This document shows, one piece after another, positions 1 to 64,000 of a stretch of DNA of 64,000 bases (within the stretch, counting starts at the first letter, position 1; the number at the start of each line of letters is the position of its first letter). The stretch spans positions 36,689,703 to 36,753,702 of the forward strand of contig CP154954.1 in the NCBI GenBank assembly GCA_039621445.1, given 5' to 3'. The notes below the pieces were generated by a model. The model searched no databases. It saw only the letters and a program-made list of their open reading frames with translations, and was not told the origin of the DNA. A program made the translations under genes and the position numbers. The stretch comes from Euglena gracilis. Its lineage: Eukaryota.

Positions 1-597
1 ATGCCCCCCCCATATTGTGCCCCCCCATAATGTACCCCCATACTTGGCATTTTTTAAAAAAAAAACAAAACAACGTGTTTTTTCAAAAAGAAACGCCAAA
101 AAAAACATCAAAAAAAACAAAAGTAAAATTTCATTGAAAAAACTCGTTATGAAACACCCAAACCATACTTCGAATCCTACTAAGTTCAAAAATTGCCAAA
201 AAAAATGGTCAAAAACATTCAAAAAAATGCAAGAAAATGCAACTTTAAGACTTTTTTTCATTTTTTGTTTAAGGAAATATTTGGCAGAAATGCCCCAAAA
301 CTTGCCAAAAATGATTGAAAATATGCATTCAAAAAATTTTCCGAGCAAAACCTTGTTGGCGTTTTTTTTGTTTTTTTTAAAAAAAAACATTGTTAGAATT
401 AAAAAAAACCAAAAAAAACAAAGTCCAAAAAAAACAGGTTGCCAACTATGTGTACCCCCCCATTGGATTGACTGTGTATGGTTTCGATCGGAGTGACCAT
501 GGACCATGACCTTGTCCCCCCCCATATTGTACCCCCCCATAATGTACCTCCCCCCCAGAAAATGGCTCCCAGGGGGGGTACAATATGGGGGGCATGG
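1..597. mobile_element. TA-target MITE, left end cut by the window edge
   Basis: atgcccccccatattg at 1 pairs with caatatggggggcatgg|ta at 597; relative at 14684-14839. Confidence 0.7.
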
Positions 598-730
598 TAC
601 ACAATGGGGGGGGGGTACCCAGGTCCCCACAGCCCAAAAGGGGTCATTTTTGGCAACTTTTTGGATGTTCGCAGTAAATGGTCAATTTTCAGCACATTTG
701 CCAAATGTCACTTTTTGAAAACGTCCCAAT

Positions 731-970
731 GGGGGGTTGGTACACCCCTCCCCCCCCCTCTCCGAGGGGCTCGCCACGCCATTTACCCCCCCCCAGCCGG
801 ACCCCCTCGCCACGCCACCGGCGATTTTCGCGATTTTTTGAACGAAAATTTTGCTGGAAAACCATGGTACACCCCTCCCCCCCCCCTGGTCGCCGACCCC
901 CTCGCCACGCCATTTATCCCCCCTCCCCCCCCCCTATTCGGACCCCCTCGCCACGGCGTACCAACCCCCC
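731..970. mobile_element. 3-bp-TSD (PIF/Harbinger-type) MITE; inverted copy at 11404-11647
   Basis: TIR ggggggttggtac; TSD aat here, gat for the second copy. Confidence 0.8.
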
Positions 971-1051
971 AATAACGTCGATCTTTGAGCACTTTTTGGG
1001 GAAATTCTTTAGGAAAAGTGTTATGACAGTGAGCTACCATCCCCCCCCATT

Positions 1052-2436
1052 GGGGGTGCTACCCCCGTGACCCCCCCCATGACCCCCCCCCGTGACCCGC
1101 CCGTGACCCGAGAATCGAGCCTTCGATTTTCATACAATGCATCAACCTTCATCACTTCGGCCTTTCTTTTCATTCATCATTTCAGCCTGCTTTTTGATGT
1201 CTAGGTGGTGTTTTTGGTTGCTTTTCATCAATTTTCTGGTTCAAACCATTGAGAGTTTGCGCTGACATGGTCTAAAAATGGAAAGAAATGCCAAGATTTG
1301 AGGGGAATTTTTTTTCGACCCAAACAATGGCGCTTCTTTGCCATATGAATTTGACCCAAAACTTGGCAAAAGGGGAGATTGCGCAAGTGGGAAAGAATTT
1401 CATGGCAAAAAGGGGGGAGGGAAAACATGAAATTTTTGTGGAAGACCCCCCCCAAAAAAACAGAAAATAATTGTCCTCACCCCACCCAACCAAACCCCTT
1501 TTTGGCACCCAACGTCCAACGCACCTCCACACCCAAAAATGGCCAAAATCTTGTTCCCTTTAAAAAAGTGCCAAAAATTGGTGCATTTCTGCAACCAAAA
1601 CAGAATTTTTTGGCTACTTTTTTTCAAACCTGGCAATAAATAAAAACAAAAAAATGTTTTTTTGTGTTCTTTTTTAAAAAAAACAAAAAAAACGCCAACG
1701 AGGTTGTGGGAATTTTTTGGGGGGAAAAAACACTGTCTCACCTCAGTGATGGTGAAGACGAGTAGCTGTTGCGCCTTGTTTCCGCTTCATCCACGACCAA
1801 TTCACCGTCAGACTGAGTGGTCTTCAAAAATGGGAGTTCTTGATTTGCTTTGCCTCTTGTTTCTCAAAAGTTGGCCGGCAATGAAGGAACTTCAGTTGCA
1901 AAACCCATGCCGAGAGGTGGGGGGCAAATAATGTGTTTTCAAAGAAAAATCCATCTTTTTTTAAAAAAAAAACTTTTTTACGTGTTTTTTTCTTCTTCAA
2001 AAAATCACTTTTTTTTGGAAAAAAAAAGCAAAAACACGTTTTTTTGCCAGCTTTGCTTTTTTCCCCCCTTCAAAAATAGCCATTTTTGGGCCATTTTTTC
2101 AAAAATGAGCCAAAATGCATCCCAAAAAATGTAACGGTCAAGAAAATCCTGACAAAATTCCTTTTGCAAAAAATGAAAAAATGACCAATTCTGTACATAA
2201 AAATCACACAAAAATGACCACTTTCAAACCAAAAGGCTTTTTTTTTGGTTCAAAAATGGCCCCAAAATAGCCAAAAAATGATTACTTTTTGGACCCCAAA
2301 ATCACCAATATTAGGATGCGTGCTGCCCTTTTCGTGGTGGGATGCAACAACTTGGATGCTACCTCCCGACCAACTCCAAAGTGGCATACTTCCCCCGTGA
2401 CCCCCCCGTGACCCCCCCGTGACCCGCACCACCCCC
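1052..2436. mobile_element. 3-bp-TSD element with ggggg termini; relatives at 13072-13966 and 8534-8723
   Basis: TSD att (aca and att for the relatives); shared cccgtgaccc subterminal repeats and ~200 bp of shared interior. Confidence 0.75.
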
Positions 2437-5094
2437 ATTATGTACCTCCATTATATAGGGGGTACATAATGGGGGGTACATAATGGGGGGGGATGGTAAC
2501 TTATTTCGGGGGGGAATTCTTGAGTCAAGAAAATTCTCGGGTGGGGAATTCTCGGGGGGGGGGGGGGGGACCGCCCCCCAGTTTCTACTCCAATGTCAGC
2601 GCCTCAGGTGCCCAACACACCTTCCAGATGTGTTAAAATATGTTTCTGGCATATTTTTCCACAGTTTTACACCATGGGGGTGGTTCGGGTCAGGGTAGAT
2701 CAGGCAGTAGACTTTGGTCATTTTGACCCTCTCCCCCCCCCTATGGTGAAGTTCACCGTTTGAAAGTTCACCGGGGGGTCCTAGACCCCCTCCCCGGCTG
2801 ACATGGCGTGGCGAGGGGGTCTGAAAAGGGGGGGGGGGGAAATGGCGTGGCGAGGGGGTCGGTGAGGGGGGGGAGGGGTGTGCCGACCCCCCCCAGTTTC
2901 TACACCAATGTCCACAACTGCTCTCCGTAACAGCAATGGTGTTCAAAAATTTGGCAAATTTGGCCAATTCTTGAGCCACATGGAGTTTGCTTTGCCAGTA
3001 TAAAGAGGGGTCAGTTGTGCAAACAGTGGCGTAATGGAAAGGATTTATGCTCAGGGTGTTGTGTGAGGTGCAAATTGTTTCATTTCTCACCCCCGGGGTG
3101 AGGACCCCAACCCTGCTTTTTTTCGAAATACGATTTTTTCAGCATGGTTAGATTTGTTGTGACTTCCTGACTTCCCAATTGGTCTATCTTGTCCGAGGTC
3201 AATTGGCCAATTGGGGAGGGGGGGCATGGGAGATCAGGCGGTAACTTTTGGGGTCCCCCCCCCAGGTGCAGTTCACCGTTTGAAAGTTCACCGGGGGTCG
3301 CGGACCACCCACCTCCCCCCCCTCTGCCTACCCCAATGGAGGTTCAGTACGTCTGACGAGGACACTCGGCCAAGGGGGGGGTCCCTATTTTGCCATGCCG
3401 AGGGCGCCAAAGAAAATTTTCTTGGAAAACCCCCGCGCACCCCTCCCCCCCCCCATCCAGGACCCCCTCGCCACGCCAAAAACCCCCCTCCCCCCCCCCT
3501 GGCCGGACGGCTCGCCATGGCATGCCCACCCCCCGGGGGGTGGGCAGGGGGGCGGCCGCCCCCCCCTGAGGTATTTTTGTCCTCCCCACCGAGGATTTTC
3601 TTGACTCAAAACTTTTTCACCCCCCTCCGAAAAAAAGTTACCCTCCAAAAATTTTTTGCAGTTTGTGAAAAAATTCTTTCAGGTTCAGAACCCAACTTTT
3701 CATTGAATTTCCAAGTTTGTGCTGTTGGACATCGCTACTGTCTCGCCGCCCTTTGGGCGGACAAACAAGCCCAAAACTAATGGGTTGGAGGGGGGAAAAG
3801 TCTTCCTTTTTTCGATTTGGGGTTGTTGTTTGTCAATATCTCCATTGCAGCACATGTATCTTGACTAGGCTGGTAACGTTCAATTTTTAAGAGAGCAACC
3901 AATTTCTGTTGACAAATTTGCTCTTTTTGGGGAAGCTTTTTTGGGAAAATTGCACTACCGTCCAGCCGCCCTTCAGGCGGAAATAGATTTTTTTTGTTCC
4001 ATGCAAAATGCCTCAGAGGGGGCGGGTTTTGGGAAACAACCTCTTTTTTTTGCATTTTGTTCTCGTTTGAAACCCCAAAGCACAAAAGGCAACACCGTCT
4101 TGCCGCCCGTTGGCGGCTTGAATGCTTCCAAATTGTGATGGATTTGTGCCATCATGTCAATAATTTACCACATTTTTTTGTCACGTTCAATGCCTTCTTT
4201 CAAAAAAAAGCACTACCGTCTCACCGCCCTTCGGGCGGGAAAAAGAAAACAACACACACAATATTGGTCACAGGGGTTTTTTTTAGTCGTGGACCCCTGG
4301 GGGGGGGGGTAGGGTGGGTGGGTCTCCCCCTCGGGGAGGTCCCCCCTGTGGGGAGTGGGATATGCTTTGGCGCCAAAAATTTTTGAAAAGGTGCTATGTT
4401 TGGAATTTTTCTGTTTACCACCCCCCCTTTATTACCCCCCCTTTATTGTCCCTGGGCCCCGGCCGACGAGGGGTTTTTTTGGCCCGGTCAATGAAATTCC
4501 TTTGGTACCCCTTTATTGTCCCCCCCCCCTTATTGTCCGGTCGGGCCTCCCGGGGGCAGGTCGGTGGGACAATAAAGGGGTGGGAATGGCCAGTGCCAAC
4601 TTCGCTTCTAGCCCAGGATCTCGCCACCCCCCCTTCGAGAAAAAATTGTTTCTACACCACTGGCTGTGGTGCGCACTTTCAGTGCGCAAATTTCTTTGGA
4701 GACTCCGCTACGGAAATGCGTTGCTCGGAAAATTGTGCAACCGGCACTTTTTGTGAAATTCAATTTGCTGAAACTTCAGGAATAACAATCTCATCCCACC
4801 GAACCTTCGTGAGCGCAAGAAGTTTTTCTACCATGAGGAGGTAACATGCGACGTTGATGTAAGGTCACACCGGTCACATATGACCCGTAAAAACTACCAT
4901 GTTCCCCCCGCGACCCCCCTTCCCCCCCGACCCCTACACCTCCATGGTGTATTGTGGTGTACTGTGGTGGTGGTATAGTGGACTGCCATTGTCACAATAA
5001 AGCTCATGTTCCCGCCTTTGTATTTGATGCTTCCTGGCCTTCACTCCCCCCCTTGATGCTTGATGGATGATTGCAACGAGCAAATGTTTTATAC

Positions 5095-5207
5095 ACAAAT
5101 TGTGGCTGAGCCCAGATTTCAGCCTGAAAACGTGTTCAGCCAGGGGCCCCCGAAGGGGGCCCCTGAACACGTTTTCAGGCTGAAATCTGGGCTCAGCCAC
5201 AATTTGT
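5095..5207. repeat. Near-perfect fold-back palindrome
   Basis: acaaattgtggctgagcccagatttcagcctgaaaacgtgttcag ... ctgaacacgttttcaggctgaaatctgggctcagccacaatttgt. Confidence 0.9.
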
Positions 5208-6661
5208 TTAAAAACGTTTTCAGAGCCCGCCAAATGCCTGCCCTGAAATTCGTGGTCATGATTCACGCAAGGGGTCAAAAACGCCAATTTGTGAAATTCG
5301 GACCCAAAAAACGGCACCCTCACTGAAAACGTGCCTGAACCCGGATGCCTTCACTGAAAACGTCTCATTGCCACAAATGCCCTCACTGAAAACGTGCCTG
5401 AACCCGGATGCCTTCACTGAAAACGTGTCATTGCCACAAATGCCCTCACTGAAAACGTGCCTGAACCCGGATGCCTTCACTGAAAACGTGTCATTGCCAC
5501 AAATGCCCTCACTGAAAACGTGTCACCCCCCCCTTTTTTTTCTTTTTTTCTTTTTTCCCGCAGCCCTGCCAATATGGCCAAACGCACGGCAAACTTTGTG
5601 AATGGTCTTTTGCCACCTCCCCCTAGGACGGACCCCCTTCATGGCACCTTGCTGGCACAGGGCAACACAAAGAAAAAGTCCGGCTCCGTAGGTGCAGAGC
5701 TTGCTGCTGTTGCCAACTGTTTGGAGTTCGCCAAACTGTGTCAACATCGGCAAGCCTGTTATCCTGAGCTGGATGCTTTCTTTGTTGCCTGGACGGGATG
5801 GGAGCTGGAACCCAGCCTGTTGTTCGATGAGGCGAGCGTCATCGAACAGTGTGTGGTCCCCTGACCAACCCCCTGTGCCTCGTGCTGTGTCCCGACTGCC
5901 AATAAAACACGAGAAATGTGGTTTTTGTGGTGTTGCCATTCCCAAAAATCCAAATTGTGTGGAGCTGAACAAAGTTGTCTGTGACGCCAAACAAACAAAG
6001 TTGTCTGTGAACAAAGTTGTCTGTGATTGGCATATCATTTTCATTGCCAAGATTTGGCAAAAGAGCCAAAGTATGGCTCTTTTGTGTCAAGAAACTGTGT
6101 TCGGGCCAAGACTTAGGGGGAGCCCAGGGGCGGGGACCGCGACGCCGAAGGCGCCGCGGTCGCCCCTGGGCCCCCCTAAAACCTTGGCCCAAAACACTGT
6201 TCTTGTTTGAAACCGTGTTTTGGGCGAAGATTTAAGACTTTTAAAGTCTCGAAATCGGCCCAAACACGGTTTCCTTGTGTAAAGCGTGTCGTGTGCCGTG
6301 ATGTCCGCCACTCTGTTTCGTTGTGCTCCAAGGCAACCTAGCCTTCTGTTGTGTTGTAGAGTGCCCCCGACCCGCCTCACTCGTTGAGGACCACCCGGCC
6401 TCGCAACCACACGCCGATTTTTCATGATAGTGTTTTTTGCTTTTTGCTCAGGGTTGCCACAGATGCCCTCACTGAAAACGTGCCTGAACCCGGATGCCTT
6501 CACTGAAAACGTGTCATTGACACAAATGCCCTCATTGAAAACGTGCCTGAACCCGGATGCCTTCACTGAAAACGTGTCATTGCCACAAATGCCCTCATTG
6601 AAAACGTGTTCATGACCACGAATTTCAGGGCAGGCATTTGGCGGGCTGAACACGTTTTTAA
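5208..6661. mobile_element. Element with ~50-bp TIRs, ttaa ends, 63-bp subterminal repeats and internal cargo
   Basis: gcccgccaaatgcctgccctgaaattcgtggtcatga inverted at 6610-6646; 63-bp repeats at 5321-5520 and 6470-6608. Confidence 0.75.
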
Positions 6662-6692
6662 TTTCTTTTCTCGGACACATAGGCGACATATA

Positions 6693-7000
6693 CCATTACC
6701 CTCCCTAAACGACCCCACCTTAAATGACCCTCGGGGGTCCGGGCCCGGACAGTGGAAAATTTTTTTCAAGGAAAAAGTCTTCAAAACCGACCCATTTTTT
6801 GAGATTTTCAGAAAAGTGAGTTTTCCTTCTTCATTGATGCCAAAGAACACAAATTCCACAAAAAAATTACAAAAAAAACGGGGTAGGGGGTGTCCGAGAC
6901 CCTTTTTTTTTCCGACCCCCCCTGAGTGACCCCCCGCCCTTAAGTGACCCTCCGGGGTCCTGGCCTGGACAAGAGGGGGGTCATTTAGGGGTGGTAATGG
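6693..7000. mobile_element. TA-target MITE
   Basis: ta|ccattaccctccctaaa ... tttaggggtggtaatgg|ta. Confidence 0.8.
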
Positions 7001-7102
7001 TAAGTACAGGCAGAGGTAGGGGGATTTCTTGGCAACGGCCACCGTGGGCTTTGTCGGCTTTCGGCAGCGACTGCCCAACGACCCCCTCCCCCAGCCACGC
7101 AG

Positions 7103-7222
7103 GTGTTCGCCCAGACGGTCCTGCACGACGACCAAGGTGCGCCTGCAGAATGACTACGGCGCCAACCGGCGGTACGGCAACTTCCTGCGGGGCACGTACA
7201 TCATCCTGAAGGAAGAGGGCCT
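7103..7222 (+). pseudogene. Orphan mitochondrial carrier (SLC25) exon with frameshift
   Basis: cag|VFAQTVLH / TTKVRLQNDYGANRRYGNFLRGTYIILKEEGL. The carrier signature Px[DE]xxK[x]RLQ ... EG is present, but the PxD codons are reduced to one base. Confidence 0.75.
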
Positions 7223-7357
7223 ACCCATATGGGTATAAGGGGGTCCAGGGGGGAATAAGGGGGGGAACCCTTCCTGCTGAGGTAGCAGCACACACCTGGC
7301 AGCGTGGAATATAGCTGGCACTTCGTCTAAAACAAAGTCAAAAAAAACACTTTTTTT

Positions 7358-8058
7358 CAGGGTTGGGCAATTAACCGTTATTATTGGGGTCAAGCGATTA
7401 ACCATGGTTAACTGGGGGGTCAACAAGCGATTAACCAATTTTCGATTAACTGTGCTTTTCCCTCGATTAATTTCGATTAACCACCACAAAATTCAAAGTG
7501 TCCCTACCCTTGAGTAGTGTTGTACACCTTGCCAACTTGTGACTCCAGTGATTTGCGCAATCGCCTTGGTGATTGCTCCGTTGATGCGCTCATGTTTGTG
7601 CAAATGAATTTACGCCAACTTGGCTGTCTGGCCCATTTGACAGGCAACGGAGATCCGTGGTTTTCATTTTTTTGGTTTGTTCGGCTCATGATCTATCCAA
7701 TGAATGAGAGTCTGAGCTCTGGTTTGGCGACGATGATTTCAGGCACCTCTGATGACAATTACCACCCCTCCTCCGAAGGAGTTATGTTGGGTTTTGCAGT
7801 TGAAAAGTGCCTCTTTTCCAAAAGGGAACTTTAATTGCCCACACAACAGGGTCCATCCCAACCTAGTCCCCAAAGGGTAGAGAAATGTTCCCAAACCCAT
7901 TTGATTTCTGCCAAAAAAAAGGTCGATTAACTGGGGGGGCCACAAGCGATTAACCGTTTTTCGATTAACCATGGTTGTGGGTTGTCCCCCCCACAAACGA
8001 TCGATTAACTGGGAGGTCACAAGCGATCAACCGTTTTTCGATTAACCATCCAACCATG
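7358..8058 (+). mobile_element. Internally deleted hAT DNA transposon with transposase C-terminal dimerisation remnant
   Basis: TIR cagggttgg / ccaaccatg; perfect 8-bp TSD cttttttt; subterminal cgattaac repeats at both ends; 7547-7610 encodes SDLRNRLGDCSVDALMFVQMN, matching the hATC pattern R-N-R-L-x5-A-L-x-F-x3-N. Confidence 0.85.
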
Positions 8059-8842
8059 CTTTTTTTTATAAAAAAAACATGTTTTTTTCAAAAAAAAACA
8101 AAAAATACGCCATTTTTGCCGCACCGAGGAAAATTTTTTATGGCACAACCAAAATGTATTTTTGTCCCCCTGGCCCCGAAGGGGCCGAGACGCTAACACC
8201 TTTTTTGAAGCCCAAAAACTTGAGCTAGAAAGCGAAATCTGTGTCAAGAACTGTGTTTGGGCCAAGAGTTAGGGGGTGCCCAGGGGCGCCCCTGCGTGTC
8301 GTGGTGCAGGGGCGACCACGGCACGAAGGCGCCGTGGTCGCCCCTGGGCCCCCCTAAAACCTTGGCCCAAAACACTGTTCTTGTTTGAAACCGTGTTTTG
8401 GGCGAAGATTTAAGACTTTTAAAGTCTCGAAATCGGCCCAAACACAGTTTCAGTGGTAGAACCCCTTTGGAGACCTCCCAACTCAACCCAACTGTCGACT
8501 TCACAACCTGGGGGGGGGGGTGAAGAAGCCATTGGGGGTGTTCTCCCTGCGTCCCCCCCGCATCCCCCCTCCGCGTCCCCCCGCGTCCCGGATTTTGGCC
8601 GGGCACATTTTTTGGTCGACCAAAAGAAAATTACATACAATTTTTGGTGACGCCAATGGAAACACGTGGGGGTTGTTGGGCCAAAGTTCCTCCCGCGTCC
8701 CCCCCGTGTCCCGAACCACCCCCATTTTTTACACTTTGCGCAAAATCATTTTTTTTTGTTGAAATTCGACAGTTTCGGAGTCACTTTCCGCTCCGAAAAA
8801 ACAGGCAATTACTTTTTTCGGCCAAGCCACTCAGTCACTTTA

Positions 8843-9013
8843 CCCCCCCCCCCCTTTATTGTCCCACTGACCTGCCCCCGGGAGGCCCGACCGGACAATA
8901 AAGGGGGGGGACAATAAAGGGGTACCAAAGGAATTTCATTGGCCGGGCCAAAAAAACCCCCCGTCGGCCGGAGCCCAGGGACAATAAAGGGGGGGGACAA
9001 TAAAGGGGGGGGG
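8843..9013. mobile_element. TA-target MITE nested in an inverted family-B element
   Basis: ta|cccccccctttattgtccc ... gggacaataaaggggggggg|ta; relative at ~4418-4580. Confidence 0.75.
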
Positions 9014-12000
9014 TACTCCCCGGGGGGGGGGGTCGGCCACTCAGGAAAACCAGTCACTTTTTGGCCTTTCAAGGCCATTTTGGGCCAAAATTTTCTCCGG
9101 CGCCTTCGGCGCCGGTTGGCCACTCAGCCACCTTTGGGTGATTTCTGGCCCTAGGGGGAGGGCCAAAAAACCAGTCAGTTGCTCACCCCCCCGGGGGGGG
9201 GGGTGGGACAGGTGTTAAGTAACGGTCTGATTCAAACAGCCAAGGTGAAAGTGGTTTGTGGTGTCCCAAAAAGCAATTAGCATCAAAGGAGGAAAAAAAA
9301 GTCGGTTTTTGGCCAAAATCAAACATCAAGAAGTGCCATGGGGTTTTTTTCAAGGACTTCATTTCGGCCGCCAAAGGCGGCCGAGAAGGTGATGGGGGTG
9401 TCTGGGACGCGGGGGGGACGCGGGGGAGACGCCATTTTTGGGACGGTGAAATTAGGAATTTGCTACGAGAAAATTTTAGCCAAATTAGGATTCTACCACA
9501 ACAAATTAGGAATCACCAACCGCAAATTAGGAATCACCCACCACAAATTAGGAATCACCCACACCAAATTAGGAATCACCAACCTCAAATTTGCTTGAAA
9601 TTAGGAATCAGCCTCCTAAATTTTGCTGTCTCGAGAACAAAATTTGGGTTCCAAAGTGGGACGCGGGGGGGACGCGGGGGGGGACGCGGGGGGGACGCGG
9701 GGGGGGGACGCGGGGGGGACGCGGGGGAGACACCCCCAATGGATTTTGCAATGTCGTTCTCCGAAAATGTGCTCTTAACTGGTAAGGTGGCTGCCGAAGG
9801 CAGCCGAGACACACCCTTTGAACCATTGAACATGGCATTGCAAAAGAAAAATATCACATTCATGCTAAATATTTTTCTTTCCAAAATCCTGGGGGGGGGC
9901 GGCCGCCCCCCCCCCCCCGACCCCCCTTGTGACACCTATGGGATGGTACCCTCCAAATTTGTTTCTACACCCCTGGGCACTGATGTGGTGTGACCCGAAC
10001 AAATACCCTTTTCCCCAAACCACCCCCAAAATTGTGGAACGCAGTTTACCATCCGGGTGAAATTTTTTTTTTTGCTCCTTTTCCTCTCAAAATGGTCATT
10101 TTGAGGGTAATGGTTCATGCAATTTTATCAAAGCTTCCAAAGACTTGCCCGAAATGTCATTTTTGGCCATTTTTGGCCAAAAAAAAAGTGCTCTTGCGGT
10201 GAACTTTACCGGTGGGGGGCGGTTCGGGACGCGGGGGGGGGGGTGACGCGGGGGGGGACGCGGGGGGAACTGTGGCCCGACAACCCCCCACGTTTTCTTT
10301 GGTGTTACCCAAATTTGTATGTAATTTTCCTTTGGTCAACCAAAAAATGTGCCTAGCCTCACAGGGGGGGGGGGTCACAGGAGGGTCACGGGGTCAGGGG
10401 GGGAACACCTCATTTTCGGTGGCAAAATTAGGAATCACCAAACCGATTTTTTGGGGGGGAAATTCCATGAATTAGGAATACCCACACCTAAAAATTAGGA
10501 CTTTGACACCAAATTAGGAATCACCAACCCCGAAATTGAGAAATTTATGGGGGTGTATGAGTCGCGGGGGGGGTCGCGGGGGGGGTCGCGGGGGGAACGT
10601 GGAAGTTTTGACGGGTCACGCGTGACAAGTGTGACCTTTCATACAACGTCACATGGAACCTATTTTTAGAACTTTTGGGTCCAAAAATAGCTCCAATTAG
10701 GAATTTGTCACACATTTTTGGCAATTTTGATTCCTAATTTGAGTGCAAATTAGGAATTAGGTGCCACTTTTTGGCTCCTACTGGGATGTGGAAACCCTCC
10801 ATGTGTGGGTCGCGGGGGGGTCGCGGGGGGGTCGCGGGGGGGGTCGCAGGGGATACACCCCCTGTGCCTAAAAATTGGAATCTACTGGAGAATTTTATAA
10901 AATTAGGCCAAAAGCCAACTGGCCAAAAAATATCCCCGCAAAATTTGGTCAAAATCCTGGACGCGGGGGGGACGCGGGGGGGGGGACGCGGGGGGAACAC
11001 CCCTGTGAAGTTCACAATTGGGTTGGCAGGGGGTGGTTTGGACCCCTGGCGAACTTTCAAACGGTGAACTTCACTTTGGGGAGGAGGACGCAGGGCTGAC
11101 GTTTTTTTTTGTTTTAAAAACAAAGCAAAAAAACTTTTATGAATAAAAAACGGTTTAAAAACGTTTTTTTGTTTCAAAAAAGAGTGTTTTTTTTAAATAA
11201 AACACTGCAAATAGGAAAAAAACTTGTTTAAAAACACTTGTTTTAAAACAATGCCTCAGCCCTGGGAGGACGGGGGTCCAAAAACCCAAAGTTCACCGCC
11301 CGATATCCAAAACCGAGGGGGGGGTCGTATATGGGGGGCATGGTAAATTTTTCCTGACGAGCGCAAAAAAAGTTGCAAAAACAACGATGTCCGCCCCCAC
11401 GATGGGGGGTTGGTACGCCGTGGCGAGGGGGTCCGAATAGGGGGGGGGAGGGGGGGTAAATGGCGTGGCGAGGGGGTCGGCAACCAGGGGGGGGGAGGGG
11501 TGTACCATGGTTTTCCAACAAAATTTTCGTTCAAAAAATCGCGAAGATCGCCAGTGGCGTGGCGAGGGGGTCCGGCCAGGGGGGAGGGGAGTAAATGGCG
11601 TGGCGAGGCCCTCGGAGAGGGGGGGGGGAGGGGTGTACCAACCCCCCGATGGTCCCACATCCCTTTGCCCGGCTGCCTTCAATGGAGTCTCAAAGACCTT
11701 TTTGTTGACTGGTGTCCCACCCCCCAGATGGTGTCCCATGGAGGCTAGGCGTGCCGCTCGGGGGGGTCCGGGACCCCCCCCTCCCCCCCTGCGCGGCCCC
11801 TGCGCGGCCGCTCGCCCCCCCCCCCCTGGACCCCCCTCCCCCCACTGTGCCTAGCATAGCCAAGAAAAAATTTTTTGTGAAAAAATCACGATTTTTTTGA
11901 GGCCCAAAAATGACCAAAAATGACCATTTTCGGACATAAAATGGCAAATTTGGGGGCCGCGCGCTCTGTGCGCGGCCAAAAAAGCACTTTTTGAGTCAAA

Positions 12001-14683
12001 AATGGCCCCAAAATGGCAAAAAATGACCACTTTCTGGACCCGAAAATCACCGATTTTAGGATGCGTTCCGCCCGCGCGGCTACCCTCGGACCCCCCCTCC
12101 CCCCCCCCCCCCCGCCCGCACCGCCGCTCCCCCCCACTCAGCCCCCCCCCCGCTGTGCCTAGCCTCCCATGCCCACCCTGTCGTTGGACTGGGTGTGCCG
12201 CACTATTGGGCTGTGCATCGAACAAAATTTTTTTGCGTCCCCCCCCGGACCCCACCTCCCCTGGGGGTGCCTTCTATTTCCAAAACAGGGCCATTTTTTT
12301 GTACCAAAATTGTATATCCACCCCAGTGGTCCCCAAATGGTAAATTTCATTGGGGTTGTACCCCCTGCGACCCCCCACCACCGCAGATGGAGGGTTTCCG
12401 CAACCCAATAGGGGCCAAAAAATGACCTGATTATCATGCCCCCCCCCCCCTCATACCACCTCTTCCCCCTAATTGACCCCCCCCAATTGACCAAACGCCC
12501 CGGAGAAAATTTTTTGAACCCCCCCCTAATTGACTGCCCAGGGGGATTCTGTAGCACCCCTTATTTGACGGCACCCCCCCCCCTAATTGACGCCCCCCTC
12601 CCCCCCTAATTGAACCCCCCCCCTAATTGACCAAAAGGGGGGTGACCGTGGAGAGGTCCCACGTTGGAGATCAGGCAGTAGACTTTGGTCATTTTGACCC
12701 CCTCCCCCCCCCTATGGCGAAGTTCACCGTTTGAAAGTTCACCGGGGGGTCCCAGACCCCCTCCCCCCCCTCTGCCTGACCCATCGGTGAACTTCACCGG
12801 TGAAGTTCACCAAGAGAGTACTTTTTTTGGCCAAAAATGACCAAAAATGGCATTTTGGGTAAGTTTTCGGAAATTTCGATAAAATTCCATGAAGCATCAA
12901 CCTCAAAATGACCATTTTGAGAGGAAAGGGGCAAATTTTTACCCATGAAAATTTCACTCCCAACCATCAAAACGGTGAAGTTCACCGGTGAACTTCACCA
13001 GTGAACTTCACCGCCGAAAGCACCCCCCCCCCGGTGAATGTTCACCGGTGAACTTCACCGGGGGGTCCACAGGGGGTGCTACCCCCGTGACCCCCCCCGT
13101 GACCCCCCCGTGACCCGCCCGTGACCCGAGAATCGAGCCTTCAATTTTCATACAATGCATCAACCTTCATCATTTCAGCCTTTCTTTTCATTCATCATTT
13201 CAACCTGCTTTTTGATGTAGGTGGCAATTTTGGTCGCTTTTCATCAATTTTCTGGTTGAAAGCATTGAAAATTTGCCTTGGCATGGTCCATAAAAAAAGC
13301 AGCGTGAATTTGACCCATGGGGGTGTTGGGGACGCGGGGGGACGCGGGGGGACGCGGGGGGGGGGGGACGCGGGAGGCACCACCATTCTAGGGACCATGA
13401 TCGAAGCTGACGGTTTTCTGTTCTTTTCACCGATTTCAGGATGCGTTCTGCCCTTCTCGTGATGTGATGCAACATCATTGTTTGTTTAAAACGAAGTCAA
13501 AAAAAAACACGTTTTTTTAAATAAAAAAAACATGTTTTTTTTTAAACAAAAACAAAAAAAACGCCATTGAGGGTCCAGGGCGAAAATTTTTTTTGCCTTT
13601 AACTTTAGCTTTTTTTTGCCCATCCTCAGGCAGAGAAAGACACCAAATTTGGGATGTTTCAAGTTGAAACATCCCAAAATGGCAGAAAAATGCCCTATTT
13701 TAACCATTCTTGTTGAAGACCTCCAAAAGTATTGGTTTTCAAGTCATTTGAGCTAAGATTGGTTCACCCTTGCGATCAAAGGCAAAATTTGGACCATCAT
13801 TTTCCCCTTTGCTCTTTTTCCGTTTTTTTGCCTGCTTTTTTTAATAAAAAAAAAACGTTTTTAAAAAAAAAACAAAAAAAAGCCAACTATGTCAAAGTGG
13901 CATACTTCCCCCGTGACCCCCCCCGTGACCCCCCCCCGTGACCCCCCCGTGACCCGCACCACCCCCACAGCCCCCCACCCCTGCTTAACCTCCGTTCAAT
14001 CAAGGGGGGGGGAGGTGGAATAAGACCCCCTGCCAAAATCCAAGGGGGGTGTTATTTGGCATGGTAGGAATTGGCACCCAAAGGAATCAAAACTACCAAA
14101 AAAAAACGTGTGATAAATTCTTGACTGGATCTATTTTTGGACCCAAAAGTTTTCAGGACAGAATCGTCGTCCAAAAAACCCGTGGAGGGGGACGGCGGTT
14201 CTGCCCTGAACCCGGCGTCCCAAACGCCGGTTTAACCAGAAAAGGGGGAGGGGGGACGGTTTTGGGGACCCGAACTCGACAGCCTAGCCCCATTTGCCCC
14301 CCCCCCAGTGCAAAACAGTGGATGTGGGCGGGGGGCAATGGGTGGCCGGCTGACTAGTCGGCTGACCACCCAGTTGGATGGCCGACTAGGCCTAGTTGGT
14401 AGCTGGTCGGCGAGACGGGGTGGGGTGGGGGGGGGGAGTGGTGGGTAGTCGGCCGACTAGTCGGCGAAATACCCCCTCCAATGTGCTAACGGGTCAAAGC
14501 GCCGACTTTTAAGCACCCCCCTGAAAAAAACGTACGTAGAAATCACCTCAACGCCACTCAAAACCCACCCAAATGGCTCCAGAGCCCCCAATTGGGGGTG
14601 AATATGCAAAAACTGGGGGGGGATGTCCATATTGGGCCCCTTTTTGACAAAAGAACACCTCTCCCCATTGGATTTTCAATATA

Positions 14684-14839
14684 CCATGCCCCCCCCCCCA
14701 CATAAGACCCCCCCCTAGCCGGCCGAAGGCCGGCCCTTTGGCCGGGACCGACCCCCCCATATAAGCCCCCCATATAAGACCCCCCCCCCCCCGGGATTTT
14801 GGCTCCCGAGGGGGGGTCTTATATGGGGGGGGGGCATGG
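14684..14839. mobile_element. TA-target MITE
   Basis: ta|ccatgccccccc...gggggcatgg|ta. Confidence 0.75.
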
Positions 14840-15949
14840 TAATGTCAAGATTTCGCACAAAAAGGACTTAGCCTTCCAAGTATGTTGCCAACATAGAAGG
14901 GATTTTGTTATTTGAGGGGGGGGGCGGAGCCCCCCCCGCCTGTGCCAAAGTGAGCCACAAAAAACGACTTAGCCCCCAAGTGTGTTGCCAACACAGAAGG
15001 GATTTTGCTATTTGAAACTCGGATGGGAGGTGGGGGGGGTGTTTTCTGCCCTTCGTAACGCAGAAAGCTTGCATTTCTAAAGGATTTTCATGTAATCCCT
15101 TTTTCATTGTTAATTTTGTAACCCTCTGGACCCCCATCACAGGCCCACCCACCCCCACCGACCAAAGATTTTCATCTGAGGGTGTTTATGTTGGTGTTAG
15201 GCACTTATTTGGACCCATCCGGACCATTTCCAGGTGATTTGGGTCCGCCACGGACCATTTTTATGACCATCGACTACCGGGGCACCAACTGGTTTGCATA
15301 GGATTTTCTTCATGGGGCCTGTTAGTACAAAAGAGTGGGTAGCCGGCCCACTACACAATACCCCCCATCCCGTCTCGCCGACCACCTACCGCGGCCGACC
15401 ACCCACTACCATCCCCCAGTCCACCGCCATGGAGGTTGGGGGGGGGTGCTGCGGACCCCCCGGTGAACTTCACCGGTGAAGTCCACCGGCCAAAAAAGTC
15501 CTCGTGGTGAACGTTCACCGCTGGAGGTTCGGCAGCCCCCCCCCCCCTGGTCACCCGACCCCCTCGGCACGGCGTGCCGAACCATACCAATGAATTTTCC
15601 TTTGGGAAAACAGCTTCACCCAAACCGTGCCCCGGGCACGTGCCGTGTTCCGTTTCAGCTCCAAACGGGAATTGAATTCACGGCGGGTAGCACTGGTTCG
15701 CCCAGACCGTGCCCCGGGCCCAGGGGAATTGCTCTTTTTTGCCCTCGCTCCGTGAAGAACATCCCTTGCCTTTCTCACGGTGGGTAGCACAGCTTCACCC
15801 AAACCGTGCCCCGGGCCCAGGGAAACGTCTCTTTTGGCCCTCGCCACAAGAGGAACCCCCTTGTGACTCCCTGTGCCGCCACAGGTCGCGGGTGGGATAT
15901 ACTGCGGGGTTTTTACAAAGTGGTACACTGTTCGGTGACCGAGTGAGAG

Positions 15950-16790
15950 GTTAGTGGAAAATGAGCAAGGCTCATCCTCAATATATATAAAAGTGCTGGG
16001 GGGGGCGCGTGTGTGTTGTGGTGTTGCCCTCTTTGGCGTGTTTGTGTCGTTTCTGCGGAGAGTGGAAAATGAGCGAGGCTCACCTTAAATACAGTGCTTG
16101 GGGTGATGGGTGTGGCTCTTGTTGCCTTCCTTGACGTGTTTGTCTCGGGTGGTTGCCTTCCTTGGCGCGTGGGAGTTGTGTTGTGGACAGGTTGTGTGGC
16201 GCGGACTGCCGGACGGTTGCGTTTGTGTTGGTCGGGTTGGGTTATATTCTGTTGGGCCAACGGTGTCGGTGAAATGGGGTTTGGATTTAGGTTGAGTAGG
16301 GAGAGTGAGAGCCTCTACAGGAGGTGTCGGCATTTGTGGATGGTTCAGTGTAGAAGCACCACACAAGCTGTTTCGAGATCTCTTTGGCAAGTGTCAGGGA
16401 GAGGCCTTGCCAGACCTCTGCTTCAGTTTGACGTTGCTGCCAGCCCTCCCGCTGCCCCAGCAGGGCTTTGAGGAGGGTGGACATCAGTGAGCGGCCTTCC
16501 TGGCCCAGTCCCCCGAAGCAGTCAAGCACGAAGGCAGTGAGCCTCCACCCCCGCCTTGCACAGGCGGCATCATATTTCCGGTGTTTTTCGGCTTCTTGCC
16601 TCTCCTGCCACGCTTGCAGTTGGGTGGCACGACCAAGAGGGTTGCTTGGAATTTGGGTGTGTCGAATGGTGACGTCGATTGCCACGGGTCCGTCACTGTC
16701 CAGACGTGGAATAAAAACATCGCCGGGGCGGGTGTTGTCGTCAGCCCGTTGCTCTTTCTTGGCTTGGCTCGCTCCGTTTTCATCGTTCGG
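15950..16790 (-). mobile_element. 5'-truncated non-LTR retrotransposon, RLE (CRE/SLACS-like) clade
   Basis: ORF 16287-16865(-) has RPGDV...VAIDVT...EAEKHRKY...AFVLDCFGGLG, a PD-(D/E)xK restriction-like endonuclease C-terminus; putative 3' UTR follows; boundaries approximate. Confidence 0.8.
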
Positions 16791-18190
16791 CGAACTTCGC
16801 AATTCCGAAATCGTCATCAACGACGAGATGAAGTTCAACGCAACGATTGTGCATTTGTTCTGCACACTGCTGGTGTGTTTTGTTTTGTGATTGGTTGGGG
16901 ATCAGCTACAACCAATGCCAATTTTTTTTGGCAAAGTGACAAAAAGTTGTCAGGGGAAAAAATTCAAAAAGAAATGAAACAGTATCAACAAAATATGTGT
17001 CTCTAATTCAGTTCGGGTTGGGACAAGTCACTACAAAATGCAAGTGAACGGTGGCGCGGATTTCGGCACTGGAGCGGTGCTGGAATGGAGTGCTGGACGT
17101 GATTTTGCCTTCAAAACTCACAAAGAGCACCACATGGCTGAGATGGGCCTTTTGCAGAATGGCAGAAGCTTCTGAGTGCTGAACTCACTTCAGAGACTGC
17201 CAACTGCAGTGCATCTGTAGAAAATCTCTCTGTGCAAAAAGAAACAATAAACACGCGCTTTGTGGACACATGCGCTTCGAGCAGTTGCGCGGATGTCCAC
17301 CTTCAGCGTCGTTAACACCACCGGCATTGTCATCAAAAAACTTGTGGAGTTGAGGCAAAATTTGACGCACTGCAGGGCAGTGCAATGCCATGCAGCGAAG
17401 TGGCAGTGCCTGGCAACGCAATGGCAGTGACAGTGCAGTGGTTTGGGTTTCAAAACAGAGTGCAATGGCAATGCAGTGCAGTGGAGTGCAGTGCAGTGGC
17501 GTTGGCTGTGTTGTGATTCATCAGCACTCCAACCCAGAACTGCGTCAGTGCCGACCACTGGCTCCTCCATGCTGTTGCATTTTGTTGTGGCTTGTCGCAA
17601 GTCCCATGTGCACCTCATCAATCAAGCAGGTGAAATGCTTGCGTGCCAAAAGATGCAAGTGCCAAATGTTGCAACTGTCAGCTGTCAGTTAAACCAAGAC
17701 GGTTCTTGTTCACTGGTTCTTGAAGGAATCAAGGGTTAGGGTCAGAGTCAGGGTTGGGGTTAGGTGAGGGTCAGGTTTAGGGCAGCTGGCGGTCGAGTGG
17801 CGAACAGCACCACCAAGTCTTTTTTCCAAAAACCTGCACTTCATGACCTTCATTGTTCAGTGACCAAGCGTTCCACCATCTGGACCCTATGCAGTCATGT
17901 TTGAGTTTTTCAAATGGCGGTACTTGCTCGCCAAGGGACCTTCACCCAAAATTTTACAAGTCGGTTGCCCTGAGGCCTGAATTGTGGTTGTGTGATACAT
18001 CTGATGGTTTTGGGGTGAATTTTTGCTTTTGGGGGGGGGGAGGGTATGCACAAGATTTGACCAATTTTGCATAGGTCAAAAAATGAGGGGGTGGGGGTCC
18101 TCCAGCCACCCCCTTAATTGGCCAAATGGGGGTCTGAAGCCATTAGTTAAATTGGGCTGAGTTGAGGGCATTTTGGGCAATCCTTCGGTA

Positions 18191-18428
18191 CCACCTCCCC
18201 CCCCCCCTAATTGACCGTGGGACCTCTCCACGGTCACCCCCCATTTGGTCAATTAGGGGGGGGGTTCAATTAGGGGGGGGTTGGTCAATTAGGGAAGGGG
18301 TACCGTCTTTTTGGGGGTGCTTCGGCACGGAATCCCCCCGGGCAGTCAATTAGGGGGGGGGGGGTTGAAAAAATTTTCCCCGGGGCGTTTGGTCAATTAG
18401 GGGGGGGTCAATTAGGGGGGGGAGGTGG
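18191..18428. mobile_element. TA-target MITE with ctaattgac repeats
   Basis: ta|ccacctccccc...ctaattgacc / ggtcaattag...ggaggtgg|ta; inverted relative at ~12456-12660. Confidence 0.75.
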
Positions 18429-18518
18429 TAATAAATTTTCAACACAAAAAAAGTCAGCCATTTTTAGCCATTTTGATCCGTTTTGAATCCATTTTCACAC
18501 TTTCCTCCTCTGTCACAG

Positions 18519-18578
18519 CTCCAGCACCACCTCCCTCCCGCCGCCGATCACTTGGTGACCGCCGGCGCCTCTCCCCTT
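18519..18578 (+). CDS. First recognisable exon (LQHHLPPAADHLVTAGASPL)
   Basis: Pyrimidine tract then cacag acceptor at 18518; peptide is a diverged copy of the AHHLVIAGPAALPL repeat; followed by N3-CAG hairpin intron. Confidence 0.6.
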
Positions 18579-21500
18579 CCTCAGCCACACAATTGCTCCG
18601 GACCAAAAACCACATCTTTGGTGAGAAAAGTCGGACAGAATCTCATTAAAATGTGGGGGAATCTCACAAATTGTGAAGGAAAATGCCAACTGCAAAGACC
18701 TCCACCAGGGAAAATACCATGATGAGCACCCCATGACGCAACCACCCGGGGCAATTTGGGCAAACCTGGAGTATTTCCCCTATTTGGAGCAATTGCATGC
18801 TGACAATTCCTCCCCGCCCCTCTCCCTCCTCTCCCCGCCGCCCTCCCCCTTCCACTCGCCCTCCCCATGCCGGCGCACAGGGTTGCATGGGAAGCTCCGC
18901 AGACATGAGGTAGTTGGCAGGGGAGGGTCACCCACCCCCCCCCCCAGGGGGGTACGGTGGCGAGGGGGATCCACCCCCCCCAGTGTCAAAAGGAGGGTCC
19001 CCCCACCCCCCTCCCCCTCCTCCCCCTCCAAAAAAAATCTTCCGACGCTTCGCACTAAGTGTGCATTTTGGGACCCTCTTGAGGCTCAGCATGAAATTTC
19101 GGCAAAATGGCCAAAAACGACGTCACTCGGGACAGGCGGGGAGTTGTGGGGAAATCAAAATACTGTTAGATGGGCCATTTTAAGGGCTGCAATTTTGTTC
19201 TCCGGACATGTCCTCTAATTCCCTGCCATTTTGAGAAATACCAGAAATTGATTTTTTGACCTCCCCAAAAAACGGCCAAAATTTTCGACAACCGAAAACT
19301 GGGGTTGGAGTCCCAACCCCCCCCCCCCCATTTTGGAAGGATGCTCCCCCCACTCCCTCCTCCGAGATTCCCATGCGGCCCTGCCGCCGCATCACCTGGT
19401 GATCGCCGGCCCCGCCGCCCTCCCCCTTCGCCTCGCCCTCCCCACGCCGGCACACAGGATTGCATGGGAAGTTCCGCAGACAGAGGTTGGTGGTAGCACC
19501 CCCCCCCCCTGGGGGGCAAGGTGGCGGGGGGCCATTTCTGAGAAATGCCCAAAAAGCTGATTTTTTTTAACCCGGAAAATGGCCAAAAATTTCGGCAACC
19601 GAAAACTGGGGGTCGGAGGCGAGGTCCTACCCCCCCCCCCAAGCTTTTGAAGGGTGCTCCCCCCCACTCCCTCCTCCGAGATTCCCATGCGGCCCTGCCG
19701 CCGCATCACCTGGTGATCGCCGGCCCCGCCGCCCTCCCCCTTCGCCTTGTCGCCCTCCCCCTTCGCCTCGCCCTCCCCACGCCGGCACACAGGGTTGCAT
19801 GGGAAGTTCCTCAGACACAGAGGTTGGTGGTAGCAACCCCCCGGCGAGGGGGGGGGGGGCAAGGTGGCGGGGGGCCATTTCTGAGAAATGCCCCAAAAGC
19901 TGATTTTTTTAACCCGGAAAATGGCCAAAAATTTCGGCAACCGAAAACTGGGGGTCGGAGGCGAGGTCCTACCCCCCCCCCCCAAGCTTTGGAAGGGTGC
20001 TCCCCCCACTCCCTCCTCTGAGATTCCCATGCGACCCTGCCGCCGTATCACCTGGTGATCGCCGGCCCCGCCGCCCTCCCCCTTCGCCTCGCCCTCCCCA
20101 CGCCGGCACACAGGGTTGCATGGGAAGTTCCGCAGACAGAGGTTGGTGGTAGCAACCCCCCCCCCCGGGGGGGCAAGCTGGCGGGGGGCCATTTCTGAGA
20201 AATGCCCAAAAAGCTGATTTTTTAACCCGGAAAATGGCCAAAAATTTCGGCAACCGAAAACTGGGGGTCGGAGGCGAGGTCCTCCCCCCCCCCCAGCTTT
20301 GGAAGGGTGCTCCCCCCCACTCCCTCCTCCGAGATTCCCATGCGGCCCTGCCGCCGCATCACCTGGTGATCGCCGGCCCCGCCGCCCTCCCCCTTCGCCT
20401 CGTCGCCCTCCCCCTTCGCCTCGCCCTCCCCACGCCGGCACACAGGGTTGCATGGGAAGTTCCGCAGGCAGAGGTTGGTGGTAGCACCCCCCCCTGGGGG
20501 GGCAAGGTGGCGGGGGGCCATTTCTGAGAAATGCCCAAAAAGCTGATTTTTTTAACCCGGAAAATGGCCAAAAATTTCGGCAACCGAAAACTGGGGGTCG
20601 GAGGCGAGGTCCTACCCCCCCCCCAAGCTTTTGAAGGGTGCTCCCCCCCACTCCCTCCTCTGAGATTCCCATGCGACCCTGCCGCCGTATCACCTGGTGA
20701 TCGCCGGCCCCGCCGCCCTCCCCCTTCGCCTCGTCGCCCTCCCCCTTCGCCTCGCCCTCCCCACGCCGGCACACAGGGTTGCATGGGAAGTTCCGCAGGC
20801 AGAGGTTGGTGGTAGCACCCCCCCCTGGGGGGGCAAGGTGGCGGGGGGCCATTTCTGAGAAATGCCCAAAAAGCTGATTTTTTTTAACCCGGAAAATGGC
20901 CAAAAATTTCGGCAACCGAAAACTGGGGGTCGGAGGCGAGGTCCTACCCCCCCCCCCCAGCTTTGGAAGGGTGCTCCCCCCACTCCCTCCTCTGAGATTC
21001 CCATGCGACCCTGCCGCCGTATCACCTGGTGATCGCCGGCCCCGCCGCCCTCCCCCTTCGCCTCGCCCTCCCCACGCCGGCACACAGGGTTGCATGGGAA
21101 GTTCCTCAGACACAGAGGTTGGTGGTAGCAACCCCCCCCCCCCCCCCCGGGGGGAAAGGTGGCGGGGGGCCATTTCTGAGAAATGCCCAAAAAGCTGATT
21201 TTTTTTAACCCGGAAAATGGCCAAAAATTTCGGCAACCGAAAACTGGGGGTCGGAGGCGAGGTCCTCCCACCCCCCCCCCAGCTTTGGAAGGGCGCTCCC
21301 CCCCCACTCCCTCCTCCGAGATTCCCATGCGGCCCTGCCGCCGCATCACCTGGTGATCGCCGGCCCCGCCGCCCTCCCCCTTCGCCTCGCCATTCTCCCG
21401 GTGGCCCCCATCCTGGCCCTCCCGGCCCCCGCCCTGGCCCTCCCGGCCCCCGCCCTGGCCCTCCCGGCCCCCGCCCTGGCCCTCCCGGCCCCCGCCCTGG

Positions 21501-24162
21501 CCCTCCCGGCCCCCGCCCTGGCCCTCCCGGCCCCCGCCCTGGCCCTCCCGGCCCCCGCCCTGGCCCTCCCGGCCCCCGCCCTGGCCCTCCCGGCCCCCGT
21601 CCTGGCCCTCCCGGCCCCCGCCCAGGCCCTCCCGGCCCCCACCGTGTTGGCCCTCCCAGCGCCCACCCCGCTGGCCACACTATTGCTCAACGCCGGTCCT
21701 ACCCCAACCGGGGGGGCCGGGGGGGGGTGACCAACTGGTTTCTTCAGAGTGACTGACTGGTTTTTTGCCCCCCCCCCCCAAGGGGTGGGGTAGGCCCGAA
21801 AATGAAAAAGTGTATTTTTCGAGATTTTTTGGCAAATGCTCATTGCCTCCTGCAGAGTGGCCAATCCCTCCGGGGGGGGGGGACTGACTGGTTTTTTTGG
21901 AGTGGAAAGCAACCCCCTTCCCCCCCCCCGGGGTCGCTGAGCAATGGTGTGCTGCTGGCCCTCCCAGCGCCCATCCTGCCGGCCCCCCGGCCCATCCTGC
22001 TGGCCCTCCCAGCACCCACGCTGCCGGCCTGCCGGCCCATCTTGCTGGCCACACCATTGCTCAACACCTGTCGTACCCCAACCGGGGGGGGGGGGTATGC
22101 CCAATAATGAAATGGTGGCTGGCCTGACGCCGAAGTTGCAGGAATTTTTTTTGGATTTTTGTATGTATATATAATATGTTTTTTTTTAATATAAATATGT
22201 ATATGTATGTATACGTCTGTACACATACAATGAAAAAGTGACTGACTGGGTTTTCCGGAAGTAGTGACTGACTGGTTTTTTTTTGGAGTGGAAAGCAACC
22301 CCCTTCCCCCCCCCCCCCCCGGGGCGCTGAGCAATGGTGTGCTGCTGGCCCTCCCGGCACCCATCCCGCCAGCCCTCCCAGCCCTGCGGCCTGTTCAGGG
22401 TTTGTTCCCCTGGTGCACCTGACATGTTTTTTTCCCTTCAGAAATTATCGTTTTGCAAGGGGTTGCCCGCCAAAATGGCCAAATGTGCCCACCTGCTGCC
22501 AGGTTTTTTTTGAAGGTTTGCCGAAGATGTATCCATTTTGGACTTTCTCGACCGAGCAGAAGTCCCGGGGCTGTGCAGAAACCCTCAACAGCCAATGGGT
22601 AACAAATGACAGATCAATGATATATAGTTATGTGCAACGTCCCCATTTTTCTGCACAACAACCAACCCTCGCCCCACCCCGCCGCCATCAACCAACCTCT
22701 TCCTCTACAACTACACTCCACTCAACTACTTCTACAACTACACTCCGCCACCTGCCCCAGCAGCCCCCAGCACCATCGATGCCGCCGCCCCCACGTTCCG
22801 CCCCAAACCTCCGATGCCCCCGGCCCCAATGCCCGCGCCCATCCCCAAGCCCACCAACAACACTCCCACCCCCACCACGACTGCAACGACAACCGCCACC
22901 ACCTGGGCTGTGGCCATCGTCGCCGTCATGCTCCTCTTCCTCGCCTTCCAGGTATGTCTTGTTTACATTCCACGCATAATGGTCAGTCGCTGCAGTGTGA
23001 TCCGAGTGATGCCAGTCGGTGCAGAGTGATCCGATACGGGCGACACCACTGTCACCGGAGCCAGTGCTGGTGAACACCCTGCAGTAGCGAAACTTTGGCA
23101 ATTATTTTTTTGGAATAATTCGGGGCGGGGGACAGGATGGGGGGAGGCGTGATTTTTCAGAGACAGATTGCCTCAATGCCAGCAAATTGGGGGGTGCCAA
23201 AAAGTGCGACCAGGCCCCCGGGACCAGGTCGGCTGGGTTCCCCGACCCCAAAAACCCCACTGTCACCGGAACCACTGCTGGTAAAACACCCCGCAATAGC
23301 AAAATTTTGGCCATTTTTCAGTATAATTCGGGGCGGGGGCGGGGGGTGGGGGGGGGGGCGTGATTTTTTGGGGCCAGATTGCCTCAATGCCAGGAATTTG
23401 GGGGGTGCCAAAAAGTGCGACCAGCCCCCGGGACCAGGTCGGCTGGGTTCCCCACCCCCAAAAACCCCACTGTCACCGGAACCACTGCTGGCAAAACACC
23501 GCTGGTAAAACACCCCGCAATAGCGAAATTTTGGCCATTTTTCAGTATAATTTGGGGCGAGGGGGGGGCGTGATTTTTTGGGGCCAGATTGCCTCAATGC
23601 CAGGAATTTGGGGGGTGCCAAAAAGTGCGACCAGCCCCCGGGACCAGGTCGGCTGGGTTCCCCACCCCCAAAAACCCCACTGTCACCGGAACCACTGCTG
23701 TTAAAACACCCTGCAAAAGCGAAATTTTGGTAATTTTTAAGTGTAATTCGGGGCGGGGGCGGGGGGTGGGGGGGGGCGTGATTTTTTGGGGCCAGATTGC
23801 CTCAATGCCAGGAATTTGGGGGGTGCCAAAAAGTGCGACCAGCCCCCGGGACCAGGTCGGCTGGGTTCCCCACCGCCAAAAACCCCACTGTCACCGGAAC
23901 CACTGCTGGTGGTAAAACACCCCGCAATAGCGAAATTTTGGTAATTTTTAAGTGCAATTCGGGGCGGGGGGGGGGGCGTGATTTTTTTGGGGCCAGATTG
24001 CCTCAATGGCAGGAATTTGGGGGGTGCCAAAAAGTGCGACCAGCCCCCGGGACCAGGTCGGCTGGGTTCCCCACCGCCAAAAACCCCACTGTCACCGGAA
24101 CCACTGCTGGTAAAACACCCCGCAAAAGCGAAATTTTGGTAATTTTTAAGTGTAATTCGGGG

Positions 24163-24194
<32 letters not shown>

Positions 24195-27100
24195 GATTTT
24201 TTGGGGCCAGATTGCCTCAATGCCAGGAATTTGGGGGGTGCCAAAAAGTGCGACCAGGCCCCCGGGACCAGGTCGGCTGGGTTCCCCGCCCCCAAAAACC
24301 CCACTGTCACCGGAACCACTGCTGTTAAAACACCCCGCAATAGCGAAATTTTGGTAATTTTTAAGTGTAATTCGGGGCGGGGGCGGGGGGTGGGGGGGGC
24401 GTGATTTTTTGGGGCCAGATTGCCTCAATGCCAGGAATTTGGGGGGTGCCAAAAAGTGCGACCAGGCCCCCGGGACCAGGTCAGCTGGGTTCCCCGCCCC
24501 CAAATACCCCACTGTCACCGGAACCACTGCTGTTAAAACACCCCGCAATAGCGAAATTTTGGCCATTTTTAAGTGTAATTCGGGGGCGGGGGGTGGGGGG
24601 GGCGTGATTTTTTGGGGCCAGATTGCCTCAATGGCAGGAATTTGGGGGGTGCCAAAAAGTGCGACCAGCCCCCGGGACCAGGTCGGCTGGGTTCCCCACC
24701 CCCAAAAACCCCACTGTCACCGGAACCACTGCTGTTAAAACACCCCGCAAAAGCGAAATTTTGGCCATTTTCGGGGGGGGCGGGGGGGGGGGGGGGGGGG
24801 GGGGGGCGTGATTTTTTGGGGCCAGATTGCCTCAATGCCAGGAATTTGGGGGGTGCCAAAAAGTGCGACCAGCCCCCGGGACCAGGTCGGCTGGGTTCCC
24901 CACCGCCAAAAACCCCACTGTCACCGGAACCACTGCTGGCAAAACACCGCTGGTAAAACACCCCGCAATAGCGAAATTTTGGTAATTTTTAAGTGCAATT
25001 CGGGGCGGGGGGGGGGGGCGTGATTTTTTTGGGGCCAGATTGCCTCAATGGCAGGAATTTGGGGGGTGCCAAAAAGTGCGACCAGCCCCCGGGACCAGGT
25101 CGGCTGGGTTCCCCACCGCCAAAAACCCCACTGTCACCGGAACCACTGCTGGTAAAACACCCCGCAATAGCGAAATTTTGGTAATTTTTAAGTGTAATTC
25201 GGGGCGGGGGCGGGGGGTGGGGGGGGCGTGATTTTTTGGGGCCAGATTGCCTCAATGCCAGGAAATTGGGGGGTGCCAAAAAGTGCGACCAGGCCCCCGG
25301 GACCAGGTCAGCTGGGTTCCCCGCCCCCAAAAACCCCACTGTCACCGGAACCACTGCTGTTAAAACACCCCGCAATAGCGAAATTTTGGCAATTTTTAAG
25401 TGTAATTCGGGGCGGGGGCGGGGGGTGGGGGGGGGGACGTGATTTTTTGGGGCCAGATTGCCTCAATGCCAGGAAATTGGGGGGTGCCAAAAAGTGCGAC
25501 CAGGCCCCCGGGACCAGGTCGGCTGGGTTCCCCACCGCCAAAAACCCCACTGTCACCGGATCCACTGCTGTTAAAACACCCCGCAATAGCGAAATTTTGG
25601 TAATTTTTAAGTGTAATTCGGGGCGGGGGCGGGGGGTGGGGGGGGCGTGATTTTTTGGGGCCAGATTGCCTCAATGGCAGGAATTTGGGGGGTGCCAAAA
25701 AGTGCGACCAGGCCCCCGGGACCAGGTCAGCTGGGTTCCCCGCCCCCAAAAACCCCACTGTCACCGGAACCACTGCTGTTAAAACACCCCGCAATAGCGA
25801 AATTTTGGCCATTTTTAAGTGTAATGGGGGGGGGCGGGGTGGGGGGGCGTGATTTTTTGGGGCCAGATTGCCTCAATGGCAGGAATTTGGGGGGTGCCAA
25901 AAAGTGCGACCAGCCCCCGGGACCAGGTCGGCTGGGTTCCCCACCCCCAAAAACCCCACTGTCACCGGAACCACTGCTGTTAAAACACCCCGCAAAAGCG
26001 AAAATTTGGCCATTTTTAAGTGTAATTCGGGGCGGGGGCGGGGGGTGGGGGTGGGGGGGGGCGTGATTTTTTGGGGCCAGATTGCCTCAATGCCAGGAAT
26101 TTGGGGGGTGCCAAAAAGTGCGACCAGCCCCCGGGACCAGGTCGGCTGGGTTCCCCACCCCCAAAAACCCCACTGTCACCGGAACCACTGCTGGCAAAAC
26201 ACCGCTGGTAAAACACCCCGCAATAGCGAAATTTTGGTGTTTTTTAAGTGTAATTCGGGGCGGGGGGGGGGAGGGGCGTGATTTTTTGGGGCCAGATTGC
26301 CTCAATGGCAGGAATTTGGGGGGTGCCAAAAAGTGCGACCAGCCCCCGGGACCAGGTCGGCTGGGTTCCCCACCGCCAAAAACCCCACTGTCACCGGAAC
26401 CACTGCTGGTAAAACACCCCGCAATAGCGAAATTTTGGTAATTTTTAAGTGTAATTCGGGGCGGGGGACAGGATGGGGGGGGGCGTGATTTTTTGGGGCC
26501 AGATTGCCTCAATGCCAGGAATTTGGGGGGTGCCAAAAAGTGCGACCAGGCCCCCGGGACCAGGTCGGCTGGGTTCCCCGCCCCCAAAAACCCCACTGTC
26601 ACCGGAACCACTGCTGTTAAAACACCCCGCAATAGCGAAATTTTGGTAATTTTTAAGTGTAATTCGGGGCGGGGGGGGGGGGGGGGGGGGGGTGGGGGGG
26701 GGCGTGATTTTTTGGGGCCAGATTGCCTCAATGCCAGGAAATTGGGGGGTGCCAAAAAGTGCGACCAGGCCCCCGGGACCAGGTCGGCTGGGTTCCCCAC
26801 CGCCAAAAACCCCACTGTCACCGGAACTACTGCTGGTAAAACACCCCGCAAAAGCGAAATTTTGGTATTTTTAAGTGTAATTCGGGGCGGGGGCGGGGGG
26901 GGGGTGGGGGGGGCGTGATTTTTTGGGGCCAGATTGCCTCAATGCCAGGAATTTGGGGGGTGCCAAAAAGTGCGACCAGCCCCCGGGAGCAGGTCGGCTG
27001 GGTTCCCCACCCCCAAAAACCCCACTGTCACCGGAACCACTGCTGGTAAAACACCCCGCAATTGCGAAAGTTTGCTGCAGTGGAGATAACATGGCAATGT

Positions 27101-30100
27101 GCGCTTACACGGCCACGTGGACGCTACATTGGCCGTGTTAGGTTGTGCGCAAAGGGCAGTAGCGCTTATTATGGGGTTATTGAAGGAGTAGGGTTAGGTG
27201 AGCTAATGGCCAGTTGAGCTACAGGCACGTGGCGCTACATGCCGTGTTGTAGCGCACCGTGGCCATGTATCGCAACGTGGCCATTGAGCGCAAACGTGCA
27301 TGTGCGCCCACCTAAACCATTCTTAATTAACCCTAAATAACCCAAAAAAAGGGTGTCGTACCATAACCGAAAGGGGGGGGGGTCCGTCGTACGATAACAG
27401 ATAAGTACCAATTTTTAAGTGTAATACGGAGCGGGGGTGGGGGGTGGGGGGTGGGGGGTGGGGGGGGGGGGCGTGATTTTTTGGGGCCAGATTGCCTCAA
27501 TGCCAGAATTTGGGGGGTGCCCCAAAAGTGCGACCAAGGCCCCGGGAGAGGCGGCTGGGTTCCCCGCCCCCCAAAAAACCCCACTGTCACCGGAAAACCA
27601 CTGCTGGTAAAACACCCCGCAATAGCGAAATTTTGGTAATTTTTAAGTGTAATTCGGGGCGGGGGGGGGGGGGGGGGGGATTTTTTGGGGCCAGATTGCC
27701 TCAATGCCAGGAAATGGGGGGTGCCAAAAAGTGCGACCAGCCCCCGGGACCAGGTCGGCTGGGTTCCCCACCCCAAAAACCCCACTGTCACCGGAACCAC
27801 TGCTGGTAAAACACCCCCGCAATAGCGAAATTTTGGCCATTTTTCAAGTGTAATTCGGGGCGGGGGCGGGGGGTGGGGGTGGGGGGGGCGTGATTTTTTG
27901 GGGCCAGATTGCCTCAATGCCAGGAAATTGGGGGGTGCCAAAAAGTGCGACCAGCCCCCGGGACCAGGTCGGCTGGGCTCCCCACCCCCAAAAACCCCAC
28001 TGTCACCGGAACCACTGCTGGTAAAACACCCCGCAATAGCGAAATTTTGGTAATTTTTAAGTGTAATTCGGGGCGGGGGGGGGGGTGGGGGGGGGGGTGA
28101 TTCTTTGGGGCCAGATTGCCTCAATGCCAGGAATTTGGGGGGTGCCAAAAAGTGCGACCAGCCCCCGGGACCAGGTCGGCTGGGTTCTGTGCCCCCAAAA
28201 ACCCCACTGTCACCGGAACCACTGCTGGTAAAACACCCCGCAATAGCGAAATTTTGGCCATTTTTCAGTATAATTTGGGGCGAGGGGGGGGCGTGATTTT
28301 TTGGGGCCAGATTGCCTCAATGCCAGGAATTTGGGGGGGTGCCAAAAAGTGCGACCAGCCCCCGGGACCAAGGCCGCCGGGGTCCCCCCCCCCAAAAACC
28401 CCACTGTCACCGGAACCACTGTTGTTAAAACACCCCGCAATAGCGAAATTTTGGCCATTTTTAAGTGTAATTCGGGGCGGGGGCGGGGGGTGGGGGGGGG
28501 GGCGTGATTTTTTGGGGCCAGATTGCCTCAATGCCAGGAATTTGGGGGGTGCCAAAAAGTGCGACCAGCCCCCGGGACCAGGTCGGCTGGGTTCCCCACC
28601 CCCAAAAACCCCACTGTCACCGGAACCACTGCTGGTAAAACACCCCGCAATAGCGAAATTTTGGTAATTTTTAAGTGTAATTCGGGGGCGGGGGGGGGGG
28701 GGGGGGGGGCGTGATTTTTTGCAGCCAGATTGCCTCAATGCCAGGAAATTGGGGGGTGCCAAAAAGTGCGACCAGGCCCCCGGGACCAGGTCGGCTGGGT
28801 TCCCCGCCCCCAAAAACCCCACTGTCACCGGAACCACTGCTGGTAAAACACCCCGCAATAGCGAAATTTTGGTAATTTTTAAGTGTAATTCGGGGCGGGG
28901 GCGGGGGGTGGGGGGGGCGTGATTTTTTGGGGCCAGATTGCCTCAATGCCAGGAATTTGGGGGGTGCCAAAAAGTGCGACCAGCCCCCGGGACCAGGTCG
29001 GCTGGGTTCCCCACCCCCAAAAACCCCACTGTCACCGGAACCACTGCTGGTAAAACACCCCCAATGGCGAAATTTTGGTAATTTTCAAGTGTAATTCGGG
29101 GCGGGGACGGGGGGTGGGGGGGGGCGTGATTTTTTGGGGCCAGATTGCCTCAATGCCAGTAATTTGGGGGGTGCCAAAAAGTGCGACCAGCCCCCGGGAC
29201 CAGGTCAGCTGGGTTCCCCACCCCACTGTCACCGGAACCACTGCTGGTAAAACACCCCGCAATAGCGAAATTTTGGTAATTTTTAAGTGTAATTCGGGGC
29301 GGGGGCGGGGGGTGGGGGGGGCGTGATTTTTTGGGGCCAGATTGCCTCAATGCCAGGAATTTGGGGGGTGCCAAAAAGTGCGACCAGCCCCCGGGACCAG
29401 GTCGGCTGGGTTCCCCGCCCCCAAAAACCCCACTGTCACCGGAACCACTGCTGGTAAAACACCCCGCAATAGCGAAATTTTGGCCATTTTTAAGTGTAAT
29501 TCGGGGCGGGGGCGGGGGGTGGGGGGGGCGTGATTTTTCGGGGCCAGATTGCCTCAATGCCAGGAATTTGGGGGGTGCCAAAAAGTGCGACCAGGCCCCC
29601 GGGAGCAGGTCGGCTGGGTTCCCCGCCCCCAAAAACCCCACTGTCACCGGAACCACTGCTGGTAAAACACCCCGCAATAGTGAAATTTTGGTAATTTTTA
29701 AGTGTAATTCGGGGCGGGGGCGGGGGGTGGGGGGGCGTGATTTTTTGGTACTTGTCTGTTAGTCGATCCACGGCAAAACAGGTCGATCCACACCTACCAC
29801 TTTGGGTCACTGATGTACTTTGGTCATTGATGGACAGGGAAAGCACAAAACAGGTCGAAGATACGGCTGGTGTCGGCACAGGTTATAGAGAGTCAGGGTT
29901 AGGGTTTAGGGGGCGGGTTTGAGTTTGGGTTTAGGGTTGGGTTAAGGTTTAGGTAACCCTAACCAACCCAAACCCAAAAACCTAACCCTAATCCTCAACC
30001 CTGACCCTAACGCTTACTCTCTAGACACTGTGCCAACACCAGCCGTATCTTCTGACTCTCTAGACACTGTGCCGACACAACAGCCGTGTATTCTGACCCT

Positions 30101-33100
30101 GTTTTGTGCTTTCCCTGTCCATCAGTGACCCAAAGTAGACCAAAAATAGGGTTAGGGTTAGGGTTAGGGTCAGGGTAAGGGCCACGTAGCCTGTGGCCCT
30201 AATTAAACCTAACGCTGACCCCTAACTTGATGCTAGCCCTGAACGAACCCTAACTATCTAGAGTGCAACACCAGCCGTATCTCTGACCCTTTTTTATGCT
30301 TTCCCTGTCCATCAGTGACCGAAAATAGGCCAAAAATACGGTTCAGGATAGGGTTAGGGTTAGGGTCACGAAGCCCTAACCTAGCCCCAGCCCTAACCCT
30401 AACCCTGACCCTGACCCTAACCCTAAACCCAACCCTAACTCTCTAGACCCTGTGCCGACACAACAGCCGTATCTTGATTTTTGTGCTTTTATCAGTGACC
30501 CAAAGTAGGCATAGGTGTGGGGGGGGGGGATCGTGATTTTTTTGGGGCCAGATTGCCTCAATGCCAGGAATTTGGGGGGTGCCAAAAAGTGCGACCAGCC
30601 CCCGGGACCAGGTCGGCTGGGTTCCCCACCCCCAAAAACCCCACTGTCACTGGAACCACTGCTGGTAAAACACCCCGCAATAGCGAAATTTTGGTAATTT
30701 TTAAGTGTAATAATTCGGGGCGCGGGGGTGTGGGGGGGGGGGGGGGGGCGTGATTTTTTGGGGCCAGATTGCCTCAATGCCAGGAAATTGGGGGGTGCCC
30801 AAAAGTGCGACCAGCCCCCGGGAGCAGGTCGGCTGGGTTCCCCGCCCCCAAAAACCCCACTGTCACCGGAACCACTGCTGGTAAAACACCCCGCAATAGC
30901 GAAATTTTGGTGTTTTTTAAGTGTAATTCGGGGCGGGGGGGGGGAGGGGCGTGATTTTTCGGGGCCAGATTGCCTCGATGCCAGGAAATTGGGGGGTGCC
31001 AAAAGGTGCGACCAGCCCCCGGGACCAGGTCGGCTGGGTTCCCCGCCCCCAAAAGCCCCACTGTCACCGGAACCACTGCTGGTAAAACACCCCGCAATAG
31101 CGAAATTTTGGCCATTTTTCAGTAATTCGGGGCGGGGGCAGGGGGTGGAAGGGGGCGTGATTTTTTGGGGCCAGATTGCCTCACTGCCAGGAATTTGGGG
31201 GGTGCCAAAAAGTGCGACCAGCCCCCGGGAGCAGGTCGGCTGGGTTCCCCACCCCCAAAAACCCCACTGTCACCGGAACCACTGCTGGCAAAACACCCCG
31301 GAATGGAGAATTTTTGGTAATTTTTAAGGGTAGTTGGGGGGGGGGGGGGGGGGGGGGGGGGGCGTGATTTTTTGGGGCCAGATTGCCTCAATGCCAGGAA
31401 ATTGGGGGGTGCCAAAAGGTGCGACCAGCCCCCGGGACCAGGTCGGCTGGGTTCCCCGCCCCCAAAAGCCCCACTGTCACCGGAACCACTGCTGGCAAAA
31501 CACCGCTGGTAAAACACCCCGCAACAATTTTGCCATTTTTCAGTATAATTCGGGGCGAGGGACAGGATGGGGGGGGGGCGGGGGGGGGCGTGATTTTTTG
31601 GGGCCAGATTGCCTCAATGCCAGGAAATTGGGGGGTGCCAAAAAGTGCGACCAGCCCCCGGGACCAGGTCGGCTGGGTTCCCCACCCCCAAAAACCCCAC
31701 TGTCACTGGAACCACTGCTGGTAAAACACCGTAATTTTAAGTGTAATACGGAGCGGGGCGGGGGGTGGGGGGGGGGGCGTGATTTTTTGGGGCCAGATTG
31801 CCTCAATGCCAGGAATTTGGGGGGTGCCAAAAAGTGCGACCAGCCCCCGGGACCAGGTCGGCTGGGTTCCCCGCCCCCAAAAACCCCACTGTCACCGGAA
31901 CCACTGAGGGTAAAACACCCCGCAATTGTGTAAGTTTGGCCATTTTTCAGTATAATTCGGGGCGGGGGGGTGGGGGGGGCGTGAGTTTTTGGGAATTGGG
32001 GGGTGCCAAAAAGTGCGACCGTGCCCCCGGGACCAGGTCAGCTGGGTTCCCCACCCCCATTGTCACCGGTAAAACACCTTACAATAGGGATTTTTGACAG
32101 TTTTTCAGTATAATTCGGGGTGGGGGTTCGGGGCAGGCTTCTTTTTAATTCACCTGACCCCCCCCTCCCCCGGGGGAGGGGGGTGGGTGGGTGGGTCCGG
32201 GCCGGACCCCCCGGGGGGTGGGGGCTCCGCGCCGCTGCGCCGGGTGTACGTTTTTGGCGCAAAGCGCCGAAAAACGTTGACAATTGCCTTTAACACGCCT
32301 GATTTTTGATTTTGGGGGAGGGGTCCCCGCCACCCGGGGGGTCCCACGCCACCCTGGGGGACCCCCCTTCCCCCCGGGGGTCATAAAAAGAAGCCTGTTG
32401 GGGGGCGCGTGTTTTTTCGGGGCAGATTGGGGGTGTCAAAAAGTGCGACCAGCCTCCGGGACCAGTTCAGCTGTGTGCTTCTCAGCGTGCGTGTGGGAAA
32501 GCCTTCGTGCTCTGCCATCATCTCAATCCAAATCTCCACAGGTCCCGCCACCCGCCGCCTACGTCGCCCCCGCCGAGCTCCTGCAGGAAGCGGACGAGAA
32601 GGCAGCGGAGCACGAGCGGGATCGCCACGCAGGCCCCGGTGGCCAGGAAAATGTGGGCCATCAAAGAAATACCAGGGGTGCACACAATCATTTGCCCCCC
32701 TGTGCTCAGGCGACTCCGCTATGACCCCCCTCCCGTCACAGACACAGCGTCCTGGCGCAAAGCATAAGGCCGAAAACCCTTGGACCCAAAAGCGGCCAAA
32801 AATCAGCCAAAACTTTTTTGGGCAAAAAATTGCCGAAATTTCACAAAAGGGACTCCCGCACCTCACCCCCGCCTTTGCAGTTTCTTCACCAATCCAGGGG
32901 GATCACTGACTGGGTTTTGTCCCTGTCCACCTCCCTCCAGAAGCAGTCATCGCAAAGGTGACCCGGCCGCAAAATATTTCTGCCATTTTTTTCCCGTTCC
33001 AGATTCCAGAGCAGCTGACCCCGGGGGGGGGGGGACTGGCTGGATTTCCAAACTGCCTGGTTCTTGGTGACTGCCTGGTTTTCGGAAGAGTGGACCCCTG

Positions 33101-36100
33101 GGGGAGGGGTCGGCCGATGGTTGCCCACCCCTCTGTCCTCTTCTCCTCCGGGGGGGGGGGGGTTGGACAGGGGTGAGAATATTTTTCCCTGCCATTGGAT
33201 TCTTGAAGCCCCCTCCCCTCATTTGGCAGTTTTACATTGCTCTGCGGGGGGTCGACCCCCCCCATGTGGTTTTCGCAGTCAAACTCCAGAAGGGTTTTTG
33301 ACTTTTGGAAGTTTCGCAACAAAAGATAGAGGAGGTTTCTGTAAGTTTTTTGTGTTTGTCTCCATTTCATAATTTCAGGCTTCTCCCCCCCCCCGAATAA
33401 CACCCCCCCCTCTCCGGGGCCGATTTCGAGCGCCCAAATATCACCCCCCTAATTTCTTTTGGTTTTCCATGTAAAAAATAACACCCCCCCCAAATTACCC
33501 CCCCCCCCCTGGGGACCCAGGGTGCCCAAGTAACACAAGGGGGGGGGGTGTTATTTGGGGGGGTTATTTGGATGGCAGCCATATTCTAAATGCCCCCCCC
33601 CTGGTCACTCTAAATGCCCCCCCCCCCCTGGCATCTTTTTCGTTAATGATGGAGTAGGTTTAGGTGCGCGACTTAGGCTTAGGGTTAGGCCTAACTTGTA
33701 CACCGAACACCCATCTATAAGTTAGGCCTAACCCTAAGCCTAAGTCGCGCACCTAACCCTACTCCATCATTAACACAAAAAAACTATTTTGACCCCCCTG
33801 GTCACTCTAAATGGCCCCCCAGGGGGGGGGCATTTAGAATATGGCTGCCATTTGGATATCCAGGGTAGGGTGTGTACATTGCGGCCGTGTCTTGCTTGTG
33901 TCTGCTTCATGGCCAGGGTGGGGGATCATCATCCCAAAACCCGGCGTTTGTTCGGATTCCACGCGTGGTGCTTTCATTCTGCAGTTTCTGTTTATCACAA
34001 ACCCCCCCGAAAAGTGCCACCAGCAGCCACCACCACATCTGCATCTGTCCCAAAATCAGAAAAATGGGGTTTTTTTGCGCCAAACCAGAATTTTTTTTCA
34101 GCACAAAACTCCCATGGTTTTTAAAGAAGGTCAATGGCTTCCCCCCGGAGGTTTTTGTTCTGAGGGTCCCACACCACGCAGAGGCGTTGGAAAGACGCCT
34201 GCATTGCAATTGTGGTGAAGCCCCCCCATCAGTCCAGCACGGCCTGGGGGCAACACCAGCTCCATCCGCCCCAAAACTTGCTGGCCCGCGCGCGCCGCGC
34301 TGCCAACCCACTGCGTGGGATTCGGCAGCTGCTTGAGCAGGCGGTTTTTTTTGTGGTGTTTATCGAAACAACAAAACAAAACAAACAAAAAGCAGCCTGC
34401 CGCCGAATATTGGTGGCTGATCGAGACCCCCGCGGAGAGGACAACCAGGGCAGAACGGGAGGCCAACCACACCACCGTATTTCCGGGAACACCAATTTTC
34501 GACCCCAAAGTTTTTTTCCGGCGCCAAAGGGGCGGGGAAAAAAATTGTCATGTACGTTATCTAATAAGGTCTATCAATGTTATCTGATAAGAAATCTGTG
34601 AAATTGCCGTGGTGGGGTGGGGGGTCAAACACCCGCCTCCTGGGTGGACCAGGCCTTCCCGTTCTGCCCTGGGGACGGCGAAGGAGATCCAGGTCCGCCA
34701 CGCAGTGGCGGACCCGGACCTCTGTGCCCGCTGCCGCCCACGCCCTTCCTTAAATGTGTGCTCTTCTGTTAAATGTGCGTTGTGGTGACCCAGACAGTGC
34801 AAAGATAATTTAATTACAAATTTCTGTCAAAAATGCCATTTTCGGTTGGAAGGAAACTGACTTTTGGGGACGGGGGATTTCCGTGGGGGGGGGAAGCCCC
34901 CCCCCACCCCTGCCTGTCAAGGACCTCATTCCCATGCATGTTAACACAATGACAAAGTAACGAACGGCGTGGGGCCACCACCGTCGGCTGGGGATGGTGC
35001 AGGCGGAGGTCGCCGGGCGCAGCGTGCCGCTGTGCCCGGCCTGCCGCTTCGCCACGGTGTGTTCTGCCTTGCGCTTTGCTTCCGAATCTCTTTTCATTTT
35101 CATTGTGCACCCCCGTCCCCTGGAATTCTGGATTCAACCTGGACAGTTCTCTTCAAAAGCCACCTGTGGGGGACAGGGGTTTTTTTGGTCGTGGACCCCG
35201 GGGGCATGGGGGCAGGGTTCGATATAAGGAGGGCGTACATGGTTTAGGTGGGGGGGTGTCCCCCCCCCCCCTCCTGGCCTGCAAGGGGGGGTCCGGGCCA
35301 CCCCCCCCCCCCCCACCTGCAAGGGGGGTCCGGACCGACCCTCGGGGGGGTACCCGGGACCCCCCCCCCAAAAAGGGGCAATTTTTTCCTCCGGCGCTTT
35401 GCGCCGAAATTTTTTTGCATTTTTGGCCAATTTTTGCCCAAAAAGTGCCCAAAATGGCACTTTTGGTCGTTTTGGGGGGTCAAAATTTTTCGGCCCGGCG
35501 CTTTGCGCTGGGCCGAAAATCGGTCACCCTGACCGCGCCACTGTTTAGGTGGGGGGGTGTCCCCCCCACCCCCCCCCCCCTCCTGGCCCGCAGGGGGGGG
35601 GGTCTGGACCCCCCCCTCCTTATATCGAACCCTGCCCGGTGGGGGGGGTTGGGAAGGGTTTGATATGAGGAGGCGTACATGGTTCAGGTGGGGGGTGTCC
35701 CCCCCCCTCCTGGCCTGCAGGGGGGTCCGGACCACCCCCCCCCCCCTCCTCTCCTTATATCGAACCCTGGGGTAGGGTGGGTGGGTCCGGCCGAGCCCCC
35801 CCCCCCTGGGGGTCCCACCGGAGGGGGGTGGGATATGCTTTTCGGCGCTGAAGGCGCCGAAAGTGCTATTTTTAGCACTTTCATGGTGTCCAGGCCCATT
35901 ACTAACTCAGAAGACCCCGTGCCACGGGACTGTGTGGAGGTCGGTGCGTTTGGGGTTTGTCCGGGTTCGCAAATGGATCGGGGGTGTGCTGGATCTTCAC
36001 TCAACTGGCAGTAACAAAGTGTCAAGCGTTAGTTTTAGCAAGGGGAGGGGAAGGCAAGGGGAACGCAAATGTTTTTTTTTGCATTATTTGTGTTTTTCTA

Positions 36101-38055
36101 TTTTGATAAAATTTGTGTTTTTATGTCTGTTGTTGTTGTTGTTGTTATTGTTGTTGTTGCATTTTGTTTTTTTCTCCCTCCCGATTTTCTAGTTTCAAAA
36201 AGGGTTTGGGCAAAGGTAAGGGTCAAGGTCTTTTTGACAATGAAAAATTGCTCGTTTTGCCCTCGATTTTCCCCCGAGACCAAAAATTCTGTCGACCTTT
36301 TGTCATTTGCCCGATGGAGAAGTTTTTCCCCTGTGTTGAGTGAACAGTGGTCTTGCGGGAGGGGGAGGGTGCGGGGAAAGAGGGGTTAGACCCCCCGGGG
36401 GGAGGGTGCCACCTGGACCCACCCTGGTGGGTCCAGACCCCCCCTTCAGACCGAGGGGTCTGGGACCCCCGGAAACCCAGAAAGAATAAAAAATGGGTGG
36501 TGCATTGTTTGACTGATTTTTCAAAATTTTTTTTTTTTTAATTCGATTTTTTTGTTTTTTTTGTTGTTAGAGATTTTTTTGTATAATCAAACCCCCTCCA
36601 CCACTCATTTAATACCCTGCCCGAGGGATGGGGGCAGGCTTCTTTTTAAGTCAGCAGACCCCCCCGGGGGGGGGAGGGAGGGTGAGTGCCAGACATTTAT
36701 TCAGTGTGGTATACCAACGTTGTCATTTTGTGGTTCACCGTGGACACCGAGAGTTTTTTTGTGGTTCACCTGTTGACACCAAAAAAAATTTTGTGGTTCA
36801 CACATCTTTTGTGAGCCACACTAAATGAATGTCTGGTGGGTGGGGGGGGGTCCGGGGCCGGACCCCCCGGGGGGTGGGTCCCGCGCCGGGTTTTCCTTTT
36901 CGGCGCGAAGCACCGAAAATTTTTGAAAATTGCCTTTAACGGGCCCGATTTTGGGGTCCCCCCCGGGGTCCCGCGCCACCCTGGGTGGGTGGGGGGACCC
37001 CCCCCGGGGGTCTTAAAAGAAGCCTGGATGGGGGTCCGGACACTCCCAGGCTGTGTTTCAGATTTACAACCTCAAATGCCCCTGCCTCTCACAGTTCGAG
37101 AGCGCGCTGCTGGCGCGTGAGGCAGCGAGGGAACGACCGCCCCGCGCACCGCTAACGGTATGTCATTGCTTGCGCCCCACATCCGCCTGATCTTCGCTCA
37201 CGTCTCCACAAATTTCTCCGGAATGAATTAAAAAACTGATAAAATTCAAAAGAAGACAGATTTGGTGAAATGCAGCTTTCTAAAGGCGATAACGATGGCG
37301 AGGGATGCACATGGGTTTCTGTTTGATTCTTTGCAATGCGCACCCCCCGGGGGGGGGGTGCTATTGGCAGGCAGGGGTAGGGCATTTTCGACCCCTCTGG
37401 AGGGGAGTCGGGGTTTGGGGTGGGTTGGCGCCACAGCACACCCCCTGACGCCGAATGGCCCAAAAATGGCCTCCAAAAAATGACCTGGCTGGTAGGCTCC
37501 GAGATGCACAATACCCCCCCCCCCAGGTTGATGAAAAGAAGCCTGATCCTCTGACGTTGCCCCCCAAATGTTTTGCATTTTGTGGGTTGACTCGCAGAAC
37601 ATCGTACATTTTTTTACCGCATTTTTTTTGGTTGCCATTTTCCCAGGCAGCGAGGGGGAATTATCACAAAGCTCATACCACTTCCCCTCTCACAGGTCCG
37701 CAGCTGGTGGCTGGTGCCCCTGCTGCTCGCCCCCATCGTCGCCGCGGGCTGGACGCACAGGGCCGAGTGGCGTCGGCATTTGGGGTCAGAGAAACGGAAA
37801 GGTGAAATTTGGGAGCACAACCCGGAGTTTGTGGAGCCGGCTTCCTGGGTCAGGTTTGAATTACTGCCAGCGTTGCGTTTCACTCCCATTCAGAGGAATT
37901 TGGCTGAAACATTGTAAGCCTGGTTTTTTTTTGCTGTGCTGGGGGGTTAGATTGGTGCTGTTGACCCCCAGCCAAATCGAGTCAACATGTTTTGTTGAGA
38001 TGTTGAATATTTTCCTTTTTTCATCATCATCATCATCGTCATCATCATTATTGTC

Positions 38056-38087
<32 letters not shown>

Positions 38088-38117
38088 CATCATCATCATC
38101 ATCATTATTATTATTGC

Positions 38118-38172
<55 letters not shown>

Positions 38173-38471
38173 GCTATTATTATCATTATCATCATCATCA
38201 TCATTATTCTTATTCTTATTCTTATTCTTATTCTTATTCTTCTTCTTCTTCTTCTTCTTCTTATTATCATCATCATCATCATCATCATCATCATTATTAT
38301 TATTATTACCATCATCATCATCATCATCATCATTATTATTATTATTACCATCATCATCATCATCATCATCATCATTATTATTATTATTACCATCATCATC
38401 ATCATCATCATCATCATTATTATTATTATTACCATCATCATCATCATCATCATCATCATTATTATTATTAC

Positions 38472-38545
<74 letters not shown>

Positions 38546-39931
38546 GGTGCATTGACCTACCAATGGGCCCTGCTGTTGATCCTGCCGGCCACCGACAGCC
38601 GCCTGGCCAACGCGCTGGCATGGCTGGCCAGGGTTGTATGGGAAGCTCCGCAGACATGACGCAGGTGGCAGGGGGTCCCCCCCTAGGGGGGTAAGGTGGC
38701 AGGGGGGTCCCCCCACCCCCGTCCCCCCGGTTTCGGAAGGGGGTCCCCCACCCACCCCCCTCCCCCTCCTCTGCAGGGGCAAATAAAAATCTTCCGGTGT
38801 GCATTTTTGGACCCTCTTGAAGCTCGATATGAAATTTTGGCAAAATGGCCAAAATTGGTCGAAAAATGGCTGTAACTTGGGCCAGGTGGGGAGTTGAGGG
38901 GAAATCAAAATGGCATTTCAAGGCTTCAATTTAGGTATCTGACATTTTGTCCGCCATTTTTGAGAAATTTCAGAAGAATTGATTTTTTTTGACCCAAACA
39001 GGGCCAAAATTTTCGGCGACTGAATACTGGAGGTAGGGGGGTCCCCCCTCCCCCCCCCCCCCAGTTTTGGAAGGGGAGCCCCCCCCCCCTCGAGATTCCC
39101 ACACAAGCCTGCGGCTGTTGGTGGTCGCCACGTACAGCTGGCTGTACGTGGACTGCCTGCGGCCGCGGCTGCGGTGGGTCGCCGGGTTGTACCCGTGCAC
39201 CTCAAGCGGGGGGCCCTTTGCGGTTGCATTTCAAGGGGCGGAGGGTTGCCTTCAAGTTCATTCGCAAACCCCCAACGGATTTGTCTCTCATCCAAATCCA
39301 ACCTCCCCTCCCCCCCCCCTGGCAGAGGGCCCTCCGCCGCCAGCCGTCGCCGCCATCGTCCATGCCATCGACCGCCGCCTGCGCGAACAAGTCGAGGGCA
39401 ACGGCTACGGCGGGCCACACCCCCGCTGACCCCCCCCCCCCCCCGTTGGCTTGGCTGGGGTCTCCCTGGTCCCTCCCCAGGGATGGATTGGAAGCATTTT
39501 GGTTTGAAGGTGGGTGAGGGGGCCCCTTCCTGGAGGTTGGGGGGGTCCGGACCCCCCCTTCTTTATGACAAAAAATATTTCTTTTGGCGCGCCGGAAAAT
39601 GAACAAAAATGCCCCTTTTCCTCACTTTTGAGCATATTGCGCATTTTTGGGGTGCTTTCCGCAGCTAAAGTGTTCACAATTTTCAAGGAATTCATTTTCA
39701 AAGAAAAATCAAGGGATTTTCAACAATTTTGGTCTCATCCAAATCCAACCTCCCTCCCCCCCCCCCTGGCAGAGGGCCCTCCCCTTTGACACGGGGCGTG
39801 GAGCCACAACGCCGCCTACGCCTCCACCCGCACGGACCACACGTGGGCCATCATGATCGGCCCCGTGGGCGACCTAGCCGTCCACGCCCTGCTGCTGGGC
39901 CAGGCGCTTTTTTTAGCCAACTCCTTTTTTT

Positions 39932-39977
<46 letters not shown>

Positions 39978-41121
39978 TTTGTTTTTTTTGTTTTTTTTTT
40001 TTTTTTTTTTTTGTTTTTTTTTCTCCTTTTTTTTTTTTTGTTTTTATTTTTTCGGCCCCTCCCGGTTGGCGACTTGGCCACATTCCTGGAAGAGCCTGGA
40101 AATCCGGATAGATGCGCCTCATCATTGAAGGACAAAAGTGCTGGACTTGGCAATTGGGGTCAGGGGTGTGAAATGCAGGTAAACGGAATTCACAGGCAAC
40201 ACATGTTTTTTTTTGAATCGCTTTGTTGCACTCCGCCTGTTTCCTGATTGGGTTTCTTTCAGGTCCAACGGATGCCTTTCGGCTCACAATTTGAAGAAAG
40301 TTCTCCAAAGTTCTCCAAACCTCCCGGGCCGTTTGTTTCCCACCCCCACCCCAAGTGGGTTCCCGGGGGGGCCGGCCTGCGGCCAAGTGCCCGCCCCCTT
40401 CATCAACCCCACCACCCCTCCAGCGGTGGAGGACGCGCAGCCGCGCCGCCGCCCGGGCCCGTGGCGAAGGCGAAGGCGGTGCGGCGGGAGATCCAGCGCC
40501 GGCTGTGGCCTGCCGGGGCCCTTCCTGAAGGATGCCCCTCCTCCTGCCTTTCTGCATTGCAAGTCCCACGCAGACAATCACTCACTGATCAGTGGGGTAT
40601 CCCATCCCGACCAGGTTTTTTTTCAAGCTTTGGACCTCCTGGGGGTGGGGGGGGCAGGGTGGGTGGGTCCAGCCAACCCCCCCCCATGGGGGGGGGTCAG
40701 GGGAGTGGGATGTCTTTTCGTCGCTGAAGGTGCCGAAAATTTTTGAAAAAGGTGCTTTTTTTAGCATTTTTCGCGATTTGGCATGTTCGCCCTAGTTTTT
40801 TTGGGTATGCCCCTCGGCTCAATTTGAAGAAAGTTCTCCAAAGTTCCACCCCAACCGTGCGTTGAGCGATGTTTCCCACACAAGGGGTTCAGGCCGTGCC
40901 ACGGCCCCTTTCATCCACCAAAATTGCCCCTACGGGGAGGGAAGCGCAGCGCGCCGCCGCCCGGGCATGGTGACTCCGAGGGAAGCGGGCCGTTGTTTCA
41001 CCACCCAGTCGGTGAGGTCTGTTGAAGTCCCCTCCCCCCCCCCCCCCAAGACTCAGTTCCTTTCTCTGTTGCAAGTCCCCCAGATCCACTCCATGGGTGG
41101 GTCCCATCCCGACCAGGTTTT

Positions 41122-41152
<31 letters not shown>

Positions 41153-43788
41153 TGAAGGTGGGTCAAGCCTGTGGGGGGGGGTCCCCAGGGGGATGAGTTT
41201 CCGCTGAAGGTGCCGAAATTTTTTTCTTTCTTTTTTCGGCCATTTTCGGTGTTGGGACCCCCCCTGGGGTGGGTGGGGTGGCTGGGATGTGGATTTGCAT
41301 CCCCCCTCTCTCTTTGAAGAAGCGACAGGGTGCCAAGCCCCCCTCTTCTGGTGCAAATCCCAGGCACCCCTCCCCCGCCATCTTTGGCAACGGCCTGTCG
41401 CTGCCCGGCCTGCGGAGCCGCCTGCGCCGCCGCGCCGGCTGTCGCGCCAGCTGCGCTGCCAGCCGAGCTGCCGGCCGCGCCGGCCGCTGAAGCAGCAGCG
41501 GTGGCGCAACCCCAGCCAGGCACATAAAACATGGCACACCAAAATACAATCTTTCTTTCTTTCCAGGGGTTTTTTTCATCGTGGACTCCAGGGGGGGGGG
41601 AGGGTGGGTGGGTGGGGCCCCGGGACCCGGGGGGGGGGTCCCCCCGGAGGGGGCTGGGATGCTTTTCAGCTTTTGGCGCAGAACGCTTTTAGAAATTTTT
41701 GAAAAGTGCTATTTTTTAGCACTTTTCGCGATTTTCGGCCATTTTTTTTTGTGGGTCCCCCGACCCCCCCCCCCCCAAGGGGGCCCCTCCAGGGGTTGGG
41801 TGGGGGGGGACCTCCCCCCGGTCTTAAGAGAAACCCATGCTCCTTTCTAAATGAGTGGGAAACAGGGAATTTCTTAAGGGCCCCCCCCCGGGGGGGTCCA
41901 GCCCAGACAATTGCTTAAGCACTGTCCCCCCCCCCCCCCCCCCCGGGGGGTGGGTGACTGGTTTTTTCAGAGTGACTGACTGGTTTTGGGCCCGGACCCC
42001 CTCCCCCCCGGGGGGGGGTCGGCCAGGAGTGGGCAAAAGTGGCTTGAGTGACCCCAGCGCCGAAGGCGCCGGAAAATTTTTTTTGACCTAAAATGGCCTA
42101 AAGTGACTTGAAAGTGGCCGTTTTTCTGAGTGGCCGACCCCCCCCGGGGGGGGGGTAGTGACTGGCTGGTTTTTTTTTTTGAAAATGAGTGACTGACTGG
42201 TTTTTAAAAAAGTGGAGTGACCCCCCCCCCCCCCCCCGGGGTCGGTAAGCAATTGTATGGTCCAGCCTCCGGCTGGCAAAAAAGGCTGTTGGCTGGATTT
42301 GAGCTGCTGGCTGGACCCCCCCCCCCCGGCGGGGGGGGGTGGGGGGTCCGGGACTGGAGGGGACTGGGCTGGGCTGGGTCGAGGAAAAACAAAATTTTCT
42401 AACACATTTTTGTCATTTTAGACGTTTTGATGGGTGGAGCTAGATCAAGGCTGGGGGGCTGTGATGGAGGGCTGTGATGAGGAGAAAAAAAGCAAGGATA
42501 AGTGAGCTGGGCAGGCCCAGTTGGCTGGCCCGCCTGCGGTTGGCTGGCCCGGCCTCCAGTTGGGCTGGACCCAGTTTTATTTTACTCGACCCCCAGGAGG
42601 GGGGCTCCCAGCCCGAATTTGGGCTGCTGGCTGGATTTGAGCTGCTGGCTGGCTGGCCCCCCCCCCCCGGGGGGTAGGGTACCCTCCGGCTCACAAAATT
42701 CCCTGATGGGGAAGGAGCAAAAAAAAGACATTCAATGCATAACTCATCCCATCTGGGGCTGGGGTTGAAAATCCATTTTTTCACTGAGGGCTTTCCAAAA
42801 GAGTTGCCAGAGCCCCCTGCTTCCCTGTCCAGGAAGTTTCTTCGCGTGAGTGATGAAGAATACTCGAAAACCAATGAAATTTTTACACGCAAAGTGAAAA
42901 TTCAGCTCAAAAAACAAGAGAATGTTTTTTTGGAGATAATTAAGCATGGGGGGGTGTCTCTTTGGCTCGGGGCGGCTCACGGTTTGTGTTTTTTGATTTT
43001 GTGATTTGTATGGTTTTTTGTCTGTTTTGTGGTCTTTTTGGCTCGGGGGCCGGCCTCACGGTTTTGATTTTTTTTTTTTTTTTCCCTCCTCACGCCAGGT
43101 GGGAAAACGTTTTTTGAGCCCGCCCAGCTTTGGCTTTGGTGGGGGATTGGCAATTTTCAGGTTGGGGCGCAGCTTAAGAAAATTTGATCCCATGGGGGGT
43201 TCCAGCCCAGGGTTCGATATAAGGAGGGCGCCCAGGGTTCAGGTGGGGGGTGTCCCCCTCCACCCCCCTCCTGGACCAGCCTGCCAAGGGGGTCCGGACC
43301 AACCCTGGGGGGTTCCGGGACCCCCCACCCCCACCTGCCTTGAGATCGAACCCGGCTCCAGCCAGCCAGCAGCCTTTTTTCCAGCATGGGGCCCCCTCCC
43401 GCCCTCAACGAGTTTTATTTATTTCCAGCCTCCCTTTGGGGGGGGGTGAAAAATGGGCCAAAAATGGACAAAAATGACGAAATTGGAAAAGGGCTGGTCA
43501 GGGCAAATTTGGGCCCTTTTCTTTGCATGATTGGCAGTTTTTTTTTGGATTTTTTTTTGCCATTTCGATTTTTTTTGGTGCCTGTTTCGACAGGATCGGG
43601 AGGGGGCAGGGGTCAGCCAGCAGCTTTATTCCAGCCAAGCCAATTTTCCGGCTTCTGAGCTGGACCCCCCATCCTTAAGCTTCGCCCTGACCCAGGGAAA
43701 TGCAACGGTGCATGGCGCTGTGCCCTGCGCACGGCCCAACGCCCTGAAGAGGGCGTGGCGGAAGCTGAAGCGCAAGCTGCACCGGTGA
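18519..43788 (+). CDS. Multi-exon gene, 5' incomplete: Pro/Ala/Leu-repeat N-terminus, membrane helices and CxxC motifs; tentatively TMEM129-like E3 ubiquitin ligase
   Basis: Exons 18519-18578, ~18807-18874, 19389-19451, 19703-19786, 20045-20107, 20356-20439, 20687-20770, 21019-21081, 21343-21672, 21957-22046, 22347-22392, 22676-22951, 32542-32626, 34252-34334, 34405-34442, 34677-34735, 34977-35056, 37095-37157, 37696-37754, 38578-38625, 39117-39203, 39342-39412, 39806-39897, [gap], 41403-41513, 43733-43788 (TGA). Exons are GC3-rich and join in frame under GT-AG or N3/N5 hairpin-intron rules. TRTDHTWAIMIG and CPACGAAC resemble TMEM129 VTDTWVMKV and CPTCRARFC as I recall them; product assignment ~0.45. 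Confidence 0.8.
18878..19383. mobile_element. Family-A hAT-like MITE forming non-canonical intron 18875-19388
   Basis: TIR cagggttgcatggga / tcccatgcggccctg; TSD ccggcgca / ccgccgca (7/8). Confidence 0.85.
19389..21081 (+). CDS. Six repeated micro-exons (63 or 84 nt) encoding A(H/Y)HLVIAGPAALPLR(LVALPLR)LALPTP
   Basis: Spacers between MITE copies are 63,84,63,84,84,63 nt under the N3/N5 rule: all multiples of 3, same phase, no stops. Confidence 0.7.
19389..21342. repeat. Tandem array of ~310-340 bp units (micro-exon + deleted family-A MITE intron), 6 units
   Basis: MITE starts 19455,19790,20111,20443,20774,21085; ends 19697,20039,20350,20681,21013,21337. Confidence 0.9.
21343..21672 (+). 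CDS. Exon with (LALPAPA)n repeat encoded by a 21-bp minisatellite
   Basis: 330 nt, in frame with both neighbouring exons; ggccctcccggcccccgccct repeated ~11 times. Confidence 0.7.
21676..21951. mobile_element. Family-B MITE forming intron 21673-21956
   Basis: TIR cacactattgctca / tgagcaatggtgtg; TSD ccgctggc / ctgctggc (7/8); internal gtgactgactgg repeats. Confidence 0.85.
21957..22046 (+). CDS. Exon (ALPAPILPAPRPILLALPAPTLPACRPIL)
   Basis: 90 nt between two CAC...GTG MITE introns; frame continuous. Confidence 0.75.
22050..22341. mobile_element. Family-B MITE forming intron 22047-22346
   Basis: TIR cacaccattgctca / tgagcaatggtgtg; TSD ttgctggc / ctgctggc (7/8). Confidence 0.85.
22347..22392 (+). 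CDS. Exon (ALPAPIPPALPALRP)
   Basis: 46 nt; follows GTG-N5, ends before gtt-CAG. Confidence 0.65.
22676..22951 (+). CDS. Exon, Pro/Thr-rich then hydrophobic helix (...TWAVAIVAVMLLFLAFQ)
   Basis: 92 open codons ending at canonical CAG|gtatgt; 5' boundary less certain because the intron ends CTC rather than CTG. Confidence 0.7.
23045..32100. repeat. ~207-bp satellite, roughly 38 copies, inside GT-AG intron 22952-32541
   Basis: Unit gtgattttttggggccagattgcctcaatgccagg...gcgaaattttgg...aattcgggg; interrupted at ~27070-27410 and ~29750-30515. Confidence 0.95.
29750..30515. repeat. Degenerate interstitial TTAGGG/CCCTAA tracts in fold-back arrangement with repeated spacer
   Basis: ggttaggg tract at 29895-29953 directly followed by aaccctaa tract; similar at 30148-30180 and 30350-30440; gtgccgacac...cagccgtatct spacer occurs in both orientations. 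Confidence 0.7.
32134..32397. mobile_element. Family-C MITE
   Basis: caggcttctttttaa...taaaaagaagcctg; TSD degenerate. Confidence 0.75.
32542..32626 (+). CDS. Exon (VPPPAAYVAPAELLQEADEKAAEHERDR)
   Basis: ccacag acceptor, phase 0 matching the 22951 donor; strong GC3. Confidence 0.85.
33574..33849. mobile_element. 8-bp-TSD element with GG termini, containing a ttaa-flanked telomere-like hairpin (33643-33773)
   Basis: TIR ggcagccatattctaaatgccccccccctgg; TSD atttggat. Confidence 0.8.
34252..34334 (+). CDS. Exon (QHQLHPPQNLLARARRAANPLRGIRQLL)
   Basis: Follows ggcctg-N5 that pairs with caggcc at 32630; in frame. Confidence 0.8.
34405..34442 (+). CDS. Exon (EYWWLIETPAERT)
   Basis: Between two hairpin introns; in frame. 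Confidence 0.8.
34677..34735 (+). CDS. Exon (AKEIQVRHAVADPDLCARC)
   Basis: Preceding intron ends cagggcagaacgggaggcc / ggccttcccgttctgccctg pair almost perfectly; in frame. Confidence 0.85.
34977..35056 (+). CDS. Exon (HHRRLGMVQAEVAGRSVPLCPACRFAT)
   Basis: Follows GTG-N5; ends at gtgtgt donor; completes a CxxC...CxxC pair with the previous exon. Confidence 0.85.
35213..35634. mobile_element. Family-D MITE (cagggttcgatataaggag TIR)
   Basis: TIR ctccttatatcgaaccctg at right end; related copies at ~35655-35769, 43208-43355 and 60069-60557. Confidence 0.8.
36635..37026. mobile_element. Family-C hAT-like MITE with nested MITE at 36690-36835
   Basis: TIR caggcttcttttt / aaaagaagcctg; perfect TSD gatggggg; inner TIR cagacatttattcagtgtgg / ccacactaaatgaatgtctg. 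Confidence 0.85.
37095..37157 (+). CDS. Exon (FESALLAREAARERPPRAPLT)
   Basis: ctcacag acceptor, gtatgt donor, 63 nt, phase 0-0. Confidence 0.85.
37696..37754 (+). CDS. Exon (VRSWWLVPLLLAPIVAAGW), hydrophobic
   Basis: ctcacag acceptor; ends before N3-cagggcc. Confidence 0.85.
38021..38545. repeat. Compound (ATC)n/(ATT)n/(TTC)n microsatellite inside non-canonical intron 37755-38577
   Basis: Directly visible. Confidence 0.95.
38578..38625 (+). CDS. Exon (TILPATDSRLANALAW)
   Basis: Follows ggccctg-N5; in frame. Confidence 0.85.
38629..39111. mobile_element. Family-A MITE forming intron 38626-39116
   Basis: Homologous along its length to 18878-19383; different TSD tggctggc / cggctgtt (5/8), so an independent insertion. 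Confidence 0.85.
39117..39203 (+). CDS. Exon (LLVVATYSWLYVDCLRPRLRWVAGLYPCT)
   Basis: Follows family-A MITE intron; in frame. Confidence 0.85.
39342..39412 (+). CDS. Exon (SAVAAIVHAIDRRLREQVEGNGYG)
   Basis: Follows CGG...CCG hairpin intron; in frame. Confidence 0.85.
39806..39897 (+). CDS. Exon (DNAAYASTRTDHTWAIMIGPVGDLAVHALLL)
   Basis: Follows CAC...GTG intron; in frame; 3' end uncertain by a few nt. Confidence 0.8.
41403..41513 (+). CDS. Penultimate exon (CPACGAACAAAPAVAPAALPAELPAAPAAEAAAVAQP)
   Basis: Follows ggcctg-N5; joins in frame to the last exon. Confidence 0.75.
41904..42259. mobile_element. Family-B MITE nested inside an intron
   Basis: TIR cagacaattgctta / taagcaattgtatg; perfect TSD gtccagcc. 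Confidence 0.85.
43208..43355. mobile_element. Short family-D MITE
   Basis: TSD ttccagcc / ctccagcc (7/8). Confidence 0.7.
43733..43788 (+). CDS. Last exon (RPNALKRAWRKLKRKLHR*)
   Basis: caggcacat (41517) pairs with tgtgccctg (43727); in frame to TGA. The overlapping cg|gtgagc could instead be a donor. Confidence 0.75.
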
Positions 43789-46700
43789 GCGGTGCAGCAC
43801 CACGCACGAGGTCGATGGCCAGGGCGGAATGGGAATCCCGGAACCCCAATGAGGGTGGGGGTTGGGGGGGAGGCTGATCCCCCAGGCTTTCCCAGGTTTC
43901 CACAGGCGCCAGTTCTCGCGGTCGTTTCATTCGCTTGCAGGCAGTTTTCTCCCCCACAAATCCACAAAATTTTCTGAAAAGAAAGCATTTTTTGTTGCAA
44001 AACGCCGGGAAGAAAAAGTTTGGTTCCAGGGGTGCCCCACCCCCTCGGCCTGATAGGGGAGGAGGGGATTGGTTCATTTCAGGAGCCCCTCAAAAAATGT
44101 TCCGGGCGGTTGACTCACACTGGGGGGTTGACACTGAGGGGGAGGTGGTCTGGGATTGCCCCCCCCCCCCCTACTGAATACCCTGCCTCCCTCCTCCTGG
44201 GTGGGTGGGCTGTCTTCCCCACCAGGGGCCGACCGGGGGGGGGGTCGGGGTTTTCTTGAGTTGGAGGTGACCCTGTTCCCCCTGGGGGGTCCAGCCTCCC
44301 AGCATTTCCCTGCCGGGCTGCGGACCCCCCACAGAGGGTTCCGCTGGATAAAAGTGTTGGCCAGTCCAAAGAAGCTGGCTGGACGAAACCTTTTTTCCCG
44401 ATGCATTGCGCTAGGAAGCGTTTGCTCAAAGATGACCAAAAATGGCATTTTTGGGGAGATTGTGGGGGTTTCTTGCCTCCAAATTTTGGCTTCCGAATGC
44501 CAACCTGGCTGGATTCAGTTTTTTTTTTGCCTGTTTCCCAGCTGTCTGCGGCTGGGCTCCCCTGGACACTGGGGGTCCAGTCCTTGAGAAACAAACGGGT
44601 GCCCACATGGCTTTCCTTGTGCAGCCCTGTGGTTGATCCAGCATTGTTGCCCACGCGCAGGTCCACCCACCCAAGGATTGTAATACCTTGCATTATAAAT
44701 TTATGTCCACCTTGCAGACATGCACTCAAACACACTAACGTTTGCACACGAAAGATGTAAATGTGCGCAGTGTACGCGTGCTGATGGAGATCGAGATAGA
44801 GATAGATAGATATACAAATACATATAAAATATACATTATGTTTCCACCATATATGCACCACTATGTGCATGCACATGTTTGCACATTGATCAAATTATCA
44901 TTTTTGTTTCCTGAGAATGACTCTGCTTGCAATCCTTGGCACAATCCGATTGGACTGTCTATCGATCAGACTGTGGGGTTGGCACCCAGTGTGCCCATGG
45001 GCGTGGTGGAGGAGCAGAATGGGGGGAACAACACCCCCCCCCACATATGGCACAAAGTGGGGCCCCATACTTGGGATATGGGGGGTGCAGGGGGGGCGTG
45101 GGGGGGGGGGAGGGTTTGGGGATGTTTTTCATGAAGTTTATGGCCCCCGGACACTCGAACAGTTTCATACGACGCGTGATTTGCCCACAGAAAAAGTCGG
45201 TAGAGGCTTATTTTGTTGCTGGGGGGGGGTCCGGGGCCCTGGGCACTCGAACAGTTTCATATGTCATTTTTGGCTCGAAAACAGGTTTTCCGGGTCTGGG
45301 AGGCTGAAAAGCATGGTTTCAAACAAAAATTTTTCGGAATTTTTCCGACTTTTTTGCCCATTTTTTGACTCAAACACCGAAAGGCACTCAATTTCGGTGC
45401 GAAAACAGGTTTTACGGGTCCGGGAGGCCAAAAAGCATGGTTTCAGGCAAAAAAAATTGGGGTATGGGGGGGGTACGGGGGATGGGGGGGGTACAGGGGA
45501 GGGGGGGGGGCGGGGGGTGGGGGGGGGGGCGGGGGGGTATTGGGGCATGGGGCATGGGGAATGGGGGGTGCATGGGGGCTCCACTTTGTGCCATGATTCC
45601 CCCTCCTGGCTGGGTAATCCCTGGAGGGTTGAGTTTTGACTGGATTCCCTTGTTGATTTTTCCCCTTCTTTGTTTTCTTCTTTGAATGAGTGAAGAAACA
45701 GAGTTTGGAATCAGGCTTGTGCTCAGTCGGGTGCCTGCCCCACGGGGGGGGGGGGGCTGCTTGGGGCAGGCCCCTATACCACCCGATCCGACCCCCCCCC
45801 GGGGGGGAGGTGAGGTTTTGGGGGGGGCACCTGACCATAGCAGGCATTCCCCTCCGACCCTGGCGCCGAAGGCGCCGGGGCCCGGAAGAGGCTATTTTCA
45901 ATGAAAATTTTCTGGGTCCCCCCGGACCCCCCCGGGGGGTGTGCCGGTGTGCCTGCTGGGGCAGGCACCTTCTAGCACCCACCGTAAGCACAAGCCACAC
46001 AAAAATGTTATTATAGCTTTCAAGGCCCATGAAAACCCGCACACATTGCAGGAAGAAAAGCAATTGCCAGTCCCCAATGAAGTTGTGTTTGAAATTTCCA
46101 TGGCAGGGGAGATTCGGCATTTGGGAAGGCTGGGGTTTGGCCAATTACCACGCCCCCCCCATATGAGGCCCCGGAAGCCAACACCCCGAAGGGGTCTTAT
46201 ATGGGGGGGCCTTGGTATTTATTTGTTTCATCTTTGGCCATTGAAGCAAACTCGTCTCTCACGGTGATTACCCAGCCAGCCCCCCCCTCCGTACCCAGAC
46301 CAGAACCGGAATGGCCTGGTCTTTTTCTTTGGGTGGGAGGGTCCCCTCATCCCCACGTTGTGCCCCCCCCATGTCCAACGACATTATGCCCCCCCCCCCC
46401 AATCAGGTCAGGGGACACCTTTTCGGCTCTTTGGCCAGATTTTTGGCCCGACGCAAAGTTCTGGGCCGAATAAGTCCAAAATCCACCAAGATTTGGCCGA
46501 CGTGCTATTTTGGGGGGGGGGGTATTTTTGCACAATAATTTCCCTGCCCCACCAATTTGCCCCCATCCCATCTCATTTGCCCAAAGTTTTGGTGCGAAGC
46601 GCCGAAAGGAAAGATTTGTCAATTGGGGTTGGGTGGCAGGTGGTACTTGAACAGTTCGCTTTGCAAATTTGCCCCGGCCCCTTTGGTGCCATAGTCTGAA

Positions 46701-47191
46701 TTTTATGAATTGCCGCAGACCATGCGCATGGGTGTGGGTGGGAGGGTTGCAATCCCCGGGTTTCCTGTTCTGGCCTGGCTATGCCACGGGCTGACTGTGA
46801 TGCAATGCACCTCCGATCCGAGAAGCCTTCTTTTTTGGTTGGATTGGGGGGCAAGGGTGGGCACCCCCCCGGAGTGTCCCTCATTTTCGGCTCCGTAAAT
46901 ATTGCACCAAGCCAGCTCCCCCAACCCCCCTCCCCCCGGCAGCAGGTGCCAACCCACCTCCCCTAAATCCTAACTCAAAACCCAAGCAGGAATACTCCAG
47001 AATCTCTCCAGCAAAGGAGCGAACCGTTCACCCAACTTCAAACGCGATGAATTTTTTCGGCAATGCCGCAGGGACACCTGAAACACCGTGCTTCCCGTGG
47101 GGGGGGAGGCCCAAAAATGCGCAATGGACCTGTACTCCGATTGTTGTCCTCCCTGAATGATGGTGCATCACATCACAGCCAACCAGCCCCC

Positions 47192-47943
47192 CAGGGTTTT
47201 ATGGGAAGCTCCGCAGACATGAGGTAAACCCTCCCCCGAAATAATCCCCCCCTCCAAATAATACCCCCCCCCCCCGGGGTTCGACTTCGGCCACCCAATT
47301 AATACCCCCCCCCCCCCCAAATCTCGGGCCGACGACCCGGAGTTTGAGTGAAAATTTAGGTAAAAATCACAATCTCTGACAACAGATTGCGAAAAAAAAT
47401 TGATTTTTTTGCTGGATCATCTGGCCTCCAAAAATGCTAAATTTTATGAGAAAGGACAAAAACGACCCCAAAGGGGGTTTTGGTGCTATTTTGGGTCTTA
47501 TGGGACTTCGAAAAATTTCGAAAAAATAATTTTTTGACCGAAGAAACGGCCGAAATTTGCAGCGACCGAAAACTGGAGGTAGGAGGGGGCCCTTGTGTTT
47601 AGTCGGGTTACCCCACAGGGGCGCTGCCGGGGGCAGGCACCCTATAGCACCCGATCCGACCCCCCCCCCCCCGGGAGGTGGGGTTTTTGGGGGGTGTTCC
47701 CCTCCGACCCTGGTGCCGAAGACGCCGGGGGCCCGGAAGAGGCCATTTTCAATGAAAATTTTCTGGTCACCCCAATTTGACCCCCCCCAGGGGGGGGGGG
47801 ACACAGAAGCCAGACAAGAAGCCTTAGTGCAACTAAGGGGGGGTGCCTGCGGGGGGCAGGCACCCTATAAGCACAAGTGCTCCCCCCACCCCCCCAGTTT
47901 TGGAAGGGGGTCCCCCCCCCTCGGAGATTCCCATACAAGCCTC
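47192..47943. mobile_element. Family-A MITE with nested insertions
   Basis: cagggttttatgggaagctccgcagacatg ... gagattcccatacaagcctc. Confidence 0.65.
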
Positions 47944-50845
47944 CCCCCCCCCCCCAAATCCCCCCAATCCCCCCCCACCCCCCCCCCCACCACCAGGGCC
48001 ATGGGCACCAAGTGGTGCTGGCCCCTGGCGCGGGTGGTGGCCCCCTGGACGGAAGACGCTGCCTCCGCCGACCACCTTGGCCAACGCCTCCGCTGGTCAA
48101 CTCGCCCTTGGCCAACGCCTCCGACGACTGCGCCACAGCGTCGCCCACCGCCACAGCCCACCACAGCCTACCACGGCGTCGCCCACCGGACATCTCGCCC
48201 TTCAGCCTTCAGTGCCCCCCGGTTCCCCAGCTTCAGCCAGGCCACTGTTTTTTTCCCCCTTGCTCAAAGGACTCGGCGGTTCTGGGAGGGGGTTCCTGGG
48301 GTTGGAACCAGGGCGTCGCTTAAACCGAAGGCGCCATCCCCAGGGACAGATGGGAAGCAGGCTGCATTTTTAAGGTGGTGCCGACCCCACTCGGCCTTGG
48401 CAGGCACCAGGCTGTTTTTTTTACCAACCCCGGGGGGAGGGGGGGGTCCGGAGTGCCTGTGAGTGCCTGCCCAGGCAGGCACTACCCCCCCCCCCGGGGG
48501 GTGGGGTCGCATTTCGGCCTGTGCCCGGGCACATTTCTTTGAAAATAGGCCATTTTTGGCTCCCCGGGAAGGGTTGTGGCTAGGGCACTTTTGGCCGTGT
48601 GCCCCCCCTGGGGGCTCGGATTTGGAGCGCCTTGGGGGTGCTGCCCAGGCAGGCACCCCCCCCCCCAGGGTGGGGTCGGCACCCGACTAAAATACAGCCT
48701 GGCAGGCACCCCAAGGCAGATCCAACCCCGGGGGGGGGGGGGGTAGACATGGCCAAAACTGGCTGGGCATTTGGCCAAGGCCCTTCCGGTGCCTCAGGCG
48801 CCGGATGCCCAGAAAAACCCACTGTTGGGCGCTTTTTGGTCCACGGCCAGGCAGGCACCGACCCCGGGGGGGGGGGGGGGGTTTCTGCCCAGGCACTCCA
48901 GGGCATTCCGAGGCACCCCTTCCCCCCCAGGGTTGGCAAACCCTAGCCTGATGGGATTTCAGGCTGAATCCCATCCTGTCGGCATTAAGGAAGGTGGTGG
49001 GGAGCAGACAATTTTTTAAGCACTATCCCACCCCCCTCCAGGCTTCCCATTCATCCCTGCCCTTCTTGGGGGGGGGGTCCGTCAGTCAGCAGCCTTTTTC
49101 CAACCAGCCCAAATGAACTCGACCCCCCCCCCACAGGGTTGCTAAGCGACGCCCTGGCACACACACATTGGTAGAGAATGGGCCAATGCTCTGTGCAATT
49201 TTTGTTTTGTTGTTTTTGGTGGGTCTCTGGCAGGGTGCTGGTTGGGTTGGTTTTGTGTGCAGGGGGGGGGAGGGGTGCAGACCATCCCCCACCCTTCTGA
49301 CGCAAGGTGTTCTGCACCTCCGTCCAATCCCCGCCCCCCAGGGGGGTTGCCGTGGGTGGAGCCTTGCAACCAGGACCAGAAAGACCTTTGAGAAAATGTG
49401 ACCTCCTCTGGGGGCCAGCCTGCCAGCAGCCCTTTTCCAGCCCGGGACCCCTGGGGGGGGGGAAGGGGTCAGCCAGCCCAAATTTTCCGGCTTCTGAGCT
49501 GAATCCCCTGGAGTGGTCGTTTAAAGAACGCCCTGCTTGCAACCCAAAAAGTTTTCCCCCTGACATTTGCATTGAAAAACATATTTATTGTCTTTTATAT
49601 ATTCATCCCTCAAAAAAGGAAAGCGCTAAAATACCCATCGTGGGACGAAGCCCAAACCAAGCCCAAATTTGAAACTGCGATTTTGGGGATACTCCAAATC
49701 TCAAAAAGATCTGGCGCTTTCCATAAAACCCTGGCTGTGTTTGCAGAAGAAAACGGGCCTGCCTGTGAGTGAGCCCGCTGCACCGCCATCCCCGACGCTG
49801 CCGCTGCCGCTGCTCCGCCGACTGCATGGCCACAGCCCACAGCCCACAACACAACCACCCACACCACCCACCCCACCCCCACCTGCCCCGGCCACCCAGG
49901 GCCCCAACCCCCACAGCGTCCCCGGCAACCCCGGGGCCGTGTCGGATGACCTCGCTTGGCCTCGGCTCGCCCTGGCCGAGCGAGGGTTCCCGGCGCGGCA
50001 CCGGGGAAGCTACCCCGCAGCCCCGCCTCAGCCCCCGCAGCGTACCCGGCCCCCCTGGGCCCCGACCCCCCACAGTCACCCTGGCCTCAGCCCAGGGTTT
50101 GATATAAGGAGGGCGTACATGGTTTAGGTGGGGGGTGTCCCCCCACCCCCCCCCTCCTGGCCCGCCGGGGGGTCCGGACCACACCCCCCCACCTGCCAGG
50201 GGGCTCCGGACCGACCCTCGGGGGGGGGGGGGGGTTGCCGTGGGTGGACTTGCAACCAGGACCAGAAAGACCTTCAGAAAATGTGACCTCATCTGGGGGC
50301 CAGCCTGCCAGCAGCCCTTTTCCGGCCCGGGACCCCTGGAGGGGCTGAAGGGGTCAGCAAGCCCAAATTTTCCGGCTTCTGAGCTGAATCCCCTGGGGTG
50401 GTCGTTTAAAGAACGCTCTGTTTGCAACCCAAAAAGTTTTTCCCCTGTGGGCTTGGTTTGGGCTTCGTCCCACGATGGGTATTTTAGTGCTTTCCTTTTT
50501 GAGGGATGAATATATAAAGGACCATAAATATGTTTTTCAATTGAAACCAGGACCAGAAAGGCCTTCAGAAAATTTAACCTCCTCTGGGGGCCAGCCTGCC
50601 AGCAGCCCTTTTCCATCCCTCAAAAAAGGAAAGCACTAAAATACCCGTCGTGGGACGAAGCCCAAACCAAGCCCAAATTTGAAACTGCGATTTTGGGGAT
50701 ACTCCAAATCTCAAAAAGATCCGGCGCTTTCCATAAAACCCTGGCTGTGTTTGCAGAAGAAAACGGGCCTGCCTGTGAGTGGGCCCGCTGCATCACCATC
50801 CCCGAGCCGCTGCCGCTGCTCCGCCACCGACTGCATGGCCACAGC

Positions 50846-52451
50846 CAGGCACCTATAGCTAAAATGGCCTAAAATGGCCTAAAATGGCCTAAAATGGCCT
50901 AAAATGGGAAAAATTTTGCTGCACAAAATTTTTTTGTGAACAACTGAATCCATTCAGGGAAAAAATTCTGTTGCACAAAATTTTTTTGTGAACAACTGAA
51001 TCCATTGAGGCAATGACTTTCGGTGTCTTTTGTTAATGTGGACGGCGAACAGTGGATTTGGTGGAGGAGCACAGCCCCACAAGGCCCATGTTTTTATCCC
51101 TATTAAAAGTAGCATCAGTCCAAAATCCACAGTCCCCAACCTTTTGGTAGCTGAACTTTGAAGGTTTGGACAAAATTATTTTTCTTACTCCCATTTTTTT
51201 TTCGGTGCGGAACAAGGTCCGTTTCACAAATAATGAAACAGTGCAAGTTTTGAAGCACGGGGAAAAAGACAGAAAAAGAAACGCAAAAGATGTTGGAAAA
51301 TATCAATTGAAATATATAATACAAGGATTGTTATAAATTTCTAAATTTAATAATAAATTCTCTAAGGAAATTTATATAAAATATTTTTTTATGAATGGAC
51401 ATTTTATTATCATACAAATTTTTTATGTTTAATATGGATATTGAATGTGGGTTTTATTATTATATTTTATTATTGTATTTTATTATTATCAATTTTATTA
51501 ATATATATTTTCTAATGACGTTCAGAAATAGAAATTAATAAATATATATTAAGTAAAAATAGTATTGATAAATTATGTAATTGTTAATAATAACTATTAT
51601 GACCACTTTAAATCATATCATTTTTAAATTGAGTATGATAAAATATGAATATGATAAAATTGAACATGATAAAAATAAAATATGATAGAATGTGAAATAT
51701 TTTATTGGTATATAGGTACAGGATTAGGTTCACATATTTCACCTTTTATTGTTTTTTTGGGAGTTTATTTTTTGTTTATATTATGGATCTTAATAATTAT
51801 TCTTTAAATATGTATCATCATAAAGAAATGAATGATGTACAACAAATTTTTTATAATGGTGCTAACTCTAATGATATTATGATTTGATACTATGATTTTT
51901 TTTATGAAAGATAATAATATATTTTTTATTATTTATAGAAGCATTTTTTTTATAAATTCGCTATATCAAACAATATATAATACGGTGCATGGGTGTGGTT
52001 AGTGTATTATTCTCTCTCTATTTATAACTTGGTTTTCTTTTCAGTATTAAGTTTCCCCAAAATACAAAAAGCTGAGCCCTTCTGGTAGTGCAAATAAAAC
52101 TTTTAATATTTGTTAAAATTTTTTTCTGAAAATTTTTCACTGCCGCAAATTCTTGCTGTTCAGAATTCCTCTATGGGAATGAATTAAGATTTGTTGAGCT
52201 TCCCATGGTTTTGATCCAGTGTTCATGAATTTTGCATGCTTTTTGGATGTACTTTTGTTATAACTTAATTAGAGAAGGTTTGCACACGTTATGATACAGT
52301 TTTCGGGACAAAAATAACGAAAACATATGATTTCAGAACCCCCACCTATACCTTAAAATGGCCTAAAATGGCCTAAAATGGCCTTAAATGGTCTAAAATG
52401 GCCTAAAATGGCCTAAAATGAGGAAATTTTGGGCTTGACTATAGGTGCCTG
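50846..52451. mobile_element. Pack-type hAT-like element with AT-rich cargo, copy 1
   Basis: TIR caggcacctatag / ctataggtgcctg; perfect TSD gccacagc; subterminal (taaaatggcc)n; empty site at 49829-49836. Confidence 0.9.
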
Positions 52452-52530
52452 GCCACAGCCCACAGCCCTTACGACAACCACATGCACCATCCACCCCACC
52501 CCACCTGCCCCGGCCACCCTGGGCCCCTAC

Positions 52531-52888
52531 CAGACCATTGTTTAACACCTGTCCCACCCCACCCCCCAGGGGGGTGACTGACTGGTTTTTTCAGGGTGAC
52601 TGACTGATTTTTTTGGCCTTGACTTTCCCCCCGGGGGGGGGGGTAGGGTAGTCCAGAAATCACCCAAAAGTGACTGAGTGGCCAACCGGCGTCAAAGGCG
52701 CCGGAGAAAATTTTGGCCAAAAATGGCCTTGAAAGGCCAAAAAGTGACTGGTTTTCCTGAGTGGCTGACCCCCCCTGGGGGGGGGGGTAAAGTGACTGAC
52801 TGGCTTGGCCGAAAAAAAGTGACTGACCGGTTTTTTCGGAGTGGAAAGTGACCCCCCTCCCCCCCGGGGGTCGCTAAGCAATGGTATG
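52531..52888. mobile_element. Family-B MITE (copies at 55813-56170 and 59521-59876)
   Basis: TIR cagaccattg / caatggtatg; perfect TSD gcccctac; empty site gccccaac at ~49901. Confidence 0.85.
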
Positions 52889-53126
52889 GCCCCTACCCCC
52901 ACAGCGTCCCCGGCAACCCCGGGGCCGTGTCGGATGACCTCGCTTGGCCTCGGCTCGCCCTGGCCGAGCGAGGGTTCCCGGCGCGGCACCGGGGAAGCTA
53001 CCCCGCAGCCCCGCCTCAGCCCCCGCAGCGTACCCGGCCCCCCTGGGCCCCGACCCCACACAGTCACCCTGGCCTCAGCCCAGGGTTTGATATAAGGAGG
53101 GCGTACATGGTTTAGGTGGGGGGGTG

Positions 53127-53416
53127 CAGGCTTCTTTTTAAGTCAGCAGACCCCCCCCCCCCCCCCGGGGGGAGGGGGGGTGGGTGGGTGGGGCCGGGGC
53201 GCACCCCCCCACCCCGGGGGGGGGGGGTCCCGCGCCGGAGGCGCTGGGTATACCTTTTCGGCGCGAAGCGCCGAAAATTTTTGGAAATCGCCTTTAGCGG
53301 GCCCGATTTTGGGGGGGGTCCCGCCCCCCCCCCCCCCCCCCCCCCCCGCGCCACCCTGGGTGGGTGGGGGGGGACCCCCCCCCCCTCCCCCCCCCGGGGG
53401 GCTTAAAAAGAAGCCT
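53127..53416. mobile_element. Family-C MITE inside a family-D MITE (copy at 56409-56702)
   Basis: Perfect TSD ggggggtg; absent from the homologous sites at ~50130 and ~60110. Confidence 0.85.
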
Positions 53417-54130
53417 GGGGGGGTGTCCCCCCCCCCTCCTGGCCCGCAGGGGGGTCCGGACCACACCCCCCCCCCCCCCCCTCGCCAGGGGCCTCCCTAC
53501 CGACCCTCGGGGGGGGGGGGGTTGCCGTGGGTGGACTTGCAACCAGGACCAGAAAGACCTTCAGAAAATGTGACCTCATCTGGGGGCCAGCCTGCCAGCA
53601 GCCCTTTTCCGGCCCGGGACCTGGAGGGGCTGAAGGGGTCAGCAAGCCCAAATTTTCCGGCTTCTGAGCTGAATCCCCTGGGGTGGTCGTTTAAAGAACG
53701 CTCTGTTTGCAACCCAAAAAGTTTTTCCCCTGTGGGCTTGGTTTGGGCTTCGTCCCACGATGGGTATTTTAGTGCTTTCCTTTTTGAGGGATGAATATAT
53801 AAAGGACCATAAATATGTTTTTCAATTGAAACCAGGACCAGAAAGGCCTTCAGAAAATTTAACCTCCTCTGGGGGCCAGCCTGCCAGCAGCCCTTTTCCA
53901 TCCCTCCAAAAAGGAAAGCACTAAAATACCCGTCGTGGGACGAAGCCCAAACCAAGCCCAAATTTGAAACTGCGATTTTGGGGATACTCCAAATCTCAAA
54001 AAGATCCGGCGCTTTCCATAAAACCCTGGCTGTGTTTGCAGAAGAAAACGGGCCTGCCTGTGAGTGGGCCCGCTGCATCACCATCCCCGAGCCGCTGCCG
54101 CTGCTCCGCCACCGACTGCATGGCCACAGC

Positions 54131-55733
54131 CAGGCACCTATAGCTAAAATGGCCTAAAATGGCCTAAAATGGCCTAAAATGGCCTAAAATGGGAAAAATT
54201 TTGTTGCACAAAATTTTTTTGTGAACAACTGAATCCATTCAGGGAAAAAATTCTGTTGCACAAAATTTTTTTGTGAACAACTGAATCCATTGAGGCAATG
54301 ACTTTCGGTGTCTTTTGTTAATGTGGACGGCGAACAGTGGATTTGGTGGAGGAGCACAGCCCCACAAGGCCCATGTTTTTATCCCTATTAAAAGTAGCAT
54401 CAGTCCAAAATCCACAGTCCCCAACCTTTTGGTAGCTGAACTTTGAAGGTTTGGACAAAATTATTTTTCTTACTCCCATTTTTTTCCGGTGCGGAACAAG
54501 GTCCGTTTCACAAATAATGAAACAGTGCAAGTTTTGAAGCACGGGGAAAAAGACAGAAAAAGAAACGCAAAAGATGTTGGAAAATATCAATTGAAATATA
54601 TAATACAAGGATTGTTATAAATTTCTAAATTTAATAATAAATTCTCTAAGGAAATTTATATAAAATATTTTTTTATGAATGGACATTTTATTATCATACA
54701 AATTTTTTATTTTTAATATGTATATTGAATATGGAGTTTATTATTATATTTTATTATTGTATTTTATTATTATCAATTTTATTAATATATATTTTCTAAT
54801 GACGTTCAGAAATAGAAATTAATAAATATATATTAAGTAAAAATAGTATTGATAAATTATGTAATTGTTAATAATAACTATTATGACCACTTTAAATCAT
54901 ATCATTTTTAAATTGAGTATGATAAAATATGAATATGATAAAATTGAACATGATAAAAATAAAATATGATAGAATGTGAAATATTTTATTGGTATATAGG
55001 TACAGGATTAGGTTCACATATTTCACCTTTTATTGTTTTTTTGGGAGTTTATTTTTTGTTTATATTATGGATCTTAATAATTATTCTTTAAATATGTATC
55101 ATCATAAAGAAATGAATGATGTACAACAAATTTTTTATAATGGTGCTAACTCTAATGATATTATGATTTGATACTATGATTTTTTTTATGAAAGATAATA
55201 ATATATTTTTATTATTTATAGAAGCATTTTTTTTATGAATTCGCTATATCAAACAATATATATTACGGTGCATGGGTGTGGTTAGTGTATTATTCTCTCC
55301 TATTTATAACTTGGTTTTCTTTTCAGTATTAAGTTTCCCCAAAATACAAAAAGCTGAGCCCTTCTGGTAGTGCAAATAAAACTTTTAATATTTGTTAAAA
55401 TTTTTTTCTGAAAATTTTTCACTGCCGCAAATTCTTGCTGTTCAGAATTCCTCTATGGGAATGAATTAAGATTTGTTGAGCTTCCCATGGTTTTGATCCA
55501 GTGTTCATGAATTTTGCATGCTTTTTGGATGTACTTTTGTTATAACTTAATTAGAGAAGGTTTGCACACGTTATGATACAGTTTTCGGGACAAAAATAAC
55601 GAAAACATATGATTTCAGAACCCCCACCTATACCTTAAAATGGCCTAAAATGGCCTAAAATGGCCTTAAATGGTCTAAAATGGCCTAAAATGGCCTAAAA
55701 TGAGGAAATTTTGGGCTTGACTATAGGTGCCTG
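54131..55733. mobile_element. Pack-type hAT-like element, copy 2
   Basis: Same TIR and TSD as copy 1. Confidence 0.9.
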
Positions 55734-57417
55734 GCCACAGCCCACAGCCCTTACGACAACCACATGCACCATCCACCCCACCCCACCTGCCCCGGCCACC
55801 CTGGGCCCCTACCAGACCATTGTTTAACACCTGTCCCACCCCACCCCCCAGGGGGGTGACTGACTGGTTTTTTCAGGGTGACTGACTGATTTTTTTGGCC
55901 TTGACTTTCCCCCCGGGGGGGGGGGTAGGGTAGTCCAGAAATCACCCAAAAGTGACTGAGTGGCCAACCGGCGTCAAAGGCGCCGGAGAAAATTTTGGCC
56001 AAAAATGGCCTTGAAAGGCCAAAAAGTGACTGGTTTTCCTGAGTGGCTGACCCCCCCTGGGGGGGGGGGTAAAGTGACTGACTGGCTTGGCCGAAAAAAA
56101 GTGACTGACCGGTTTTTTCGGAGTGGAAAGTGACCCCCCTCCCCCCCGGGGGTCGCTAAGCAATGGTATGGCCCCTACCCCCACAGCGTCCCCGGCAACC
56201 CCGGGGCCGTGTCGGATGACCTCGCTTGGCCTCGGCTCGCCCTGGCCGAGCGAGGGTTCCCGGCGCGGCACCGGGGAAGCTACCCCGCAGCCCCGCCTCA
56301 GCCCCCGCAGCGTACCCGGCCCCCCTGGGCCCCGACCCCACACAGTCACCCTGGCCTCAGCCCAGGGTTTGATATAAGGAGGGCGTACATGGTTTAGGTG
56401 GGGGGGTGCAGGCTTCTTTTTAAGTCAGCAGACCCCCCCCCCCCCCCCGGGGGGGGGGGGGGTGGGGGGGTGGGCCCGGGCCGCCCCCCCCCCCGGGGGG
56501 GGGGTCCCGCGCCGGAGGCGCTGGGTATACCTTTTCGGCGCGAAGCGCCGAAAATTTTTGGAAATCGCCTTTAGCGGGCCCGATTTTGGGGGGGGGTCCC
56601 GCCCCCCCCCCCCCCCCCCCGGGGGGGGGCCCGCGCCCCCCCCGGGGGGGGGGGGGGGGGCCCCCCCCCCCCCCCCCCCCGGGGATCTTAAAAAGAAGCC
56701 TGGGGGGGTGTCCCCCCCCCCTCCTGGCCCGCAGGGGGGTCCGGACCACACCCCCCCCCCCCCCACCTGCCAGGGGGCTCCGTACCGACCCTCGGGGGGG
56801 GGGGGGTTGCCGTGGGTGGACTTGCAACCAGGACCAGAAAGACCTTCAGAAAATGTGACCTCATCTGGGGGCCAGCCTGCCAGCAGCCCTTTTCCGGCCC
56901 GGGACCCCTGGAGGGGCTGAAGGGGTCAGCAAGCCCAAATTTTCCGGCTTCTGAGCTGAATCCCCTGGGGTGGTCGTTTAAAGAACGCTCTGTTTGCAAC
57001 CCAAAAAGTTTTTCCCCTGTGGGCTTGGTTTGGGCTTCGTCCCACGATGGGTATTTTAGTGCTTTCCTTTTTGAGGGATGAATATATAAAGGACCATAAA
57101 TATGTTTTTCAATTGAAACCAGGACCAGAAAGGCCTTCAGAAAATTTAACCTCCTCTGGGGGCCAGCCTGCCAGCAGCCCTTTTCCATCCCTCCAAAAAG
57201 GAAAGCACTAAAATACCCGTCGTGGGACGAAGCCCAAACCAAGCCCAAATTTGAAACTGCGATTTTGGGGATACTCCAAATCTCAAAAAGATCCGGCGCT
57301 TTCCATAAAACCCTGGCTGTGTTTGCAGAAGAAAACGGGCCTGCCTGTGAGTGGGCCCGCTGCATCACCATCCCCGAGCCGCTGCCGCTGCTCCGCCACC
57401 GACTGCATGGCCACAGC

Positions 57418-59441
57418 CAGGCACCTATAGCTAAAATGGCCTAAAATGGCCTAAAATGGCCTAAAATGGCCTAAAATGGGAAAAATTTTGTTGCACAAAA
57501 TTTTTTTGTGAACAACTGAATCCATTCAGGGAAAAAATTCTGTTGCACAAAATTTTTTTGTGAACAACTGAATCCATTGAGGCAATGACTTTCGGTGTCT
57601 TTTGTTAATGTGGACGGCGAACAGTGGATTTGGTGGAGGAGCACAGCCCCACAAGGCCCATGTTTTTATCCCTATTAAAAGTAGCATCAGTCCAAAATCC
57701 ACAGTCCCCAACCTTTTGGTAGCTGAACTTTGAAGGTTTGGACAAAATTATTTTTCTTACTCCCATTTTTTTTCCGGTGCGGAACAAGGTCCGTTTCACA
57801 AATAATGAAACAGTGCAAGTTTTGAAGCACGGGGAAAAAGACAGAAAAAGAAACGCAAAAGATGTTGGAAAATATCAATTGAAATATATAATACAAGGAT
57901 TGTTATAAATTTCTAAATTTAATAATAAATTCTCTAAGGAAATTTATATAAAATATTTTTTTTATGAATGGACATTTTATTATCATACAAATTTTTTATG
58001 TTTAATATGGATATTGAATGTGGGTTTTATTATTATATTTTATTATTGTATTTTATTATTATCAATTTTATTAATATATATTTTCTAATGACGTTCAGAA
58101 ATAGAAATTAATAAATATATATTAAGTAAAATAGTATTGATAAATTATGTAATTGTTAATAATAACTATTATGACCACTTTAAATCATATCATTTTTAAA
58201 TTGAGTATGATAAAATATGAATATGATAAAATTGAACATGATAAATAAAATATGATAGAATGTGAAATATTTTATTGGTATATAGGTACAGGATTAGGTT
58301 CACATATTTCACCTTTTATTGTTTTTTTGGGAGTTTATTTTTTGTTTATATTATGGATCTTAATAATTATTCTTTAAATATGTATCATCATAAAGAAATG
58401 AATGATGTACAACAAATTTTTTATAATGGTGCTAACTCTAATGATATTATGATTTGATACTATGATTTTTTTTATGAAAGATAATAATATATTTTTATTA
58501 TTTATAGAAGCATTTTTTTTATGAATTCGCTATATCAAACAATATATATTACGGTGCATGGGTGTGGTTAGTGTATTATTCTCTCCTATTTATAACTTGG
58601 TTTTCTTTTCAGTATTAAGTTTCCCCAAAATACAAAAAGCTGAGCCCTTCTGGTAGTGCAAATAAAACTTTTAATATTTGTTAAAAATTTTTTCTGAAAA
58701 TTTTTCACTGCCGCAAATTCTTGCTGTTCAGAATTCCTCTATGGGAATGAATTAAGATTTGTTGAGCTTCCCATGGTTTTGATCCAGTGTTCATGAATTT
58801 TGCATGCTTTTTGGATGTACCCGCCCCCCCCCCTTGTCCACCGACCACCCCTATATACCGACCACCCCCCGGTCGGGGGTTGCAGGTTGAGGGGGGTGTA
58901 CGACCACCCTCCCTGGTCGGGGGTTGCAGGTGACCACCAAAATTTTTCCTCTCATGTGCTTATTGACCAGCTTTTTTCCCGTGTTTCCTGTCCATTGAGT
59001 GTTCGTCATGTTCCCTCCGGGGAGTCCTGTTTTGTTTGAGTGTAGTGATGGCATTGGTCCCTCACCTAATGGGGAGAAATATTACCGTTATGAAATTGCA
59101 CCTTTTTTGGCTTTTGGTTTTGTTTTGGCCCCTAGTGGTACGACCACCCCCCGGTCGGGGGTTGCAGGTTGTGGGGGGTGTACGACCACCCCCCCTGGTC
59201 GGGGGTTGCAGGAACCCGGTCGGTGGACAAGGGGGGGGGCGGGTACTTTTGTTACAACTTAATTAGAGAAGGTTTGCACACGTTATGATACAGTTTTCGG
59301 GACAAAAATAACGAAAACATATGATTTCAGAACCCCCACCTATACCTTAAAATGGCCTAAAATGGCCTAAAATGGCCTTAGGTCTAAAATGGCCTAAATG
59401 GCCTAAAATGAGGAAATTTTGGGCTTGACTATAGGTGCCTG
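57418..59441. mobile_element. Pack-type hAT-like element, copy 3, with nested MITE
   Basis: Same TIR and TSD; extra 424-bp insertion. Confidence 0.9.
58820..59243. mobile_element. TA-target (Tc1/mariner-type) MITE unique to copy 3
   Basis: TIR cccgccccccccccttgtccaccgacc and its reverse complement; empty site gatgtacttttg in copies 1 and 2. A GTAC duplication reading fits equally well. Confidence 0.85.
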
Positions 59442-60068
59442 GCCACAGCCCACAGCCCTCACGACAACCACATGCACCATCCACCCCACCCCACCTGCCC
59501 CGGCCACCCTGGGCCCCTACCAGACCATTGTTTAACACCTGTCCCACCCCACCCCCCAGGGGGGTGACTGACTGGTTTTTTCAGGGTGACTGACTGATTT
59601 TTTTGGCCTTGACTTTCCCCCGGGGGGGGGTAGGGTAGTCCAGAAATCACCCAAAAGTGACTGAGTGGCCAACCGGCGTCAAAGGCGCCGGAGAAAATTT
59701 TGGCCAAAAATGGCCTTGAAAGGCCAAAAAGTGACTGGTTTTCCTGAGTGGCTGACCCCCCCTGGGGGGGGGGGGTAAAGTGACTGACTGGCTTGGCCGA
59801 AAAAAAGTGACTGACCGGTTTTTTCGGAGTGGAAAGTGACCCCCCTCCCCCCCGGGGGTCGCTAAGCAATGGTATGGCCCCTACCCCCACAGCGTCCCCG
59901 GCAACCCCGGGGCCGTGTCGGATGACCTCGCTTGGCCTCGGCTCGCCCTGGCCGAGCGAGGGTTCCCGGCGCGGCACCGGGGAAGCTACCCCGCAGCCCC
60001 GCCTCAGCCCCCGCAGCGTACCCGGCCCCCCTGGGCCCCGACCCCCCACAGTCACCCTGGCCTCAGCC

Positions 60069-60557
60069 CAGGGTTTGATATAAGGAGGGCGTACATGGTT
60101 TAGGTGGGGGGGTGTCCCCCCCCCCTCCTGGCCCGCAAGGGGGTCCGGACCACACCCCCCCCCCACCTGCCAGGGGGCTCCGGACCGACCCTCGGGGGGG
60201 GGGTCCCTGGCGTAAGGGGTCCCTGGCCACTCACCACGCAGCAAACTGGGCCAGAAGCGAAGTTAGCGCCGGCCATAAACAGACAAGAAGCCTTAGTGCA
60301 ACTAAGGGGGGGGGGGCGGGACTCCCCCCTAAAAGGGTCAGTTTTTTCCTCCAGCGCTTTGCGCCGAATTTTTTTTGCATTTTGGCAAATTTTTGCCCAA
60401 AAAGTGCCCAAAGCGGCACTTTTGGTCGTTTTGGGGGGTCAAAAATTTTCGGTCACCCGGACCTCCCCGTTGTTTAGGTGGGGGGGTGTTCCCCCCCCTC
60501 CTGGCCCGCAGGGGGGGTCCGGACCACCCCCGCCACCTGTCCTTATATCGAAGCCTG
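60069..60557. mobile_element. Complete family-D MITE
   Basis: TIR cagggtttgatataagg / ccttatatcgaagcctg; perfect TSD cctcagcc. Confidence 0.9.
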
Positions 60558-63500
60558 CCTCAGCCCTCGCAGTGACCCCGACCACTCAGCGCCCCCCCCC
60601 CCCCCGCAGTGACCCTGGCCACAGCCCCAGGCCACCCTGGGCCCCCTTATCCTCCGCCATTCTGGGCCCCAGTCCCTATGGCCCCGGCACTCTGGGATTC
60701 CTGGCCACCTGCGACACACGATGGTGTGTGTCTGTTCTGGTTACATTTTTGCGTTGATTGCCCTCGGTACTTGTTTTTTGTCTTCTTTTGGGTTTGAGAA
60801 TGGGAGTCTGATGCTTTTTTTGCTCTCTTCGCACAGTGTGGGTTGCAGGTTACAGGCATCCCCCCCCTGTGTCCAACAAACCCCCGATGTCCACTAACCC
60901 CCCCCCCCCCGGATGAGTACGCCTTTTCAGAGGGTTGGCCGAAACTTTGGCATGGCACAAAGCACCCCAAGTGCCGAAAGGGGCGGGGCGGGGCACCCCA
61001 AGCCCCCGGGGGAGGGGGGCAGTTGGCAGTCCATTATTTCCAGTGTCCAGCAACACAGCTGGCTCGTGGACCCCCCAGGCGATGATGCAGGCAGGATGCA
61101 ACAAGAAAGGGTTGATGACCCCCTCCCCCGGTAGCCTGACCCCTGCCCCACGCTCCTAAGTTTTAAGAAGAAACGGATCAAATCAGGAAAATGGTGGAGA
61201 TTTCACCCACTCGGCCCAACCACTGGGTGTCATGGGAAGGCCGTTTTGGTGGATGGTGCCCCCAACCTGCCAAGGGTGGAGTCCAGCCCAAAGTTCAACG
61301 TCCCTCTGAACATTAAATCAAACAATCACTGGAAGCTGCTCAGGTCAAAGTGCCAGAAGTGGTATTCAGCACCAGGCCAAAACCGGAAAATTTTGCTGGG
61401 CCAGGGCCAAAACATGCTGGGGGTGTTGCTATGTTGTTTTTATGGCAAAGACAAATCTCCCGGGCATTTCCAACAGAAGCCGGGGGGCGGGGGCATATTT
61501 GGGGATTCAACGCTTGGTTACGCAGCTCATTTTTTTTTTGCCTTGCAGGCCTCAGCGGCCGCGGAGCAGCTCTGCAGTGGGACAGCTCCGCAGCGGGACA
61601 GCTCCGCAGCGGGACAGCTCCGCCCCCCACCATCTGCCAGGCCTCTTTTTCCCCCTCACCCGTGTTTTGGGACCACCGGATGGCACTCCCTCTCCCCCAG
61701 CGCTATTTCCCCGCCAACGGGGGAGGTTGGTGAGGGGCCCATCGGTCCATGGGCCACCCCATCAGCCTTCCCCCCTCCTGGGTGTTTTTTTTTTTTGAAG
61801 GGGACGGTGTGACGCTCAGCCGTGTGTGCGTGTGCCCGGGGGCAGGTTGGTGGGGGGCCCACAGGGATGTGGGCTGCCCATCCCCCTCCCCCCTGTCGCG
61901 GTGCCCCTTCCCCCCTCCATGTGCCGGGAGATGGAAAGGAGGCCGCCCCCGAGGCTGCCCCCCAGCTGCCCCCCCCCCCCCCCGCCACTAAGCGCGGCTG
62001 GGCCAGGGCCCTGGGCCTGGCATACCGGCAGACCGCGGCCAAGGGGTACGGGGGACCCCCTTGGCCTTCCGCCACAAGAAGGGCCGGTTGGGAGCGGGGC
62101 CGTAGGGGGGGGTGAGGGGGGCCGCCGTAGCCGGGATTCCCAACCGGCCCTTCGCTTGTCGCCTGACTGCCCCGCCTGGCGGGGGCTGTCACACAGGAGG
62201 GCCCCGGGGGGGAAGGGGTTGGGGGTTGGGCACGCGGGGGAGGAATGACAGCTCCCAGGATCGCCTCAGCCGCCACCCAACCGTCCCTCCCTCCCTCCCT
62301 CCTCGATTACAACAACATCGGCACCTTCACCAACACCATCTTTTTTATTTGCCGTGCCCGGGGTGTCATTTCGGGGTATCTGTTTGTGCAGGCAGGTGGA
62401 GCAAGAAGAATTGGGTTTGCAATGAGTTGAGTGGGGTGTTTTGAAGGGTTTTGTGAGGCACGGTGGTCATAGGGCCTGTTCATTGGTTTGAAAAAAAAAA
62501 CAATGTGAAGTCAATCTTGAGCTTGTGGGCAAATGACAGGGTATTTCTTTGGGAGTTTTGAATGACAATTTAGTGTTGCTTTGTTCCATGTGTTTTTCCC
62601 CATGGTGTTCCCCTCTCTTTGATCTGAGAGCCCTGGGCACCTCCCGTCATATGGTGGCAGGATTAAAAGGGCTATGGTGATGGGCCATTGGTTTTCATTT
62701 TTGTGCAATTATTCCATCAACCTTACGGCATCAAACGACATCCACTGCTGTGCTGTGAAAGGGGGGTGGGCAGGAGAAAGGGGGGGGTGGGTTTGGGAAA
62801 GAGGATGTTATGGTGCAATTCACCATGAACTCTTTGTATGTCCAGTGTGGTCAAGGTGACATTTTCATGGTTCACCTGTGAGCACCAAAATTTTTCATGG
62901 CTACCAGTGGTGACACCCAAAAGCACTTTGTGGCTCACAACCCTGATTTTGTGGGACAATTTTGTGCTTTTTCAAAATTTTTGTGGATGACATTGCAATT
63001 TGCCATTATTCAGCAGCAGCGGGAGTCGTTTGTGGCCATCATTTTTTTGGTTGCTTCTGTTGTTGACTCAGTTGTTATTTTATTTTACTTTCTTTGAATT
63101 ATTTGAAAATATATGTGGTATTTTTATATTCAGTTGATCATTATGATGACAGTTTTTTGATTCGATTGTTTGCCACAAGTTGTATTTTATGAAGATTGGT
63201 TGTTCAACATGCTTTGTAGCTAGCTGGCTCTCTTGGATTATTTTGGGCATATTGTCTGTTTGCTTTCATGAGAACTTTGGTCTTTGACATTTGCATTTTT
63301 CCATGTGGTGATTTTTTTCCCACTCCATTGGGTCGGCCTTTCACAACGTGGCCCTACCACAACCCAACACCTCCAAATCCAGTGCCCCGTGGCACTGCGC
63401 ACAAATCCATGGTTGGTTTGCAGCTCCCCTTCCCCTTTTTTTTGCCATCTTTGTGGAGTGACCCGCACGCTGGCACACGCATGCACACCCAGGTCGGGGT

Positions 63501-63652
63501 AGCAAACCATGGTAGTCATCGCATCGATCATGGTACTCGACACCTCTCTCTCTGTCCCTGTCTCCGTCTCTGTCTTGCGCCTTGTTCCCGCCTCACGCAG
63601 TCTGCGCTGCCCCCCACCCCCCATATGTCTTTGGCTTGCGGCGCACGACCAG

Positions 63653-63791
63653 GGGACACTGAAGACGCTGCGGCCGGCGGCGGCGGCGGTCTGCGCGGCG
63701 GGTGCGGGTGCGGGTGCGGGCAGCGCCCCCAGTCCCCGGCTACTCCCCAGCCCCCGCAACGCCAACGACCATTGGCCGGCCTGTCCGTCAG
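63653..63791 (+). CDS. Possible exon of a second gene (GTLKTLRPAAAAVCAAGAGAGAGSAPSPRLL...)
   Basis: GC3-rich stretch between cag acceptor and gtacct donor; no partner exon established. Confidence 0.3.
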
Positions 63792-64000
63792 GTACCTTGT
63801 GCATTGAACGCAAGGCCGCCTGGCATTACCCCACCCACAGGGAGCAGGCTTCTGCTCAAGGGTTCGCAGCCTCCGGGGGGATATTCAAGTTGCAATTTGC
63901 TTTTCGCATCATCCAAAGATTTGTGATTTTGCATTTTTTGCATATGGTTCATTTCTTGATACGTGCCCCCCCCCCCCCGGGCAATTGACGCCCCCGGGCA

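Follow-up and report, generated by a model that had tools for sequence, protein, structure and literature searches.

What kind of DNA occupies positions 7358-8058 of the Euglena gracilis stretch studied here, and which class of enzyme could have put it there? The window (the whole stretch of 64,000 nucleotides that was analyzed) is repeat-rich and eukaryote-like, with 35-68% G+C and almost no recognisable protein domains. A preliminary description made from the letters had placed a deleted hAT element at this position and suggested that a hAT transposase is the autonomous partner both of this element and of an intron family that opens with the same eight nucleotides. We examined the boundaries of the element, its abundance, its coding content and its relation to other repeats of the window.

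Sequence comparison revealed a discrete 701-bp insertion at 7358-8058 with a perfect 8-bp duplication, CTTTTTTT, on either side. The first bases of the insertion are CAGGGTTG at 7358 and the last are ...CCAACCATG at 8058. A blastn search within the window identified a paralogous stretch at 13481-13568 in which both flanks are uninterrupted; it matches 7322-7357 (86%) and 8060-8114 (89%). This paralog reads ...aaaaaaaaacaCGTTTTTTTaaataaaaaaaacatg..., and the C(G)TTTTTTT segment is present in it once. When the flanks of the element were joined with one duplicate removed, pairwise alignment showed the product to be colinear with 13481-13568. The duplicated part includes the C that precedes the T-run, and the next base outward is not duplicated. 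As the paralogous uninterrupted site holds the 8-mer once and the joined flanks are colinear with it, the duplication is real and 8 bp long, and its ends are fixed despite the T-run. The insertion, its exact ends and its 8-bp duplication are thus proven by the paralogous site, and the site into which the element was inserted is the A/T-rich core of another repeat. The features that define the insertion are as follows.

7350-7357, no strand: left copy of the target-site duplication CTTTTTTT; from the sequence, and found once only in the paralogous uninterrupted site
8059-8066, no strand: right copy of the target-site duplication CTTTTTTT; from the sequence and pairwise alignment
13481-13568, + strand: uninterrupted ("empty") paralog of the A/T-rich host repeat; from blastn, the sequence and colinear alignment with the joined flanks

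The element and its perfect duplication are accordingly present where the preliminary description had put them, and the empty paralog lends that claim support. A contig from X2, one of three public DNA runs used here (X1, X2 and X8), crosses the left junction at 7193-7384 with two differences, so the same insertion exists in another data set. A joint from 7347 to 8060 with ACACGT in between, present in a single contig of X1 and a single contig of X2, was considered as an allelic empty site and rejected, its sequence being that of the paralog at 13500-13520. Within the 64-kb window blastn detected no second copy of the element, which is also the only CA[GT]GGTT...AACC[AC]TG pair with flanking 8-mers in the window.

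Other sequence in the vicinity is also repeated. An A/T homopolymer palindromic module (aaaaaaaacatgttttttt-like) is found at 357-419, 1650-2048, 8059-8114, 11166-11202, 13500-13568 and 13835-13879, and contig depth is high at 7278-7357 and 8034-8141; the module probably forms the core of a further mini-element of very high abundance. A further repeat family, represented by 8240-8451 and 6083-6273 (85% alike, partly self-complementary), had the highest contig depth of the stretch examined, and in the public runs it showed numerous joints from internal deletions.

Elements of the hAT superfamily have the terminal motif YARNG, and 8-bp duplications are their hallmark (excerpts of PMC3014272 and PMC3942097). 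At its two termini the 701-bp element carries CAGGGTTGG and, read inward, CATGGTTGG, an inverted repeat of 9 nt with one mismatch. Given the ends set by the duplication, inverted termini of this length with no more than one mismatch would arise by chance with a probability of about 1.1e-4; over the first 20 positions, 14 match. The right end, read inward, is CATGG and agrees with YARNG at four of five positions, having T and not R at position 3. Next to both termini lie copies of a short motif. Exact CGATTAAC was found nine times in the window against 0.68 expected, in every case inside the element and on the + strand. When one mismatch was allowed, the number in the element rose to 12, half of them no farther than 124 bp from the left end and the other half no farther than 135 bp from the right end, with none between 7482 and 7923, while the other 63.3 kb of the window contained just three such matches. 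The repeats have one orientation at both ends. A block of about 50 nt is itself present as a direct repeat, at 7408-7457, 7927-7976 and 8004-8053. From left to right, the non-coding parts of the element are the following.

7358-7366, + strand: left terminal inverted repeat CAGGGTTGG, which begins CAGGG and fits YARNG; 8 of 9 positions complementary to the right end
7368-7481, + strand: left subterminal block of six CGATTAAC-type repeats (four exact, two with one mismatch), from pattern counts
7610-7916, no strand: internal non-coding filler, part of the repeated family; from the high summed depth of contigs of three DNA runs over 7602-7925, with no Pfam match for its frames
7917-8049, + strand: right subterminal block of six CGATTAAC-type repeats (five exact), including two units of about 56 nt (7917-7972 and 7995-8049) that are direct repeats with 7408-7457
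8050-8058, - strand: right terminal inverted repeat (CATGGTTGG read inward), from the sequence and alignment

The abundance of the element was assessed with contigs of the three DNA runs placed at a likeness of at least 85% (9,513 contigs for X1, 7,012 for X2 and 2,067 for X8). Summed word depth over the interior, 7494-7925, was 42,020-89,623 in X1, 14,894-34,452 in X2 and 482-2,542 in X8; over the unique flank, 7008-7277, the corresponding ranges were 306-1,665, 188-1,126 and 30-86. Contig depth over the whole 701-bp element was 50-100 times that of the unique flank in all three runs, a ratio of depths and not a copy number, and single contigs bridging unique sequence had a depth of about 55-72. 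Because contig depth is far above that of the unique flank in three runs, the element belongs to a high-copy MITE-like family; depth not being a copy number, these values are read only as a family of hundreds of copies or more. In all three runs the interior, including the region that encodes the peptide discussed below, is part of the repeated unit. The element thus shows the characters by which MITEs are recognised, namely short length, no Pfam domain, inverted ends, a duplication and high contig depth.

Most family copies differ from the copy in the window by about 14 substitutions and a few indels. One of the differences, G to A at 7568, was present in all 33 X1 contigs that cover this position and gives RNRLS, which is nearer to the hAT consensus than the window copy. 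Another, C to T at 8028 in most family copies, turns the repeat at 8024 into an exact CGATTAAC; GT is inserted behind 7656. Since most copies differ at those positions, the copy in the window is a slightly decayed member of its family.

The best-described hAT element for comparison, Ac, has the 5′ end C/TAGGGATGAAA, an 11-bp terminal repeat with one mismatch, an 8-bp duplication and, in the terminal 200 bp, AAACGG repeats to which the transposase binds; Ds-del elements are internal deletions (PMC3260210, in part). For hAT elements generally, terminal inverted repeats of 10-25 bp are quoted, the hATC domain corresponds to pfam05699, and hAT MITEs measure 532-927 bp (excerpts of PMC3942097). The 8-bp duplication, the CAGGG left terminus and the clustered subterminal repeats of the 701-bp element fit hAT (excerpts of PMC3014272 and PMC3260210). 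Less in keeping with hAT are the right end CATGG, the common orientation of the CGATTAAC repeats and the 9-nt terminal repeat, which is shorter than the quoted 10-25 bp (same excerpt of PMC3942097). The placement of the subterminal repeats within about 200 bp of both ends, six and six with none in the middle, is a feature of Ac/Ds-type hAT elements. By analogy, the CGATTAAC-type repeats are probable candidates for transposase-binding sites. hAT elements prefer targets of the form nTnnnnAn (Ac group) or nnnTAnnn (Buster group). Measured against these preferences CTTTTTTT, the record of one site only, shows T at position 2 but neither A at position 7 nor a central TA. Taking these features together with the protein-level results given below, we regard hAT as the probable superfamily of the 701-bp element, and hold this with fair confidence.

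Protein-level evidence was sought in the interior. The peptide SDLRNRLGDCSVDALMFVQMN, reported in the preliminary description, is indeed encoded at 7547-7609 on the + strand, within a stop-to-stop frame of 106 aa at 7514-7834; its core, RNRLGDCSVDALMFVQMN, lies at 7556-7609. Among 30 ESM-Atlas neighbours of residues 1-42 of this frame, 22 belong to the PF05699 (Dimer_Tnp_hAT) set, with scores of 0.90-0.91. The top neighbour (0.92) is unnamed, and the named ones share 166 and 142 features, which is below the 170 given as typical of true family members. Residues 55-96 of the same frame, used as a control, reached a maximum of 0.75 and pointed to no family. A hAT C-terminal motif, R.[RKS]L.{4}[VIL][ED].L[LMIV].[LIVF]..[NW], was written post hoc, with the peptide already seen; in six frames of the window it matched once, at the peptide, and it was present in 1 of 300 block-shuffled windows.

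Homology searches gave a different picture. HMMER searches against Pfam (E<=10) found no match for the 106-aa frame, for two further frames inside the element or for four sub-peptides, 7517-7639 among them. The check proposed in the preliminary description, the 7517-7640 translation against PF05699, therefore failed, and this outcome is the first of the two findings that were jointly to refute the hAT reading. Matches weaker than about P 1e-5 do not pass the HMMER filters and a partial match of 20 residues could go undetected, so this null result bounds the match and does not exclude it. A phmmer search against PDB sequences found no relative of the peptide frame; a word-based protein search yielded 94 word-sharing candidates, none of them at E<=10; and phmmer over 1.84 billion protein representatives gave nothing at E<=0.001, the frames of other family copies being absent as well. 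The literature search found no paper joining hAT, dimerization domain and RNRL. The preliminary description had called the hAT dimerisation pattern established. The Atlas neighbours (22 of 30, with a negative control) uphold the resemblance, while the word itself is too strong because HMMER gave no match against Pfam. That the peptide resembles the terminal part of a hAT dimerisation domain is partly supported, and the corresponding feature is listed in these terms.

7514-7609, + strand: decayed sequence that may derive from the C terminus of a hAT transposase, core RNRLGDCSVDALMFVQMN at 7556-7609; from Atlas neighbours and the C-terminal motif, with no Pfam, PDB or phmmer match

To judge from this sequence resemblance, the chances that the 701-bp family is a deletion derivative of a transposase gene are about even. 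Its interior could instead be unrelated filler in a hAT-mobilised mini-element, as in maize Ds1 or Ds-l4, the RNRL...VD.L.F...N peptide being coincidental; on that reading no transposase gene was deleted to form the element, and its sequence would point to no particular transposase. The lack of HMMER-level similarity to any hAT protein in Pfam, PDB, word and phmmer searches agrees with such a filler, yet 22 of 30 Atlas neighbours of this piece, and none of the control, are in the PF05699 set. The resemblance to the domain extends over only about 20 residues, and the frame continues for 74 more codons without similarity (Atlas control 0.75); on the other hand, the motif is rare in shuffles (1/300 per 64 kb) and the element makes up just 1.1% of the window. 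In maize, the ends are all that most Ds-like elements have in common with Ac (PMC3260210, in part), which would favour filler, but the remnant directly adjoins the left subterminal block on its inner side and is read in the direction of the right end, as it would be after an internal deletion. Taken together, these points make an unrelated interior unlikely, though worth keeping in view.

A partner transposase was searched for in the window and in sequence collections. The Pfam scan covered 150 of the 153 stop-to-stop frames of the window of at least 130 aa (the frames left out were 678-1067 and 63503-63985 on the + strand and 5842-6231 on the - strand) and detected no transposase among them; the sole Pfam matches of the 150 frames were two sub-threshold ones to PF22812. 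An exact 30-nt pattern from the peptide region was found neither in metagenome contigs nor in viral contigs (0 in both), and the doubled subterminal repeat pattern had no occurrence in metagenome, viral or prokaryote genome contigs. In these scans no autonomous copy was seen in the 64-kb window or in the metagenome, viral and prokaryote collections.

The element could also belong to another superfamily that makes duplications of about 8 bp, above all P, or else Mutator-like, Merlin or similar. P elements have the terminal consensus CA...TG and a duplication of 7-8 bp. Both ends of the 701-bp element (CAGGG and CATGG) give this pattern, beginning with CA and ending with TG beside an 8-bp duplication. 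As CA...TG ends and an 8-bp duplication occur in P and hAT alike, end structure alone cannot separate the two, and Panicum virgatum fam1 was called P on "CA/TG termini, 8bp TSD" (Dataset S2 of PMC12130899, in part). The departure of the right end from YARNG and the lack of a hAT HMM match leave room for an assignment outside hAT. Against it, the sole protein-level signal points to hAT, and CAGGG-type ends with clustered subterminal repeats are the Ac/Ds pattern (excerpts of PMC3260210). Remnants of a P transposase (THAP/Tnp_P) were not detected by Pfam in the frames of the element or in the 150 window frames. We consider a superfamily other than hAT rather improbable. That the unit is not mobile at all, its flanking 8-mers and inverted ends having met by chance in low-complexity T/A-rich DNA, can hardly be credited and was rejected: the duplication does lie in a T-run with A/T homopolymer-rich, palindromic flanks, but chance is contradicted by the paralogous uninterrupted site at 13481-13568, the high repetition of the whole 701 bp in three independent DNA runs, the terminal-repeat P of about 1e-4 and the confinement of the CGATTAAC repeats to the element.

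By its structure, the 701-bp element is a non-autonomous cut-and-paste transposon. In its full form the reading that we prefer, held with a little more than even confidence, is that this is one copy of a high-copy, non-autonomous, MITE-like DNA transposon, inserted in the A/T-rich core of another repeat, with hAT as its most likely superfamily. A mechanism may be inferred for it by analogy with Ac/Ds and Hermes. A transposase encoded elsewhere in the genome would bind the CGATTAAC repeats in about 130 bp at each end together with the CAGGG/CATGG termini, excise the element and reinsert it at a staggered 8-bp cut, the repair of which would yield the CTTTTTTT duplication. The frame at 7514-7609 would probably be the residue of the last 25-30 or so transposase codons, and the family a Ds-like internal-deletion derivative that was later multiplied.

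The known systems closest to the element are maize Ds elements, hAT-derived MITEs and the introners considered further below. Like maize Ds (Ds-del and Ds2), the 701-bp element is non-autonomous, has an 8-bp duplication and a short imperfect terminal repeat starting with CAGGG, carries many copies of a short motif in about 130-200 bp at each end and may have originated by internal deletion (excerpts of PMC3260210). Unlike Ac/Ds as presented in the same excerpts, it shows no sequence similarity past CAGGG-TG, its motif is CGATTAAC, in one orientation, and not AAACGG, its terminal repeat is 9 nt long and not 11, its abundance is far above that of Ds-del, and no Ac-like partner was seen in the data searched. 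With the BuT2 MITEs and Mar of Drosophila willistoni it has in common conserved ends, 8-bp duplications, a non-coding sequence and amplification by transposition (PMC3942097 and PMC3517528, in part). It is also of the size class of the BuT2 MITEs, which measure 532-927 bp with a mean of 739 (PMC3942097, in part). For BuT2 MITEs and Mar the parent element and a transposase with a hATC domain are known, whereas the link to hAT here consists of end structure and a resemblance over about 20 residues (excerpts of PMC3942097 and PMC3517528).

CAGGG ends with 8-bp duplications recur in the window in three families. CAGGGTTG itself was found 16 times against 6.4 expected, and seven of these sites are copies of the family described earlier as an intron family (family A), five of the seven in one 330-bp tandem array. 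As had been claimed, the same eight nucleotides open both the 701-bp element and copies of family A: they begin the copies at 18878, at 38629 and in the array, and the copy at 47192 has CAGGGTTT. The copies at 18878-19383 and 38629-~39101 are 70% alike, with similarity beginning exactly at CAGGGTTG; the former has an inverted repeat of about 14 nt, and its flanking 8-mers agree at seven of eight positions. Members of the two other families are as follows.

18878-19383, + strand: copy of family A, a different family also starting with CAGGGTTG; inverted repeat CAGGGTTGCATGGG / CAGGGCCGCATGGG, flanking 8-mers CCGGCGCA / CCGCCGCA
11091-11264, + strand: third family, an A/T-rich mini-element of 174 bp whose inverted termini are CAGGGCTGA and whose 8-bp duplication, GGAGGACG, is perfect

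Several further observations concern these repeats. The tandem array, at about 19400-21400 with a period of about 330 bp, is made of units that each comprise a short family A element (CAGGGTTGCATGGG...CCCATGCGRCCCTG) and a G+C-rich spacer of about 70 bp; a stop-free frame of 764 aa runs through it on the minus strand and has no Pfam match. Directly upstream of the family A copy at 38629, the segment at about 38020-38545 matches itself at many 3-nt offsets, as a short-period tandem repeat does. Two of the 16 CAGGGTTG sites lie in degenerate TTAGGG/TTTAGGG-like (telomere-type) interstitial repeats, at 17720-17780 and about 29940-30010. The 174-bp element has an interior similar both to the A/T-rich palindromic module at 13500-13552 and to the site that received the 701-bp element.

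Past CAGGGTTG, the ends and subterminal sequences of the 701-bp family and family A differ. Because the three families share only 5-8 terminal bases, a common transposase is not demonstrated, and a single hAT partner for the intron and MITE families, drawn from eight shared terminal nucleotides, stays at the level of inference. The broader proposal, in which one hAT-type system recognising CAGGG-type ends amplified the 701-bp CGATTAAC family, family A and the 174-bp family, with family A copies being spliceosomal introns, seems to us doubtful. Were it true, no sequence clue to the enzyme responsible for intron gain in this organism would survive apart from the peptide remnant.

Elements that generate introns, the introners, include terminal-inverted-repeat families classified as DNA/hAT or P (Dataset S2 of Gozashti et al. 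2025, PMC12130899, in part). The 701-bp element is like them in being a short element with terminal inverted repeats and an 8-bp duplication, as are Panicum virgatum fam14 (hAT, TSD length 8) and fam1 (P) in the same dataset (excerpts of PMC12130899). It is unlike introners in that the RNA data gave no splice joint at its termini and hardly any reads on it. In the RNA run X21, about 5% of which was read, no joint was found at 7358/8058 and depth on the element was 0-1.6, with about 110-127 per strand on the neighbouring 7103-7222. In the part of X21 that was read there is thus no sign of removal of the 701-bp element as a spliceosomal intron, the property that defines an introner. The idea that the element lies inside an expressed intron was dropped; two consensus strings of loose RNA ends had no match in the window at up to 3 mismatches.

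The neighbouring segment 7103-7222 is exon-like, lies on the + strand and is preceded by a cag|G acceptor (7100-7102). RNA reads match it at a depth of about 110-127 per strand but have 8 extra bases behind 7126, and at both ends they continue into sequence absent from the window. With the 8 bases added, the frame reads what we take to be a mitochondrial-carrier-like PxExxKxR motif. The segment looks like an isolated pseudogene fragment of an expressed multi-copy gene.

Overall, the 701-bp element is an ordinary, abundant and probably hAT-type non-autonomous transposon, an element of a known kind. The gain for the question of intron origin is small, hAT- and P-classified intron generators with 8-bp duplications having already been catalogued (PMC12130899, in part). 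If the hAT assignment is right, an enzyme class would be named for a family that forms a visible share of the repeats of this genome, and the exact ends (CAGGGTTGGGCAATTAACC...) together with the candidate binding motif CGATTAAC could be used to find the active partner in the full assembly.

Follow-up and report, generated by a model that had tools for sequence, protein, structure and literature searches.

Eight-bp target-site duplications of CAG...CTG MITEs and the spacers of predicted nonconventional introns in a Euglena gracilis gene

The closest described counterparts of the locus analyzed here are the nonconventional introns of euglenids, which, in the accessible text of the papers describing them, lack GT-AG borders, pair CAG at +4..+6 with CTG at -8..-6 in a terminal stem, and have spacers of 3 and 5 nt, with the following exon starting in a purine (PMC3935182, PMC4770533, PMC12501133). 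The introns predicted in this study largely resemble them in these features. The geometry N3-CAG...CTG-N5|R is already in print, and the code 5'-N3CDG-/-CH'GN5-6|R, in which D and H' are complementary, was shown by knock-ins and synthetic introns (Nomura 2025, PMC12501133). According to the accessible part of the same paper, splicing is abolished when the 5' spacer is changed by ±1 and is lost upon single changes in CAG or CTG, the exon-start purine is a splicing requirement in its own right, and a 3' spacer of 5 or 6 nt is tolerated, so the spacer sum is not strictly 8. Further, the nonconventional class accounts for 71.8% of E. agilis introns; of this class, 38.8% fall outside the code, and junction repeats render 69.1% "slidable" (PMC12501133).

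A MITE-like origin of these introns was proposed in 2014, when no transposon had been identified in euglenids (Milanowski 2014, PMC3935182), and terminal inverted repeats (TIRs) and target-site duplications (TSDs) were drawn at the intron junctions in a 2024 review. A new intron in the E. agilis gapC gene has 8-nt direct repeats, read by its authors, in the text available, as the result of double-strand-break repair with filler-DNA capture (Milanowski 2016, PMC4770533). Y|R has been reported at both junctions (PMC6221363, accessible text), as would be expected if both correspond to the same TSD position. The 2025 code paper still calls the intron origin unclear (PMC12501133, accessible text). 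Thus a MITE-like origin, TSD-like junction repeats and an 8-nt repeat were all noted before. In contrast to the published introns, those considered here can be tied to repeat families whose other copies have exact 8-bp TSDs and empty sites, and the two spacers together are taken to reflect the length of the TSD. The first-pass annotation had left open whether this explicit link, 3+5=8, is new; neither it nor a link to hAT elements was found stated in the searchable literature text, with supplements and some figures outside reach.

The introners of Micromonas, Aureococcus, dinoflagellates and other organisms are likewise non-autonomous DNA transposons with TIRs and TSDs that form introns at many sites, and the TSD supplies part of what exact removal requires; however, the spliceosome excises them, using GT/GC-AG borders, and the TSD of the Micromonas example is 3 nt (PMC11282704, accessible text). 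Here, unlike in introners, a structure-based non-spliceosomal code is predicted, with the whole 8-bp TSD split 5|3. A possibly introner-like trait is the occurrence of two of the families described below, A and B, both in the predicted reading frame of the one gene examined and elsewhere. Giroux is said to have described, in 1994, exonic Ac/Ds (hAT) insertions of maize that act as introns and have 8-bp TSDs and CAGGG-type ends; they reportedly use cryptic spliceosomal sites and are usually removed imprecisely. By analogy, an element of this type (8-bp TSD, CAGGG-type ends) would be spliced from an exon in both cases, whereas the cut positions considered here would restore the sequence exactly.

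MITEs with 8-bp target-site duplications

The window (the whole analyzed stretch of 64,000 nucleotides of E. gracilis DNA) demonstrates directly that MITEs with CAG...CTG ends generate 8-bp TSDs; MITEs of this kind are real and common here. The evidence for this part of the first-pass annotation consists of nine independent perfect (8/8) cases and two pairs of filled and empty sites. An unbiased scan for 13-nt inverted repeats, with shifted registers as controls, found the same 8-mer on both flanks, in the exact register, in 7 of 311 non-redundant CA..TG pairs, compared with 0, 0, 2, 0, 0, 0, 0, 0, 0, 1, 0 and 0 in twelve shifted registers. Two more perfect cases came from other scans; the element starts with CAG in eight of the nine cases and with CACAG in one. 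A maximal-repeat scan was set aside as confounded, because chance matches lengthen TSDs into the C...G ends of the elements, and so was a 14/16 TIR scan, cluttered by positions within longer inverted repeats.

Families A to D, each present at at least two independent loci, are short, non-coding and bounded by TIRs. The elements and one empty site, all on the plus strand, are the following.

10360-12157: 1.8-kb element (CACAGGGGG...), equal 8-mers CCTAGCCT; a weaker case because the TIR is low-complexity
11091-11264: 174-bp MITE (CAGGGCTGA...), perfect TSD GGAGGACG
33574-33849: element with GGCAGCCATATTCT ends, 8-bp TSD ATTTGGAT
36635-37026: family C MITE in a probable conventional intron of the gene, perfect TSD GATGGGGG
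41904-42259: family A MITE, perfect 8-bp TSD GTCCAGCC
47192-47943: third family B locus, right end degenerate (…AAGCCTC), flanks low-complexity
48408-48701: MITE (CAGGCTGTTTTTT), perfect TSD GCAGGCAC
49868-49940: empty-site paralogue of the 52531 insertion, single GCCCCAAC, 96% identity over 73 nt across the junction
50846-52451: AT-rich 1.6-kb element (CAGGCACCTATAG), perfect TSD GCCACAGC; copies at 54131-55733 and 57418-59441
52531-52888: family A MITE, perfect 8-bp TSD GCCCCTAC; recurs at 55813-56170 and 59521-59876 in a 3.3-kb tandem unit
53127-53417: family C MITE (CAGGCTTCTTTTTAAG) nested in a family D element, perfect TSD GGGGGGTG; duplicate at 56409-56702
60069-60557: family D MITE (CAGGGTTTGATATAAG), perfect TSD CCTCAGCC

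The empty sites of the 52531 (family A) and 53127 (family C) insertions contain one copy of the 8-mer each. Those of the latter insertion are located at 60075-60146, 50099-50175, 35221-35289 and 35660-35728, three of them checked base by base. The element at 33574-33849 represents a second, non-CAG class making 8-bp TSDs.

CA...TG termini combined with 8-bp TSDs are classic for the hAT superfamily (Ac/Ds-type ends), to which the elements had initially been ascribed. Both traits are present here, but no transposase was found: no Pfam family was detected in the ten ORFs scanned out of 106 ORFs of at least 150 aa, and no transposase-like ORF was seen in the AT-rich 1.6-2.0-kb element, whose largest copy also lacks a long ORF. 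The hAT terminal consensus YARNG fits the CAGGG ends of families B and D and of the 11091 element, but neither CAGGC (family C, 48408 and 50846) nor CAGAC (family A). The hAT target preference nTnnnnAn is rarely seen in the nine TSDs, with position 2 agreeing in one of them and position 7 in two. Further, the literature search found no paper naming a hAT element in Euglena. The chances are about equal that the same mechanism involves elements of Merlin, P or another superfamily with 8-bp TSDs instead of hAT. The CA...TG ends with 8-bp TSDs still speak for hAT, and since ends of IS1595/Merlin elements start with GG, the GGCAGCC-ended element at 33574-33849 looks more Merlin-like, which would leave the CAG class as something else. 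Two Merlin families of E. gracilis make 8-bp TSDs flanking near-perfect TIRs (PMC8101967, accessible text), similar to the elements studied here, and 8 bp agrees with the 8-9-bp TSDs of this superfamily, but the published elements are autonomous and encode an IS1595-type DDE transposase. No such ORF was seen in this window. In TSD length and in their CA..TG ends the present elements resemble hAT, and their superfamily assignment is tentative.

Predicted introns and their reading frame

Nineteen introns are predicted, comprising seven tandem and twelve other segments. Judging from the sequence, it is plausible that all of them belong to one gene. They are listed below together with a probable conventional intron, all on the plus strand.

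18875-21342: seven family B MITE-type nonconventional introns in tandem (18875-19388, 19452-19702, 19787-20044, 20108-20355, 20440-20686, 20771-21018, 21082-21342); exons between them of 63 or 84 nt
21673-21956 (element 21676-21951): family A MITE in the reading frame, CAC-GTG, flanks CCGCTGGC / CTGCTGGC, 7/8
22047-22346 (element 22050-22341): family A MITE in the reading frame, CAC-GTG, flanks TTGCTGGC / CTGCTGGC, 7/8
22393-22675: predicted nonconventional intron, CAG-CTC, one base from the published code
22952-32541: probable conventional GT..AG intron containing a 208-bp satellite (23046-31979)
32627-34251: predicted nonconventional intron, CAG-CTG, with the nested GGCAGCC...GGCTGCC element at 33574-33849
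34335-34404: predicted 70-nt nonconventional intron, CAG-CTG
34443-34676: predicted nonconventional intron, 12/12 TIR (CAGGGCAGAACG), flanks 5/8
34736-34976: predicted nonconventional intron, CAC-GTG, flanks 5/8
37755-38577: predicted nonconventional intron of the CAG-CTG type; (TCA)n run inside, 38021-38545
38626-39116 (element 38629-39111): family B MITE in the reading frame, flanks TGGCTGGC / CGGCTGTT, 5/8
39204-39341: predicted nonconventional intron, CGG-CCG
39413-39805: predicted nonconventional intron, CAC-GTG
41514-43732: predicted nonconventional intron of the CAG-CTG type, a family A MITE nested inside

The GT..AG intron 22952-32541 would connect both gene halves in frame. The predicted product is proline-rich and repetitive, and protein searches with the exon translations found no homologue. 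The tandem family B introns have the TIR CAGGGTTGCATGGGAA / CAGGGYCGCATGGGAA, and their flanking 8-mers match at 7/8 positions in the first copy and at 5-6/8 in the remaining ones; because the array has a period of 331 bp, it was counted as one insertion event, duplicated later. The intron at 22047-22346 may have arisen from the 21673 unit by tandem duplication; the latter unit has paralogous empty-like sites within the same repetitive exon. The exonic copies of family A (21676 and 22050; flanks 7/8) align to the perfect-TSD copies with BLAST E-values of 1e-10 to 1e-15, and family B is present at three loci, with flanks of 7/8 and 5/8. Two of the MITE families, A and B, also break up the gene's reading frame. 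The family B copy at 38626-39116 fully fits the published code (GGC-CAG...CTG-CGGCT|G). Finally, the introns 39204-39341 and 39413-39805 have a common stretch of 50 nt with 96% identity.

None of the 19 segments has GT/GC-AG borders, even when the borders are slid along the flanking repeats, and the first base of both the intron and the next exon is a purine in every case, in agreement with the first-pass annotation. Complementary ends, initially described for all introns, were found in 18 of them (8-12 of 12 bases inside the N3/N5 spacers), but not in the intron 41514-43732 (4/12 ungapped). By eye, the ends of the latter are out of register by one base. The N3/N5|R geometry is present in all 19 segments. 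At +4..+6 and -8..-6, CAG-CTG occurs in 13 introns (the seven tandem copies and six others), CGG-CCG in one, CAC-GTG in four (21673, 22047, 34736 and 39413), and CAG-CTC in one (22393). The published code N3-CDG...CH'G-N5(-6)|R is therefore fitted by 14 introns, 13 with CAG-CTG and one with CGG-CCG; outside the tested code are the four introns with CAC-GTG, including both exonic family A copies, and the one with CAG-CTC. Folding of the introns 34335-34404 (z = -3.1) and 39204-39341 (z = -3.6) closes their ends. An Rfam scan of the window gave no matches.

Open frames are a weak test of the originally claimed restoration of the reading frame in every case, since two or three frames are free of stops in most short exons. 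In its place, the phase maximizing GC3 minus GC2 was compared with the phase following from the N3+N5 model. The two coincide in 19 of 21 exons (9/11, 5/5 and 5/5 in the three parts of the gene). In parts 2 and 3, where the phase varies among exons, this amounts to eight independent junction tests, all of them passed, with a chance of about 1/3 each. This observation supports a removed length equal to the TIR-to-TIR distance plus 8, modulo 3, and the continuity of phase is indirect evidence for removal from the transcript. Further, an open frame of about 400 codons arises only once the segments are removed, and every exon between the array MITEs is a multiple of 3 nt. Long chance frames are also found in this GC-rich DNA, for instance, a 764-aa minus-strand frame across the MITE array.

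Removal of the segments from RNA, a part of the initial proposal, was not seen in reads mapped to 18500-23045, where the 15 joints listed of 45 include none at any of the ten predicted sites. In two raw RNA runs, each sampled to about 5%, the depth on the exon 22676-22951 is zero and elsewhere repeat fragments only were found. In two further data sets, X15 and X16, whose RNA label is a guess, contigs map inside the intron 22393-22675; record 16 of X16 (22583-22762) crosses the 3' border of this intron unspliced, and the match of one X15 contig ends at 22953, at the predicted conventional donor. No RNA data set was listed as containing 32000-41999. The word share of 0.22 in X15 was considered as a sign of expression and rejected: it is close to the estimated cover of 18500-23045 by this set, introns included, and therefore gives no evidence of expression.

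These data could be explained by a decayed or silent gene, or by a partly wrong gene model, the MITEs being disruptive and retained in RNA. The zero depth on exons, the unspliced contig over 22675/22676, the failure of protein searches to find homologues, the proline-rich repetitive product, the ease with which GC-rich DNA gives long frames and the CAC-GTG motif of the exonic family A copies would all fit such an explanation. We nevertheless consider it improbable, given the strong codon-position GC periodicity with the predicted phase in 19/21 exons and correct changes across junctions, the frame that opens only on removal, the inter-MITE exons in multiples of 3 nt, and the X15 contig that stops at the predicted conventional donor.

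Spacer lengths and the origin of the introns

The TSD signal at the introns themselves comes only from the four recognizable family copies and is not seen in the nine non-family introns, where 29 of 72 positions match compared with a permutation mean of 28.7 (p=0.52). Flank identity over all 13 independent introns is 55/104, as against 43.8 expected (p=0.015); positions -8 and -7 match in 3/13 and 5/13 introns, respectively. No perfect-TSD MITE lies within a coding exon in the window. Every perfect-TSD copy is located in non-coding DNA, with flanks of weak codon periodicity (GC3-GC2 of at most 0.20, compared with 0.24-0.49 for ten exons from the second and third parts of the gene), and no young exonic insertion was seen in the window.

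The lack of a TSD signal in the nine non-family introns fits a reading in which 3+5 = 8 is coincidental: the spacers would be set by the shape of the machinery, CAG...CTG MITEs would mimic the code, and most introns would have another origin. The same is suggested by the 38.8% of E. agilis nonconventional introns that are off-code, by the 3' spacer of either 5 or 6 nt, and by the need for the exon-start purine in splicing itself (PMC12501133, accessible text). However, the motif needed by the machinery would then happen to be exactly the transposon terminus and the spacer sum exactly the TSD length, while decay of old TSDs is to be expected in any case. In addition, the recently gained gapC intron carries 8-nt repeats (PMC4770533), and junction repeats are found on most nonconventional introns (PMC12501133), as far as the accessible texts of these papers show. 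Coincidence thus appears an unlikely explanation. Scars of double-strand-break repair with filler DNA in place of transposase-made TSDs, the view taken of the gapC repeat by its authors (PMC4770533, accessible text), are very improbable here, since repair would leave repeats of variable length with no relation to TIRs, whereas nine independent elements, including several multi-copy families, have flush exact 8-bp repeats beside conserved TIRs, and two clean empty sites are present.

We suggest, with a probability of about 0.68, that CAG...CTG MITEs with 8-bp TSDs inserted in exons become nonconventional introns whose removal takes out the element and one TSD copy. The window is euglenid-type nuclear DNA, and its MITEs would be non-autonomous cut-and-paste elements with 5'-CAG...CTG-3' ends that duplicate exactly 8 bp of the target. 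Once such an element is in an exon, its TIRs would pair within the transcript in a stem closed by the CAG:CTG pair, and the nonconventional splicing activity would cut so that the 3 nt preceding CAG and the 5 nt following CTG are removed as well, the next exon starting with a purine. The excised segment would comprise the element and 3+5 = 8 flanking nt, that is, one TSD copy, so that the mRNA would regain the pre-insertion sequence. The arithmetic of the first-pass annotation is sound: the published N3/N5 code takes the element plus 8 nt, the length of one TSD. The 8-bp TSDs, the empty sites, the common termini, the A and B copies in frame and the continuity of codon phase are in direct view here, whereas the rule of cutting at N3/N5|R, with the experiments that prove it, is taken from the literature (PMC12501133, accessible text). 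We infer that splicing removes these 19 segments, that such insertions gave rise to most older nonconventional introns, and that the spacer sum of 8 is due to the TSD and not to chance. The broader statement, that the 3- and 5-nt spacers are the halves of an 8-bp TSD and the majority class of Euglena introns consists of CAG...CTG transposons erased exactly in RNA, we regard as evenly balanced between true and false. The initial idea as a whole is partly supported and is a real refinement of a known idea; the gain over the published work is not a new principle.

Since the 1990s it has been an open question where the nonconventional introns of euglenids come from. The window supplies actual repeat families that have fitting ends and duplicate exactly 8 bp, together with empty sites. 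The equality of spacer sum and TSD length is a numerical prediction, and annotated introns in the hundreds of thousands are available to test it. If it holds, it would account for the tolerated exon insertions, the "slidable" introns and Y|R at both junctions. Finally, if the broader statement is true, the excised circular intron RNA would carry TIR-TSD-TIR, an RNA counterpart of the transposon circle, and the splicing activity and the CAG...CTG class of transposons would have co-evolved.

Transposition of CAG-ended MITEs

Families A and B, two of the four MITE families (A-D) in the window and those that also interrupt the reading frame, were defined by BLAST searches of the window with the repeated introns as queries. 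Their ends are CASACMATTG...CAATKGTRTG and CAGGGTTGYATGGGAA, respectively. Two family A copies outside exons are flanked by perfect 8-mers, GTCCAGCC and GCCCCTAC, and align with both exonic copies of the family. In an unbiased scan, 311 non-redundant candidate CA..TG inverted-repeat pairs were obtained, and 7/311 have 8/8 identical flanks at the exact register, compared with 0, 0, 2, 0, 0, 0, 0, 0, 0, 1, 0, and 0 in twelve shifted-register controls. Two further perfect target-site duplications (TSDs) were found by other scans, making nine in all; eight of these elements start with CAG, and the remaining one has a CACAG start and a low-complexity terminal inverted repeat (TIR). For two insertions, the window also holds empty-site paralogues that carry the 8-mer only once:

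49868-49940, empty site (96%) of the family A copy at 52531
60075-60146 (98.6%) and other family D copies, empty sites of the family C copy at 53127

The 8-bp TSDs and the empty sites are direct proof of transposition via an 8-bp staggered cut. All perfect-TSD copies lie in DNA of weak codon periodicity, and thus no young exonic insertion was caught. At 50-60 kb, three copies of a ~3.3-kb tandem unit each carry the same three nested insertions, namely copies of families A and C and an AT-rich CAGGCACCTATAG element of 1.6-2.0 kb, which are therefore older than the duplication. Telomere-like interstitial repeats, (TTAGGG)n and (CCCTAA)n, occur at 30152-30169, 30354-30365, and 30391-30440 inside an element (29879-30452) with CAGGTTATAGAGA-type inverted ends and 6/8 matching flanks.

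The first-pass annotation assigned the MITEs to the hAT type. This label is based on the TSD length and the CA..TG ends. No transposase was found in the window among the ORFs scanned, and we consider the assignment tentative, at even odds or slightly less. The 276-bp element 33574-33849, nested in the predicted intron 32627-34251, is bounded by 14-nt perfect inverted ends, GGCAGCCATATTCT, and flanked by an 8-bp TSD, ATTTGGAT; being GGCAGCC-ended rather than CAG-ended, it shows that a second transposon class with 8-bp TSDs exists here. Judging by consensus ends, it may be Merlin-like. Merlin families of E. gracilis are reported to produce 8-bp TSDs as well (PMC8101967), which also counts against a firm hAT assignment.

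Predicted introns and the reading frame

By comparison with published papers, the window has features of euglenid type: poly-G/C tracts, GC-rich codon-structured exons, and segments obeying the published nonconventional (NC) intron code. No Rfam family matched the window, and no Pfam domain was found in the 10 long ORFs scanned. The intron set checked includes 19 segments, that is, seven tandem segments recovered here and twelve listed by the first-pass annotation. As had been claimed, GT/GC-AG borders are absent (0/19, borders slid along the flanking repeats included), and a purine starts both the segment and the following exon in 19/19 cases. Complementary ends, claimed for all, are present in 18 segments (8-12/12 bases just inside the spacers), the exception being 41514-43732 (4/12 ungapped), whose ends appear by eye to be shifted by one base. 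The key motifs are CAG-CTG (13), CAC-GTG (4), CGG-CCG (1), and CAG-CTC (1); 14/19 segments match the knock-in-tested code and 5/19 fall outside it. Two short predicted introns have closed-end folds (z = -3.1 and -3.6). Other features of the region are as follows:

18875-21389, exon plus MITE-intron unit tandemly duplicated seven times (331-bp period), giving protein repeats (…HHLVIAGPAALPLRL…) with one own predicted intron per repeat
23046-31979, satellite of ~9 kb, unit 201-208 bp, split into three blocks (19, 11, and 7 copies)
38021-38545, (TCA)n run of ~173 units within predicted intron 37755-38577
39286-39335 and 39733-39782, common 50-nt stretch (96% identity) near the 3' ends of the neighbouring predicted introns 39204-39341 and 39413-39805
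39925-40052, T-rich run of 128 nt directly after the exon starting at 39806

Open frames are a weak coding test here, most short exons being open in two or three frames, and a 764-aa minus-strand open frame crosses the unspliced MITE array. The phase was therefore tested by codon-position GC, comparing the phase at which GC3-GC2 peaks in each exon with that predicted by the N3+N5 model (cuts 3 nt before the left TIR and 5 nt after the right TIR). The two agree in 9/11, 5/5, and 5/5 exons of three gene parts. In parts 2 and 3 the phase varies between exons, which provides eight independent junction tests, with the frame-setting first exon of each part left out, and all eight were passed. These results argue that the exons are truly coding and that, modulo 3, the length removed equals TIR-to-TIR plus 8. 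The claimed frame restoration is supported as to phase; the exact cut is not fixed by phase.

After the predicted removal, part 1 has an open frame of ~400 codons with a transmembrane-like stretch at the end; exons between MITEs are 63 or 84 nt long. Protein searches with the exon translations found no homologue of the predicted protein. A conventional intron from 22952 (GTATGT) to 32541 (CACAG) would join two gene halves in phase, and the satellite probably sits inside this single intron.

RNA mapping covered 18500-23045, with ~5% of each of two raw runs sampled. At this sampling, depth on exon 22676-22951 is zero in both runs, and the mapped reads are nearly all partial matches to repeats (1023/1024 and 528/529). 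Contigs of the X15 and X16 sets, which we only guess to be RNA, reach depth 3-11 over parts of exons and introns; one runs unspliced over the 3' border of predicted intron 22393-22675, and one stops matching at 22953, adjoining the predicted conventional donor. None of the 15 joints listed of 45 in this interval lies at a predicted NC junction. These data do not refute splicing at this locus.

Spacers, target-site duplications, and the published code

The N3/N5|R geometry of the 19 segments is not new. The code 5'-N3CDG-/-CH'GN5-6|R was defined through knock-ins by Nomura et al. 2025 (PMC12501133), who report that synthetic 50-bp introns bearing its features are spliced, that splicing is lost after single changes to the motif, that a ±1-nt change of the 5' spacer abolishes it while +1 in the 3' spacer is tolerated, and that 69.1% of NC introns are "slidable" through junction repeats. 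A MITE origin of NC introns has already been proposed (PMC3935182), and TIR and TSD are drawn at NC junctions according to a figure legend (Fig. 3D in PMC11282704). Direct repeats of 8 nt are reported for a gapC intron newly gained in one strain of E. agilis, and the authors interpret them as break repair (PMC4770533).

The motif required by the splicing activity, CAG...CTG, is the terminus of the elements, and the spacer sum (3+5 = 8) equals the TSD length, so that cutting abcde|fgh-element-abcde|fgh would restore the pre-insertion abcdefgh. The Y|R pattern reported as common to both NC junctions (PMC6221363) is expected from one TSD position seen twice. Together with the gapC repeats and the slidable introns, it makes three independent published points in favour of this link between spacers and TSD. 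At 38626-39116, the family B copy obeys the tested code in full and sits in a frame with codon periodicity, and 7/8 flanking positions match in the family B array (18875-21342) and in both exonic family A copies. Flank matches over 13 independent introns exceed the permutation expectation (55/104 vs 43.8, p=0.015). The claim that N3+N5 removal takes out exactly one 8-bp TSD agrees with the arithmetic and with the TSDs of the CAG...CTG MITEs. Against it, the nine introns of no family show no excess of matches (29/72 vs 28.7, p=0.52); their TSDs either have decayed or were never present. Further points against the link are the possible 6-nt length of the 3' spacer (PMC12501133), the position of all perfect-TSD copies in DNA of weak codon periodicity, and the CAC-GTG motif of the two exonic family A copies.

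CAC-GTG is a variant outside the tested code. The ends of family A copies differ as follows:

21676-21951 and 22050-22341, exonic copies, CAC...GTG, fully paired
41904-42259 and 52531-52888, non-coding copies, CAG...ATG, outermost pair mismatched

This difference may be due to chance, or to selection on transcribed copies for paired ends.

In the main text of the literature searched, we found no statement that the spacer sum equals the TSD length, no named repeat families with empty sites for NC introns, and no superfamily assignment for NC-intron elements. We rate the link between the 8-bp TSD and the spacers as a useful refinement rather than a new principle, one that makes the old question of NC introns directly testable.

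Follow-up and report, generated by a model that had tools for sequence, protein, structure and literature searches.

A tandem array of intron-like MITEs in Euglena gracilis, read as a young transposon-derived higher-order repeat

Can an intron of transposon type, multiplied in tandem together with the sequence beside it, build a protein repeat? The question is raised by a locus of Euglena gracilis, within a 64-kb stretch of DNA (the window), in which pairs of TIR motifs bound seven elements in tandem (one of 506 nt, six of 239–253 nt) with near-identical spacers between them. Nonconventional introns of Euglena follow the splicing code 5'-N3CDG-/-CH'GN5-6 with R as the first exon base, as given in the available text of Nomura et al. 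2025 (PMC12501133). The accessible parts of that paper and of a review (PMC12501133; PMC11282704) suggest a MITE-like origin for these introns and note direct or TSD-like repeats at their junctions; the introns are also reported to leave circles of full length (PMC11282704). The elements described here resemble them closely, and the issue is whether the spacers are exons.

The TIR motif CAGGGTTGCATGGGAA, with up to three mismatches allowed, has 29 matches in the 64-kb window against 1.67 expected, a count that none of 100 shuffles reaches, and 14 of the 29 form the seven convergent pairs of the array. TRF gives the array a period of 331 (91% matches). Positions 18875-21342 run exactly from the N3 of element 1 to the N5 of element 7, and the spacer core occurs seven times in the window, always inside the array, which is made up as follows.

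18878..19383 (506 nt), + strand: element 1, full-length family-A MITE of nonconventional-intron type, with a TIR pair, borders N3-CAG...CTG-N5 followed by G, and 15/15 end pairs
19384..19454 (71 nt; trimmed 63), + strand: spacer 1
19455..19697 (243 nt), + strand: element 2, internally deleted copy
19698..19789 (92 nt; trimmed 84), + strand: spacer 2, with an extra 21-nt block
19790..20039 (250 nt), + strand: element 3, internally deleted copy
20040..20110 (71 nt), + strand: spacer 3, T variant at position 7
20111..20350 (240 nt), + strand: element 4, internally deleted copy
20351..20442 (92 nt), + strand: spacer 4, TRF repeat of 21 nt x 2.4 at 20376-20425
20443..20681 (239 nt), + strand: element 5, internally deleted copy, the one folded
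20682..20773 (92 nt), + strand: spacer 5, T variant, TRF repeat of 21 nt x 2.4 at 20707-20756
20774..21013 (240 nt), + strand: element 6, internally deleted copy
21014..21084 (71 nt), + strand: spacer 6, T variant
21085..21337 (253 nt), + strand: element 7, internally deleted copy

From TIR to TIR the spacers measure, in order, 71, 92, 71, 92, 92 and 71 nt; less the 8 nt of N5 and N3 they come to 63 or 84 nt, the lengths that the earlier note on this DNA had given under an N3/N5 rule, and each then begins with G. TIR pairs and alignments also agree with its description of one full-length family-A MITE followed by six internally deleted copies. A dispersed family copy at 38629-39111 can be aligned to the whole of element 1 (343/452 identical, 76%), and a further dispersed copy lies in the window at 47192-47943. 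The six short elements lack about 260 internal nt. They are 97% identical among themselves (235/243) and 80% identical to element 1 (189/235), which therefore is not their immediate parent. As expected of MITEs, the elements have TIR pairs and a size of 239–506 nt, and Pfam assigned no family to any of the ten window ORFs tried, both array strands included. In sequencing run X1 the interior of element 1 has a word depth of 305–1144, against about 4–7 for unique parts. The 8-mers beside element 1, CCGGCGCA and CCGCCGCA, agree at 7/8 positions; across the three copies compared, flanking matches are 7/8 for element 1, 5/8 for 38629-39111 and 6/8 for 47192-47943, the last in low-complexity sequence.

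The fit of these elements to the splicing code is complete on the + strand. All seven open with an N3 of GCA or ACA and then CAG at +4..+6, and all seven close with CTG (-8..-6), CCGCC and a following G. Terminal pairing extends over 14–15 of 15 positions per element, and in the minimum-energy fold of 20440-20686, which covers element 5 (-110.2 kcal/mol, z -2.44), the CAG and CTG ends are paired while N3 and N5 are free. A given 5' end has equally good pairing partners in the 3' ends of the elements that follow. Judged by its letters, each element has all the features of a spliceable Euglena nonconventional intron and, if transcribed, should be spliced.

Evidence of transcription was sought in about 33 million reads sampled from three raw RNA-seq runs (about 5, 6 and 56 in 100), which correspond to the window by species label only and represent one set of conditions per study, and which included no gene of known expression to serve as a positive control. 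At that sampled depth, and read with no such control, the spacers have essentially no coverage. Depth is at most 0.24 in the bins that hold whole spacers (20260-20443 and 20628-20811) and at most 0.23 in the bin of the minisatellite that follows the array. The reads that were placed nearly all fit only partly (1030/1031 in run X11, 260/261 in run X14 and 45/45 in run X15): a fraction of 0.97–0.99 continue into unlike sequence, with loose ends of poly-C or poly-G, and only 4, 1 and 0 reads fit two places, which is how array-derived reads should behave. Among the 15 joints listed of 33, none links spacer to spacer and, in these partly sampled runs read with no positive control, none skips an element plus 8 nt as intron excision would. 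Three contigs of run X1, whose nature as RNA or DNA is a guess, are colinear, that is unspliced, over spacer/element borders (19757-19810, 19781-19983 and 19974-20107). Rfam and tRNA scans of 15000-25000 gave no match.

One alternative is that the locus is transcribed, at a low level or conditionally, as a UTR, a non-coding RNA or the remnant of a decayed gene. The elements would then be spliced simply for carrying the code, with identical ends perhaps paired in varying ways, and without yielding a functional protein. The code fit and end pairing agree with this, as does the ability of each 5' end to pair with later 3' ends, and the low-depth colinear contigs could be unspliced transcripts if run X1 is RNA. 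The raw runs, however, hold no reads at the sampled depth from the unique parts of the 5.5-kb stretch, and we regard such transcription as unlikely, though the foremost of the alternatives.

The case for an expressed gene begins with the reading frame. Translation agrees with the earlier note that the spacers are in frame and free of stops, encoding (H/Y)HLVIAGPAALPLR(LVALPLR)LALPTP, and that the frame runs on: past element 7 it enters the 21-nt x 11.3 repeat (PALALPA). The ORF there, 21209..21730 with its stop at 21731, ends 55 nt inside a further element at 21676..21951, and an ATG in the same frame, at 18866, precedes the first element by 9 nt. With GC3 near 90% and GC2 near 55% the frame looks coding-like; the mirrored minus-strand frame scores the same. 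The spacers are 58% C, a composition at which the probability of a stop-free spacer is 0.86–0.88 per + frame, and four of the six frames are open in every one of the six spacers; on the opposite strand a frame of 764 codons stays open even through the elements. Because the spacers are copies of each other, 'always in frame' amounts to a single observation, namely that 63 is a multiple of 3, and the 21-nt step equals the period of the minisatellite to which they belong. Stop-freeness is uninformative on coding, and composition and the 21-nt period predict both it and the in-frame length. Most variants in spacers and minisatellite change the first or second codon position (H/Y, A>V, L>Q, A>I), and one synonymous change was seen.

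The products of this frame have no recognizable relatives in the protein libraries searched, which may not include the proteome of this organism. The frame of the last spacer plus minisatellite has no match among proteins of 70–224 aa, and its one match among proteins of 225–2000 aa (P0001) was rejected as a PALA-type low-complexity match to an unrelated 368-aa protein. On the same strand 1.3 kb downstream lies a candidate exon (22628-22951) with a transmembrane-like stretch and a GTATGT donor, which has no match in 1.84 billion representatives. A continuous gene model from the array to 22628-22951 is unsupported: the two TIR elements downstream have CAC...GTG termini that misfit the code, and after the sole intervening candidate that fits it (22391-22591, CTG-CAG type) the sequence resumes with stops in two of its three frames.

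Taken as an expressed + strand gene, the locus would have its elements removed as nonconventional introns, leaving 63/84-nt exons that encode a 21/28-residue repeat leading into (PALALPA)n. Much of the sequence is as this would require, namely the full code fit, a purine at every acceptor-side exon start, paired ends, spacers that are multiples of 3, a frame that, with the elements removed, meets no stop between the ATG at 18866 and position 21731, a GC3-rich frame and a possible same-strand exon downstream. Against it stand the missing RNA depth on spacers and minisatellite, the lack of any listed spacer-to-spacer joint and the unspliced contigs; the lack of stops and the in-frame length are what composition and the 21-nt period predict, the spacers show no excess conservation (p=0.11), their variants are nearly all non-synonymous, and the peptide, with no related protein found, is of low complexity and lies between satellites. 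We consider such a gene rather improbable. The proposal of the earlier note, with spacers as exons from which a peptide repeat is built, fails to find support in stop-freeness, RNA depth or protein relatives, and the observation that it had said would undo it, a region not transcribed, is what the three raw runs look like at their sampled depth, read with no positive control. A further coding reading, in which a nascent coding repeat is expressed under conditions other than those sampled, splicing of MITE plus 8 nt would turn satellite-like expansion of a MITE-bearing 21-nt minisatellite into in-frame repeat exons, and alternative pairing of the identical intron ends could vary the number of repeats per mRNA, we regard as decidedly improbable. 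The in-frame look is, in part visibly and in part presumably, a by-product of geometry that offers no evidence of selection, and we infer that coding function is absent.

Very improbable is a gene on the minus strand, whose real product would be either the 764-codon open frame at 19392-21686, which runs through the elements and is the longest of the region, or a spliced Gly/Glu-rich repeat (RRGEGEAKGEGGGAGDHQVMR). Besides that length it has the equally high GC3 of the mirrored frame, and the termini are symmetric, so that the code is nearly met with N6. With N5 on this strand, however, the acceptor-side exon starts with C, which in the available text of the published assay (PMC12501133) is the one substitution that yields an unstable transcript; N6 gives an exon start of G and spacers of 62 or 83 nt, out of frame. 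The minus-strand frame has no Pfam family, and RNA was found for neither strand in the runs sampled.

Differences among the units bear on the history of the array. All four combinations of variants are present for alignment columns 21 and 240, and likewise for column 267 and the 21-nt block. These mosaic variants show repeated unequal exchange or conversion. Spacers change length by one 21-nt block only and elements at six indel sites, which is how we find the contrast drawn earlier between 21-nt spacer steps and many 1-nt indels in the MITE parts. Homopolymer runs of 6–17 nt hold five of the six sites, and an AC slip accounts for the other; spacers have no homopolymer longer than 5, while element 5 reaches 10. 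Variable columns number 17/247 in elements against 2/92 in spacers, a difference that is not significant (Fisher p=0.11) and rests on too few columns for power. Contigs of run X1 differ from the window in homopolymer length at six listed places in or beside mononucleotide runs (for example at 20001). That the copy number or the unit variants are artefacts of mis-assembled long reads is hardly credible, since those homopolymer differences and the want of a contig spanning the array are set against units that differ by mosaic substitutions and the 21-nt block, and against X1 contigs that match unit-specific stretches with 0–3 differences.

The flanks tie the spacers to a host repeat that extends beyond the array.

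18537..18580, + strand: older, diverged copy of the 5' part of the spacer, with no family-A element adjoining
18833..18877, + strand: left outer flank, a partial spacer (3' part) running from a diverged 28-nt direct-repeat copy to the left TSD-like 8-mer CCGGCGCA
21338..21391, + strand: right outer flank, a partial spacer (5' part) with the 28-nt direct repeat CCCCGCCGCCCTCCCCCTTCGCCTCGCC at its end
21403..21640, + strand: 21-nt minisatellite of 11.3 copies (TRF 97% matches), in the same 21-nt register as the spacers
21676..21951, + strand: element with CACACYATTGCTCA ends, from a second TIR family, that sits as an insertion within the same C-rich repeat
22050..22341, + strand: second copy of the CACACYATTGCTCA-ended family, at the equivalent position in the repeat

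BLAST of the unit 20443-20773 against the window aligns the left flank (18812-18877) at 83% over 66 nt and places 18537..18580 on positions 236-280 of the unit at 80% identity over 45 nt. The 28-nt repeat is the overlap between the two outer flanks, the 21-nt register is unbroken from the spacers into the minisatellite, and the extra block of the long spacers is itself found by TRF as a 21-nt x 2.4 repeat. The TIR ends of the CACACYATTGCTCA-ended element at 21676..21951 are absent among the CDG/CH'G pairs found. The surroundings are rich in repeats, with about 9 kb of a 201–208-nt satellite beginning 1.7 kb downstream.

On balance we favour the view that the array is a young transposon-derived higher-order tandem repeat, a proto-satellite, rather than a demonstrated gene segment. 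We infer the order of events and the TSD. A C-rich minisatellite of 21-nt period would already have been at the locus when a family-A MITE with CAG...CTG termini entered a diverged unit of it, leaving a TSD-like 8-mer on each side, at a site that a 28-nt direct repeat would have bracketed. A module of one element plus 71 nt could then have been multiplied by unequal exchange, at first among repeats of this kind and afterwards among entire units. One lineage would have lost about 260 internal nt and been amplified recently, which would explain why the short copies are 97% alike; slippage by 21 nt may have produced the 92-nt spacer form, and ongoing crossing-over or conversion would shuffle the variants. 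The monomers carry the full sequence code of nonconventional introns because the element ends are CAG and CTG. Removal of N3, element and N5 would take away the element and 8 nt more, as many as a single TSD-like 8-mer has, and what is left is 63 or 84 nt of 21-nt-periodic sequence. Its length is hence divisible by 3, and at 58% C it is almost bound to lack stops. Of the idea that unequal crossing-over multiplies a coding module, we retain the multiplication of an element-plus-spacer unit and continued exchange, and find no support for the module as coding.

Satellite DNA that arises from transposons, MITEs among them, is a known kind of system (PMC12628747; McGurk and Barbash 2018, PMC5932611). 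In the portions of PMC12628747 available to us, transposon-to-satellite transitions, some of them starting from MITEs, proceed via unequal crossing-over. Transposon-derived satellites likewise have transposon-containing monomers head to tail, expanded and homogenized by unequal exchange. Xstir and miDNA4, as treated in those portions (PMC12628747), are repeats from the interior of a MITE, whereas the monomer of this array takes in an entire MITE, both TIRs included, together with part of the host minisatellite. With seven copies only, the array is far from classical satellites.

Polyprotein genes of Euglena (rbcS, LHCPII) generally have an intron of their own in each repeated unit and would be a precedent for repeated coding units interrupted by nonconventional introns. 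These genes, however, encode known, highly expressed proteins, whereas the array has no detected transcript or known domain. In the available text of PLoS Genet 2018 (PMC6221363), which cites a paper on the LHCPII polyprotein gene, rbcS has only nonconventional introns. The elements are like Euglena nonconventional introns in motifs, end pairing, N3/N5 and the G after N5; such introns are, however, defined by removal from RNA, of which none was seen for the array, and no established gene surrounds it. Introners of algae and other eukaryotes, in the accessible parts of a review (PMC11282704), are also MITE-like, with TIRs and TSDs, and become introns upon insertion, but they are spliceosomal, with GT-AG formed together with the TSD, whereas the borders here are non-canonical. 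Those parts of PMC11282704 make no mention of tandem amplification of an introner with its exon, the word 'tandem' being absent from that review, and a non-exhaustive search of titles and abstract openings returned none in which a nonconventional intron is amplified in tandem along with its exon.

Were the spacers exons, the locus would show a transposon-type intron in the act of driving the amplification of exons and would give a handle on the pairing of identical nonconventional intron ends. As we read it, the locus mainly illustrates how a tandem array can begin from a MITE joined to a piece of host minisatellite. It also carries a caution for genomes of this kind, because C-rich sequence whose period is divisible by 3, together with the removal of the 8 nt of N3 and N5, yields in-frame, stop-free spacers without coding function; where spacers lie between intron-like elements, exon annotation should require RNA evidence.

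The array at 18875-21342 consists of seven tandem family-A MITEs and their spacers, a structural description in the earlier note that proves accurate on a reading of 18000-22500 and a scan of the whole window with the terminal motif CAGGGTTGCATGGGAA. The scan gives 29 matches against 1.67 expected, a count reached in 0 of 100 shuffles, and 14 of the 29 form the seven convergent pairs that bound the elements.

Elements of the array; the short elements range from 239 to 253 nt
18878-19383, element 1, 506 nt, bounded by a convergent CAGGGTTGCATGGGAA pair
19455-19697, short element 2, CAGGGTTGCATGGGAA pair
19790-20039, short element 3, CAGGGTTGCATGGGAA pair
20111-20350, short element 4, CAGGGTTGCATGGGAA pair
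20443-20681, short element 5, CAGGGTTGCATGGGAA pair
20774-21013, short element 6, CAGGGTTGCATGGGAA pair
21085-21337, short element 7, CAGGGTTGCATGGGAA pair

Over its full length, element 1 aligns to the family copy at 38629-39111 (343/452 identical), and the six short copies are missing ~260 nt of the interior, confirming that a full-length element precedes six internally deleted ones. It is not their direct parent, however, as it is 80% identical to the short copies (189/235) whereas these are 97% identical among themselves (235/243). Immediately upstream of the full-length element at 38629-39111 is a (TCA) microsatellite (38021-38545, ~173 copies). Measured between TIR ends, the spacers are 71, 92, 71, 92, 92 and 71 nt in order, or 63 or 84 nt after trimming 3 nt before CAG and 5 nt after CTG; trimmed, they begin with G and translate without stops as (H/Y)HLVIAGPAALPLR(LVALPLR)LALPTP, in a frame that runs past element 7 into PALALPA repeats. 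Tandem Repeats Finder (TRF) reports a period of 331 (91% matches) for the array and a minisatellite at 21403-21640 (21 nt × 11.3).

The N3/N5 trimming rule used in the earlier note is the published code of Euglena nonconventional introns, 5'-N3CDG-/-CH'GN5-6|R, which comes from knock-in assays (Nomura et al. 2025, PMC12501133). A scan with this code recovers 7/7 elements; in each, 14-15 of the 15 terminal positions pair, N3 is GCA or ACA, N5 is CCGCC and the following base is G. In an RNA fold of 20440-20686 the ends pair from CAG to CTG, leaving N3 and N5 free. The intron-like nature proposed for the monomers is thus supported and, by sequence, each would be a competent nonconventional intron on the plus strand. 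Judged from this code alone, the window most likely belongs to a genome of euglenid type. A MITE-like origin of these introns has already been proposed, and direct or TSD-like repeats at their junctions have been noted (both in PMC12501133 and the review PMC11282704). A further code-fitting candidate, of CTG-CAG type, lies at 22391-22591 (+; N3 GGC, N5 CCAAT, then G; 13/15 end positions paired).

The 8-mers beside element 1, CCGGCGCA (18870-18877) and CCGCCGCA (19384-19391), agree at 7/8 positions and suggest an 8-nt target-site duplication; at the other family copies, few in the window, agreement is only 5/8 and 6/8. If the duplication is real then, since N3 + N5 = 8, nonconventional splicing would remove exactly the element plus one duplicate. 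On its outer sides the array is flanked by partial spacers that overlap by a 28-nt direct repeat, and an older spacer-like copy at 18537-18580 has no adjoining family-A element. In rows of 21 nt, the last spacer and the minisatellite share one unbroken register, and TRF resolves the additional block of the 92-nt spacers as a 21-nt × 2.4 repeat, which argues that the spacers are diverged units of an older C-rich 21-nt minisatellite; the element may have inserted into this pre-existing repeat. In the six short units, two pairs of sites each show all four variant combinations: alignment columns 21 and 240 in the element, and column 267 with the 21-nt block in the spacer. These patterns point to repeated exchange or conversion within elements and within spacers, and lend weight to unequal crossing-over, the amplification mechanism proposed earlier, although the 28-nt flanking repeat may equally have served the first duplication.

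Other TIR elements and a tandem satellite border the locus, and 15000-25000 contains no Rfam family or tRNA. A second TIR family, ending in CACACYATTGCTCA, is inserted at 21676-21951, 22050-22341 and ~18586-18803, always at the corresponding position in the same C-rich repeat, which implies duplication of that module as well. With termini of CAC...GTG type, this family falls outside the CDG/CH'G code. The satellite, about 9 kb at 23046-31979, begins 1.7 kb downstream of the array (period 201-208 nt, also 404-407 nt; 84-90% matches). Identical 114-codon open frames at 50528-50872, 53813-54157 and 57100-57444, spaced 3285-3287 nt apart, recur with further ORFs (for example, 52469-52873 and 55751-56155); this suggests that the window's right part holds a tandem repeat of ~3.3 kb.

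That the array is transcribed but non-coding appears unlikely. Three raw RNA-seq runs (X11, X14 and X15), tied to the window by species label only, were sampled shallowly (~12.9, 8.3 and 11.9 million records, or ~5, 6 and 56 in 100), and contigs of uncertain kind (X1) were aligned alongside. Almost all reads fit only partly (1030/1031, 260/261 and 45/45), a share of 0.97-0.99 of aligned reads continuing into unlike sequence. Their peaks fall on poly-C/G tracts and their loose ends are poly-C or poly-G, a pattern that looks like homopolymer artefact rather than transcription; the tracts at 21129-21154, 21709-21727 and 22299-22326 carry hundreds of partly fitting reads and false joints, such as the 96+65 X11 reads that jump from 22320 back to 21132. 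Depth is ≤0.24 in the whole-spacer bins 20260-20443 and 20628-20811, ≤0.23 in the minisatellite bin and 0 in all runs in several array bins. Array-derived reads would be expected to match at two places, but just 4, 1 and 0 do. The X1 contigs run colinearly across spacer/element borders (19757-19810, 19781-19983 and 19974-20107), at depth ~2-7 on presumed intron and flank alike. At the depth of these shallow samples, aligned to a stretch without a known expressed gene as positive control, the region appears not to be transcribed, the outcome that the earlier note named as refuting its reading. Coverage is equally lacking at a candidate exon, 22628-22951 (+), which weakens this negative result as much as that exon. 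The candidate reads like an exon by its motifs: TATATAG, then two NYT sites, a Pro/Thr-rich stretch, WAVAIVAVMLLFLAF and a canonical CAG|GTATGT donor at its end. All three plus frames are open; the overlapping ORF has no Pfam family, and no protein matches the candidate among 1.84 billion representatives.

The earlier reading of the spacers as exons that build a peptide repeat is not supported and is more doubtful still. In favour of coding, an ATG lies 9 nt upstream of element 1, a plausible exon follows downstream and the frame is GC3-rich, as is its mirrored minus frame. Against this, each argument for coding has a simpler explanation. When the letters of a spacer are shuffled, any one plus frame is free of stops with P 0.86-0.88, 4/6 frames are open in every spacer and a 764-codon minus-strand frame crosses elements and spacers alike, so composition accounts for the missing stops. 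The six spacers are mutual copies, differing by one C/T site, the 21-nt block and a second C/T within it, so 'always in frame' is one observation, and 63 is a multiple of 3 because any three 21-nt units must be; the in-frame look would arise because the 8 nt of N3 and N5 leave with each element and the period is 21 nt. Nor need 21-nt steps beside 1-nt indels signify coding: 5/6 element indel sites fall within homopolymers of C, G or T (6-17 nt), the kind of run at which X1 contigs differ from the window, and the remaining site is an AC slip, whereas spacer runs reach at most 5. Variable columns number 17/247 in elements against 2/92 in spacers (Fisher p=0.11), and the few variants in spacers and minisatellite fall mostly at codon positions 1 and 2. 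No spacer-to-spacer joint occurs among the 15 joints listed of 33 in the three runs, all with one side inside a homopolymer tract. No Pfam family was found for 10/10 ORFs, both array strands included; a search with the plus frame returned nothing related among proteins of 70-224 aa and a single, low-complexity match among longer ones.

The array is most likely, if by no means certainly, a young transposon-derived higher-order repeat. Transitions from transposon to satellite are already known (PMC12628747; PMC5932611), and the array belongs to this kind. What is unusual, compared with known transposon-derived satellites, is a monomer that joins a whole MITE to host minisatellite and that would also be, judged by its bases, a code-perfect nonconventional intron.
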